Shown: piece after piece, positions 1 to 64,000 of the stretch
Position numbering within the stretch: position 1 is the first letter of the stretch
Layout: every line of letters begins with the position of its first letter
Assembly (NCBI GenBank): GCA_951406725.2
Contig: OX597815.1
Location: 107,012,001 to 107,076,000 of the forward strand
Source of the DNA: Octopus vulgaris
Lineage: Eukaryota
Direction of reading: 5' to 3'
DNA length: 64,000 nt
Position numbers and translations under genes: made by a program
The notes under the pieces: model-generated
Databases searched by the model: none
Told to the model about the DNA's origin: nothing
What the model saw: only the letters and a program-made list of their open reading frames with translations

Positions 1-602
1 TCAGACAAGGTATATTACATTTTGTATTTACTCTTCATGGGCCGGCGGAGTTGGAATTTATTTTTGCGCATTTCCGCACTATCCATAAAGTAACATTTGT
101 TTAATACATGTGTGAGAGCATGATACAGAACATGAAATTTAGCACCTTAGAGGTATATATTTGTAATTATTAGCGTTTAATGGAGGGGAATTAAAATATA
201 ATTGATTGACTGAAGAAAAACCTTTATTGAAAAAAATCAACATTTTTTTATAGTTTTATAAACTATACGTATATCACTAAATATGAAATAAAACAAAATT
301 ATTTAGTATTTCGATTCATACCAGTACAAATACCAAGAAAATTGACTTATAGTTCATCAAAATATCTGAGAAAAGAACAGAAAAAATAATTTCACACAAG
401 GCCAATGGGTCCAGTTGGACTCCAATCGCCATATTTTACGCTATAACATCCATATGATTGGAAATGTTTAACTAAAAATTTGTATGTGCATACATAAATT
501 TGTGTGTGCATATATAAAAGTCATGAGATTTATCTAAAAATCATTTAGATAAAAAATGTAAAAGTTGCATAACTATACATACATACATAGATACATACAT
601 AT

Positions 603-652
<50 letters not shown>

Positions 653-655
<3 letters not shown>

Positions 656-1173
656 GGTATGTAGAAAAATACAACATGGACAAGAACGTATAACTCTTAG
701 AAGACGATACAATAAACACGGACAGGACATTCGAAACCCTCAGTCTTCAGTCAAGAACCGGATCATCGTAGTAATTTCGGCTGATTAATCTTGAGATTAC
801 TAGATCACGGCCAGCCCTCCAAGAAAAACTAAGCAACGAGCATTAGAAAAACTAAGCTGGAAGCGTAGATTTCCTGGAAGAAGGATCGAATGCATACGAA
901 CACCGGGACAGCAAAAGGGACAGATATAAAAAAACAAAAAACAATAATGGAATACAGAAACATGAAATACAGAAGCATTAACGGTGAAAACAACACGTGT
1001 CTTACGACTGATAACAAGCAAACAAATTTTTTCTCTGGCGCATTGGAAGAAGCCTTTATAGTGGCGGACGAAAAACAACGATGTTAACACGACGAGGGTC
1101 AGGAGCTGAAAGGCAGATTTCGGCCAACAGTCACGTGACAGAGAAGAGGGAAAAGAAAAGAAAGAGAAGCAAA

Positions 1174-1217
<44 letters not shown>

Positions 1218-1480
1218 GAGGGACAAACGCAACAAAGAGAGAGAAGAGAGAGAAAGAAGGAATCAGAGAGGAGAAGGGATGGGTGTCGAAGAATGACCTG
1301 TGAGTGCAGAGCGAGACAAAGAAATAGGAGGGTAGTGGAAGACTAGACCAAAGAATCAGAGGAAAGAGAAGAGAAAAAGAAGATGAGTAGAGAGAAAAGA
1401 GAGAGAGGGTGACAGATCAAGTAAAAATGAGAGAGAGAGAGAGACAAACAGAGAGTCGTACCAATTATTAAGAATATGTG

Positions 1481-1482
<2 letters not shown>
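653..1482 (-). mobile_element. (TA)n-flanked repeat, probable Penelope-like element terminal (pLTR) fragment; same family as 16897-17381
   Basis: About 670-930 aligns by eye with about 16910-17150. Bounded by (TA)n on both sides and contains a hammerhead-like motif on the minus strand. No coding remnant confirms the class. Confidence 0.55.
736..802 (-). ncRNA. Rearranged (non-circularly permuted) hammerhead ribozyme candidate, copy 1
   Basis: Minus strand reads UAGUAAU-C-UCAAGA-uuaauc-AGCC-GAA-AUUACUA-(12 nt)-UCUUGA-CUGA-agacu-GA-GGGU. Stems III (7 bp), I (6 bp) and II plus the core nucleotides are present in non-canonical order. Confidence 0.6.
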
Positions 1483-1520
<38 letters not shown>

Positions 1521-1555
1521 GGTGTTAAACGTAGGTGTTATTCATATTCTTTTTC

Positions 1556-1640
1556 TTCCGACATATGTTTCGAAGATACCATCGGTATTATTCCAAAGGG
1601 ATAAAATGGTGTAAAACAATGTAATCTTCTCTTCAGGGAA
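1556..1640 (-). ncRNA. Type I minimal hammerhead ribozyme in the 3' pLTR
   Basis: Minus strand: UUCC-CUGAAGA-GAAGAU...AUCUUC-GAAA-C-AUAU-G-UC-GGAA. The palindromic minimal helix III is typical of PLE hammerheads. Confidence 0.85.
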
Positions 1641-1934
1641 ATGAAAAAATAAAACTCGTCAATAAGACATTTTAACAGATTATGATGGATATGTATAGTG
1701 ATGAACTGAACGCTATTAAGTTGTTTCTTTTTTAAACCTTAGAGGATATGACTCAAAGGTAGCCTATAGAAAGAGGAGGGGTAAAGGAAAGAAAAAAATC
1801 AGAAACCAAATAAATGAGAAGTATGGAATGATATGTAAATTAAATAAAACCCTTAAGTCTTAGAACAAGATATAGCTAGTGGAAGTGAAATGTAAGAAGA
1901 AAATCAATATTTAAATTATATATAATGGTAGATA

Positions 1935-4500
1935 TCACTTATATGAACTAAAAGTGTGTTTCTGCCAATGTTTACATCGGTAAGCACGCTCTATAACCGT
2001 GTCTACAAGGGGATTTTTAGAAAAAAGAATAAGAAATAGTTCACAATTACAGAGAAGACAGAATTTCTTGCCTTTATCATAAGGGAACGAAATGGAGAGA
2101 ATCAACTAATCTAAATTAAATTGTTTATTATGGTCTTTTAGATACCAAATTAATTTACTAAGCCCTGTACTGTTACGTTTATTCATATCCCTAAATGTAG
2201 AGTAATGATTAGAAATTCTTTTAAATAACTGAGAAGAACTACCTATATAAAAAAGACATCGGTACCTGAAGTATTTTACACTGGTATATAGAGCTTTTAA
2301 TTTTAAAATTACTTCACATAAACTTAATTCTGTTGGAATTGACTTCAGAGACAATAATCTTTTTATTAATATTTCTAGGGGGATGGGTGGTATTTGCTAA
2401 ATTAATGTTAGTATTAGTAAATGTATTCTCATTTAACAGACTAATATTATGTGAGGAGATAATTTGTAAGTGATTTTTTGTGTTGCAAAAACTAATCCTG
2501 ACCGTGTGCGAGTTGATAATAGAGTAATACCTAGAATTCTTTGGAAAATTCCTAATAATAACTTCCCGAAACTGTATAGGAAGATTAGATTTAATTTCCC
2601 TTCCATAAGGAATAATCAACCAAATAGTTTTACTATTAGTTACCTTATTTTTAGTGTAACTATCTTTAAAAGACATCGAATTACCTTTAAAATGAAAAAT
2701 GGGGTTTAAATAAGGCTTATCTCCCTTCCTCTGTTTGGTGTTGGCGTATAAATTAAAATTGATATCGTTTATATCCTTACAACTAGATTTCATGTCGCCA
2801 TTAGCAAAGGTAGAATAAGATTGAATGGAATTAATGTAGGTAACTGTATCTGTATAACCTGCTTTAAGTAAGGCAGAGTTATAAAATTCAGTCTTATCAC
2901 TGAAAATGTCAACATTAGCAGACTTAGACAATCTAAATGAAATATTCTTAACTAAGCTCCTAGTGTTTGCCCTAGAATGATTACTGAATTGGCTAATATA
3001 CTTAAGATTGGTCGATGGTTTGTGGTATGAGAAGTATGAATTATTGTGTAAGTTAAGTGTAATATCTAAAAAGTTGGCCTTCGTTACATCATCATCAAAA
3101 ACGATGCCTAAGCCCATTCGACGGAAAAACTTAACTAAACTATTCTTAACCTTTTGTACTTTTTGGTTAGAAACATTTTGAAGGTAAAGTAAACAATCAT
3201 CACAATATAGACCTCCATTGATGCTTGGTAACTGGTCTGCCATTTCATAAAGTATATATATACAGACTAAATCAGCTACTTGTGCTGAATCAGAACTTCC
3301 CATCGTAACATGAAAACCATCGGGTGTGTCTTTACGGACCCACATCTTATTGTCAAACTTTATGATAGATTTTCTGGCGGCCAACACAACATTAATTTCT
3401 TCCCTGGTGAGACCAGCTTTGTTATGAGCAAGCCAAAGTACCTTATTAATTACTATTGGGTTGATGGGGGAATAAAAATTAGAAATGTTAAACTGGATAA
3501 ACTTAGTGCTCCTCTTATTAGAAATTGAACTAAACGACTTGGAATGAATTAGACCATAAACTAAGCTTTAATTTTTTAACTAAGGTAGGAATATATTTAT
3601 CTAGAATATTTTTACTAAGTACACCGATGTCAGAGTTAGAAGGACAGAGTTAGAAGTCTTAAGGATGAGTTATTAAAAAAGTTTTGTTTATGATCTTACA
3701 AAATAAAACGAGGTTGCTTAGGATCAAGTGGTTCTGTCTTCATCTGTTAGTTATACCTCTCCATAATTTTCTTATTTCTTTTCTGCCCACAAGGGGTTAC
3801 ACACATAGGGGACAAACAAGGACAGACAAATGGATTAAGTCGATTATATCGACCCCAGTGCGTAACTGGTACTTATTTAATCGACCCTGAAAGGATGAAG
3901 GGCAAAGTCGACCTCGGCGGAATTTGAACTCAGAACGTAGCGGCAGACGAAATACCGATAAGCATTTCACCCGGCGTGCTAACGTTTCTGCCAGCTCGCC
4001 GCATAATTTTCTTAGCCTCAAGGTTGGCTTTCCTGAGTACACTTTTACCGGCAATCCTATAGTTTTTTTAATTTCTTTTTTAACCAGTTCCAAGTAATAG
4101 TCCTTGTTAAGTTTGTACAGGTTTCCCTTTTTATCTGATTGAACCAGCATACTATCCATGGTATTAATTTCCTTGGTGATATTGTGAAGATACCTCAGAT
4201 GTTTATTCCTTAGCGGTGATCGGCAAAATTTTACATTTCACACAATAGACCATCTTCAAACTGTTTCAATCTTGGGTTAGGCGGAGGGTTAGTTTTAGAT
4301 TTAAATAATTTGTTAAATTCAGAGGTTATATCATTAGTGGGCTGTTGAATGTCCTTGTTGTCGGAGAAAAAGGTGAGCCATCTGATACGGTTGATAAAGG
4401 AATTTGTCTTATTAACAAGTTGCTTAAGGAAACCAGTCTTTGGGGGAATGGGTATATCCTTAAGAGATGCGTTTATATTAAATAACTCCGTATGTGGCAA
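1935..4500 (-). pseudogene. Disrupted PLE polyprotein (reverse transcriptase plus C-terminal GIY-YIG endonuclease)
   Basis: Fragments: SLKDIPIPPK..FINRIRW; QSDKKGNLY; FHVTMGSSDSAQVADLV; GGLYCDDCL; NFLDITLNL; FYIGSSSQLFKRISNHYSTF; CLLCNCE..RCKHWQKH. Interrupted by frameshifts, stops and a SINE. Confidence 0.9.
3775..4001 (-). mobile_element. tRNA-derived SINE (octopus OK/OR-type family) inserted in the PLE
   Basis: Minus strand begins GGCGAGCTGGCAGAAACGTTAGC and has a B-box-like GAGTTCAAATTCC. 13-bp TSD CATAATTTTCTTA at 3762-3774 and 4002-4014. Confidence 0.9.
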
Positions 4501-4757
4501 CTATTTTATTAGCAGATTATATGGAAACCTGGTTGAAGTATATATAAATAGATGTGTGTATTTTTCCCTTCTTTAGAATTAACACGGAAAAAATAGATAA
4601 ACAGTTACCAGGGTTGCAAAAAATCACACAAGTAAAAAAGGCGTAACACCTTGTTTTTAAAGGTAGAAACTCCGGGTTTATGTGAAATATTTTGTATAAT
4701 ATAAATAAATAAATAAATAAATGGAGTTAAACGCAGGTGTTATTCAAATTCTTTTAC

Positions 4758-4829
4758 TTCCGACACATGTTTCGAAGATATCCAAAGGAATAAAATGGTG
4801 TAAAACAATGTAATCTTCTCTTCAGGGAA
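4758..4829 (-). ncRNA. Type I minimal hammerhead ribozyme in the 5' pLTR
   Basis: Minus strand: UUCC-CUGAAGA-GAAGAU...AUCUUC-GAAA-C-AUGU-G-UC-GGAA. Confidence 0.85.
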
Positions 4830-4943
4830 ATGAAGAAATAAAACTCGTCAATAAGACATTTTAACAGAATATGATGGATATGTATAGTGATGAACTGAAC
4901 GCCATTAATTTATTTTTAAAACAAACGTTATAGGATATAACAG

Positions 4944-5022
4944 TTGCCCAAGATACCACGCAGTGGGACCGATCTCGGAACCATGTGGTTAGGTAGCAAG
5001 CTTCTTACCATACAACCACGCA
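4944..5022 (-). mobile_element. SINE tRNA-like head fragment
   Basis: Similar to 11640-11720 (ttgcccaag...ggaaccatgtggtt...aagcttcttacca). Confidence 0.6.
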
Positions 5023-5026
5023 TGTT

Positions 5027-5092
<66 letters not shown>

Positions 5093-5184
5093 AAATATAT
5101 GTATATATATATCACGTGATCACGTGACCGACCAGACCATCAGATGCTGTTACACATTGCTGGTCACAATGCGTTCGCATTGTT

Positions 5185-5277
<93 letters not shown>

Positions 5278-5280
<3 letters not shown>

Positions 5281-6444
5281 AGTATGTGAATGAATTATCC
5301 TAGTATTGATAATTCGGTTAATCGATACCTGGGTAGCAAATTCACGTCAGAAAACACGGTTGAAGCTACATGCCAAGGGTAGAAACCCCGTGTTCTTGTG
5401 TGGTAATTCGTGTATTATTTAAAATGAATAAAAGAATGGAGTCGAACGAAGATTTTAACACAATTCCTTTACTTTCAACACATGTTTCGAAGACTGCATA
5501 TTCTTAATTCCGAAGGAATAAAGTGTGCATTATGCCGTCTTCTCATCAGGAAAGACAAGGAAAATCAATCAGCCTCAAGACGGACAAAAACTTTTCTATG
5601 GCTTGCTACATAATGTTCACAGTGATAATGAGTGTTTTAAAAAACCGTTAAAAGCAATGACGTCAAAATTGTTTGGAAGGGGAATTTATGAAAATAAGAA
5701 GGGGACAGTATGCATACTGTATGTATGTGGATGCGGGGGTGTTTGCTCTGGTTAATTAGTTTTATTGCTTATGTGTGTGTATGAGTGTGTGTATATAACT
5801 GCATTTATGTATATGTATGTATATGTGTGTAATTATGTATGTGTTGGGGACGGTTGTCAAATAAATATAGTAGTAAAGCGAGAAATTTGTGTCTGTGTGT
5901 TTGATTGAGCGTATGACAGAGACAGATAGGGAGAAAGAGAGAGGGAGAGGTAGAGAGGAAGAGATAAACATACGCCAGTGACATATAGTATCATTGTTTT
6001 ATGTAACGGAGTAGACATAAAAGGGACGTGAAATTAAATACTAAATCAGGGAAACTATCAATATCATTTATCATTTATATGAATGGAAAGTGTGTTTTTG
6101 CCAGTGCATACACTTATAGGATTTTTCTGTTAATGTGTTAACCAAAGGGAACTTGGTGAAAATGATATGGAAGAGCTCGGAAATACAAATTCCGCAAAAT
6201 TTCCTGCCCTTATCAAAAGGAAAGGATACAGACAATATGGACCAATCCAGTTTAAAAGTTATATTATTATCCTTAAGACGCCAAACTAATTTACTTAGTC
6301 CTGTACTCTGTTGTTTTCTCTTATCTCGGAACGTTGAATAATGATTGGAAATTCTCTGTGATAATTTGGAACTTCCAAACATGTGTTGAAAGTAAAGGAA
6401 TTGTGTTAAAATCTTCGTTCGACTCCATTCTTTTATTCATTTTA
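5278..6444 (-). mobile_element. 5'-truncated Penelope-like element with an inverted copy of its 3' terminus
   Basis: GIY-YIG C-terminus 6071-6376 (SQRISNHYSTF..CGICISE..CMHWQKHTF), paralogous to the 1935-2250 domain. 68-bp inverted repeat 5420-5487 / 6377-6444. (TA)n flanks. Confidence 0.9.
5472..5554 (-). ncRNA. Type I minimal hammerhead ribozyme
   Basis: Minus strand: CUUUC-CUGAUGA-GAAGAC...GUCUUC-GAAA-C-AUGU-G-UU-GAAAG. Confidence 0.85.
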
Positions 6445-6633
6445 TATATATATATATATATCAACTAAAGGCGCACGAAGCACTGATTGAAATATATGTA
6501 GTATAAGTAACATCTTCGTGTACAATAGGACAGGGAAAGACCTTCACTACGGAGATTTTCTCCGGGAGAGAAGTTCAATGTGTGCGAAAGCACATTATTG
6601 GGCTATGAATGACGTCACCGGAAGATAGAACAC

Positions 6634-6681
<48 letters not shown>

Positions 6682-7271
6682 CGTTTTTTTTTTTTTGGGG
6701 GGGGGAGAGGGGGCGGGATGAAATTTCCTGCGGACCATGTTTGCAATCCAATTACGATTCTGCTTAACTATTTTGCCTTAATTTGCTGATACTAACCTTT
6801 CTTCAATCTCTTGGGTGAAAACAGTCACCTGGATACCCCAGAGAATGAAATGTTAAGCAATTTTCTTACAGTATAGTGATTGTGATAAACACTTATTGCT
6901 ATCCAAATAAGATAATTAGCTTGTATGTTTATTCACTGTCACGCTAATGAGACCGCGTTAATGTAGGAGGTTGTCAAACGTCAAATAGTGAATAGATTTA
7001 AGTTGAGAGAAATGATGAGATGTCTATCACATTGCTCTAACATTATATTTTCAATTTAGTTCTAATACTGCATATTACTTATTACTATACAGCTAGTCAC
7101 CTGGATACCGGTACGCGCAGGATGGTATGTATCATTGCTACTTCAGATGAGGAGCCATTATAGTAGCAACAGATGAGAGATAGAAACCGTGAGCCCCTAA
7201 CTGTAGTGTGTGTAGAATGTTGATGAGTCAATCTTTACCAACTAGACAAAGGACCTTTCGAATGTGATCTA

Positions 7272-8879
7272 CTGGGTTGGCAACTAAATTGCCGCCGTTT
7301 TTTAAAAGGTTTAATAAAAAATACCAACTAATTCATCAATAAGTTATTCACCCTTGTTGTTTACAACTTCTTCCCAACGTTCAACAAGATTTTTAATACC
7401 TCGTTGGTAGAAATCACCCGATTTCGACTCGAAAAATTGATCCAACCAAGCTCTGAATTCTGCATCAGTATTGAACGAAACTCTCCGCATAGCATTTGAA
7501 GGAGATCGAAAGAGGTGAAAATCCGTTGGTGCTAAATCAGGAGAGTACGGTGGGTGTGGCAGCACTTCTCAATCATGTGTTTGAATGGCTTCCTTGGTCA
7601 TATTGGCGATATGAGGGCGGGCGTTGTCGTGCAGCAGAAGAACTCCATGCTGCCGATTAGGTTATTATATAAAATTGTTCCTTCTCGAGCCACGCCTGGC
7701 TCATAAGAGCCGGTTTCCCGGTTTCCTTGGCGTATAGGTTCCCCACCTGGACGGGACGCCGGTCCGTCGCAGGTGAGCTGCAAATGCAGGAGGAAAGAGT
7801 GAGAGAAAGTTGTGGCGAAAGAGTCAGCAGAAGTTCGCCATTACCTTTTGCCGGAGCCGCGTGGAGCTTAGGTATTTCGCTCATAAACACACACATCACC
7901 CGGTCTGAGATCCGAACCCGCGATCCCTCGACCGCGAGTCCGCTGCTCTAACCACTAGGCCATGTGCCTCCACTGCCGATTAGGTCCTTTTCTCTTGAAT
8001 AGCCGTGTTGAGTCGTTCCATCTGTTGAACATGGAGTTCCACGTTGACCGCTTGGTTCCGTTCATGCAATTCGTAATGGATAATCTCTTCCCAGTCCCAC
8101 AATACGCACAACATCGTTTTACGCGGATGAAGATCTTATTTCACGCGCTGTGTCGCTTGTTTACTGGGGCTAAGCCATTCCTTACGCTGCTTCATAATGA
8201 TGTACAGGCACCATTTTTCGTTGCCAGTAACGATTCGGTAAAGAAATCGTTGACTGTGTCCAAGAGTTGAGAGGTGACGAACAAGCAGACCAGCGGAGAT
8301 TGTTGCTCGTTGATTTTTGTTGTTGTCACTTAAAGCATGTGGAACCCATGCTCCATAATCCTGAACCTTTCCCAAGGAGTGAAGATACTTCTCTATAGCA
8401 GTGTGGGAGCATTCCCTTTTCTCTGCCAGTTCCCTTGTCGTTTGACGAGAATTTTCGTGCAAAAGTTAGTTTACTTGTTCTTCATCGAACTCAACTGGAC
8501 GGCCAGACCGAGGTGCGCCTTTGAGGTTAAACTTTCCATTTTTTAACTTGGCATACCAATCACGAGTGGTTCTTTCAGCTATGGCACCCTCTCCATACAT
8601 AGCACAAATGTTGCGAGCAGCTTTTGCGGCCTTAGAACCTTGATTAAAAGCAAAAAGAAGGAGGTGTCGAAAATGGCTCATTTTTCTTAACTTGACTTTC
8701 CCTTTTAGTGATCTGAAAATAAACAAAAATTAACTAAAATTAACTAGAAAAAAAAAGCAAAATAGATTCCAAAATGATTCAAAAATGGAATTCTCGAAAA
8801 AAAAAATAGATTCCAAAATTTAAAGGCGCAATAAATTCCAAGATTTAAAAAAAACGGCGGAACTTAGTTGCCAACCCAA
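7272..8879 (-). mobile_element. Full-length but decayed mariner DNA transposon (mellifera-like TIRs)
   Basis: TIRs (C/T)TGGGTTGGCAACTAA...GCCGTTTTTT at both ends with TA flanks. Transposase fragments 7344-8681 contain PRSGRP, WVPHAL, IVTGNEKW and YSPDLAPTD, with stops and frameshifts. Confidence 0.95.
7663..7972 (-). mobile_element. tRNA-derived SINE inserted in the mariner transposase
   Basis: Head TGGCCTAGTGGTTAG...GGTTCGGATC (A/B boxes). Central CCTGCGACGGACCGGCGTCCCGTCCAGG resembles V/Meta-type SINE cores. 13-bp TSD CTGCCGATTAGGT at 7650-7662 and 7973-7985. Confidence 0.9.
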
Positions 8880-9349
8880 TAAATCTGTGTAACAGAAGCA
8901 GCTGTAGCACTCGACGATGGCGGCGACGACGACTACCACCACCACCACCACCAGAGAGAGAGAAAGAAAGAGAGAAATAGAGGAAGGTAGTGTGTGCGTA
9001 AATGCATACTTGCAAAGTGTACAAAAACCAATGTGTACAATACAAGATGACATTACTCTGGGTTTTCTTTTATGCAGATGCCAAATCGAAATGAAAATGA
9101 TCTTCCGATTGCTTTACCAAAAGCTTTTAATTAAAACTGTTTTCCCAACAAGGCTAAAAATGTTTGAAAGTTTCGAGTATTATAACTCATCAAATGCATA
9201 ATGCTTTAATAATTCATGTTTCGTCTATATTCTCACGTCTATATTCATCACTCTTCTGCCAAGGTGACTCTGTAAGCAGTGCTCCACGTTTGCTCTCTCT
9301 CTCTCTCTCTCAATACCCAACTTTCACATTGCACACACGCGATAAAAAC

Positions 9350-9540
9350 TCATTTTAAATAGTCGTTCGACCTGTTAGAAATAACAACCAAATCTCTCAT
9401 AAATCACACTCTACCGTCTTAAAACGGGAAGAACATTTAGGACAATGCAGTTCCAGATATAATATCTGACAATAAGACATTTTCATGGCTAGAATGACGT
9501 TTTGATCAAAGGTCTGCTCATTTAGGGTTGCCCTGAGGCA
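9350..9540. repeat. Unclassified interspersed repeat; related inverted copy near 29430-29600
   Basis: gttagaaataacaaccaaatct here matches the reverse complement of agatttgacagttatttctaac near 29552. Confidence 0.4.
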
Positions 9541-9779
9541 TTATTTCGTTTGCCTCGCTCATCACCACGTACACGTACATACCTGTTACGAAAGCAACTC
9601 CACTTGCTTCAAACTTACTTGGCCACCAGCTCTCACACTGTCTTTCTTATTGATAATATTGTTTCTAAGTTAAGACTAGGAGAAGCAATATTCATCATTT
9701 CAGTCCTTTATAGGATACGAGAAATGGACGGGAATCTGGGGTAAGACTATTCCAATGGTGATATACAACTAACTAATTC

Positions 9780-10330
9780 AGAAGAGCAGAAGCAATCGTA
9801 GAAGTAGTAGAATATCCGTCGTTTGGCTGTTGTAGGATAGTTTTTCTCAGCCCGGGGGTGCCTACATCATCTGAGGTTGGTTGCTAGTCGGGATTTCAGA
9901 GAGTGCGACAAAAAATGGAAAGAACAGATTTTATTGAAACCGCTTTTCAGAATATAATTACTGCAAATCCAGGTGTCATCGCTAGCAACGCGAAGAGAAA
10001 AATCAATAAAAGTAGGGGCCTGGCCGGCCGCTATCAGTTTGCGTTAGTCGCCGTCGAGATGTCAGGTATTCTATGGACCTCATACTACCGATTTCCTCCA
10101 CAAAATAGGGATGACGGCGGCCATTGAAGAAATGAGCCCCGCAAGATGGAGTGACTGCTGCAGTGGCATTCTCCGTGGCAACGCCATTGCGGCCATTACC
10201 ACGGGACGCGGCTAAGCACATAATTTGTTCTGGGGTAGGTGACTCGTGGCTCTCTCCCCCTCCATCTTCTGCAGCGTTACCACCTCCTTTTTTCTTTTCT
10301 ATCGCTTCATTTTTCATCTCTTTTTTCCTT
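9780..10330 (-). mobile_element. Possible heavily decayed LINE ORF1 remnant (Tx1/L1-like)
   Basis: GC/CpG-rich patch. Frameshifted peptides IPILWRKSVV/VHRIP and a degenerate knuckle (CRHP..KNYP) weakly parallel the ORF1 at 27900-28860. Confidence 0.25.
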
Positions 10331-10522
10331 CTATTTCTTTGTATTTAAAAGTTATTAAATAAAAGAATTTTTAATTTGTGGAAGCAAAGAAAAAAATTAT
10401 TAACTCTTAACGACAACGTTATTCCTTCAAGCACTTCAAAGACTTTGCTATTCAACATTTCAACGTATGTAGATTTAACCTTTTGATGTTCACAATTATG
10501 ACTGATTTCACTGATTACAATA

Positions 10523-10962
10523 TCTCTCTCTATATAAACGGCAGTTTGTCTGTCTGTGTATCTGTGTGTCTGTCAGGTTGTACCCTCACCCTGACCACGG
10601 CTTTCAACCGATTCTGATGAAACTTGACACACACATAGCCCAATGTCATAATTCAAAACTAACGCAGTGAAAATTTTGAAAAGTTCCCCCAGTTCTGAAA
10701 AAAATCGATAAATTCGACATGGGGTCGAGAATCTAAGCTTTTTATATGCAACACATTTTCTGTCTAGGGGACACAACTCGACCTTTTTATCGCCCAAAGG
10801 GACAGCTAGGAACATCGTATACACAGAAGTATTCGAGTGAAGAGAAGACATTGCAACCTACACATGCGCCTTCGTTCCCTAGAAGGAAAGGACTAGATTG
10901 GGATTAGTCGTTGCCTACTAGGGGCTCTTACATACCCGGGCAACGCCGGACTGTGCTGCTAG
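10523..10962 (+). mobile_element. Non-autonomous Helitron
   Basis: Starts A|TC...TATATAAA with (TCTG)n. Ends with hairpin CCGGGCAACGCCGG then CTAG|T. Inserted in an A/T target with no TSD. Confidence 0.85.
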
Positions 10963-11063
10963 TTTTATATAATCGCTTAATTTACATTTTGTCTACTGAG
11001 TCATTTTGTAGTTAACTTTGAGTCATCTAGAGTATTAGATGTGGTTTGATTAAAATAAACAAA

Positions 11064-11102
<39 letters not shown>

Positions 11103-11157
11103 ATTAGTTGTTTGAAAATTGACATTTTCACCTACAAACACAATGTTTCAAGCCTTG

Positions 11158-11523
11158 TCTTTTACTTGTTTCAGTTATTAGTCTGTGACCATGCTTGGAC
11201 ACCACTTTGAAGAATTTTAGCCGAATGAATCGATCTCAGTACATATTTCTTTAAAGCCTACTACTTATTCAATAGGTCTCTTTTGCCGAATTGCTAAGCT
11301 ACAGAAATAAACACACCACTGTCAAATGGTGGGAACAGTCAAACACAAATATAGACACATTCGCACTCACACGCGCGCGTGTATGTATGTATGTATGTAT
11401 GTATGTATGTATGTATGTATGTATGTATGTATGTATGTATGTATGTATGTATGTATGTGTGCATGTATGTATGTATGTATGTATGTATACACACACATAT
11501 ATACACACACACACACACACACA

Positions 11524-11559
<36 letters not shown>

Positions 11560-11722
11560 TGTATGTATGTATGTATGTATGTACGACTGGCTTCCTTCAG
11601 TTTCCGTCAACCAAATCCAGTCACAATGTTTTGGAAGGCACTTGCCCAAGGTGCCATGCAGTGGGATTGAACCCGGAACCATGTGGTTGCGAAGCAAACT
11701 TTTTATCATACAACCACTCCTG
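11158..11722 (-). mobile_element. tRNA-derived SINE with an expanded internal (TATG)n/(CA)n microsatellite
   Basis: tRNA-like head at 11640-11722 (GGTTCAATCCC B box). The 3' part tcttttacttgtttcag matches the 27050-27270 copy in the opposite orientation. Confidence 0.75.
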
Positions 11723-11749
11723 TAGAGAGTACAAACGTGAATTGAACAT

Positions 11750-11960
11750 TTCTGGGGGGTGGGGCATAGAAAAGATTGGAAAGCACTGGTCCAGGATGTT
11801 TGCTTGCATGTGTCATGGTCGGCTGTGTACCAGAGGTGTAAGCATTAGTCCTACGTAGGTCGGACATGGGTTTTGTTAACAGTGAGCAGCTGATTCCTGC
11901 TGAAGTATTTTTTGCAACTAGAGAGGAAGAACACTCTTTGGGCATTTAATTGTGAAATAC
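11750..11960 (-). mobile_element. CR1/L2-group LINE RT C-terminal remnant
   Basis: Minus-strand peptide KKYFSRNQLLTVNKTHVRPT*D*CLHLW resembles the LY.....RP.LEYC...W motif. Confidence 0.5.
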
Positions 11961-12544
11961 TCAGCGTAGGAACTTTAATGACTGAGAAAGTAGTTATCAC
12001 TTCTTCGTACTAGCCATGCAGAATAATCATAGCAATAAGTATATACATACGCATGTGTGTGTATGTGTATGAATATGTATGAATATGAGTGTGTGCGTGT
12101 GTATGTATGCATGTATGTATGTATGTATGTATGTATGTATGTATGTATGTATGTATGTATGTATGTATGTATGTATGTATGTATGTATGCGTATATGTAC
12201 AATATATGAGCATACTTCTGCGCGCGTATATACAAACTTAAAGATAAGGAGTTCCGGTAGATTTACTCATAAGAACATTGTTTCATATCAACATATATTT
12301 GTGAGGAAGACATAGACAAAGAGAGGGGGGAAAGGAGGAGAGAATGAGAGAAATGGAGACTATGTGTATGTGTGTAAGCGTATCATGGGAAGGGGTTTCA
12401 TATACAAAGGCCAAAGTATTACAAGATAAGGGAGAAATCGATTGAATCAAAAATAGTATATTACTGGTATTTACTATATATCAACAATAGGGTTCTGACC
12501 AGGCAGAATGAAAACGCCATGTAAAATACAATCCATCTTTGCTA

Positions 12545-12576
<32 letters not shown>

Positions 12577-12830
12577 TGTGCGAAAGAGCTTGCAATTTAA
12601 TTTCGGGTCTGAAGAAACATATGGCGGTTCGCGGGGATCATATCTCACAAAGTGAATCGATCGATCTAATGGAAGCGACAAACTTACATCAGTCACCAAT
12701 GTTTCAAACCATGCAAGGTCTGCAGCGGGACTGAGTAAGTCATCTGAGATGTCATGGACGGAAAGTCAGAAATGCTACTGACAACGAGGAAGCTGTGAGA
12801 CGGTAATCATTTGTGAACATGAATCAATCA

Positions 12831-12874
<44 letters not shown>

Positions 12875-12884
<10 letters not shown>

Positions 12885-13123
12885 GAGGGCATTACTATAC
12901 ATAAATGCTACACGCTAGGAGGGACTCAAAGTTAAAACTACTAAAATAAATAAATAAATAATAGAGTCCCTCCTAGCGTGTGTCATTTATCTATAGTAAT
13001 GCCCTCTATATAATATAAATAAATATATTTAAGAGAAAAATTGGTGGATTTTTCTCTTATGAGGTTTTTTACGCTAACTACTTGATAAATTCTTATAAAG
13101 ATTTTATCCTATATTTAAATTGT

Positions 13124-13125
<2 letters not shown>
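12875..13125. mobile_element. (TA)n-flanked foldback element, probably a PLE terminus with an inverted duplication
   Basis: About 53-bp inverted arms at 12875-12928 and 12964-13016. Confidence 0.55.
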
Positions 13126-13202
<77 letters not shown>

Positions 13203-13301
13203 TGTATATTAATATTTACTTTTATGTTTAGTTATAATTAAAACAATTTTACATAAATCTGAAGGATTACTCAATGATTCTGTAGAGTACAAATTGATTT
13301 T

Positions 13302-13502
13302 TCTTAAACAAGAATGCTGTTGACAATAACTTCGAAATTTCGGCTAGCTAAGCCATCGTCGGACTGCGATGCATTAAGAGTTAGTCTCACCTCAACTGAA
13401 TGTATAATAAAGGCAAGACTAACTCTAATGCACCGCAGTTTGTCGATGGCTCAGCTAGCCGAAATTTCGAAGGTCATTATCAACAACATTCTTGTTTAAG
13501 AA
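13302..13502. mobile_element. Foldback palindrome with a degenerate hammerhead-like motif in each arm
   Basis: About 87-bp imperfect arms. Arm consensus GCAGU-CUGACGA-UGGCU..AGCC-GAAA-UUUCGAAG-UH; each arm has core substitutions. Confidence 0.6.
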
Positions 13503-13575
13503 TAATAAATAAAATAAAATAAATATATATATATATAACAGAGAGAGAGAGGGGGGGAAGAAAGAGAGAGAAAGC

Positions 13576-13647
<72 letters not shown>

Positions 13648-13753
13648 TTTACTCACATATATGAGAATTAGCAGCAATGCATATTACAAACCTGTTACTT
13701 TTGGGTTTTCGATTATATGTAACATTCCTAACAGCTGAACGTTATCGTTCAAT

Positions 13754-13815
13754 TTTGTTGTTTCGATTCCAGCAAAAGGTTTGTTGTTTCGATTCCAGCA
13801 AAAGGTTTGTTGTTT
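13754..13815. repeat. 26-bp tandem duplication
   Basis: tttgttgtttcgattccagcaaaagg occurs twice plus a partial third copy. Confidence 0.9.
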
Positions 13816-14363
13816 GTGGAAGTAGCTGTTGATACTTGATTTCTTTTACATTATATCATTGTTAATCGTTATTGCAACATTTGCATTTGTTTGTCCTTTC
13901 AACTTTCTTCCACTATTCTTATTAAATTACTGCTCTTATTATCGCTGTTCTTCTTCTTTCTGCTGATACTATTTGGCTTGGTTGTTGTTGTAGTTGTGAT
14001 TGTGATTGTTGTTGTTGCTGTTGTCGATGTTGTTCTTCGTATGAATTTAGCGTTTGTTTGCATGCAATGACAATCAGTATAGCGACAAATGTTTAAGGAG
14101 CTGCATTTTATAAACTGAATATGGTGATTGCTGCATGTATTCCTGGGTGTGTTTATCTGTAAGTGTTATTATACTCCTGAAGTATTATTATATCCTAATA
14201 GATAGCATAAAATTTATCTCACTTCCTCAATTATTTGTATTATTTATTGGGTTGTATTACAATACGCTTGTGTATACATACTTACATGCATACAGACAGA
14301 CAGACATATGTACGTGTGTGTATGTGTGTGTGCGTGTGTGAGGGCGTGCGTGTGTGTGTGGGC

Positions 14364-14447
<84 letters not shown>

Positions 14448-15849
14448 AAGCAGACAGACAAACACAGCTGCACTTCAAATCAGAATCACGCGAAAAGGAC
14501 TCATTGACATCGATCACACCTGAGAAATCAGGAACATCCAATAAATTCAAATATTCTAATTGTTATATTTTCCATTATTTTAGTCTTACGGTTCACTGCT
14601 GTGTTGGTCTATTTAATTCAAAAAAGAAAAGAGATTAAAAAAAAAGCGGGTCGTGAAAAGATTTCTTTATGTTGACATGCTTTTCATCACCATAGAGACA
14701 AAATCAGCAGTTATAACGTCAAAGGATCAAGGGAGACTACTCTGGCATTACATTCACGCCGCTAAATATGTGTCTGTGTGTTAAGAGGTTTCTCAAATGT
14801 TATTCTAAAATAGCATATTAAAATAGGAAGACCCTTGTCAACTGCTCATCAACTATCGATCTAAAGCTATATATGGCTATGATATGACCACACAATTTTC
14901 ATCTACAGTTTGGAACAATTATCTTGTCCCGAATGTTGATCACCTGGAAGCTGTCTGGAGTTGTGCATACAGACAAATGCTCTCCGTCACTGACCATACC
15001 TTGAACGTTTTGCTTCTCTGGGCATCGACACGTTAAAGCTTTAGGTCTAGGATATGCGGTACATCACCCCTCTTCCTCCGTCTTCCACTGCATTGTCTCC
15101 TCCCACTTTTTTTCTCCATTAGTAAATGAATCCCACAAACTGACCACCATCTTTCCAGCAACAACTTCGACCACTTTTTTGAATTCAACATTTCTGCTAC
15201 TCGTAGACATGCCTATAAAAAATCAAAGCACAGCACAGCATCCATGACTTATGGAAATATTGTTTCCAACTAAGAATTGTCTAAAAATTGAATAAATTAT
15301 TCGCATCAGTTGCAAGCTGTCGGAACATTATATCCTGTCGCCTTTTTTTTTTTTGCCCCTTTCCGTTGGATTGAAAAGCACCGGAACACATCAACCTCAT
15401 TATCTGTCTGTCTGTATTATGTATGTGCGTGCGTATGTATGTATGTATGTATGTATGTATGTATGTATGTATGTATGTATGTATGTATGTATGTATGTAT
15501 GTATGTATGTATGTATGTATGTGTGTGTGTGCGTGTGCGTGTGTGCGTGTGTGTGTGTATGTGTGTATGTATGCATGTATGTATGTATGTTTACTTTGTT
15601 GTATTCATATCAGCTTATCATATCTAGCTCTTTCCTTTCACTCTCACTGTCACCCAACAAAACTTACCGTTCACTTCATTCCACCTTACAATATTTACTC
15701 TTTCCCATTTTCTTTACAAACGCGCGCGCGCATTCACGCATACATACATATATAAAACATACAGACATACATAGCATGTGTCACAGCCATAAAAGTAACA
15801 AAATAATGACAAGTTCCAACACGTAGGTAAAATAAAATTTTGCTTGGCT

Positions 15850-16880
15850 ACCTAAATACAAATATATCTATCTCCGTCAGAGACTAAAGATTTCGACAGC
15901 TGGATCGAGATTCGAAGCAAGGGAGAGCATAACAAAAAGAAAACATATAAGGAGTTACTTCCCTTGACAGTAAAATTTTTAATTCTAAATCCAGTGGAGT
16001 TCTAGTCGATCGTAACTGCCTCTAATAGACGAATATTTTTTATTATCAAAATATGTACCGAAACAACTCTGAATACACGAGCGCCCAACACATATATAGC
16101 TCCAACATCGAACCCAATACTTTCGACCATAACAAAAATCCAACCAATCCTACTAACACTAACCAGAGTACTAGTACCCTGATCTCCACCACAAATACAG
16201 ATAGGATAAATAATAACAACGATAGAAATAATAATAACATAGACCAATCTAACCCCATCTCTAACCTTTCCCTAAACAGCATTACTTCCTCCATTCCTGA
16301 GAGTAATCCCAACAATACACTACCATATGTAACTGCCGCCCTGGGATCATTTGCCCTACTCAAACCCATTGCAGAAGGTCTAACGTAATTTACAAATGCA
16401 CCTTCACCAACACACTACACAATTCTATAACCATATATATATAAGGTCAGCTATAAATCTTAAACATAGATACGCTACATATCTCAATTCTTTTAAATAT
16501 GAGAAACACGGTAAATCCACAACCCTCGCCAGTCACATACTTCATTTTAAAAATATGGATATCCCATATAACTTATCATGGTCCATAGCAGATTCAGGGT
16601 TTCCATACCAGAGTCAACGCTCAGCCTGTAAGCTATGCCTAAAGCAGTCATTCCACATATTAAAACATAACTCTTCAATACTACTAAGTATAATGAGGCC
16701 CTAGATACATGCATCCACCGCTTTTCTTATACCTTCAAATTTTACCACAGATTCCAATGCAACTTAAAGCAACACACAGTTCATATACGAAATATACCTT
16801 AGGTAATCTCCAACAACCATATTTGACTTTCCAATTTCTTAATTTTTTAATTTTTAATTTCTAACTTTTTAATTGTATAA
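15850..16880 (+). mobile_element. Decayed Penelope-like element 3' fragment (Asn-rich linker plus GIY-YIG)
   Basis: 16396-16704 reads IYIRSAINLKHRYATYLNSF..STTLASHI..YNLSWSI..CKLCLKQ, homologous to the other GIY-YIG domains in the window. Confidence 0.8.
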
Positions 16881-16896
16881 TAACATATATATATAT

Positions 16897-17199
16897 ATAA
16901 AATATATAAAATGGGACAAGAACGCAAAACATTCAAATAAACGATACGAAAACGGACGGGTCATTCGAAGCCTCTAATCTTCAGTCAAGAACCGGATCAT
17001 CCTCGCAATTTCGGCTGATTAATCTTGAGATTGCTCCGATCTGGCCATCCCCAAAGAAAAACTAAGCTACGAGCATTAGATTTCTTGGAAAAAGAATCGA
17101 ATGTATACGAAACAAGGACAGAAAAACGGACGAAGTTACACGAAAATAAATACAAAAGACAAAAATTAATACGAATATAAATACAAAAAACAAAAAAAC

Positions 17200-17277
<78 letters not shown>

Positions 17278-17379
17278 TGGACAAAGACAACAGGCGTCTT
17301 TCGACTTTAGACAATTTAAATTAGCTGGCGTGTGAGAAAAATAATGCCGTACGGCAGACGAAGACATCGATGTTGTTCT

Positions 17380-17381
<2 letters not shown>
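16897..17381 (-). mobile_element. (TA)n-flanked repeat, same family as 653-1482, with internal (AAT)n
   Basis: Shares cagtcaagaaccggatcat...tttcggctgattaatcttgagatt...aagaaaaactaagc.acgagcattaga with the first copy. Confidence 0.6.
16969..17034 (-). ncRNA. Rearranged (non-circularly permuted) hammerhead ribozyme candidate, copy 2
   Basis: Minus strand reads GCAAU-C-UCAAGA-uuaauc-AGCC-GAA-AUUGC-(14 nt)-UCUUGA-CUGA-agauua-GA-GGCU. Stem III has C-G where copy 1 has U-A. Confidence 0.65.
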
Positions 17382-17429
<48 letters not shown>

Positions 17430-17432
<3 letters not shown>

Positions 17433-18560
17433 TAGAAGGTTTAGAGATGATGTACAGGTATTTTATATTAGGAGAAATGAGATACTCAGAAATTCGGATG
17501 GTTTTATATTTACAGATATTTATTTGTATACTTTGTGTGTGTGTGTGGGTGGGGGGAATATAATTTTTTTTGTGTTCAGTAATGGTTTTTACCTCCTGAT
17601 GAAGAATTTTTCCTTATATTTCTGGAAATGTTCGTTGTCCGACCATAACTTACAGAAAGGAAAGACTGTCGATGAGAAGACAAGAATATCCGATAACCCT
17701 TATCAATACAGCCATCACCGAAGCCAAGAATATTCCAGGGACAACACTGAGAAAAACGAACCAAAAAAATAAAAAGGGCAAAACAGTTATCCCTTCTGTC
17801 GTCACTCACAATCCAAGGTACTTCAACATTGTGAAAGCCGCCAAACAATATTTCCCAATTCTCCAGCAATCCTCCAAAATGAATGAATTCATAAAAAAAT
17901 TCACCAATAATATATAGCAGACGCAAAACACCAAACTTTATAAAACTACTCACCAAGGCGAAATTTACATCTAACATTGAAATAAGACAAGTTTTAAAAA
18001 ATGCGGAGACCCTCGATGTGGAACCTGTGAATACATTGAAGAGGGTGGACAAATCTCCTTTAAAAACAGTGAGATTTTCCAAGTCAATGAAAACATGAAT
18101 TGCAAAACGAAAAACTTAATTTACTGTGCAAATTGCCCACAATGTAAAGAGTACTATTTTGGTGAAACCGGAACGGAACCACATGATAGAGTTCGTATTC
18201 ATAAATGACAAATTAAAGACTCCTCTGTCAGAAACACCACTTGCAGCAGACACTTATCATATAGAAAGGGAAAATTCACAATCTTCCCCTTCTTTAAGTT
18301 ATGGTCGGACAACGAACATTTTCGGAAATATAAAGAAGGTGGTACAAAACATTACTGAACACAAAAAATTATATTTCAACGCCTCTCTCTCCAACAAATA
18401 ACGGGATCCTTTCGTTTTTTACTAGATCTATGAACTAACTTACACTATGGAAAAAAAAAAAAAATAAATAAATTAAAGTGATTAGAACTACCAGTGAAGT
18501 CATTCGTTTTCTTTTTTCTAATATACCTAACTGTACCAAGGATCTCATATATTTTCCAAT
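17430..18560 (+). mobile_element. 5'-truncated PLE of a second clade (Zn-finger linker plus GIY-YIG) with an inverted 5' segment
   Basis: QEYPITLINTAI..VVTHNP; KCGDPRCGTC; MNCKTKNLIYCANCPQCKEYYFGETG..RVRIHK. About 17612-17652 is the reverse complement of about 18295-18335. Confidence 0.85.
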
Positions 18561-18584
18561 ATATATATATATATATATATTTAT

Positions 18585-18778
18585 TTATTTTATAGGAGGC
18601 GCTTCTACAGGACTAGAACTGTTTCATTCAGATGAAATCTTCAGGAGCTTCCTGAAGATTTCATCTGAATGAAACAGTTCTAGTCCTGTAGAAGCTCCTT
18701 CTATAAAATAAATTACTTTACTCTGCTATGTATTGAGTACCTTATTTACTGTGGTTAACCCCGACTCAACCCGGGACC

Positions 18779-18780
<2 letters not shown>
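18585..18780. mobile_element. (TA)n-flanked foldback PLE terminus
   Basis: Perfect 46-bp arms 18601-18646 / 18650-18695 with a 3-nt loop, extending imperfectly to about 18585/18712. Confidence 0.75.
18644..18698 (+). ncRNA. Type I hammerhead ribozyme (mirror copy on the minus strand at about 18601-18650)
   Basis: GGAGCUUC-CUGAAGA-uUUCAucUGAAu-GAAA-CAG..CUG-UA-GAAGCUCC. Confidence 0.75.
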
Positions 18781-18829
<49 letters not shown>

Positions 18830-18959
18830 GAACGCGGTATAAACAGTTGCTGCACGACAATGTGAAGTATATTTGCCACTTAAATGTGGCTAACCACTAA
18901 GGGTGGATATATATATATGCGTATGTGTATAAGTACATATGTATGTGTATATGTGCGAG

Positions 18960-19875
18960 TATGCGGGCCTATATAATAGTATATATACACATTTATATGT
19001 ATATGTCAGCGCGTGTGCATATATCTATATACACATTTTTCTTTCTCTCCCTGATTTATCACTCCCTACCATCACTTTAGCTAGTACAGTCTCTGACTTC
19101 ATATAAATGCCTACGTCTATTCTTAGAAACTTGACCATTATCTTATTCTTTGCTTCGTTTTTGAGGTTTACTACTCACATATATTACACCCGCTCCGTAC
19201 CACATTCTTTGTCTATCTCTCCACCTTAGTACCTTTCAAACATATCACCCCACCTCCCACTTCTCGCACATATTCCTTCCTTACATTCTTATCTCTCCTC
19301 CTATTCCTTTTATCTACTGACCACCATTTAGCACTCCTTTTTTTCATTTTCTCTTCCTCTTTCTTTCCTCTCCCATTCCTTTTGACCAGTACCATTTTTC
19401 TTCTTTCTAACATACGCATCTATTCTCTTCACTCTGTCTACTTCCCCCTACCAGTATAATCTCAAAATTTCATTTACACTACAAGATCCATTTGAATGAA
19501 CAGCACCTGGAATTAATATCTGCAGACTATGCATTTGTAATAACAAAAGATGAACTCCTATCGGAATTTACATACCATGGACAAGAAGCCTCTTTACTCA
19601 TTCTACACAGCGCATTCCTTGGATAATGGAGCTACAACTGTAACATCCAACAAATATTTTTATTTTCATATTTCCCTTTATACTTCCTATATCTATCCCT
19701 TTCCAAAGTAACTTCTTATGTTGAACTCTATTATTTCCTTTTATTTAACTCTCTCATATCGTCTCTGATGATGGGATATCTTTTATATCCCTGAAACAGC
19801 TGTAAGACTACCTTTCTCTTTATAAATGTCCTAGAAATTTCACACTGCCTTGGCTTTGTTGTCTCATTTTACTTA
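18960..19875 (+). mobile_element. PLE 3' terminal fragment (pyrimidine-rich pLTR)
   Basis: Microsatellite-flanked and ends shortly after an intact hammerhead. Boundaries approximate. Confidence 0.55.
19761..19808 (+). ncRNA. Type I minimal hammerhead ribozyme
   Basis: GUCU-CUGAUGA-uGGGAUAU..AUAUCCCu-GAAA-C-AGCU-G-UA-AGAC. Confidence 0.88.
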
Positions 19876-19905
19876 ACACACACACACACACACGCACACA
19901 CATAC

Positions 19906-19954
<49 letters not shown>

Positions 19955-20070
19955 CATACATACATACATACATACATTACATATATATATACATACATAT
20001 ATATATATATATACATACATACATACATACATACATACATACATACATACATACATACATACATACATAC

Positions 20071-20101
<31 letters not shown>

Positions 20102-20106
<5 letters not shown>

Positions 20107-20866
20107 AAATGAGAAAATGGAGAAACATACCTAAATCAATCATCAACCATCAGATAATACCCAATCAATACTTTATTAAACCATTACACAACAGCAATGA
20201 CATTATACATAATATATTACAAATATAACTAGACATAGAAATAGAAATAGAAAATACAATTACATCGTAGCTGACAGCTGTTTCGGCCGTGAAGACAGGT
20301 ATGTCCCATTTAACTTATTAGCCGTGTATATATATGTGTACAATTATGAGTGTCTATGCACACATTTTTATATTTTTTTATTTTTATATTTATATGTAAA
20401 ATTTTTTTCATACTTACATTAAATTCTCTGAAGAGGCCGTGAGACATTCTTGTTAATGTCTCATTTATACCTGCTTTATATGGCTAATAGGTTAAATGGG
20501 ACATACCTGTCTTCACGGCCGAAACAACTGTCAGCTACGATGTAATTGTATTCTCTATTTCTATTTCTATGTCTAGTTATATTTGTAATATATTATGTAT
20601 AATGTAATTGCTGTTGTGTAATGGTTTAATAAAGTATTGATTGGGTATTATCTGATGGTTGATGATTGATTTAGGTATGTTTCTCCATTTTCTCATTTTG
20701 TATTATTAATTTACGGTAATAATTTTACCCTTGCCCACATAATACAGTGGATGAATTAATTGCACCGCAATTTTTAACATTTATGTATTAGTTTTGTTGG
20801 GTACCTCTCTAGCAGTATATTGGATATATGGTATCCCATGGAGGGTTGAATTTACAACCCCTATCT

Positions 20867-20872
<6 letters not shown>
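20102..20872 (+). mobile_element. (TA)n-flanked PLE terminus with a ~222-bp inverted duplication
   Basis: Near-perfect inverted arms at 20102-20323 and 20482-20703, overlapping a hammerhead. Confidence 0.8.
20425..20535 (+). ncRNA. Type I hammerhead ribozyme with an enlarged stem II
   Basis: CUGAAGA-GGCCGUGA...UCACGGCC-GAAA-C-AACU-G-UC (the inverted copy has palindromic CAGCUG). Stem I is very weak. Confidence 0.65.
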
Positions 20873-20914
<42 letters not shown>

Positions 20915-21219
20915 GAAATATTAAAATTACTAAGTCTCTCTAAAGGAGATTACGGCAGCGTTACTGGATATTAATAGTTATCGCCATACTAATATGGCAG
21001 TCTATAAATAAGTACACAGAGAAAATTATATCCAAAATACTAATCTAATAATATAAGCATTTTAAAGCCTACTATAACATACAATAAGAATAAAGTACAT
21101 TAGAATTAATTATAAATTATTTAAACATATTTAAAATATATATATATATATATATATACCTTACCTATTATTAGTCTGTGGGGAAAGAAGATAATATTAA
21201 TTAGTAGTTGTTGTTGTTG

Positions 21220-22560
21220 TTACTCCTGCTAGTGTAGCTTCCGCTACTGCTGCTGGTGCTACCCCCAGTGTCACCTTCACTGTAACATTTGCCTGTTTTG
21301 TCTTCTTGGGTTCAATTTCTGTTTCTATATCCCTGCTTCTCTGTTATTGTTGTTGTTGTTGTTGTTGTTGTTTTTGTCGACTCATGGGTTATGGTGCTTT
21401 CGTCTGGACATTTCTTTTTGCCCTTCTGTTCTGGTTCTGTGGGCAGAAAAACCTTAAGTGGCCCGTTGAACCACAATCGTGGCACCTCGGCTTTCTGCCC
21501 TCCACTCCTCCCTCCTTAGTTCTACTTCATTTGAGAGGGAAATCAAGTCTGGGACTTTCTCTAACTGCTCTGGCTTGACGTGGAGAAGAACCTCCAAGGT
21601 AGTCCCAACCCAATTCTATCTCCTCGCTCTTTTAACATCCAAAAGATTCTTTCCCCCGTCCATACAAATACAGGTGAGAATCCATCATAACTACAGGCCT
21701 GGTAGGACTACAGGTACCGTAATTCGTACTGTCCTTTTTCCCATGTACGTTGGGAAGAGTGCGATTTTCTCGGTTCAATGCGTGTTCACTGAGCTCGGTA
21801 TCGCCTAACCTCGGTCTTACAAAGGACTCCTACTCCACCGTACTACCTTACTCTTGCAATGTGGTGCATATCCTACCATATGTCTTTCAAGGCTTTTCCC
21901 ACTTGGTCCGTTTGGCTGTTGCTTCAAGCACGTTGCTTAGATGCGTCAGTTCTGCCCTCCTTCCATTCATTTTCATATATTTTGCTCTCTTGTTTAGTTT
22001 TTTCTATTTTGTTCTCCAATGAGACGTTAACCAATTCTTTAGCTACCGTGATATTTGCAAAAGTTTCTTTCCCACTGCTAACTCCATTTTTGTTAGACTC
22101 TTCATAATTGTTGTCGATGTTGTTCTTTGTGCTACTACAATTTCCATGTAGTGAGGAAGACTTTTACTTCTTCCTTCTTCTCGCCTTCTTTCTGCTTTTC
22201 ATCTTTCTTCTTTTCTTGACTCTTCTTCTTCTTCTTCTTCTTCATGTTATCTACTGCCACTGATGGTGGGGAGGACGGGGTAGTCCTCATCCAAATTGCC
22301 GTACCACTTTCCTTCTTCCCTCCCGCTTTTCGTCCTCATCTTCAGTGTTTACTTTCTTCGAAGCAAATTTTCGAAGAAATTTGAAAGCAAAAATGTTTGT
22401 ATCACCCCCAAAATGGACCTTTGGCTAACAAACATCAGTCCCCACCCAGAATGGTAGCTGACTTGCAAAACGATTTAACCAACAAAATACAGTATAGAAC
22501 CTTTTAAAACAAGTAAATTAGCAATAAACTAACAACACTTCAAAAACACACCGCCAGGTA
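21220..22560 (-). mobile_element. Decayed Tx1/L1-like LINE 5' region and ORF1
   Basis: Minus-strand peptides KETFANITVA and LFPTYMGKRTVRITV parallel the ORF1 at 27900-28860. A (CAA/CGA/TGA)n repeat is adjacent at 22565-22718. Confidence 0.5.
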
Positions 22561-22564
22561 CGGT

Positions 22565-22610
22565 GGTGACAACAACAACAACAACGACGACGACGACGAC
22601 GACGACGACG

Positions 22611-22695
<85 letters not shown>

Positions 22696-22718
22696 TGATG
22701 ATGATGATGATGATGATG
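22565..22718. repeat. Compound trinucleotide microsatellite (CAA)n(CGA)n(TGA)n
   Basis: Directly visible. Confidence 0.95.
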
Positions 22719-23242
22719 AGAGGAAAGAAATCCAAATTCATGTTACGATCATTTTGATAAACAAAAATTTTTTTATTCTATAGCACATATATAGATATTT
22801 AATATAAACAATATGCTTTGAATTTGGAAAGTTCTAAATGAATCTTTTTTTTAAAAATTTTCCTTTGGTCAGTTAACATACAGCCATTTGACATTTCAAT
22901 GCTTAGAAGTTTGCTCCATTTTCGTTTTCTTTCAACCACTTGAAGATCTTTCAATTTCTTGTAGATTGTTTTCATATTTTCCACATTTGATTTAGTTTTG
23001 CAAGCTGATGGTGACAACCGCATTAATGTTTTCGAAAAAGTAAGGAAGTAGTGTGAAACATTTAAAGTTACGGTTAAAAGACTACCAATCTTCATTGGAT
23101 TACAGAGCAAATCTTCCGCACAGATCTCCCGTAAATAATTTTTAATAGTCTATTGCGGTAGCGGCACTAATTCCTAATTCCACCTTACAAGACACCAGTA
23201 GTTGTTAATTCAGCCATACGAGTATAACAACGGTACACTGGA

Positions 23243-23256
23243 GTTTCCATGACAAC
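23243..23256. promoter_or_regulatory. RFX X-box motif match
   Basis: GTTTCCATGACAAC fits GTHNYY-AT-RRNAAC and lies in a CpG-containing patch with an ETS-like ACTTCCG about 12 nt downstream. Function not demonstrated. Confidence 0.3.
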
Positions 23257-23499
23257 AAACAGTTTCGACTTCCGTGAGGACACTGGCTAGAAATACATAT
23301 CTTTAAATGCTTTTAACTTCTTTATTATTAATTTTTCGGGGAAAAAATGGACGCAATTTTCGTCTTCAGCAAGTAAAACCACACTAAAAGTACATTTTTG
23401 GAAAATTTTCAGATTAAAATTAAAAAAAATACGAGTCATTGGAAGAAAACGAAAAATATCCTATATGCTGTTTTCCTCGGAGTCGCTCTCGGGCTCTGT

Positions 23500-24344
23500 G
23501 ATAGCTGCTGTTTTAGGGAAGTTTCGTTTGTTTCTCGATGTCTTTTTTGAGAGGCAGGCTTTCTCTCAATGGCCTTTCTTTTGGCACCTTTTGCAAGTGA
23601 AGTTTTTCGCCAGGCATTGATTTTTTTTAATGGATGTCTCCACCGCACCAAAAACATGCTGATTTAGCGGCTGCAAGATGGGGTGGTTGATCGATACCAG
23701 CTGAGCCTTGCGATAGGTTGCAAGTGTCTTCAATGGCCACCTCCATGGTTTGAGCAAGCTTATAGAGTGTTTCTAAGCTGTTGTCTGATGACTTGAGAAG
23801 TCTTTGTTTGATTGATGGTGATTGAAGCCCAGCCACAAAGGCATCCTCAATTAGAATTTCTTGGTAACGGTCTGCCGTTAGCGTTTGGATTTCACACTTC
23901 TTGGCCTGCACCTGAAGGCTTGACATAAATTCTCTTATAGATTCGTTTTCCTTTTGTTTTCGAGTTCGTAGCTTATGGCGCATCATTATGTTTGAACCTT
24001 TCTTTATGAACTTTGACTCCAGGTGTTCTATTGCTACCTCAAAGGTTTCGGATTCTTCGACGATAGGGTAGGTCCTGGTTCTGCAGAGGACTAAGAGTAC
24101 CTTCAGTTTAGATCCACCTGGAACGTTTGCTTTTGCTATGTAGATGTGTAGCATCCGTTTCCAGTAAATATAATCTTCCTCTCTTGGGTCGTCTGGTAGG
24201 GTCCTCTCGAACACTTTGGCATTCATTTAGAATGAAGTTTGAATAAAATTTGTCATATACCATTTCAAAGAAAGCCTTTATTCAAACTTTTCTGCTCACC
24301 ATCTCATCCATTGTGCCTATTTTCACTCCATATTATCAATAACA
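23500..24344 (-). mobile_element. Truncated Ty3/Gypsy LTR retrotransposon: short 5' LTR plus gag, no pol
   Basis: Candidate 94-bp LTR TG...CA at 24344-24251 containing AATAAA. The gag ATG is 25 nt downstream. Confidence 0.7.
23545..24226 (-). pseudogene. Gypsy-type Gag with two zinc knuckles, disrupted
   Basis: YWKR..RHKLRTRKQKENESIREF..L..AKKC..DAFVAGL..IKQRLL; CFWCGGDIH / (frameshift in an A-run) KNQC..CKRCQKKGH*EKAC. Confidence 0.88.
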
Positions 24345-24469
24345 TTCAATATAACGAGTCCTTTTTTCTTTAATTCTTTCTTTATACTTGTACATTATAT
24401 AATCCTTAAGCTTAATGCCAGTAGCAAACCCCTAGTTTATGAAAAAATACAAAAATCCTTGTATAGAAT

Positions 24470-24600
24470 TGTGCACGTCACAGTTCCAGCGACGCGGTGT
24501 TTGGCTGTAGTGCGCATGCTCACATGTCCGAGATAGGAAGCTTCACACTAGGGAGAGAGAACACTGTCATTCACGCAGTGCCGGTGAGAGCTAGTGTTGC
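24470..24600 (+). promoter_or_regulatory. CpG-rich promoter-like patch with a possible first exon
   Basis: CACGTCA, NRF1-like TGCGCATGC (24511-24519), ATG at 24524, donor-like CCG|GTGAGA at 24583/4, acceptor-like TTATCTTGCCTCCAG ending at 24689. Confidence 0.35.
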
Positions 24601-25029
24601 TTTTTGACTCCACGTGTGTTGTGCTTAAATGCGCGTTTATATTCATGAATGTGATAAAGTGTAGAATTAGATTATTATCTTGCCTCCAGCTTCAGTGTTG
24701 CTGCCAGAATTTGAAAAATAGGACAGATCCACCCACCTTATTTTGTGATTTAGAGGGAATTTTTGAAAAACAAGGTGGAATTCATGGCAATGTTCAGTGA
24801 ACAAATTAAACACGCTACCCAGCAGTGGCTAAGACGCGAAATAATCCAGTTTATATATAAATATTCTTTTTGCGTTTGTTTCCTTTTACACAATATTAAA
24901 TCAATAGCTACAAATTTTCTGAAGCAGCACTCCTACTAATTTTATCTACAAGCCACCACTGTACTCAATACAAAATAGGCTATCAATTATTTACTATTGT
25001 AGAAAGGAATTAATGATAGGATATTATAA

Positions 25030-25690
25030 TTCATAACATACATACAAACAAAGAAATAAGAACCCACAGTATAGTAGAAACCACAGCCACTCATAATAAA
25101 AAGGAGTACTGCTAGAATGTCCCAGTGAAGACCTCAATAAAATGTGAACACAACAGACCTGATATAGTGATTTGGGATAGAGAAGATAGCTGCCCAGCAG
25201 ATGTTAACATAAAGCTGAAGATCAGTGAAAAAGAGAATATTTATGCTAAACTATTGAGAAATCTGCAGTTTCTCTATCCAGATTATAAGTTCAGCTTTAT
25301 ACCTGTAATTATTGGGGCCCTGGGATATGTAGCACACTGCCTAAATACCAATCTTGAGAAATTAGGTTTCTCAAAACCAGAAAAGAGAAAGCTAATTCAA
25401 AGACTTCCAGTGATCCAATCCATCACTGGAACTGTAAAACTTTCCAGAAGTTTATCATTTAAATATATATGAGCATGTGTAGATATGCAGCTATATGCAT
25501 GAGAATATATACATAAAGCAAAACATACAAATCTACACATATACACACATACAAAAATACTCTGTTGTTGCTGTTTAAATTCCAATGAAGGAGCCTTGGA
25601 TCTAGGTTAGAAACCGGCTCTTTCTCTATTGGCAAGAAATCTTGAAATAAAACTAAACAATGACATACATACATACATACATACATACAT
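25030..25690 (+). mobile_element. R4/Dong-type non-LTR retrotransposon 3' end (restriction-like endonuclease)
   Basis: HNRPDIVIWDRE..SCPAD.N...K..EK...Y..L...IPVIIGALG; the 3' UTR ends in (CATA)n. Confidence 0.85.
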
Positions 25691-25707
25691 AAATATATGA
25701 ACATCTG

Positions 25708-26990
25708 CAAGGTCCATTCCAAAAGTTTTTCAACTTTTTTAGGAGAGACATTTATTCATTTCAACGAAGTGCAAAACTCTAATCTTCTCCAAAAGAGGAT
25801 CCTTTGACTTCAATGTACTTTTAATGGTGTGAAGTAGGGTTGATGGATCAAGTTGGTTTGGTTTCCAATATGAGCGTGCATATAGATAAAGGGAGAAACA
25901 GAAAAACCAGGAGGATAAAATGCAACAATTTATTCAAAAGAATATTAAGATGGCAAAGCTGTTGAAATACACCTTGAAATCTACTGTCAGAAAATGTACA
26001 GTGGCTTCAGTTAGTACATGATGTTTGCAGTGTAAAACAGGAAACCAAATACGAACCATAACTTCTGCTGGAGGACTAGAACAGACATATGCGTCAAAAG
26101 GCTGAGGACAAGAACTTTCTCTTCACTGAGATCTGAGCTCCACTGTGCAACTCACCTCACTGAGGAAATAGTTGAGGGTAGGCGTAAATTTCTTGTGTTT
26201 GGCTGTCTGTTGGATGATAGGATGGATAGCCTGTGTAAAGCTAGGGCTCGAACATCACATGACCAGGTCGTTTGACCACTTTTAGAAAACACAATGTACA
26301 AGCTGATATGCACGTATTTAAAGGTAAACAGGCAAACTGTGAACATGTACTTGCTACACACTTGTAGTGCTTCATCCGCTTTGTGAACATACCATAGAAG
26401 TCCTCCAAAGTGAAGATGTTCTGAACCCTTGTCACAGCTTCCTTCATCTTTTTAATGTCTTCAAAATGACTGCTCTGAAGTTGTCCTTCAGCTTGGGAAC
26501 TGTAGAAAAGGTAACAGTTTTGGTGCCTATCTCTCTCAAGTAGCTTGTCACCAGGATGGAATTATGGACTGGTGCATTATCCTGGAGAAAGTGCTCTGGC
26601 CTTTTGTGATGAAATCTCTTCTTGAATTCTCTCAAAACCACCACAGAGTACTCTTTGTTGTCCATCAGGTCAGTGGGAACCCAGTGGGTGTAGATGATGT
26701 CTTTACTATCAAAAAAGGGATCCTCATGAACTCCCTGGTGGACTTGCTTTGCTTAACCTCTTGTGCTAGTGAAAAACAGATGCTTGGCTCATACAAGTTA
26801 CTCCATAAGCAGCCTGAAACTTTTCATGAGTTTCTGTAGTGTTTTTTCCCAGTTTAGCACAAAACTTTATTGCAGAGCAAGTTTTTAAATTGTCATCATG
26901 TCCTGACAGCATTCTGCAAACTAGTCAGTTCTGATAAGGAGCGTTTAGTAAGGTGTGTTCAAAGTGTTGTTATAGCCATCTCCTTCAATT
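25708..26990 (-). mobile_element. Old decayed mariner element interrupted by a ~470-bp insert (about 25825-26295, possibly a solo LTR)
   Basis: Peptides KEYSVVVLREFKKRFHHKRP..LQDNAPVHNSILVTSYL and MKEAVTRVQ..EDFYGMF..KC. Boundaries approximate. Confidence 0.65.
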
Positions 26991-27049
26991 TGGAACAACT
27001 AAAGTTGGTAGGTTATCTTATTAGATGTATAGTAATGATATACTACAAT

Positions 27050-27270
27050 TACAATAATCTAGGACTGTGTATTTGTATTTGTACCCCACACCATCGCTTG
27101 ATAACCGATATTAGTGTGTTTATGTCCCCGTAACTTACTAGTTCAGCAAAAGAGACTGACAGAATAAGTACTAAGCTTACAAAGAATAAGTCCTGGGACT
27201 ATTTGTTCAACTAAAGGTGGTGCTCCAGCATGGCTGCAGTCAAATGACTTAAACAAGTAAAAAAAATAAA
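27050..27270 (+). mobile_element. SINE 3' half
   Basis: aagagactgacagaataagtact...ggtgctccagcatggctgcagtcaaatgacttaaacaagtaaaa; same 3' tail as the 11158 copy. Confidence 0.75.
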
Positions 27271-27299
27271 AGCAAAAAAAGAATGGATGGATAGGTGGA

Positions 27300-27895
27300 T
27301 GATCCACTATGCTTTAATTGATAGTATCCAGTAAAACCCAACAAAATTCATCAGTGGTGTCGCCAAAGGTCTCTGTGTTGAATCCATTACTCTTCATAGG
27401 AGACATAAATTACCTAACAAATGTCTTCAAAGTAGAACAAAAATATTTGCGGATAACTCTATGCTTCAGAATGTTATTAACAGAGATGACCAAATAAAAC
27501 TCTAGTCTCAGCTACACACTGTAAGTGAATGGGCAGAAAAAAATAATGTTACTGTATGAGGGAAATTTTGAACTCATGCACTTTAGTAAAAAAAATTGTG
27601 CTCAAATAACCATGTTCTGAGGAGAATCGCATGCAGTACTTAACAGTATCAGGGACCTAATTGTTAATGACAAACTCAGTTGGGTTGCTCACATTAATAA
27701 CAGAATTGATATGGCTTACAGGATGAGATACTAGATCCATATAACTTTCTGGTCTAGAGAGCCTGATCTCATCATTCTTCTTTCCTTTTTCTTTGTGCAG
27801 TTCCACCTAAAATACCATTAATCCCTGTTGTCTCCCCATACTAAAAACATTATGAGCATTGAGACATTCCAGGGAGCAATTACAATAAATACTGG
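27300..27895 (+). mobile_element. CR1/L2-group LINE RT remnant
   Basis: Frameshifted SGV.(Q)GS.L.PLLF, IFADNS, EWAEKNN...EGKFELMHF and RDL motifs. Confidence 0.7.
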
Positions 27896-27899
27896 TAAA

Positions 27900-29040
27900 T
27901 CTCCTCCATTTCTCGTCATGGGTTGGATTTCCTCTTCCATTGCTTTGCATTTCTTCAATTCCAGTTATCGGTGACTTCCTTCCCTTTCTTTTTCTGGGTT
28001 TCACCTCTGCAAAATTCCTGTCATATTCTGTTTCTGCTTTTTTCTACCATTATATCTTCCTGAACACTCTCCTCTACCATTTCCACTGCTGCTCTAGGGC
28101 ATTTCTTTCTCAAGTGCCCTCTTTCACCACATCCGTAACACTTTGGGGGTCTCCCCTCCAACATTATTTCCAGCTTTTCTCCATTTGGTAATTCCAAAGT
28201 TTCTGCCATTTCTTCGTAATATTTCAGGCTCACCACACAGATTATCTCTAGTCTGTAGCCCCACTTCACTTGTTGTGTTCAGCTTATCATTCCAATCCTC
28301 AGGTCTTCGCTTTCCTTCCTCAGCTCTGAATTAAAAGTTGCAGCTATTACCCATTCTGGATCTATCGACAGTGGGATTCTTCCCACCCTAAACCTAATGA
28401 TTCTTTTGCCTAAACAGTTTGGCATCAGCATCCATTTTTCTCCGTGTATCAGCCTGTTGTCGGTTTTTTTGTCTCCTCTTCTGATACAAAGGTTACTACT
28501 ATCGACGCATATTTCTTTCCTCTTGTAAAGAACGTTATCCTTTCTCCTATGTGTTCCGCCATGATTTCTTCTATCTCTTCTTGCAGCGCATGTTCTATTC
28601 TCCTATTTACATTCGAGAATGTTCTGAATATGACCGTCTTGTTTTCCATTTTTCTTTTTTCCTCCTCTGGCAGGGTCATTTTTATATTTGACACTTCTTT
28701 CTTTAGCATACCATAATATTTGGTTAGCAACTCCTCATTCCATTTTATCATCTCTGGCTTCAGCATACGTGGGTCTAGGGGAACTTGACCTCCAGTAGCC
28801 TCCGCATAACTTTGCATTTTCCAATTATTCACTACCACCCAACGATGGTGGCTTTGCACAAAAAAAACTTCTGCTTAGAATTCTTCAAAAAACAACAAAA
28901 ATGTTTGGCTAGTGGTGGCACTGCCAAATTCCCATTCGAAAAATATAGATTTCAAAATGACAACTAGTCACTGATCTATAAATTAGAAAAGTACTATTTT
29001 TAAATCTCACAACAAGAGATATTCAGCAACAGTACTTTGT
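27900..29040 (-). mobile_element. Tx1/L1-like LINE 5' UTR plus frameshifted ORF1 with a CCHC knuckle
   Basis: MQSYAEATGG..TVIFRT..ITFFTRGKKYASIVVTF; GRIPLSIDPEWV; EGRPPKCYGCGERGHLRKKCP. Confidence 0.8.
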
Positions 29041-30357
29041 AGTAAAGATTGTTTGCCAACATAACATGGCGGTCCTGGTTTAGGATGAATGTTGCTGTAA
29101 TTTAGCCCCAGGAGACATTGTCTCCAGCTGCCTTATTGTTTGATATTACAATAGCTTCTGTTCTTTTCCCTTCAGACAAATATGTAATATATATTTTGAC
29201 TACATCTACTTTTTACTATTTCCTTAATCTGTATCGTTTAGGGCAAACAACTTGTGTGCCAAGAGTGGTGCTGTATTCTGTCACTGAACCCTGAAGTTGA
29301 TGCATCATTAGATGATGAGGCAGCTCTGTAGATGTTTCAGCCTCTTCTACAAAATACAAGCAACTTTTCTAATTTGTTAAATATGGAATACCCATCCAGG
29401 GAATTTGTCTGATAAGTATATACAAATGTTGTTCAAACTCAGGTCAGCCATAGAAAAGCAATTATGGCCATCCTGAGTTTTTTTTTATACATCAGGAAAT
29501 CCATTATCCAATGTTTTCTTTCTTTTCTTAGATAGTAGAATGTTTTGAAACAGATTTGACAGTTATTTCTAACAATTCAAACAGCTACATAGAGGCTTGT
29601 GTAATAAATATGATACTGAATAGCAGTGACACAGGAGTTGAGTTTGGAAAATCTGCAGAGTGATTTCAATATGATCCAGTAAATGTTTGTCCATTAGTGG
29701 CTATATTTCTGATGAATATATCAAGTTTCAATTACTTTTTTAATATAGTCAAGATTTTGGAGGGGGTTTAGTAAGATATTTGTAACTTTATGTATTGATA
29801 TTTGAAATATGATAATCAGTTGTCAGAATACAATTTTGATTTAAACAAAGATTTTAGTCTGGACAATCTTAGGTACAGCAGTATTGAAAAGTTAACCTTT
29901 TTAAAACTATCTCAAGAGTTAACTTAAATAGCATGTGATACACAAATGAGCAACTAAGTATTAAAAGTATGATACAGGGCGTGTTGCAAAGACAATTGTG
30001 ATATGAACAATACCTGTTGAGTAAGAAGCATTTTGTAAAAAGAAAATGTACCTAAATGTTATTAAGAATTACATTAGTAAACTTTCGAATGCTATTTGCA
30101 TGTGTATCTCATATTTACTTAAACACTATTATTAGTTTTGTCAAAATTAATTCTTATGACACCAAGGGTAACATCTGCTGATGTGTTTAATTCTAGGTTC
30201 TGCTGCGTCAAGCAGATGAGATAAATTTACTCTTTAAAAACGATTCCAGTATTTTATAGATCGTTTCTCTCAGAAGTTCTGATACCTACCTGTTTTCAAC
30301 AACTATGTGAACTAACGCATGTAAAATTTTCTTTACTAGATTTGAATTTGTGATCAA

Positions 30358-30559
30358 CCCTTTTGTTATCATATTTCTGTTGAGATTCTCTCTCTTTCTT
30401 TCAATTTATTTTAAATATAACAAAGAATTTAGTAAAATAACTTAGTTACCATTAAGTTAGTGTTAAGAACATAGAATTTTTCACCAAACTTTAGTTACAA
30501 TTTAATTCAGAACTTTTGAAAACAAAGCATTAGTCCTAGAGCCAGTCGTATCAAAAGGG
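30358..30559. mobile_element. piggyBac-like MITE
   Basis: Ends CCCTTTT(T)G.TA / TATCAAAAGGG, flanked by TCAA and TTAA. Confidence 0.55.
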
Positions 30560-31389
30560 TTAATGGATACCCACTTGGTCACTACTTGAAGGGGTCAAAC
30601 TGTTTGTGACAATGATAAAAACTGCATCAAGACAGGATGTTGAAAGGGAAATAAAATAAAGAGGTCTTTAAAAAAAATCAATACATAGAAAGTTTATTTT
30701 TATTATTATTAAATACTAGTCCTTACATTTGTTCCTAGAGCCTGCAGCAAAGAGAGTTATCCTTGTGTCTCTCCTAGGTTAAACATTCTGCTCATATCCA
30801 TCTGGCTTTCTGTGAAACAATTCAATATTAGATATTGTAGTAAATGTCTATGATAGTATGTGTGTGTGGGACTTGTTAAAAAAGCATATTTTATTTATCT
30901 CCAATACATTTATGCACATATTGAATTTGGCAATATATATTATTTTAGCATTGTGTAAAATCTAAAACACAATAAAACTCAAATGTGAGCTAAAACATCA
31001 AACAAAATCAAATGATATTGGATATGAATACATAAAAAGGAAATATGCTTATACAATAAGGCAGTGTGTGTTTGTACTTCCTCTATGACATTGTATAACA
31101 GTTGTAAATTAGTGTCAGTGTCATTTAAATGATGTCATTTGTTATCACTCTTCCATATCTAATCTTGGGGAAATGTTACCTTACCTGGAAATAAGGGAGA
31201 AATGGTAATAATAAGGGCATCTAGCCAAAGAAAACCTGCCTCTGCAAATTCCATCTGGCCCATCAAAGTATACTAAAGTGGGTGCTGAATGGTGAGGACA
31301 ATGATGACAGTACTTAAAAGCAAAAGTGTAATGTAAAAGATAACAGTATATAATCTATAAAATAATCCCCAAATAGGTAAACCAAGAAG

Positions 31390-31790
31390 AAATACTAACA
31401 GATACAAAATGGTAATTATTTTAACCAGACTGAGATGGTAACTGCTATCAATCAGCATCAACCATCATCTTGAAAGAATCCAGCCAATGGTTGAGGGAGC
31501 CAGCTGTTGGATATGACTAAAAAGGAATGATGAAACTTGGTAGAAGTGATGTACAGATGTGAGTTAAGAACCTGCTGCCTATGTGGCAAATCAGATCTGT
31601 ATGACTCCACAATTTGAATGGTGGTGATGATCCTGACATGGAATGGTGTCTGATAGGTACAGGTTTTTATTGATCGCACTTGCACAAGTCTCCTATTAAA
31701 TTTGAAATGAGCTAAGAGAGAGCTTCAACATTAACTGTTATATGAAAAAATAGCAAATGCACAGGTTGGGATATGATGTAATTGGATACT
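31390..31790 (-). mobile_element. Old LINE RT-like remnant
   Basis: Coding-like composition with a degenerate I..V.SYRYL-like stretch; weak support. Confidence 0.3.
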
Positions 31791-31812
31791 GAAGTCCCAT
31801 GTATAGCAAGGA

Positions 31813-32029
31813 CAAGAGGGTGCTGAAAAGTTCCTGGCTTTGGGTAAGAGAAAATACAGGAGGAACAGTGAATTATGGTTTTATTCAACATATTCCCCTC
31901 TCATATACAAACACTTATTGCAGCAGTTCTTCAGTTTTTCTAAGCCCTGTAAAAGAACTCAGATGGTTGGGCCTCCAACCAGGCATATTGTGATACCCTT
32001 AAAGCCAGCAGCTTTTCAGCACCCCCTCA
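31813..32029. mobile_element. Mariner-derived MITE
   Basis: TIRs GAGGGTGCTGAAAAGTTCCTGGCTTT / AAAGCCAGCAGCTTTTCAGCACCCCCTC. Confidence 0.8.
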
Positions 32030-32189
32030 TAAATAACAGATCAAGATGAATGGGGGTATACTGTATAGCAGACACATCCAAACCATATGTTGATGACATG
32101 GATAATCAAGTGGTAATATAGCTAGTCAAATAAAGTAATATATCTTTCTTTCCACTAATACTGCATTAACAATTAGGAGTTTATAACTG

Positions 32190-32272
32190 AAGGAGAAAAA
32201 AAAAACATTTGCACACAAAAACATTTAAGCAATGAAAAACAAACAATTTTAGGGAGATAAAAAGCCTTTATT
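32190..32272 (-). terminator. Candidate distal polyadenylation signal of the GW182 gene
   Basis: Minus-strand AATAAA at 32272-32267, followed about 20 nt later by a long GU/U-rich tract TTGTTTGTTTTTCATTG...TGTTTTTGTGTGC...TGTTTTTTTTTT. It coincides with the boundary between TE-rich and TE-poor sequence. Confidence 0.55.
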
Positions 32273-34409
32273 TTCTTTTAGTCTGAAGCACACTACAGCA
32301 CAATATACAATTTCAGCATTTCTCTATTCAATGAACCAATAAAAAGAAAAAGAACAAAAATGTAGTAAAAATAATAATTACAATAATAGTAATGACAATA
32401 ATAATAATAATTTTTATGCATGTTCTCCAAGATGTGCCTAATTCTTGTTTCAAGAAAGAAACTCTTGATATATTTCCCAAACCATGAATAATAAAGATAA
32501 TAATAATAATGATAATAATAATTAAAATGGGGTGGGGGAGAGAAGAGGAAGCTGCCCAATCTACCCTAAAATGGATGTACTGTGCTTTGACAAACAGTCT
32601 TTTTTGGTGATTTTTTTTCTGCAGTTTTTGGTAGTTTTTACATTTATCCTTTTTTTTTTCCCCAATATTTGTTTTGAAGTAAAAGTAAAACTGTTTTAAA
32701 AAAATGTATAATGACAGTGCTGCCATAAGCAAGCAATTTTAATGTATATTGCCTCTGTATACTAAGACATTTATGCAAACACAGAGTACACACCTGTAGC
32801 CAAAAAAAAAAGAAAGAAAATATAAATACAATAATGGCCAGTTTAGTACTGTCTGTAATAACAGCAGATGGCTACCACTGAAGAACAGAAAGAGAAGAGA
32901 GGTGTGAAGAAGGAATGAGTTAGGAGTGGTTCTCAGTTCTTAACACCAACACTGATTGTGTGTGTGTGTGAGTGTGTGTCTGTGTGTAGGATTTTGAAGG
33001 TGGAAAGGCCAAAATTGATCAAAAGCAGACAGTGGAGAAAAGTCTTATTTTTTTTTATTTATATATATATATTTTTTTTACTTTCAATTCGAAATATGTA
33101 ATAACGGGATGGGAGGGAAAAGGGAGTGTCTAATTTCAGAAAGAAATGTAGTGAGGAGGAAGGGTGGAATCACAGATTTTCTTTCTTTCTTTTCTTTTTT
33201 TAAGATTTTTTAAAAATTTATTTCTCAGACTTCTCCAAAAACAAAAACATAAAAAAAAGTATTGTTATGAAAATTAATTTACCATGAGATTTTTGATGGA
33301 ATTTTGGTTTTATTCTGATTTTGCATTATTTCAATTCTTCATAATTATGATAGAAACAAAGGGAAAAATTATAAATAAGGGCTGCAAATATCTAGTGTGT
33401 AAACAGGAAAAAAAAAAGGGTGGGGAATAGTCATGAATATGACAATCATCATTATTATTATTCTTATTCTTCTTATTACTTGTTTCACTTCACTATCATT
33501 ATTATCATCATTATCATTATTTTGGTAATACTGCATAAACAAGCAAGCAGGTAAATAAGGCCATCACTGATATTACAGACAATATCATACAGTCTCTTTA
33601 ATATTATTTTTTATTTATTTTTTTGGCTGGAATATAGAAAAAACTAAAAAGAGGGAAGAGTTGATGGGGGCGGGAGCTTTCTTCAATGCCCTCTATATCA
33701 GACATTTTACATTATAGCAATAAGATTTTGGATGAAATGGCTGCCCCAATGAGTATCGTGATATCCACAAGTTAAAATATTTAAGATTTTCTTTTTTTTC
33801 CTTCATGCCAAATAAAGGGGAGAGGGATGTTCGTATTTTAAATGAAAGAATAAAAGTATTATCTTATTGAATGATCATTTTCTTTCGAAACAATTTTCCA
33901 ACTTGCTTTCTTTTTGTTTCAAAGATGAATTTCAGAATTTCAATAAGAATAAGGTAAAAATTGAGTGATTAGTAGTGGCGGAGGTGGAGGAATTAATTTC
34001 ATTTATTAAATTTCATTTCCAAATGCCAACGTTACACATATAAGAGACACACAAAAGACTTGCAGTTTTATCACTGGCCTGCTCAGCCTTCCAACAATAT
34101 AACATGTCTAAAAGTACATAGTTATAAGAATTTTGCACTTTTTCAAATGAAATTACAAATAGCAATTCACAATGTTTTAGTGGGGAGGGGCTGGATGCTT
34201 TTTTTTAAAAAAAACAAACATTTTTAATGAATTTTACTACATCTTTTGTTTTCAACAGTTAAAAATTATTTTACATATACATTTTGGTATGTGTTTATAT
34301 GATTATGTATATGTGTGTGTGCATATATATATGCACATACATGTGTATACAAATATACATACTCACAAGCATAAATATATGTAAACATACATAGTGTATG
34401 TATGTGTGA

Positions 34410-34452
<43 letters not shown>

Positions 34453-36417
34453 CATATTTGCATTTTTCTGTCTTTGTTATAATGTACTATTTATATTGAG
34501 GTCAATTTTTGTACTAATTTTTATGTTTTTCTTGTTTTTTAAATTTAAATCATATTCACTACATCTGTTTTTGGTTTTCAATGTTTGGGCCACACTTCCA
34601 TTTTAATGAAGAAAAAAAAAACAAAAAATGTAGTGAAGATATTGGGGAAGGGAAGGGGACAGGAAGAGCTATCAGTCACCAACCCTGCATACCATATTTG
34701 ACAAAGACATTTGGGATTTCTTGAAAGACTTTAAACATACAATTACATTAATGTATTAAAAAATAAAAAAACGTTATATTTTAATTTTTTTTGTTTTTTT
34801 TTTGTAATTTTTAAGGGTATATATGATTATTTAGATTTTTTTTGGTACTATTGTACTTTTTTTTTTGTTTCAAAAGCAGCAGTCGGCACCACAGCTTTTT
34901 TTTTTTTTTAATTTATTCAATTTTCTTTGTATGTCTTAAATGACTGGTTGTTAGTTGAATTTCATATAGTCCACAGCCAACACCTTCATATCTACAAAAA
35001 CTTGCAAAACAATGCAATTCTCTATACAGCTGACCAGGCAGAGCTGTTCGATGTTCACTCCTCTTTCTCTTTCTTAAACTCACTCTCTTTCTCTCTCACA
35101 CACTGCAAAGTCATTATTTGCCATTTAATATCATAAGAATACTAGCAACAGCAATAATAGTCAGACAGTAGTGGTAGTAGTAGTAGGAATGAGAACTAAT
35201 ACTGATTGAAGCTAGATATTAAAGCTTATATCTCCAGTCTTGTATTATTATTATTATTATTATTTTTTTTGTTTACTTTATCTCAGTACTTGTTTTAAAC
35301 CAACTGATTGTACAAGATACAAGTTACACATATTTGACAATAGGCCCCAGTAACTAACTATCCCTACATCACTTAATGAAACTAACTTTCAAACATCTCC
35401 ATTTCTAAAGTGAATTTTCAATGTTGGAAAAGGAATGGGAAGGGATTAAGGGACTTTTAGTTTATACAGATATTTGTGTGTACATATGTATACATACACT
35501 TGTGTGTGTGTGTGTGTGTGTGTGTTCGTGTGTGTGTGTGTGTGTGTAGTAAATAGAGGAAAAGGCAATATGGAAAACCCACAAATTAACAGTATTTGAA
35601 CAGATATATATGATATGTTGAATACCTGGTCACAATGTTATAAAGATTGGAGTTCAGAACTGCAACCGGTCATATTTTATTTGGTCGGACTGCGGGAGAG
35701 TTAACTATAAACATTCGAGTATACATATGTGCATGTGTGCACATGCAGGAGAGACAGAGAAAGGAGAGATAGAAAGGGTAATTTATACCCACACACATGA
35801 TAGAGAAAGAGAGAGATTAATTATATAAATACACAAATACACAGGCACACACACAGACACACACATGCATACACAGAAGGTTAAAATGCAGAGTTGTTTT
35901 CTGTCATGATTAATTAATGAAGGAAGACTTTTCCTCAGGGAAAAATGCAGGAAGAAAATTAAAAAAAAAAAAAAAAGATGAAGTAAAAGAAATGAACAAA
36001 TAAAGAAAATTGATTATTTTACAAGAAATAAAAAAAACTCTTTAGAATGACATTGATACATATATATTTTTAAAAATCACATCAAGATGATAAATATAAA
36101 AAAATGGCAATCACACAAAGGTGAGACATTGAATTGACAGCTTCTTCCCTGAACTTAAAAAACTTATACAGGTAAATATATATGGATATACATTACACAG
36201 TTGCAATTGTTGTTATCCTCTTTTTTGCACACAAAAAAAAAGGTTGAGCTTTTCCATACACACATCTAGTTTGTTGTGTGCCATTATCAATTATGTATAT
36301 GGACAATATCATATATATGTATATATATATGTATATATATATATATGCATATATATGTATATATATGCATATATAAATATATATGTATATATATGCATGT
36401 ATATATATATATGCATG

Positions 36418-36456
<39 letters not shown>

Positions 36457-36974
36457 ATATATATGTATGTATGTGTGTGTGTGTATATAAGCAAGCACAC
36501 ACAACTAATTGCTTTATTAAAGCAGTATATCTAAGCTTACACAATCACTCAAGGATTTACCTCTGACCAATATACAAAACATATTGAGACTTGAATCATG
36601 CTCACAGCTACATACATAATGCAAAATAATAGTAATAATAATAATAATAATAATAATATTGAAAGCGATTATTGTACATTTACAGTTGAAAAGTCAAAGC
36701 ACGTTAAAATGGAGAAAAAAAAAGGGAACAAAACTAAACTAACAATGACAACAACACTAAATATAATGATAATTTGTTAATTATGTATAGAGTCATTTTT
36801 GGCAAGGCAATTTCAATTTAGTTAAAGCATTTTGCCAAAGGAACACAAAGCAGAATGTGCGATGGAATATAAACTTATAGCCCATGAATCAGACATCAAC
36901 TACATTATGACTCAACCAATGTGTCCAATAATAATAATAATAATAATAATAATATTCATAATAATAATGATAAT

Positions 36975-37187
36975 GGTTTCAAATTTTGGCACAATGCCAG
37001 CAGTTTTGGGGGAAGGGGTAAGTCAATTAGATCAACCCCAGTGTCCAACTGGTACTTATTTCATCGACCCTAAAAGGTTGAAAGGCAAAGTCGACCTTGG
37101 TGGAATTTGAACTCAGAATGTAAAGACGGATGAAATGTCACTAAGCATTTTGCCTGGCATGCTAACGATTCTGCCAGCTCACCACTT
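36975..37187 (-). mobile_element. SINE related to the 3775-4001 family, CpG-decayed
   Basis: Aligns with 3840-4001; many of the differences are CpG>TpG/CpA. Confidence 0.85.
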
Positions 37188-40100
37188 AATAATAATAATG
37201 ATGATAATATAATAATAATAATGATGCATTTAGGAACTACATTACTGAAGAGCAAATAAAATTTTTCGTTTCAAGTCCTTTCTAAGTGATCTAAAATATT
37301 AATTTTAAAAATACATCAGAACATGAATTCAATACGAAACTAACTCATGCTTAATAAACCAAAAACTAAAATATGTATATGTATTTTTTTTTAAGGCAAA
37401 AAGGTACATTACGACACAATCAAATAGGATATGTTACAAGTATATTCAACAACAGAAAGGAATTGGGGTTCTAGTGGGAGGGGCAGGGATAATTTGACAG
37501 CCAAGGTTTTACTGCTTTCTAGAAAGAAATTCATCTTGTCAGATTGCAGTACAAGTACAAAGGAAACACATACACCCATACACATTAAACTCACAAATGA
37601 CATGCACTGCATGTACAATATATATATACATATATATATATATATTAAACATGTGAGTAAATTAAGTACACCAGTTGCTCTCAGACAAAAAGTTTAGCAT
37701 CATAACATTATCACTTGAAGACCTACTTGTTGGCAACATAAGAGCAATAGTCATGGAATGTGATAAATATTCAAATGCCTTATCCAGTTTTAAGCATGTT
37801 TGGTTAAAGCAAATATATCACAACTTTTTTCTTATATTTTTTTTTAAGTGTTTTTTTTTCCTGTTGTTCAATCATATAATTTTTTTTAGATGCAGTCCCA
37901 GTGTGAATAAAGCTCAGAGGCATTTTGTTTTGTAAACAAATAGTGTTAGGATTTAAACAATAGTTATTTTTTTTTATTTTTTTATTTTTTTAATAAAAAG
38001 TCAACAAAGTAGTGTAGTACTAGAGCACATAGATGTAGTAAGCCATTTTCACAACCATCTTCAGAAAGGCAAGAAACATCCAACTAACTTCCAATTATAA
38101 GTCCTAAAAGCTGAGCAGCCTTTCTTTTGTTGTTATTTTTTTGTTGGGTTTTGTTTTTCTTTTTTTTTTTTCATTTTATTTTTTAAAATATTTTTACTTT
38201 TTTTTAATACCTAATGTTGGAATGACCAACCAAATATTACTTACTAAGATCTGGTAGTTCATTCAATATTTATTTTTAAGACAGGATAACTATATTGAAA
38301 TTTTGATTTATAAAATAATTGAAAATAAATAAATAAAAATTATGAATGACATTTTTATAATGCTCGTATAGTGTTAGTTATTTTCCAGTAAAACAAGCAG
38401 GCATCACATTATTTAATTATATAATCTTAGAATCATTGACCAAATGATTTTTAAAAATAAATAAATAATATTAACCATAATATTAATAATGATAAAAATA
38501 ATAATACAAATGAAGGTCAATTGATTAAAGAAATTCTTTAACTGTGTATGTTTTGACCACAAGATTGACAAGGTGATTCACTCTATATTATTTAGCATTA
38601 GAATCAAAACATTAACAATTTATCTAGAAAGCAGAAGTTATATACACTGACCTGTCCCTCAACACAAAAGTAAGGTCCCAAAACCAATAATGGACAAGAT
38701 AAAAAAAAAATATTAAAATAGTTTTCCCGTGAGTTTATAAATGATAATGAAGAAAACTTCGTTGACTGGCTCTTTTGTTTCATTAATTTCTTTGTCTTTC
38801 GTAATACATAAAATCCCTCTAGATTTCATGTTTGTTCATCGATTTTTAGTTTTCTTCCTGACATCTTTGTTTTGCACCATTTCTTGATAAATTTTATTTA
38901 TAAAAGAGAGAGAGAAAGAGAAAGAGAGAGAAAAAGATTGGTAGTGTTGTTTGAATAGCTTCCCCCAGATAAGATTTTTAAAAAATGATGATAATAATGC
39001 TCCTATTTCATATGCATAGAAAAACAAAAACAAAAAAACTTAGCTTATAATTTAGCACAGCAGTTGATTTATCTGTAGATGCATGGATCCATGCTGGATT
39101 TCTTTTGCAGTTGTATTTTGAAAACAGAACCACCAAAAGAAAGGGAAAGAGCCAGCAAAATAGGTGCATAATAGTGCCATGCTTGATTAATAATTAAAAA
39201 GGTTAAAACAACAAGAAAAAAAAGGAAGAAAATACAGTAAAAGGAAACAAATACAAGAGGAAAAAAAATTTTTTTTATAATAAACAAGAAAACAAATTTA
39301 AAAAAGAAAACCAAATAAAATATTGATAAGCGGGGCAGATTTTGTTTTTACATAACAATGAGTAGTACTTTTTTATCCTGAGTAGCATAACAAATTTAAC
39401 TTCGTGCATGCGTGTGTGTGTGTGTGTGCGTGCGTGTGCTAGTACATATGTCTATATGATGCTGTATGTGTAATAAGAGAGCAAAGAAGGGGATTTACAA
39501 GAGATGCTTGAAAGAAAAAAATTACAAATAAAATTTTGAATAAATTACAAAGGAAATGTAAAAAAAAAGGAAAAAAGTGCAGCCCAACATCATCAGCAGA
39601 TAGTTATCTCAATTGGTCAACTAACAGGAACATTGGTAGAATAGTAAAACAAAAAATAATTTTTAGTATATACTCTATCACCCAAAGCATGGCAGGAATT
39701 GTGAAATTCAATAAAGCTCCCTCCTCTTCCTCCTTATTATTAAAAAATAAATAAAAGACTAGACTAGAACTTCTTTTCCAAGTTGATAAACATTTGGGAA
39801 TTTTTGCTTTTTTCATCTTGAAGAAGTAATACTAGTCTATAAATAAAAATAATAAACTGATGCTACCTGCATTTAAGCAGTGCCAGCTTAATTAAGATTA
39901 TTTTCACTAAATGAATGTAGTGATATATGTGTTTATATGTAGATGCAAGCATGGATGGAAATTATACATATATACATATATATATATAAGACCATATGCA
40001 CATTCATAACTATGTATATGAATCTATTTAAGCATTGATGTATTTCTATATGTTTATGTATGTGCAGCAATTTCATATAGCACACATGTATACACATAAA

Positions 40101-43100
40101 CTTCTTGTGAATGACAACCAAATTAATAGCTTGCTAATTAATTACACTGCTTAATATTCTCTTAACGTTTTCATATCCCCGTTCCCAGAAGGCTATAAAG
40201 AGGTATTACCAAAATGAGCCCAAATTAATAGCAGGTAGTTTGGAATCTACTATGTGAATAGAAGAAGCAGCCATGGAGTAACATAGTAGGGCAGTTGATA
40301 GACAATTTTACAGCAAATAGACAAGCTTTCTCTTTTGTGGGCACATTTTTTTTCGTTTCATTATGCAAGTTGAAGGATAGTATAAAATTTCTGTATAACC
40401 TCTTAAGTATGTGGCTGGTCAAGTAGATTCATTAATGCTTTTGGAAGCACAAGCAAATATTTAAACCAGCAGCCTTGCATTCACTACATCACTTGATATA
40501 AAATGCATCAAATAGCTTCATCAACAAAAACAGAGTCTGTGACATACAGATGTGCAGGAATGCACATATATAGCAGATAAAAGTTGTATATCCAGTAGTT
40601 TCATTAAGACATCTTCGGTTGATTTTTTTTTATTTTTAAAAATTTTTCTTGTGTTTAATTTATCTTTTTTTTTTGCTTTTCCTAATCATAAGCAATCACA
40701 TCGGGATCAATGATATCAGTGACTAGTATCCCCAACCAATATTAAAAACCTGAACAGAACAGTCATTTTCTCTACCGTAGGATTTATTTTCCAGAGTTTA
40801 TAGTTTGTTTTTGCAATTTAGAGTGTGCTTGCATAATATGTTCCACTAGCATCCTACTGATAAGTTTCTACCCCCAATTAAATCAATTGTTCATGGGGCT
40901 TATGTGTGCATGCATGTTTGTGTGCTAAATATATGTGAATGTGCGTATATACACACACACACACACATATATATACACACACACACAATTGAAATGACCA
41001 AAGATCACAAGAGGAATGCATAATCGAGTTAATCTAGAGGTGGACAGGATTTTCAGTTTTTTTTTCTCCTTAAAGCAAAGAAGTTGTATTTGGAACTAAC
41101 AACTGTGGAGAGGAACAGGAATTCATTAATATGGATTCATATTAGCAGGCAAGATGGTTTTGACTAGATAAAAACATAACAAGATGGGTCAGGCTGGAGG
41201 TGACATTGGAGCAGTAAGGGAAAGAGAAGAAAGAATTGAAAATTAATTTTAAATATTCTCATCTTTAGACAAGAGAAATTCTTCCAGCTGTTAGCAATTT
41301 AGCTAGTTTAGCAGAAGAGTTACAGTTAGTTTATTATTATCATTGTTTTATATATATATATAGATATATATATATATATTTGCACAAAACTTTTACCAAT
41401 ATTGAAATTATTCAAACCAATAGCATTCTATAACTAGTTAAACAAGACAACAATTAACAACATATTTGTAGTTATGGCTCCAAAATTTCAAGACATATTA
41501 ACAAGGCTTTCTTCCCTTTTGTTTATATACAAGGGGAGTCTGGTAGTGTGGAAATAGCTTGGAAATCTATGAAAATGGTCACGAGTCGATATGATAAAAT
41601 TATAGTTATTAAACCAAAACATGAAATATTTATGTGAGTATGCACCTGTGTGTATATGTGAGACATAAAATATAAGATATTTTTAAAAACAATCATAGCC
41701 TGATTCAGGATAATTCTATACATTTCCAAAAGGTCAACCACAGGTAATGACCAAATATATAGCAACAAACTTGTGTTTGTGTGTTTGTATGTATGTGGTG
41801 TGTATGTGTATGTATATATATATATACATATGTATTATTTGAAAACATACATATTTGTGTATATGTATACATATAGACATATTTGTATATAAGCATATAT
41901 ATACTTACATACATACATATATACACACACATACAAATTTACTTAGATTGTTACACATAGAAATATCAAAATATCACTTTAGAACTAAGAGCAACTAGGA
42001 TGTCAGCAAGAGGAGATGATTATTATCCTCAGTTTAATGCACTAAAATGTATTAACATATTCTTTTTTTCCTTACTCAGTAAAGCTAACAGTCATTCAAT
42101 TTTCAATAACTCACAATTTGATACATTAAAAAACATCATTCCAGGAGTGTCAACTAGCTACGAATAATGAATAGAAAAAATGGTGCTGAGTTAAGAAATG
42201 TTTATAGGCAAAGACTTAATAGGCTACAAATGTATACCCATAACTAGTGACATAGTCCAATAATTTTTTTTACCTCTTCTTTCTCTCTTTTTTTTTTATA
42301 CATTTTTATTAAACCAATTGATTGCAAAAGACAAAAAAGGTCTAGAGAGTGATTGATTGTAGCTGACACACATGCATACATATAAGCATGCTTGGTACAG
42401 ACATTTTGTAATTTTACCCGTGTGCATCTATTGTGTGAGGAGAATTCACAAGACAGGTTTCTATTACAGTTCACAGTATTTCCTCAGCAGTTCTATAAGA
42501 TACACATTTTGTGAAAGAACATTAAAATGCTCTGCATCTCCCTTCTATATGCACCAGCAGCATTGGTAGTATATGTGAACAGGTTAAATGGAGGGAAGTG
42601 CCGGAGGGAGAGGAATTAGAAGGGAGAGAAATGTTTAGATGGTATTAGCACCATGAAGGGCACTATGAATTTTTTTTTTTTTTTTTTTGTTTTTAGTAAT
42701 TTGCAGAGGTAAAGCTTTTTTCTAATGTTAAAACCATCTATTTGTCAAAAGTTTATTTAGATTCAAATGTACACAGAAACATGTATTTGTACCATAGAAT
42801 AGGATTGGTATGTGTAAGTACTTTGATTACAAATAATGATGATGTTCTTCAACAATTGATTTATATAATACCAGTACATTCTGCCTTCTTGCTGTTCAGA
42901 GTATCCCTGAGATTCACAGCACCATATGGTTCTGGATATTCAAATATTCACAAAGAATGCAGAGGAGGGAGTGGGGCACCTTCAAATAGAACATTAGATT
43001 TTTTTTCTTGCTTTCTTTATATTATATAGTTTGGAGATATCTAAATATTTTAGTATTTCAAAAGTGCTACTGATATTCACCAACCTTCAGTATTATGATG

Positions 43101-46100
43101 GTGATCTTTTGGCTAAGTAGCTTGAAAGAACAAAACTAATTTAAAGATAAATAGTTATTTTTAAAACTGGTAGTAGCTAGTTCGTTTCATAAGTATCCAG
43201 AAGCTAGGCTCACACAAAACTATTTTTTTAACTTCTGGTTAATTAGAGAAATAAACATTGCTTTAAGCAAAGAATACCAAGAAGCAGAATGGTCACTTGA
43301 TAAATATGGAATGGTTTCTTGTGCAAATATGTTTATTGTTCATTATTATATTCTATTTTTATTAAAGTTAATAACTATTTTTTTTTCTCTCAGTAAAGAC
43401 GGCAAGAATTTGGTAAGAAGGTTGTTTCCTTAAGAAAGGCATCAGTGTATTCAGCGCAAGACACAAAAGCAATAACAAATAAAAGATTAGAAAATAATAA
43501 ACAAGAACATAAAATGAAAAATAAAAAAAACATGAGAACAAGCTCCATTGATTACTAATCAAATTTGGAAATTCCATGAAAGAATAAGCTGTATGATGGA
43601 GACACTAACTATTGTTAAAATACAAAAATATCTTGCAATCCACTTTATGTTCACAATGACAAGCCACAAAAATGTAAATCTACTGCTGTTTCTTTAATAC
43701 ATCACAGAATTTACAATTTTCTTGGTTAATTGCATTCTTAATGTTAGCATGGACTAGGATATACTGCTGTTTAAATACACATATTGGCAGGTTCATCTTA
43801 CAAGTCATTCAACAGTTTAAAAACTGTTTAAGTTTTATATAAACCTCAACAAAAAAAAAAAACATTATAAAAAATATTTGGAAAAAGTAAATGGTACAAG
43901 TGTATATCATTTACGAGGTTGCAAAAAAAAAAAAAAAAGGAATAATTTAATTATTTAAATAATAATTTGAAACAGAATAATTTCTTATACTGATAGATTT
44001 TAGGAATCTGGAAATTTTTCTATATTAAGAATTTCAGCAAACTTGAGATTAAAGATAGTTAATAAGGAAATATATATTGAACGAGAACACAAACATTAAT
44101 AGCAAAAATGGAATGTGTAATATTTAGCTTAGCTAAAGGGTTTTCAAATAAATCTGTCAACTATTTTAATACTTATTTTATAAAGCTTTTTCAGATAGGA
44201 AGTTAGAGTGAAGAGGAAATAGGTATAGATACTTAAAATAAATTGACTGTCACATATGCAAGATGATTTGCAGACATGATTATATTTAGCTAAGTTATGG
44301 AATAAACAAGGAGTTCCTGTACAGACACTAACTGATTTAATAGTCAAATCTACAATGAATTCCTCACTGTCTTTAAAACAAGGGCTACATGTTCAATGTC
44401 ATCATATACTTTAGAACAGCATATCCCGCTATAAAGACAGAATGGTGCAGCTAAAAAAGCTAATCAAAGTTTACTTTTGATCTTTGTTATAATATTCAAA
44501 TTTAAGGTTTATGAACAATATGTTAGAGGGAAAAATGAAAAAAAATAGGAAAGACGTGTTCAGAAGCAAACTAATAAACAATATCTGATACACTAATAAG
44601 AAGGTAGAAAAAATTATATAATGATTTTAAAAAATGATAAAAACCCACAGCAACTGACTACAAAGGATCTTAATGAGCTTAATTTACTTAGGAGTTTTTT
44701 CAAGTTTTTAAACTTAGTATTTTCATTAGATTCAAAACAGTAAAAAACATTTTGTTTTCTAACTGAATTAAAAAAAGGCAACAAAATAACATCTAAGGGA
44801 TATTTATAGTAAGAAAAAGATGCTTCTTTTCAATACAAATTAAACCAGCTAGCTCAGATTGTAATAGTAAATTATAAATTGTTGACATTGATACAGTTTT
44901 TATTACTGCCTTGGAGCAAATCTCATTTCTTGAAAAAATATAAGGAACAATCTCCATAAAAATTCACTTATCAAAAGAAACAACCAAACAGAAATACACT
45001 GCTAAAAGCATACTTTCATATGAATTGGAGTCAAAAATGTCTTTGAAAGAACACCCACAACAACTTTCAAGTTGAAGAGCATCATCCGGCAAAAAGAGTA
45101 TCTGAATCATCACAAAAATGCTATAAAAACACACAATAGGAAGTGCATTTTTAAAATCATCTAATTTGCATTTTATGTTTTCATAAGGCTTGTGCTTAGA
45201 AATCAATATTCAAAGTGATAACTAACAAAACCATACCACTTATACACGCCTGTAACATCTATAAATACACACGCATACAATGGACAATTTCAACTTTAAA
45301 AAGAAGGAAAAAAAAAGATATATTCAATTTTGGAAGGATTTAGTAACAATTCACCATCATTTACAGAATATTTTTAATTGATTTTTTTAGAGTATTTTGT
45401 TAATTTATATTTTCTTCCAGCCTATCAACTTTACATAAATCTCCCAACTAAGAGAAAACAGCTCCATACAAAACAGTTCCATGTTAAATTTCCAAACTTT
45501 TTATGTAGGGACAATCAGTCTATATCATTGAGGTAGGAGAATATAAAATACAAAGAAAAAAAAAAAAGAAACATGTTTTTAAGTCAAGATGTATGCAATT
45601 GTCTTTCATTTTCCTGAATGCACATGCTAATAAAATAATGGTGTGGGCTAAATAACTAAACAAGTAACTAACTATTCAAGGATAAGAAGGATCATTTATT
45701 TCAGATAGACAATACATACATATATGCATATATATATATATATACACATACATATATATATAACTATTAAGAACTAAAAGCAAAATATACCTTATAGGTT
45801 CAAAATATTTATTTCTTTTCACACCCAGTGATGTTGTTGAAGAAATCTAGTCAATAAAAGTAATTTCCCAACTAGAACAATGTGTGCAAAAGATGAGCTT
45901 AATACAAATTTAATTATTATCATTGCCTCAAATGAAGATTATTTTAATCATTCAAGCCAGTAATCAAAATATAAGCATTGACTAGATCAGTATCTTGAAG
46001 TAATTCAGTTAATTGTTAAGATTTGTGTTCACAAGTTTGAAGTATTTTAGATTTGAGTAATCTGATCAAATATTATTGTTGAGAGGGAAAAGATGAAAAA

Positions 46101-48642
46101 TACTTCCCAATACTCAGATATTTCAAGATATGTTACTTTGAAATGCTTGGGATAGCATGACAGTGTCAACAGAATTAAAATTTGAAGTGGAGTTGACAAG
46201 CTTAGTAGTACTGGAACTTACTCCAAAAAAGAAAACAGAAACAGGGAGAAGGTGAAAGACAGCAAGAAATTATTTATAGAGAACTTATGCCAGATGTAGA
46301 GTTTTAATTTCAATCTTCAACATATGAACCAAAAAGATGTAATATGTTTTATTTTTATTCTCCTACACAGTATTCTTCTTTGGAATACAAAATTCTACAT
46401 TCAATTATTTTCTTGTTCTTAGTAATTTTATTCACTAATTTAGTTAAAAAATGAAAGATATGTCAATAGATATCAGATTAACAAATACATATGAGTAGCA
46501 AATTAAACAAAAGGATCACAAAGTCATTGTGTTACTACTGGTTGTTTAGCCTTTATAATAAGATTTAACTGAAGATTATTATCTTGCCTGCTTATTTATG
46601 TAAGTATTATTTATAAAAAAAGCAAGCACCAGAATGTTTAGATATTAAGTTAAATTTATAGTCTCGCTTCACATAATTTTCGGCTGATGAACCCATTATT
46701 AATACAAATAGATGTTGTTATCATCATAAGAAATATTTATACAAAACAAAGTAAAAGAAGATAAACATATATATGTGAAGCATACACAAGAGCTGGATTC
46801 AAAATTCACCAAGATGTACTATGAAATACTGTCACAGCTTTCTTAAAGTCCAGAACAAAACCTCATATATAAAGGCATATAAACAAATGTACTGCAGTGG
46901 GAAGCTTTGAATGCTTACAGTCAATAGCACTTGAACATCTGGATGTGATTTGAATTATATTTGAAAAAGATTCATATGATAGTTTGAAGATTATATCAAA
47001 TTATCTAGACTTAATAATACAAGAGGAAGAAAGACAAGATATCTATCTATCTATACATACATGTGTGTGTATATATATGCATTATTACTGAATATTACTG
47101 TCCTTCTAAACTAGAAGATACAGAAAGTTTCAAAATGATATGTGCTATAATATTGTTCATATACTCACATTTAAAATAGGTTAATCAAAACCTCCATTAG
47201 ATATTAAAACTTAAACTGTTTGACACTCAAAACTTTCTTAATAATCTATTAATACACAACTGAACCATAATCTAATGTTCCCCATTCTAGTGGATTTGAA
47301 GTGGGGGAGGGGAAGGTTCTAGACGGTATATCTTAATAGCACACACACACGCACAAATAGAAAACCACAGTTATATGTATGTATACACAGAAACATATAA
47401 TAAATTAAGAAAAAAATATACAAAGAACAGAATTGGAGTAAATGCAGCATAAGCAGAAACAATTTGTAACAGAAAACGCTTTTGAAAAACAGGTATTATC
47501 ATAAATACTGAGTAGTTTAAATATGACACTTGCCAAACAGTATGTAGTATGTGATGTAATGAAATATAAGCCTAAATACTAATTGTTTCATATAATTTCT
47601 AAAGAAAATTACAAACAAAGCACACACATACACCAAAACCAGATATGTTTAGTAACAAGTATTTTGCTTTCAATAGCTACATATCCATCCAACCATCCAG
47701 GTAATAGGTTTAATTTTGTTTTTATTTTTGCAAGATGTTTATTATGGTTTGGCCTTTTCTCTTTCTTTCTTTCTTTTTTTTTTTTTAGACTAGCAGGGGC
47801 AGAAGTCTATCCCAATCCAGAAGTTTTGAATATAGTTATGACTGCTCACATACCCCTTTATGGCAGTGCAACAAGTTAAGGAGGGAACGAGTTATGAAAC
47901 TGATCATTTTAATTGTTTGAAATGTTTTTTCAGTATTTTTTTTTTTCAGTAAATATCATTCTCATTGTTTCCATTATATATTTTTAAATAATTTGTTTCA
48001 ATATATAGTCATAGAAATAACTGCTATCAATTGTTGTAATTAGACAAGTTTTCCTTGGCCAAGAATTTATGCTTTTGGCACAATAATAATCATACAAAAC
48101 AACAAACAGCGACAATGTGTATGAGTTTGCATATGTATAAGATTATATCTTTTGTTTTTTGATAGAGTTCTTTTCTATGTATTTTTCTTGTTCAAACATG
48201 AGTTTGAAGGAAAAAAAAAAAGAAATTAAAACTTAACTACATATATTAAGAAGTTCAGTGAAACCAAACAGTTAAAAATTAAAACAATTAAAATAGAACA
48301 TACTTTGTTTTGGAACAATTATAACAGTGATAGTGAACAGTGGAACTAGTACAATATGAAGTGTTCGAGATTTTGAAGACAAAGTCAGATTGAACAATCA
48401 GAACTTGCAAACTTTTGTCTTTCATTCTTCAGTAAGCTCCGAATAACTGACTATAATAATTCTCCAAACCAAAATCTTACTCCAAAGTCATTCTTGTTTG
48501 TAATAAAATCAAAGGCTAGTAGTATTTCCTACAACAATGGGGAATTTTAATATGTAGTAAAAACAGCAGAAATGATCAAATCAGGTCTTTTCTTCAAACT
48601 ATCTAATCCCTAATTGGCATATCTATATTTCATAGCCACAGT

Positions 48643-48715
48643 TAAGTGTGTCTATGTCTGTATTACATATAGATACATAAGTGTGTCTATGTCTGTATTA
48701 CATATAGATACATAA
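48643..48715. repeat. Perfect 35-bp tandem duplication
   Basis: taagtgtgtctatgtctgtattacatatagataca occurs twice. Confidence 0.95.
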
Positions 48716-50204
48716 ACATACACACATACTCAAATGCATCCAATATTTTTCTTTTTAAAATTCAATTACCGTATTTAAAGCACTTTCACTTTTAAATGAG
48801 CAACAGGACTGCTATTATTATTGTCGTTGGTATTGCAGGTGTGATGGGGTTGAGGAGTGGTGGTGTTGCTGTTGGAAGAAAGTAGGCTTCACATTATTCC
48901 ATGTAAGCAAGGCAGGAAATGCTTTTTTTTTTTTTAAAGAAGAGGTCGAAGATAAACAGGGTGGAGAAATAATGGTTATATTAGATTCCTCATAGCAGTG
49001 GTGCAGCCAGAATGGTATATAAATATCAATGTTTTGTACATGTCATTCCAGCAAAATTTTAATAAAGGCTAATAAAAGGAATAAATTTTGAGTTTTTTCT
49101 TTCTTTTTTTTGGGGGGGGGAGGGGGGGTAAGGTAATGGGTAATTATAAAGAAAGGAAGTAATGAAGATGGCAAATAATTTTTAGAAAAAGAATATAAAG
49201 TAAATAACTTGATGCTACACTGGATGGAAACTTGTAACATATATTGTTAAAAATATTAATGACAACACCCCCCCCTTATATTTGATAATATGTTTTGCCT
49301 GCATAAAGGGAAATTACATGCTGACCATGTAAAATTTTTAGTATCATCTAAAATTCTGTTCTTACTAACATGAAAGAACAATGCTTAGTCTGCCTAAATA
49401 AGAGTCAGTCGTTCAATAAATTTTCTATTTTATACATACCCTGGCTGATAGAATGATGCCCTATGTTTAAAATCTGAGATTGTTTGAAACAAAAGCCAAT
49501 TTTCAAACATTCTCCTCTAACTGATTCTATTTTTGTTCATTCTTTGTCAACATGTTCAAAGACACCCTAGCAGAAGCATCAAAAGATTTAAGAATGTTTA
49601 TCACAGTAAAGAACTGTTAGTTGTGACTAAATGACAAATGATAATGAGAATAAGTCACAGCAATTTTTATATTAATTTTTTTTTCAGATGGGACAGCTTA
49701 AAAGAAAAAAAAAAAGATAAAGAAACATCTTTTTAAAAATCTTTATAAGATATATTATATAGATATACGTATATATTTTTTCGTTTGAAATATATGACTT
49801 TTAAAAATATTACTCTTCACTTGAAAAAGATTTTCTCCTCCTCTTCCTTTAGATATGTTTTCCAATCAAGAAATTTGACATTTCTTTCACATGCCTTGCT
49901 TCTTCATAATTAAGAGCCTAATGTTTCTAAGTAAACTTAATATGAAATCAGCTATAAATAAAGCACCAAAACAAAAACAAAAAAAAAAGAAAATAAAAGA
50001 AAAGAGAAAAGAAACCAATAATAAATAATTAAATATCCAAGTATATTTAGCTTGTTATTTAAATAAGAGTAAGGCAGAACTGGAAAAGATATTAGATAAG
50101 CAGACTAGTTTTCTCTTTGTAAAAATTTCTCAAATTACCAACAAAAAGCCAGTAATCCATTAAAAAGAAATGTTATTAATATTGATGATACTATATAATT
50201 GATT

Positions 50205-50420
50205 TCTTTTGATTTGGCACACAGCCAAATTTTTAAGGGAGATATACAGTTGGCTGAATTGATCCAGAATATAACCAGTACTTATTTTATCAACCTAAGA
50301 AGGATGAAAGGCAAAGTCAACCCCGGTGGGATTTGAATTCAGATCCAAAAGGGGCAAAACTTTATGCTGTAAAGCATTTAGCCCAATGCCTTACTGTCTT
50401 AGTCCTCACACCACCCTCGT
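50205..50420 (-). mobile_element. Old SINE of the same family
   Basis: ccagtacttattttatcaacc..aggatgaaaggcaaagtcaacc..ggatttgaa core. Confidence 0.7.
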
Positions 50421-51509
50421 GAAAGTACTCATAATAATAACAATAACAGTAATAAGAAAACCCAAGAACAGAAAGTAAGTTGATTGAAATTGGTAAAAAT
50501 AATTAATAACTTTCTATCACAGTATCTATGAGGGCTTTATTTTGACAGAAATAAGAAGTAAGGAAGCTATGGTCCTTGAAAGACAATGGAGAGAGAGAAG
50601 GCAGAATGATTGCACAACTCCAGCTTATATTTGAAGTTCATCAATATTCTAACTTATGAACCGTCTTAACATATAACTGAACAGCATCTTTCATAATACT
50701 TCTAGCAGTATGTCGTTGATAAAACTACAAAATGACAAAGAGATCAATGAAAGTAACTTTTAATCAGGAGCACATGTCTGAAAGCTTTCTTTTTGTCTAA
50801 TATTCACATATTCTTTGAGCAGTATATTTATTACCGTAGTCTGGACCAGCATTTAAACCTAGTAACAGGAATAAATGCATTCAATGTTCCCAATTTGAAC
50901 CTATGAAATAAATACATGTATGTCTATGTCATCTCCAGTATGGATATATTTTTGGTCAGATCAGGTTTTTTAGGGACTTTGAAAGGATCAATGTTTGAAG
51001 CTCTGTATGAGAGAAATAATCCCATACTGTGACATAAGACAACCAACTTTTAATGCATTTCCAATGAAATGTTTTCTAATTCCAAATGTGATTTTACAAA
51101 AATAAGCGACGTTTAATCACACAAGTATTGAAGAAATGATAGAAATAAAACTAAGTAATTAATGAGGCTTTCTCAACAGTAATATCTGCTAACTTACAAA
51201 GGTAGGAAAATATATGGGAGACAGTCAATAGCATCATATGAGAAAGAGAAAAAGAGAGCATTATGACAAGTGTGAGGCAAGAAGAGAATAAAAAATGTGT
51301 AGAAAATGAATTAAAGAATGCTATACAAAGATGAACAATGGCTTGGATCCAAAGGATAATCATAATTACAAATCAGTAGTCGATTGTCAAGTTTCAGTGA
51401 AAAACTAAAATATAAAATGTGAGGGAAAAAGATGAAATTCCAACTAATTTTTAAAATGAGCTTAGAATTTTGCCAACTTTATAAAGCTAATGATGTTTTA
51501 CATTTGTAG

Positions 51510-51700
51510 TAGACCACAATTTTGCAGGGAAGGAATATAGTAAATTAAGTCAATCACAGTACATGATTGATACTTATTTTAATTACTCTTGGAGAAATAA
51601 AAGTAAAGTCGATCCCAGCAGGATTTGAATTCCAAATACAGAAGGATGAAACTAAATACTGAAAGACATTCTGTCCAGTTATCTTATTCTGAGTCACTAA
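51510..51700 (-). mobile_element. Very old SINE of the same family
   Basis: tacttattttaatt..aaagtaaagtcgatcccagcaggatttgaa core. Confidence 0.55.
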
Positions 51701-54700
51701 TGTCTAATCTTATCAAATGAATGAAAGAGTTCAAATAATAATTTTGAAAATATTAAACTTCTTAAACTGATAGTAACATTGTGGGTTTATAGCAACAGCT
51801 CTCTTATTACATGTTTTATATTTGAACATTGGCAACATTTTTTTTTTTGTTTTTTGTTTTTTATGAAAGGAGAAAAGTATAGGCTTTTGGTAGCAATTAA
51901 AAAAATCTGACTGTCTTACTTTTAATTTGAGCATAATTTTTAAAACTAGAAGGCTTACGACAGATTTTGTTTCTTTTTATTTAATTTTAAATTTTGAGTA
52001 TTTATATATCTACAGTAAAAGTTATTTGCATTGTTTGAATGATAAATTTAATTTATTGAATGAAAATAAACAAACCAGAATTAAGTTTGATTTGAAAGAA
52101 GTTGTAATATAGTTTGGCAATAACTACAATAAGTAGATCTTGATGTCTTTTAAATTTTTTTCATAGACTTTTTTGTTGTTTTTAATGCTCTGAACAGAAA
52201 AAAAATTAAACCAGCAAGTATTATTGGTTCATCAGCTGAGATCCTTACTAGCTTCTGAGCTGAATAAATGGATAAACAGAGCAAAGTTCTTATTCCACAA
52301 CCAAACTGTGTGGAAGAGAAAGTGGGCAGTGACTGAAATTTCAACATTTAAGAATTGTCATTTGATAGTGGAATGATGGCAGGATTTAGAATTTTTCCTA
52401 AATAAACATGATTCAATTTAATTCAATTTCAGATAGGCTTATATAGAATATCAATGTTAAAGCAATGGAAATTAAACAGAAAAATGAATTTTATTATTCT
52501 AACACTATATATTAACCGTCCATTGCCACTATTATGACTGATGCTCCAGAGGAGTCTTTTGATGTATCTTACCAACTTCACACACCTGTAATGAAACCAC
52601 TGATATTCATACATTGTATATTAATATACTGAGAAGTAATTTTGTATTTTTTAACAGCTTTCATTCATATTATAATTGGGAGCAGTTTAAAAGATTGGGA
52701 TATAAAGACTAGAACATTTTTGTAATTCTTCCCTCATGAAGATCAGAACAGCTGCAGGCCCAGCCCTTCCCTAACAAATACAAGAGAAAAAAAAAAAAAA
52801 AAAAGGAAAAGGCAGGAAAGAAGACACAATTTTCTATTTATCAATTAGAGAGTAAGAAAATAGAAATTAAAAATGTTTCAACAATATTTTTAACACATAA
52901 ATTTCGTATTTCAAAAGGTTAACTCTACAGAAAATTAAAGAAAAAACAAAACAAAAAACATACAACCAAGATGATAGCCTAACTGGATGATATAGTAAAA
53001 GAGGGCTATACAGTTAGAGGTAAAAGCAATATAATGAGATCAGCAATGAAATGTAACTTCACAACTGCTAGGCACAAGAGAGCTGCTGACTAATTTTCAA
53101 GGCAAGGAATTTTAGATTTTTGTTTCCATTGTGTGTGTGTGTGTGTGTATGTGTGTTTGTGACCCTTTAAAACTCAAAACAATCGTAAAATATGAAAAAT
53201 AATGAGTTCCTATAACCAAAATATAATAAAGTAAAAAGAGGAAAAGATCTGTATAAGAAACCTTAGAGTAGCACCAATGCAAAGATATTCTTTATCAATA
53301 TTTAGGAATTTGTTGTTATTGTTAATCAAAATATTTTAAAAGACATACAGGCAGAATAAGAACATGAGGGGCCAGTTGACAAATTTTCTTTCTCCTTTAA
53401 CCAATGAAATACTCATAGAAGATAAAAGGATGGAATGGAAGAAAGAAATGAAGAGGATAGAAAAAAAAAAACAAGATAAAAAAGACATTGCAGTTACTGA
53501 CCAATAACTCAAAGGAATGATGTTTTAAAATGCATAAGGTTCAAAGTGAGGGACAATGATTTGTCCAAAATTTGGCTTTTTACTTTTTTTTTTTTAATTT
53601 TTAGAATATCATCCATAGGGCAATGATAAAGAAAAATAGATGAATTTAGAAAAGCTGTAGTTGTTAGCAGAATTAGTTACAGCCAATTGAAACAGAAGAA
53701 TAAAAATAATGAGATATGTATTACTGGAACTAAGACTTCCTATAAATGAAACATTTCGCTACAATTCAAAATGCCTCTTAGATATTTTTGAGTGGAAAAG
53801 AAAAAAAAAATTTTTTTTTGCTTTTTTAAAAATTATATATATATTTTTTTTATATCTAGAAAGTCCAGATTAAGCAGTTTAAATAATTTCAACTTTTTAA
53901 AAAGCATAGATTATCACAGTTTTACAATACACAAACGATAAATTCTTAGATTCTAGTTGTTAAGATATAAATGAGTTGCATATGGGTGAATCTATATGAA
54001 AATGAATATTACCAGTATTTAAGAAGTCAACATAATGAGGTGAATATGGAATCAGTCTCATGGTTTAGCAAAATTGGAAGCTTTTTAATTTACACTTTTT
54101 TTTTTGTCACATATTAAACAGTGCTTTCTCCAAACCTACTTCAATAACTTTTTTTTCAATTTTAAATACATTTCCTTATAATATTTTGGTTGGTTTGCTT
54201 CATTTTTGTCGATTCATATTTGATTGGCTGGCAGAAATTCATAAGACATCACAGAACATCAGTGAACCATTATGGACAGTTCAGATATTTGTCAAATTAA
54301 TCACATCACTAAATGGAATAAACACCTTTTCTTTCTTTTCATTTAAATAAAGTATCCTGGAATAACTTAAAACAGTAGTGTAATTTGTGTTTCCTTGAAA
54401 ATTGATAAACAATTCTATTGAAACTTAACTGGGCCTCCAAAATTTTGAGTAATGATACTAACATCTAACTTTAGAAAATTGTTTCTGCTATTTTACATTG
54501 AAAATACAAGATTAATTTTATGCTGCAATGAGATAATTAAGGACTTAAACAGCAGAGCAAGTACTAGGGAATGCATTTTCCCCGTAATATATAACTTAGA
54601 AAGAAACAAATGTTGAAAAATTCTTGGCAACAATTTAACTATACAGTATGCTTTGTTTATTGTACTTTTAATAGTTGTTGCTATGCTGTTTGTATGCGTG

Positions 54701-56375
54701 TGTGGATGTATGAGAGTATGGGTTTAATAAGGCCACTAAAGTAAAATGTCAGAAAGCCAGCAGTATGGTCATTGCGTAGTAAAATAAGACCTATTAAGTG
54801 AAGAGGCTTTGATGGTAAATTCCTCATAGGAATTAGATATTTAACAGAAAGCACCAGTCTATTGAAGGTATTTCAAACCTTTGTAATGTAAGAGGAAAGA
54901 CAAAAATAAAATCAAGAAATGAAAGTATATGAACAGATTAAGCTCAAAGCACACACTGAGTTATATTAGACTTAAAATTTGATTGAAAAAAAAAAAAAAA
55001 AAAAAAAAAAAAAGAAAAATAAACTTCTGAGCAGAAATTCTGAAAAGGAAATTTGCTTTCCTTTCCAAGATAGTAATCACCGAATGAAATGTATTTTACA
55101 ATGTACTTTTTTTTAGTGTTTTCTTTTTTTTTTTAAATAATGGTGAAATTTTACTTCACTGGGAAGATCTCAATTATTTTTCTATTTATAACAATAAAAA
55201 GATGTAAGAACACATAAAAGAGAAAACAAAACATATACCACAATAGCAATATTAGTACACGTGTATTAGTGTTTGAGGATCACTGGCTGCACCACTGACG
55301 GTGTATGTACTAAGTTAAAATAAATTGAAAAGTACAAACTAATGCAAGGAATATAAAATGACCACAATAAAAAAATTAAAAAAAAAAAAAAAAAAAATTA
55401 CAAACTTGAAAAAAACAAAATGTTCTAATTCCAGAAAACAGTCAGAAATGAGATACAGAATTTTCAAAAGCATATACACTAGTATTAAAAAGTAAATGAA
55501 TATTGATAGGAGAATAGTATTAACTAATGACAAATCTAAGTGTTTTAGTACTTAGAATGGATTAATTTCTTGAGAAAAACAGAATAGTTACTAATACAGT
55601 GAGATGAGAATCTTCTCTTGTTCATATGGTACTTGTACAAGCTATAGTTTAGCTGTCAGAAGCAGATGGTGGAAGTACTTGTTTTTAAATGCCCACCACT
55701 ATTAAAAACTTCTGGAAGGGATAAACCATATATACATATTATGTATATACAGATATATATATATATTTACACACACACACACATACATATATATATACAT
55801 ATATATATATGAGATGAAAAAGATGGATGGAGGTGTAAATACGATTGTTTAATATTTAGGTTTAACAGTTGACATTTTAAAGCTTGTATTCTGCCTTTAT
55901 AAAAATTTTCATATCTTCTATTTAGCCAGAAAAGAAAAACTTATTCAGAAGATTACCACATCTAAAAATTATATATACATAAAAGCAGAAAAAGTAAGGG
56001 ATGAAAATCACCAAACTGTAACAATCTATTACAACTGCTACGAAAGTGCTATATGACCTGAGGAAAAGCTGCCATTTCTAATACTGGAATGTGTCAAGTT
56101 AATATACACAAGTTCCTATGGCTACACAAAATACCTTATTATTTGATCCACAACCCAGAAAAAAAAAAAGAAAAAAAAGGAAGTGGGGAAACATTTACCA
56201 TCACTCACAAACAACAGATTTAAAAATTAATTGGAACTAATTCATAAAAGCTAAAATGCATACATATACTCAAGGTGGTTGTCTGTGTGTGTTTATATAT
56301 ACATATTTATGTCATAGTATATTGTAAACATTTCATTATATATCAATGTGTGTAACTAGGTGTGCATGTGTGTGC

Positions 56376-56408
<33 letters not shown>

Positions 56409-57726
56409 AACACACACATAATATATAAAGAAGTGCTCATGTCAATGACAGAGACAAGACATAAAAATATCTAAATAGGTTTGTACAAAACAAGCCACAA
56501 GAGGCAGCTTTGAGTTTTAGCAGTAGCTGTGGCAGTAATTATTATTGATATTGTGGTGATAAATCTGCCTCTCTAGCAGCAAGTCATAATTAAGCAGGTG
56601 CAAGATCTATTCAGTATATTTGGGGTACACAGACAGACACACTGACATTTTGCAACACACATACATGTAGATTATATTTCACAAACACATATACAAATGA
56701 CATACTTTTTTTTTTTATTAATTATAATAGGTTGTTATTGGGAAAGATACGACATACAACACACAGCCCGACTGGCAAGTTAACAAGGCCTTTTCACATT
56801 GATTGTCGTATAAAAAGAGATATAGAGGGAGAGAGAAAAGAAAGAGAAAGTAATGACTGCAAAGGGGGGGAAAATGGTAAAGAGAGAGAGGAATATTTCA
56901 ACAGACTCAGCAGTGTTATTTATGTTTTTATGAGTGTTTTGTGTATTGTTTTCATCAAGCTGCCACAAGCCATTTCGTAGCAGAAAAGGGTACTGCGTTG
57001 TTTAGTTGGTTTCAAATAGGTTTTTCATTTAAAATTTGCTTTTGTTAATCATAAAGATGATGATATAGTCATTATTTTAATAATAATAGTAATAATAATT
57101 ATTACTACTATCATTATAGCTAGTATGATAACAATAATAACATGGTTTAAATATATTTAAATTTTTCTTTTTACTTCTAAAAGAAAAGAAAAAAAAAATT
57201 TTTTTTCTTTTAAAATACAGTAATTTAAAAATTAATCAATTTGCAATGTTTTCCTTTCTACAGCTACTTGGTTCATTGTTTAAATTGTTAAAAGTTATAT
57301 AATCAAAATTACTCACTTTTAAATTACAAATCTATTTTAAGATGAAGTTTTTCAATGACTAACAATGAATGAAATTAATTTATTTAAAATATTTTGATGA
57401 TGAAGAGAATGACCATTTGTCCCTAATTTCTTTTTCTTTAATAATTTAAAAGTACTAAGATGCATGTATATATGCTATACATACATATACACACACATGT
57501 ATATACATATTTATATGTGTACATATATCTTATGCATACAAATATTCACACATATCTATGATTTATGGATTTGTTCAATCATCTTTTGTGTAAGTATAAA
57601 ATAGTCCAATAGACTCAAGTCAAGGCAGCAGCATAATTAGCTTACTCTGATAATGTATCTTCAAATGTTACACAAGGCCAAAAAGTTTGTCACAAATCAA
57701 AATTGAAATGCCACCTGTAAGTATGG

Positions 57727-57764
<38 letters not shown>

Positions 57765-60700
57765 TACATATACATACATGTGTGTGTGCATGCATGTGAG
57801 TGTATGTGTGTATTTATATATATATGTATACACATATACATATATACACACACACATGTATGTATTCAATCAACTGAAACCAAAAGTTTCCATAAACACT
57901 GTGGCTTGTTTCATCAACCAACCATTTTGATTCAAAATGACTGACTGATGAAACAAGGTATAATGTTTCTTGAAACTTCTAGTTTCAGCTGATCAAATTA
58001 AATTGACACTCTACTTCTGGTATTGAGTACTTTTTCTCCAGTTTGTTATTACTAGAATGTATTTTAATGCTTTTGGTTTTTCTTAAACTCCTTCCTTTTT
58101 TTATCTTATAACTGATCAAAACTGTTAGCTTGAATTATTTAGAAGTCAAGACTGCCTTTTTGTTTATTATTAATTTTAGGGAAGGTGGAGGTTGTTTTAA
58201 CTTTTTCCTTCTTTTTAAATTAAAGAAAATATCACAAAATGAAGGCTAGCAACAAATTTCACACCATTATTAAAAAAGAAAAGCAATTAAAAAATTTAAA
58301 TGTTCAAATAAAAATCAAATGAAAAAAAATAAATATTTATATATCAATTTTAGTTTTACTTCCCATCTTGTATTTTTGTTTTTAAACTCAATATATTTAA
58401 TATATTTTGAAGCCAAAAATTAAACAACCCCAAAATTATTAATTTAATTTTAAAAAATTGCTGAAAAGTAAATTGAAATGAAAGTGTTTTATTTAAAATT
58501 TTTTTTTTACTTGTTATCTTTTTAAGGGGAGGAATCCCTGTCTATGTAATTATGAAATGCAAATAATTTGTCAAAGTTAATACAATTTATATGTGCTTAA
58601 CTCTCATGCTTTGTTTCTTTAATTTGTTTGGTTTTATTCCTGTGCCTTTAGTCATTTACAGTTAAAAGGAATATTTCATCACATTGTTGCAAAATGAATA
58701 AATGATTTAACTCTCACATAATAACTTCTTGTTATTAATACAAACTACCATACACTTAAATTAAGAAAAGGAATAAGAGAACATGTAGATTCACTAAAAT
58801 AATCGTTGTAAGAAAAATAAGAATGACAAATGAAGATAAGAACAGAGTTTAGGTGGTTTATAGAAATTATGAATGGCAATGTGAATAGCATTACCAACCC
58901 CCTCTCCCTACAGAAAGACACCACATTTGATAATTTTTAAACATTGGTTTAAAAAGTTGAAAAAAAAATTTGATCAATACTGGCAAATTCACAGAGGAGA
59001 ATGTACAGAATAATATGTATGTGTATGTATGTATGTGCGTGTGTATAGATATAGATATACACACTCACAGACACAATGTATTTGTGTGTTTGCAGGTGTG
59101 TATGTATATATGCATACATATACATACACACAAACACATACATATACATATATCATGGAAGAGCTTACCTCAGAAAATACTAACAGCATTTTCAGCTTTT
59201 TTAAAAATCTGTAAACAATCCTCATGTTTGCTTTTAGAAAGTTTTGGATTAAGCAACTTGTTCAGTTCTATAATTTAGCAGCTGAAAAGAGGCAGATTGA
59301 TAATTAGAAATAATAATAATAATAATGATGATAATAATTTTTAAAAAATGCAGAGATCTGGTTAATTATTTACGAAATTTTCTTGTACCCTACCAAAGAT
59401 TTTGCACCCACATTCGATGCATATTTCAAACAGTTGAATTTAAATGTTACATTCTCTGGAATTCTCCTCAAGTGGAACAAATGCAGCTATTAGCAATAGC
59501 TAGGTCAGCAAATTTAGTTTGATGAGATTTTTTTTTTTTTTTTTATAATAGGATTTTTTTTTAATGCAAGTAGTCTTATATTGTGCATGATTTTAGATTT
59601 GTGTTTGTTTTCTTTCTTAGAAAATATACAATACTTAATGAACCATGATGTTAACTCACAACAACTTACAATTAGAAGCTCTAAGCAGTGATTTTTTACA
59701 AAAATATATTTAAAAATTACAGAAAAAAAAAATGTTTATTTATCTTAATTTTAATTACAAAAAATCTTTTTGCTCTCTAAATTAACTCATTTGTAGTATG
59801 AAAAAATGGTTATGCTTTGTGACAGAACACAAACCAATCGTACATTATTTTGGCACAGACAAAATATTTTTAGATTGTAGTCAAATTTCAGAAGGAAACA
59901 AAAAAAATAAAAAATAAATAATAATAATAATAAATAAATAAAAAATAAAGTAAAAAATAAGAAAAACATTTTCTCATTATCAGCTATTTTCTGTATCACC
60001 ACTCTAAAGACTGTCATTGCAAACATTCTAAACCAAAATAACTAGCTTCTAGTCTGTTGGTTTTAAATGTAACAATAATTTGGAATTGTTTGATATTTGG
60101 AAATTCTTCAAAGATATTTACTGTTTATTTAGTATGTGCTTAAAAAAAATGTAAATTGTTGATCAAGTTTCAACTCAATTAAAATTACTGTTAAAATTTT
60201 TTTTACCCTTTGGTAACATTTTAAAAGAGTGGAAAAAATAGATTACGACGAAAGGAAAAAAATATCTATGATGGCATATAATCTAAAAATATTTTTCACA
60301 AGAACATAAAAATTAAAAATTGGCCATATACTTTGTATATCAAGATTATTAATTAGTTTTCTCTCTTTTTTTGTTTGTTTTGAAGAAGCAATACTTGTTC
60401 TTTCAATCATACATACCTCCTTCTTTCAATCATACATGCTTTCCTTATTCTTTCAATTACACAATTCCTAGATCTTTCAGTCATACATAGTTGCTGTTTT
60501 CTATATTTTTCTTCTAATTTTTTTTTTTTTAGTTTTATTTTTACCCACCTTGGTTTTATTACATATGCATGAAGGTAAGAATCAACATCATCAGAGTAAG
60601 CATAAGCTCTACATCATTTCTATCATTCTCACTCATTCTTTCTAATCTTGTCATTTCTTCACTCAATAGGATTTGTGTCTATATACGGCTTTGAACAAGC

Positions 60701-61486
60701 ACCGCTTTCTGCTGCCAGCAGTTCCTAGCTGCTGTTGCTGCTGTAGGAACTAGTTATATCTCCATTGCATTGGACAATAAAACTAGGCATAACTTCAAAA
60801 GATTATCACATGACAAAATTTGACTATTTCTGGTCAACTTTAACTGTCACTTTTTTGGGGGAATGGGGGGTGGGAAAGTTTATATATATACATATACATA
60901 TATATATATACATATATATATAATATAATATAATATATATATATGTATATATGTATGTATATATATGTGTGTATATTTGTTTTTCTTCTGCTTCAAAAAC
61001 AGTTCATACAACAGCTGATTGCACCCGATTCATAATTTATAATATAATTAAATGACTTTTCAAATTAAATTTCATTCTCTATAATGCTGCATGGTTATCA
61101 GATCTTTTTTTTTGCTTTTTTTTTTTACAATGTTTTTTTTTCTTTTAATATATAGAAAGAAAAACAAAAACGAACAAAGTATGAATGAATATGTTGCCAT
61201 GAAAGCTACGAGATCTGGTTTCACAGAGGAGATTTAGTTGTTTCATTATTTTTGTTTTTAAAATAACAAGTGAAAGGACAAGGGGTTATGTTTATGTACG
61301 TGTAGCCATTTGGGTAGGAGTCAGATAAATAAGAAATAAAAACTAGAGATCACAGAGAGAGACACAGACAGAGACAAAGTGATAGAGAGACAAGACAAAT
61401 ATAGTACAATGAAGAAAGTGTGGTGTGAGTTGGATGGAGGAAAAATAAAAGAATAAAAATTTTCACAGGGTAGGGAGAAAAAAAAA

Positions 61487-61969
61487 TCACATAGATTCTC
61501 CCCCCAGAATATTGCCAAGTAAAGGAGCAGAACCATGGTCATCCATTGCAACTCCGCCCCAGAGGCTATTGTTCCACATAGTGTTCCCTGGAAAACCTCC
61601 AAATTGAACAGAAGCAGGCATGTTCCAGTGATTTTCGTTGCGGCTGCTGTAGTGTGGAGGTGCACCAGGTTGTGGTGGGGGTGGAGGCCGATAATCTGAT
61701 TGAGAGGACTGCGACCATTGACTAGTGGATGGGGGTGCTGCTGAAGTAGTTGAACTTTGCTCCACTAAGTGGTTAGCCTCACGTTCTGAAACAAATTCAG
61801 CTAATATGGTTGTGTTTCCAAGAACACAAGTATTCAAAGCCTTTTGAGCCTTCACTGCTTCATCTTTGGATGAATAACGTACAAGGGCTTGGCCATGGTT
61901 GAGGCTAAGGTAGAAAAATTGCAGAGGTCCATGTTGTTGGCACAGAGTTTTTAAAGTAGAGCCATCAAT
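61487..61969 (-). CDS. TNRC6: GW182/TNRC6 (gawky) terminal coding exon: RRM and C-terminal silencing region
   Basis: [59 protein letters not shown]...LWG...[11 protein letters not shown] is the characteristic GW182 RRM and C-terminal LGGESM. Acceptor ttttattattccAG ends at 61970, phase 0. Confidence 0.97.
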
Positions 61970-62471
61970 CTGGAATAATAAAATAAACAAAAAAATAAAT
62001 ATTAATATAGTTGCAATATTTAATTAAAAAAAAAGAAAAGAAAATATTTTCTCTTGCAAAACTGTATCAGGCTAAAATAACATTTCACTGCAAATGAATA
62101 ACTGAATATACTAACTGGACGTTATATGACAGCCAATATTCTGTGCGTGTATGAATATACAGATACAATACCAATATTCCACTGAACTTTTTAATAATTC
62201 TTTCTGGAAACTATCTTTAACATTTTCTTGAGAATGTATATTGATGTTGGAATCTTTTGTGCCCAATATTTTCATGAACTTGTTAAACATTTTTATGTTC
62301 TTAACATGTCCTTGTTACCAAAGACTGTATATATGTATTGTAGCATTTTGTGACAACCAATAATTAACACAACCAAACTTTTACATGTTACTTTTGACAA
62401 TCTTTTTCTAAAGAGTGAAACCGGTAAAGTAAATAAACATCTTTTAAAATTGCATTTTCAAACCTTCTTTC

Positions 62472-62530
<59 letters not shown>

Positions 62531-63053
62531 CAATATTTTATAATGTTGCCAATGTTATCTTCCTTTATATTTTTATTAGAAAAAAATTTATGCTGATTTC
62601 AAACAGCACATATTTGTGTAAATTTCTAGAAGGAATTCCATTAACATAGCTAGTTCAATATTATAAGCTTCTGTAGGATTACCTTCAAACATAACATTGA
62701 GAGAAATTGAAGGCTCTAGACAGATTGCAATATAATAAAACTTTCTAATACATTTAATATTCATTTTTCATCAGGTTTCCAAAACCTGAAATGATTGGTT
62801 AGGTAAGTTAAACAACAAAACTTTATTAAAGTTTTCTCCATTTAACTTTAAGAGAATAATCTGCATATAGCTCAATATGAGAACATTCAGATGCTATCAA
62901 AAATACATACTTGAGATCAAACTCTAAAAATAAACTATCAAATTAGGATTTATACTTTGTAAGGATCATATTATTATTTAAATAAATTTTACTTCTACTT
63001 CATTTTGACAGTCTTATCATTGATAAATGTATAGAAATAAAAGAAAAACTGAC

Positions 63054-63115
63054 CTGGGGAGTGAGATTCCTGAGGACCAACCAGTTACTTACAACCCATG
63101 ATGCGGACGAGTTGA
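63054..63115 (-). CDS. TNRC6: GW182/TNRC6 penultimate coding exon (62 nt)
   Basis: ttcttttcAG|TC AAC...(NSSASWVVSNWLVLRNLTPQ)|GTcagt joins in frame to IDGSTL, giving the conserved WLVLRNLTPQIDGSTL. Not in the ORF track. The rest of the gene lies beyond the window. Confidence 0.95.
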
Positions 63116-63690
63116 CTGAAAAGAATAATTATAAGGAATAGTAAAAAGAGATCTTAAAATATAGGTTTAAAATGTTTTATAGCTACAATAGCTTTTGATA
63201 AACTATAAGAAACTACTTTTATGAAGAAAATGTTCTCAAATTTTTCTTTTCTTTGTGTGTGACATGCATAATGCAATGTTTAAAAAGAAAATAAACATGG
63301 ATACATATTAATTTTGAAATAATTCTCAAGAATTGTAATAAAATTCTTTAACTATTTGTAACTGAAACAGAAGTATTTAACCCTCTTTTTTTTTTATTAA
63401 CTATTCTGACAATTCAAATACTAAAGGGTCTAAAAAAGAGCCTTGCCTCTCACTGGATTAACATTCATAAATAGCACTCAAGTTTTTGATGAATACTATT
63501 AGAACAAGATTTATGCAATGCAGGACTAAGTAATTTTTACAGGAAATTTTATTCCACACCTTTTGATTTATACTGTTTTTAATATGACATCCCAAGATAT
63601 TAACTCAAAGCATTTCTGCCAAATGTTGAGTTTTAGAATTGAAAAATACACAAACACTCAAACATACAATGTAGGTATTGATATTGTAAG

Positions 63691-63743
63691 AATAGAAATA
63701 AGCTAAAATAGCAATAATAGAAATAAGCTAAAATAGCAATAAT
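63691..63743. repeat. 25-bp tandem duplication in an intron
   Basis: aatagaaataagctaaaatagcaat occurs twice. Confidence 0.85.
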
Positions 63744-64000
63744 TCATCAAAGAATAAAGAATACAGAGAACTAATTGACATGAAGGAAGACTACCATGAT
63801 TTTATATATGGATTTCGATGAGGTAAAAGTCTATTCTTTAACTGGCTCTAGTCACCGGACTGCATACATGTTACAGTAGTGCCTTCAAATGTTTTAGCTA
63901 ATATCAATAGTTAGATATATGTTTAGTTAACATCAGGTAATGACAATGACAAAAGTTAACTGAGCATAAAGGAAGGAATCAATACGAATCACTCTACTGC

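What the first reader, a model, noticed from the sequence alone, without database searches (positions are those of the whole stretch)
32250..61486. Candidate ~29-kb 3' UTR on GW182/TNRC6, the core miRNA-silencing effector
Seen: downstream of the stop codon, 29 kb has no credible exon, only about three old SINEs (versus near-continuous TEs and long microsatellites left of 32 kb), strong CpG depletion and many minus-strand U-runs. It ends abruptly at an AATAAA plus GU-rich element (32272-32190). Established: TNRC6 genes have long UTRs, and cephalopod neural mRNAs tend to have long UTRs alongside an expanded miRNA repertoire. Inference: purifying selection on one enormous terminal exon, probably with tandem alternative poly(A) sites; this would be exceptionally long for any animal mRNA.
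Basis: partly seen in the sequence, partly recalled or inferred. Interest (0 to 1): 0.75.

Follow-up and report, generated by a model that had tools for sequence, protein, structure and literature searches.

The report
Giant 29-kb UTR on octopus GW182
The octopus gene for GW182, the protein that carries out microRNA silencing, is followed by 29,000 non-coding bases that carry nearly twice the chance number of microRNA target matches on the message strand only; they likely form one untranslated tail, longer than any in the papers we read, that would let microRNAs throttle their own silencing machine.

Summary
The gene is GW182/TNRC6, single copy; its last coding exon ends at 61487. Better evidence: (1) 17 small contig sets (54-199 Mb, 6 studies, likely RNA) hold 77-93% of sampled words of the distal 9.9 kb; (2) the AATAAA at 32272 ranks 1 of 109 for downstream GU content, and one run's contig is calculated to stop at 32247; (3) seed matches to 20 conserved microRNAs occur 66 times against 37-40 expected on the sense strand, 47 against 24-27 in the 19 kb not tested with reads, and at chance level antisense, in introns and intergenic DNA; (4) no CpG-rich promoter or Pfam domain lies inside. 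One unspliced 29,236-nt UTR is likely (0.75) but continuity is not shown by reads; tandem poly(A) use and brain specificity are untested. It would exceed human GRIN2B (25.4 kb) and fly mei-P26 (22 kb).

The parts
61487..61969 (-). Coding part of the last exon of GW182/TNRC6 (second part of the RRM, C-terminal tail, TGA)
   Evidence: AG acceptor before 61969 and stop seen; Pfam RRM_1 over cut-off; Drosophila GW182 RRM 2wbr E 2e-19; spliced relative P0212 ends at the same residue
63054..63115 (-). Small upstream coding exon (start of the RRM)
   Evidence: tblastn of P0212; AG/GT ends read
32251..61486 (-). Candidate unspliced 3' UTR, 29,236 nt (terminal exon 29,719 nt)
   Evidence: Word shares 0.77-0.93 for 32200-42100 in 17 small runs; microRNA seed excess on this strand only; composition of 42.1-61.5 kb like the distal part; continuity inferred
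32267..32272 (-). Poly(A) signal AATAAA
   Evidence: Rank 1 of 109 AATAAA/ATTAAA hexamers in 24000-61480 for downstream G+U content, two upstream UGUA
32247..32251 (-). Inferred cleavage site (T followed by four genomic A)
   Evidence: Calculated tables 2 and 8: one contig of run X1 covers 86.0 bases of the bin and so stops at 32247; one run only, letters not shown
32190..32246 (-). GU/U-rich downstream element
   Evidence: Sequence
25000..32246 (-). CpG-depleted but repeat-rich zone beyond the poly(A) site, likely methylated read-through before termination
   Evidence: CpG o/e 0.0-0.5 down to 25000, 0.65-1.1 left of it; repeats 17-19%
36919..37235 (.). Old interspersed repeat fragment (SINE-like)
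   Evidence: blastn against 400 kb of other genomic stretches
50182..50438 (.). Old interspersed repeat fragment (SINE-like)
51477..51678 (.). Strongly decayed repeat fragment; holds three seed matches that were masked in the final count
57869..57993 (.). Repeat fragment
59007..59146 (.). Weak repeat fragment
33371..33680 (.). Bin holding a short high-copy repeat fragment (exact ends not set)
   Evidence: Very high summed depth in all four runs

Best explanation
The 29 kb behind the GW182 stop codon is likely one unspliced 3' UTR that ends at the poly(A) signal at 32272, and it is predicted to act as a landing strip for many microRNAs that would damp GW182 itself. Shown: gene identity, stop, absence of coding frames and promoter-like CpG inside, best poly(A) context at the far end, presence of the distal 9.9 kb in small contig sets, and a sense-strand-only excess of seed matches. 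Inferred: polymerase reads through about 100 weak hexamers and cleaves near 32250, giving an mRNA of roughly 34-35 kb; microRNA-loaded Argonaute binds the sites and recruits GW182, which deadenylates its own message, a negative feedback loop that ties silencing capacity to total microRNA load. A constitutive long end is a little more likely than a brain-only extension, since no strong proximal signal stands out and the enriched seeds belong to both neural and non-neural microRNAs.
For:: 20 of 20 listed runs hold 32200-42100; 17 have only 54-199 Mb of contigs against a 2.8-Gb genome (6 studies, 2 organisms) and hold 0.77-0.93 of 1062 words, as much as or more than the three large runs (0.60-0.82); none is on record as RNA, so RNA is inferred from size; contigs without a mismatch cover 32532-32659 (X1) and 32532-32948 (X5); the large run X19 bridges 31993-32332; arithmetic puts the end of the X1 contig at 32247, 20 nt behind AATAAA, with 25 letters unaccounted for (one study, a weak hint); 20 seeds, repeats masked, sense 66 against 36.8 (order-2 matched) or 40.2 (order-3), p at most 0.0006; 42.1-61.5 kb 47 against 24.3-26.6, p 0.0002-0.0012; antisense 30 against 33-36; introns 75 against 74-75; intergenic 53 against 53. 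The second, separately chosen set of 12 seeds repeats the first (41 against 23.5, p 0.004); ten windows of 42.1-61.5 kb score closer to the distal part than 27 intron windows (p 8e-5 to 2e-4); no 1-kb window with CpG o/e above 0.43 (113 windows); 1 donor-like site in 29 kb against 1.6-2.7 per 10 kb elsewhere. PMC12809406 (passages): human AGO and TNRC6 mRNAs are top microRNA targets and form feedback loops.
Against: No read or contig evidence at all for 42100-61486, and no listed contig spans even the laid 9.3 kb. The seed excess is weaker in the RNA-held distal part (19 against 12.4-13.1, p 0.06-0.09) and in 52-61.5 kb taken alone (p 0.08 and 0.17); 8-mer sites are enriched in the first set (11 against 4.5) but not in the second (10 against 7.9). 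Several seeds show no excess (let-7, miR-124, miR-9, miR-7, miR-137, miR-153, miR-184, miR-252, miR-278). No cross-species conservation of sites could be tested. The PUM motif is as frequent antisense and in introns. CpG and repeat poverty do not discriminate. Binding and feedback are untested.
Confidence: 0.75

Rival explanations
1. GW182 mRNA ends within a few kb of the stop at a proximal site; the distal RNA is a separate molecule (a long non-coding RNA, or a cleaved, independently stable UTR piece) that shares the poly(A) site at 32250.
For: 44 AATAAA lie on the sense strand inside the stretch; run data cover only the distal third; independent downstream RNAs were first proposed for several mammalian loci (PMC3638137, passages).
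Against: No CpG-rich promoter-like window inside, whereas the gene's own 5' end shows the rise (134-143 kb); seed excess is strongest in 42-52 kb; the far hexamer has the best context of 109; most such mammalian cases proved to be UTR extensions on Northern blots (PMC3638137).
Confidence: 0.12
2. The UTR is spliced: a short last exon near 32.2-33 kb is joined to a donor behind the stop, and most of the 29 kb is intron seen as unspliced precursor in deep runs.
For: An intron of the same gene is equally repeat-poor; one donor-like site (59171) and five acceptor-like sites exist; 27 A-rich stretches could prime precursor RNA.
Against: 33.2-61.3 kb carries 63 seed matches against 36-39 expected while true introns carry none in excess; its word composition differs from the introns; runs as small as 54 Mb hold 0.83 of the distal words; an intron far behind the stop would invite nonsense-mediated decay (established knowledge, recalled).
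Confidence: 0.08
3. The stretch is neutral read-through inside a methylated gene domain; its features come from mutation bias and the seed excess is chance.
For: CpG depletion and microsatellite poverty extend over introns and beyond the end; gene-body methylation running past the end of genes is described in octopus (PMC9476566, passages).
Against: Repeat cover jumps from 2-4% to 17-19% at the poly(A) site; the seed excess is strand-specific, absent from introns under the same methylation, and repeats in a second seed set.
Confidence: 0.05

Closest known systems
Very long 3' UTRs of mammalian brain genes (Grin2b about 19 kb and Ntrk3 16.6 kb by Northern, PMC3638137; human GRIN2B last exon 27,303 nt with 1,857 coding, the longest human exon in PMC6549324)
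   Same: One huge unspliced last exon with a distal poly(A) site; distal part easily mistaken for a separate RNA.
   Different: Here 29,236 nt, about 4 kb longer than GRIN2B's 25.4 kb; not validated by Northern; gene is a general silencing factor, brain specificity unknown.
Drosophila mei-P26 3' UTR (18.5 kb in D. melanogaster, 22 kb in D. virilis, called one of the very longest known in an invertebrate; PMC5707805)
   Same: Invertebrate, post-transcriptional regulator, very long tail.
   Different: About 7 kb longer; tissue-specific shortening is shown for mei-P26 and untested here.
miRISC self-feedback on human AGO1/2/3 and TNRC6A/B/C mRNAs (PMC12809406)
   Same: A GW182-family mRNA rich in microRNA sites.
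   Different: Single gene in a mollusc; sites inferred from over-representation, not from conservation or binding; much greater length.
Octopus 3' UTRs in general (median 350-380 nt, longer in neural genes, 4,800 genes with tandem poly(A) sites; PMC9699675)
   Same: Canonical AATAAA end.
   Different: About 80 times the median; too long and too rich in A stretches for the full-length cDNA methods used there (inference).

Membership tests
GW182/TNRC6 gene | N-terminal GW/WG-repeat Argonaute-binding region | tested here: met
   976-codon open frame at 79678-76751 (window coordinates extended into fetched neighbours) with 30 W and 11 GW/WG, matching mollusc TNRC6
GW182/TNRC6 gene | C-terminal RRM of GW182 type | tested here: met
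   Pfam RRM_1 over cut-off; only solved-structure hit is GW182 2wbr, E 2e-19
GW182/TNRC6 gene | Middle UBA, M and PAM2-bearing regions | tested here: inconclusive
   Exons at 66-71 kb align to the matching parts of mollusc TNRC6 proteins; domains were scanned only on the relative P0001, not on the octopus exons
GW182/TNRC6 gene | Best relatives are named TNRC6/Gawky; single copy | tested here: met
   Top named hits; 1 match in own genome among 59 scored candidates
Very long 3' UTR | Follows the true last coding exon | tested here: met
   Spliced relative P0212 and mollusc relatives end at the same residue
Very long 3' UTR | Canonical poly(A) signal and used cleavage site at the far end | tested here: inconclusive
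   Signal ranks 1 of 109; contig end at 32247 calculated for one run, tail letters not shown
Very long 3' UTR | Present in RNA over its whole length | tested here: inconclusive
   Distal 9.9 kb held by 17 small runs, none on record as RNA; 42100-61486 not examined in runs
Very long 3' UTR | On one molecule with the coding region, unspliced | not testable with these tools
   Needs Northern or very long reads; only indirect support
Very long 3' UTR | Sense-strand excess of microRNA target sites | tested here: met
   66 against 37-40; antisense, intron and intergenic controls at chance
Neural tandem alternative polyadenylation | Several used poly(A) sites, distal one favoured in brain | not testable with these tools
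   Tissues of the runs are coded; no raw reads were offered

The most novel reading that the evidence does not exclude
Octopus makes, in most tissues, a single GW182 mRNA of about 35 kb whose 29-kb tail is the longest 3' UTR on record for an animal and serves as a sensor of total microRNA load: it grew with the coleoid microRNA expansion, collects sites for old and cephalopod-specific microRNAs, and sets the cell's silencing capacity by feedback.
Probability: 0.3. Interest if true: 0.72.

Novelty: new member of a known kind. Interest (0 to 1): 0.55.

Why it matters
Octopus has the largest known invertebrate gain of microRNA families (PMC9699675). A record-length, site-rich tail on the one gene that executes silencing gives a concrete place to test whether the silencing machine's own control grew with that expansion. 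It also warns that octopus 3' UTR lengths measured by cDNA long reads may miss the longest class, which affects single-cell counts and target prediction.

Tried and rejected
No RNA holder was on record among 20 listed runs; RNA is inferred from size. Parts without cover are not counted either way: X1, X5 and X13 show depth 0-1 in several single-copy bins left of 32131 where X19 shows 9-17 (would favour the 3' end), but also 0-2 in X1 and X5 in single-copy bins of 33061-34280 (21 in X13 in the last bin), and X13 shows nothing at 32131-33370 (would favour a short last exon); the tool drops records unseen. Contig depth was not used to rank parts of the gene. 4 of 20 runs were laid, on 25001-34280 only. 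CpG depletion, microsatellite poverty, U-runs and repeat poverty were rejected as exon markers. Longest contigs of protein relatives (at most 3,490 bases for the closest cluster) give no UTR length. Metagenome loci L054-L058 are distant relatives on short contigs and were not studied further. Inverted repeats in the stretch are mainly AT microsatellites among the 25 shown of 1063; no editing substrate was claimed. Published 3'-extended annotations could not be read: the annotation file of PMC9699675 was too large and the searched supplements of PMC9712504 (3 files) gave no hit for the gene name; either may already hold this end. Earlier-finding look-ups returned nothing on this UTR.
Full report
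Gene. The minus strand carries a last coding exon from 61969 to a TGA at 61489-61487. It matches Pfam RRM_1, the Drosophila GW182 RRM as the only solved-structure hit (E 2e-19) and mollusc TNRC6 proteins at up to 54% over its whole length, and has one match in the 2.8-Gb genome. Upstream exons, including a tryptophan-rich frame with 11 GW/WG, lie in the fetched neighbours up to about 79.7 kb in extended window coordinates. An unnamed spliced relative (P0212) joins the same exons and stops at the same residue.

In 32250-61486 GC is 28.5% and CpG o/e 0.195, but the depletion runs from about 25 kb to about 134 kb, over all introns. That fits gene-body methylation, which in octopus can run past the end of genes (PMC9476566, passages seen). 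It marks a transcribed domain, not an exon. Against 40 stretches of 10 kb from elsewhere in the genome plus the region itself, repeats cover 1.7% (strict) or 4.2% (sensitive) of the stretch, 17-19% of the 8 kb beyond the end and 23-29% of flanking DNA; this small library gives lower bounds. However, the intron at 79.7-97.3 kb has only 2.3-3.0%. Sense U7+ runs number 49 and A7+ runs 63; A-rich stretches, not U-runs, are what set the stretch apart from introns (9.2 per 10 kb against 0.4-3.4). No frame passes a Pfam cut-off (0 of 150 scanned; 20 of 170 frames, mostly microsatellite, were not scanned; four weak hits under cut-off) and Rfam finds nothing.

The far end. Of 109 AATAAA/ATTAAA hexamers on the minus strand between 24000 and 61480, the one at 32272 has the highest downstream G+U content (0.78; next 0.68). 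For 32200-42100, all 20 listed runs hold at least 0.60 of 1062 sampled words. Seventeen are small (54-199 Mb of contigs, 6 studies, 2 organisms; 14 guessed RNA by the tool, none on record) and hold 0.77-0.93; three are large (1.0-3.8 Gb) and hold 0.60-0.82. A set 15 to 50 times smaller than the genome that holds nearly all of a single-copy 9.9-kb stretch is most simply a transcriptome (inference). Four runs were laid on 25001-34280. X1 and X5 have mismatch-free contigs on 32532-32948; the large run X19 bridges 31993-32332. In the bin 32131-32440, X1's depth equals 86.0 bases of its contig, which puts the contig's end at 32247, the last of four genomic A's 20 bases behind the hexamer, with 25 letters left over that may be tail or a longer repeat allele. 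This rests on one run and on arithmetic, so it is a weak hint. Uncovered parts, for and against, are listed under Tried and rejected.

The untested middle. (a) A Markov classifier trained on the distal 9.9 kb against introns scores ten windows of 42.1-61.5 kb above 27 held-out intron windows (p 1.8e-4 and 7.9e-5 for two word lengths; against the 12 nearest intron windows 8.7e-4 and 7.5e-5; windows are not fully independent). (b) No 1-kb window of 113 has CpG o/e above 0.43, whereas the gene's 5' end rises to 0.8-1.3, so no internal promoter of the usual kind is seen. (c) One donor-like site in 29 kb against 1.6-2.7 per 10 kb elsewhere (crude patterns). (d) MicroRNA seeds. A first set of eight seeds was recalled, then confirmed against a mir-71/mir-2 cluster in this genome and a snail table (PMC9820140, passages and part 1 of the supplement). 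It gave 28 matches against 14.7-16.0. A second set was fixed beforehand as the 12 unused families of table S5 of PMC9699675 that the snail table lists (miR-219 is not in it): 41 against 23.7 (p 0.038). With stricter masking, which removes three sites in a decayed repeat, and control words matched in GC and expected count, the totals are 66 against 36.8-40.2 on the sense strand, 47 against 24.3-26.6 in 42.1-61.5 kb, 30 against 33-36 antisense, 75 against 74-75 in introns and 53 against 53 intergenic. The excess comes mainly from miR-2, miR-71, miR-8, miR-29, miR-190 and miR-22; nine families show none. It is weaker in the distal third (19 against 12-13), and 8-mers are enriched only in the first set. 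Since microRNAs act on mature mRNA (established), this is the best evidence that the middle is exon.

Mechanism. Shown: gene, stop, poly(A) context, seed excess, lack of frames and promoter. Inferred: read-through of weak internal hexamers (AATAAA 45 against 51.5 expected), cleavage near 32250, an mRNA of about 34-35 kb (UTR 29,236 nt, plus a coding region of about 1,500 codons or more, judged from relatives), and feedback in which Argonaute-bound sites recruit GW182 to its own message, as proposed for human AGO and TNRC6 (PMC12809406, passages). The 27 A-rich stretches would prime oligo-dT and break cDNA-based annotation. Tandem poly(A) use and brain bias are open.

Comparison and novelty. 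Longest validated mammalian UTRs were about 19 kb (PMC3638137, passages); the longest human exon is GRIN2B's last, 27,303 nt with 1,857 coding (PMC6549324, passages with tables); D. virilis mei-P26, 22 kb, is called one of the very longest in an invertebrate (PMC5707805, two passages); the octopus median is 350-380 nt (PMC9699675, passages; supplement PDF passages; tables parts 1 and 3). PMC8904962 (one passage) notes that the longest neural isoforms escape cDNA libraries. These papers are not a census, so 'longest' is limited to them. Searches that found no description of this UTR: (listings only; none of the 25 listed of 621 mentions octopus), name searches in PMC9699675 main text and two of three supplements and in PMC9712504 supplements. 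PMC9712504 (passages) assigned cleavage sites up to 60 kb downstream to the nearest gene, so its annotation, which I could not see, may already include this end. The preprint 10.1101/2023.05.16.540928 (passages) says nothing on this locus in what I saw. That vertebrate TNRC6 UTRs are long is recalled, not checked.

Verdict. Very likely a real, very long 3' UTR (0.75), a record-size member of a known kind on a telling gene. Interest 0.55.

Noticed in passing
L059:11-1570 (G000:C1:107570775-107573844): One mir-71 hairpin followed by at least seven mir-2 hairpins within 1.6 kb (six over the Rfam cut-off); miR-2 and miR-71 are among the most enriched seeds in the UTR.
   Followed up: partly
window 32251-61486, minus strand: Sense-strand A-rich stretches are 3 to 20 times denser than in introns (27 sites). 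They could bind poly(A)-binding protein, GW182's partner, or merely be tolerated; unexplained.
   Followed up: partly
L005:9001-L006:5500 region (extended window coordinates about 119000-121500): A CpG-rich patch (o/e up to 1.3) inside the otherwise depleted 5' introns; may be an alternative promoter or young repeats.
   Followed up: no
L002-L007 (extended window coordinates 79700-134000): About 50 kb of intron lies upstream of the large GW exon; its 3' 17 kb is nearly free of repeats while the 5' part is repeat-rich.
   Followed up: partly
window 8139-8729 and 26244-26752: Decayed mariner-type transposase pieces (Pfam HTH_48 at 8469-8729; the second recognised by eye).
   Followed up: partly
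window 2109-4500, 6074-6436, 16384-17914, 23630-24226, 28024-28874: Broken retroelement-like frames (reverse-transcriptase/endonuclease-like, gag-like, zinc knuckle); only a weak zinc-knuckle Pfam hit, labels otherwise by eye.
   Followed up: no
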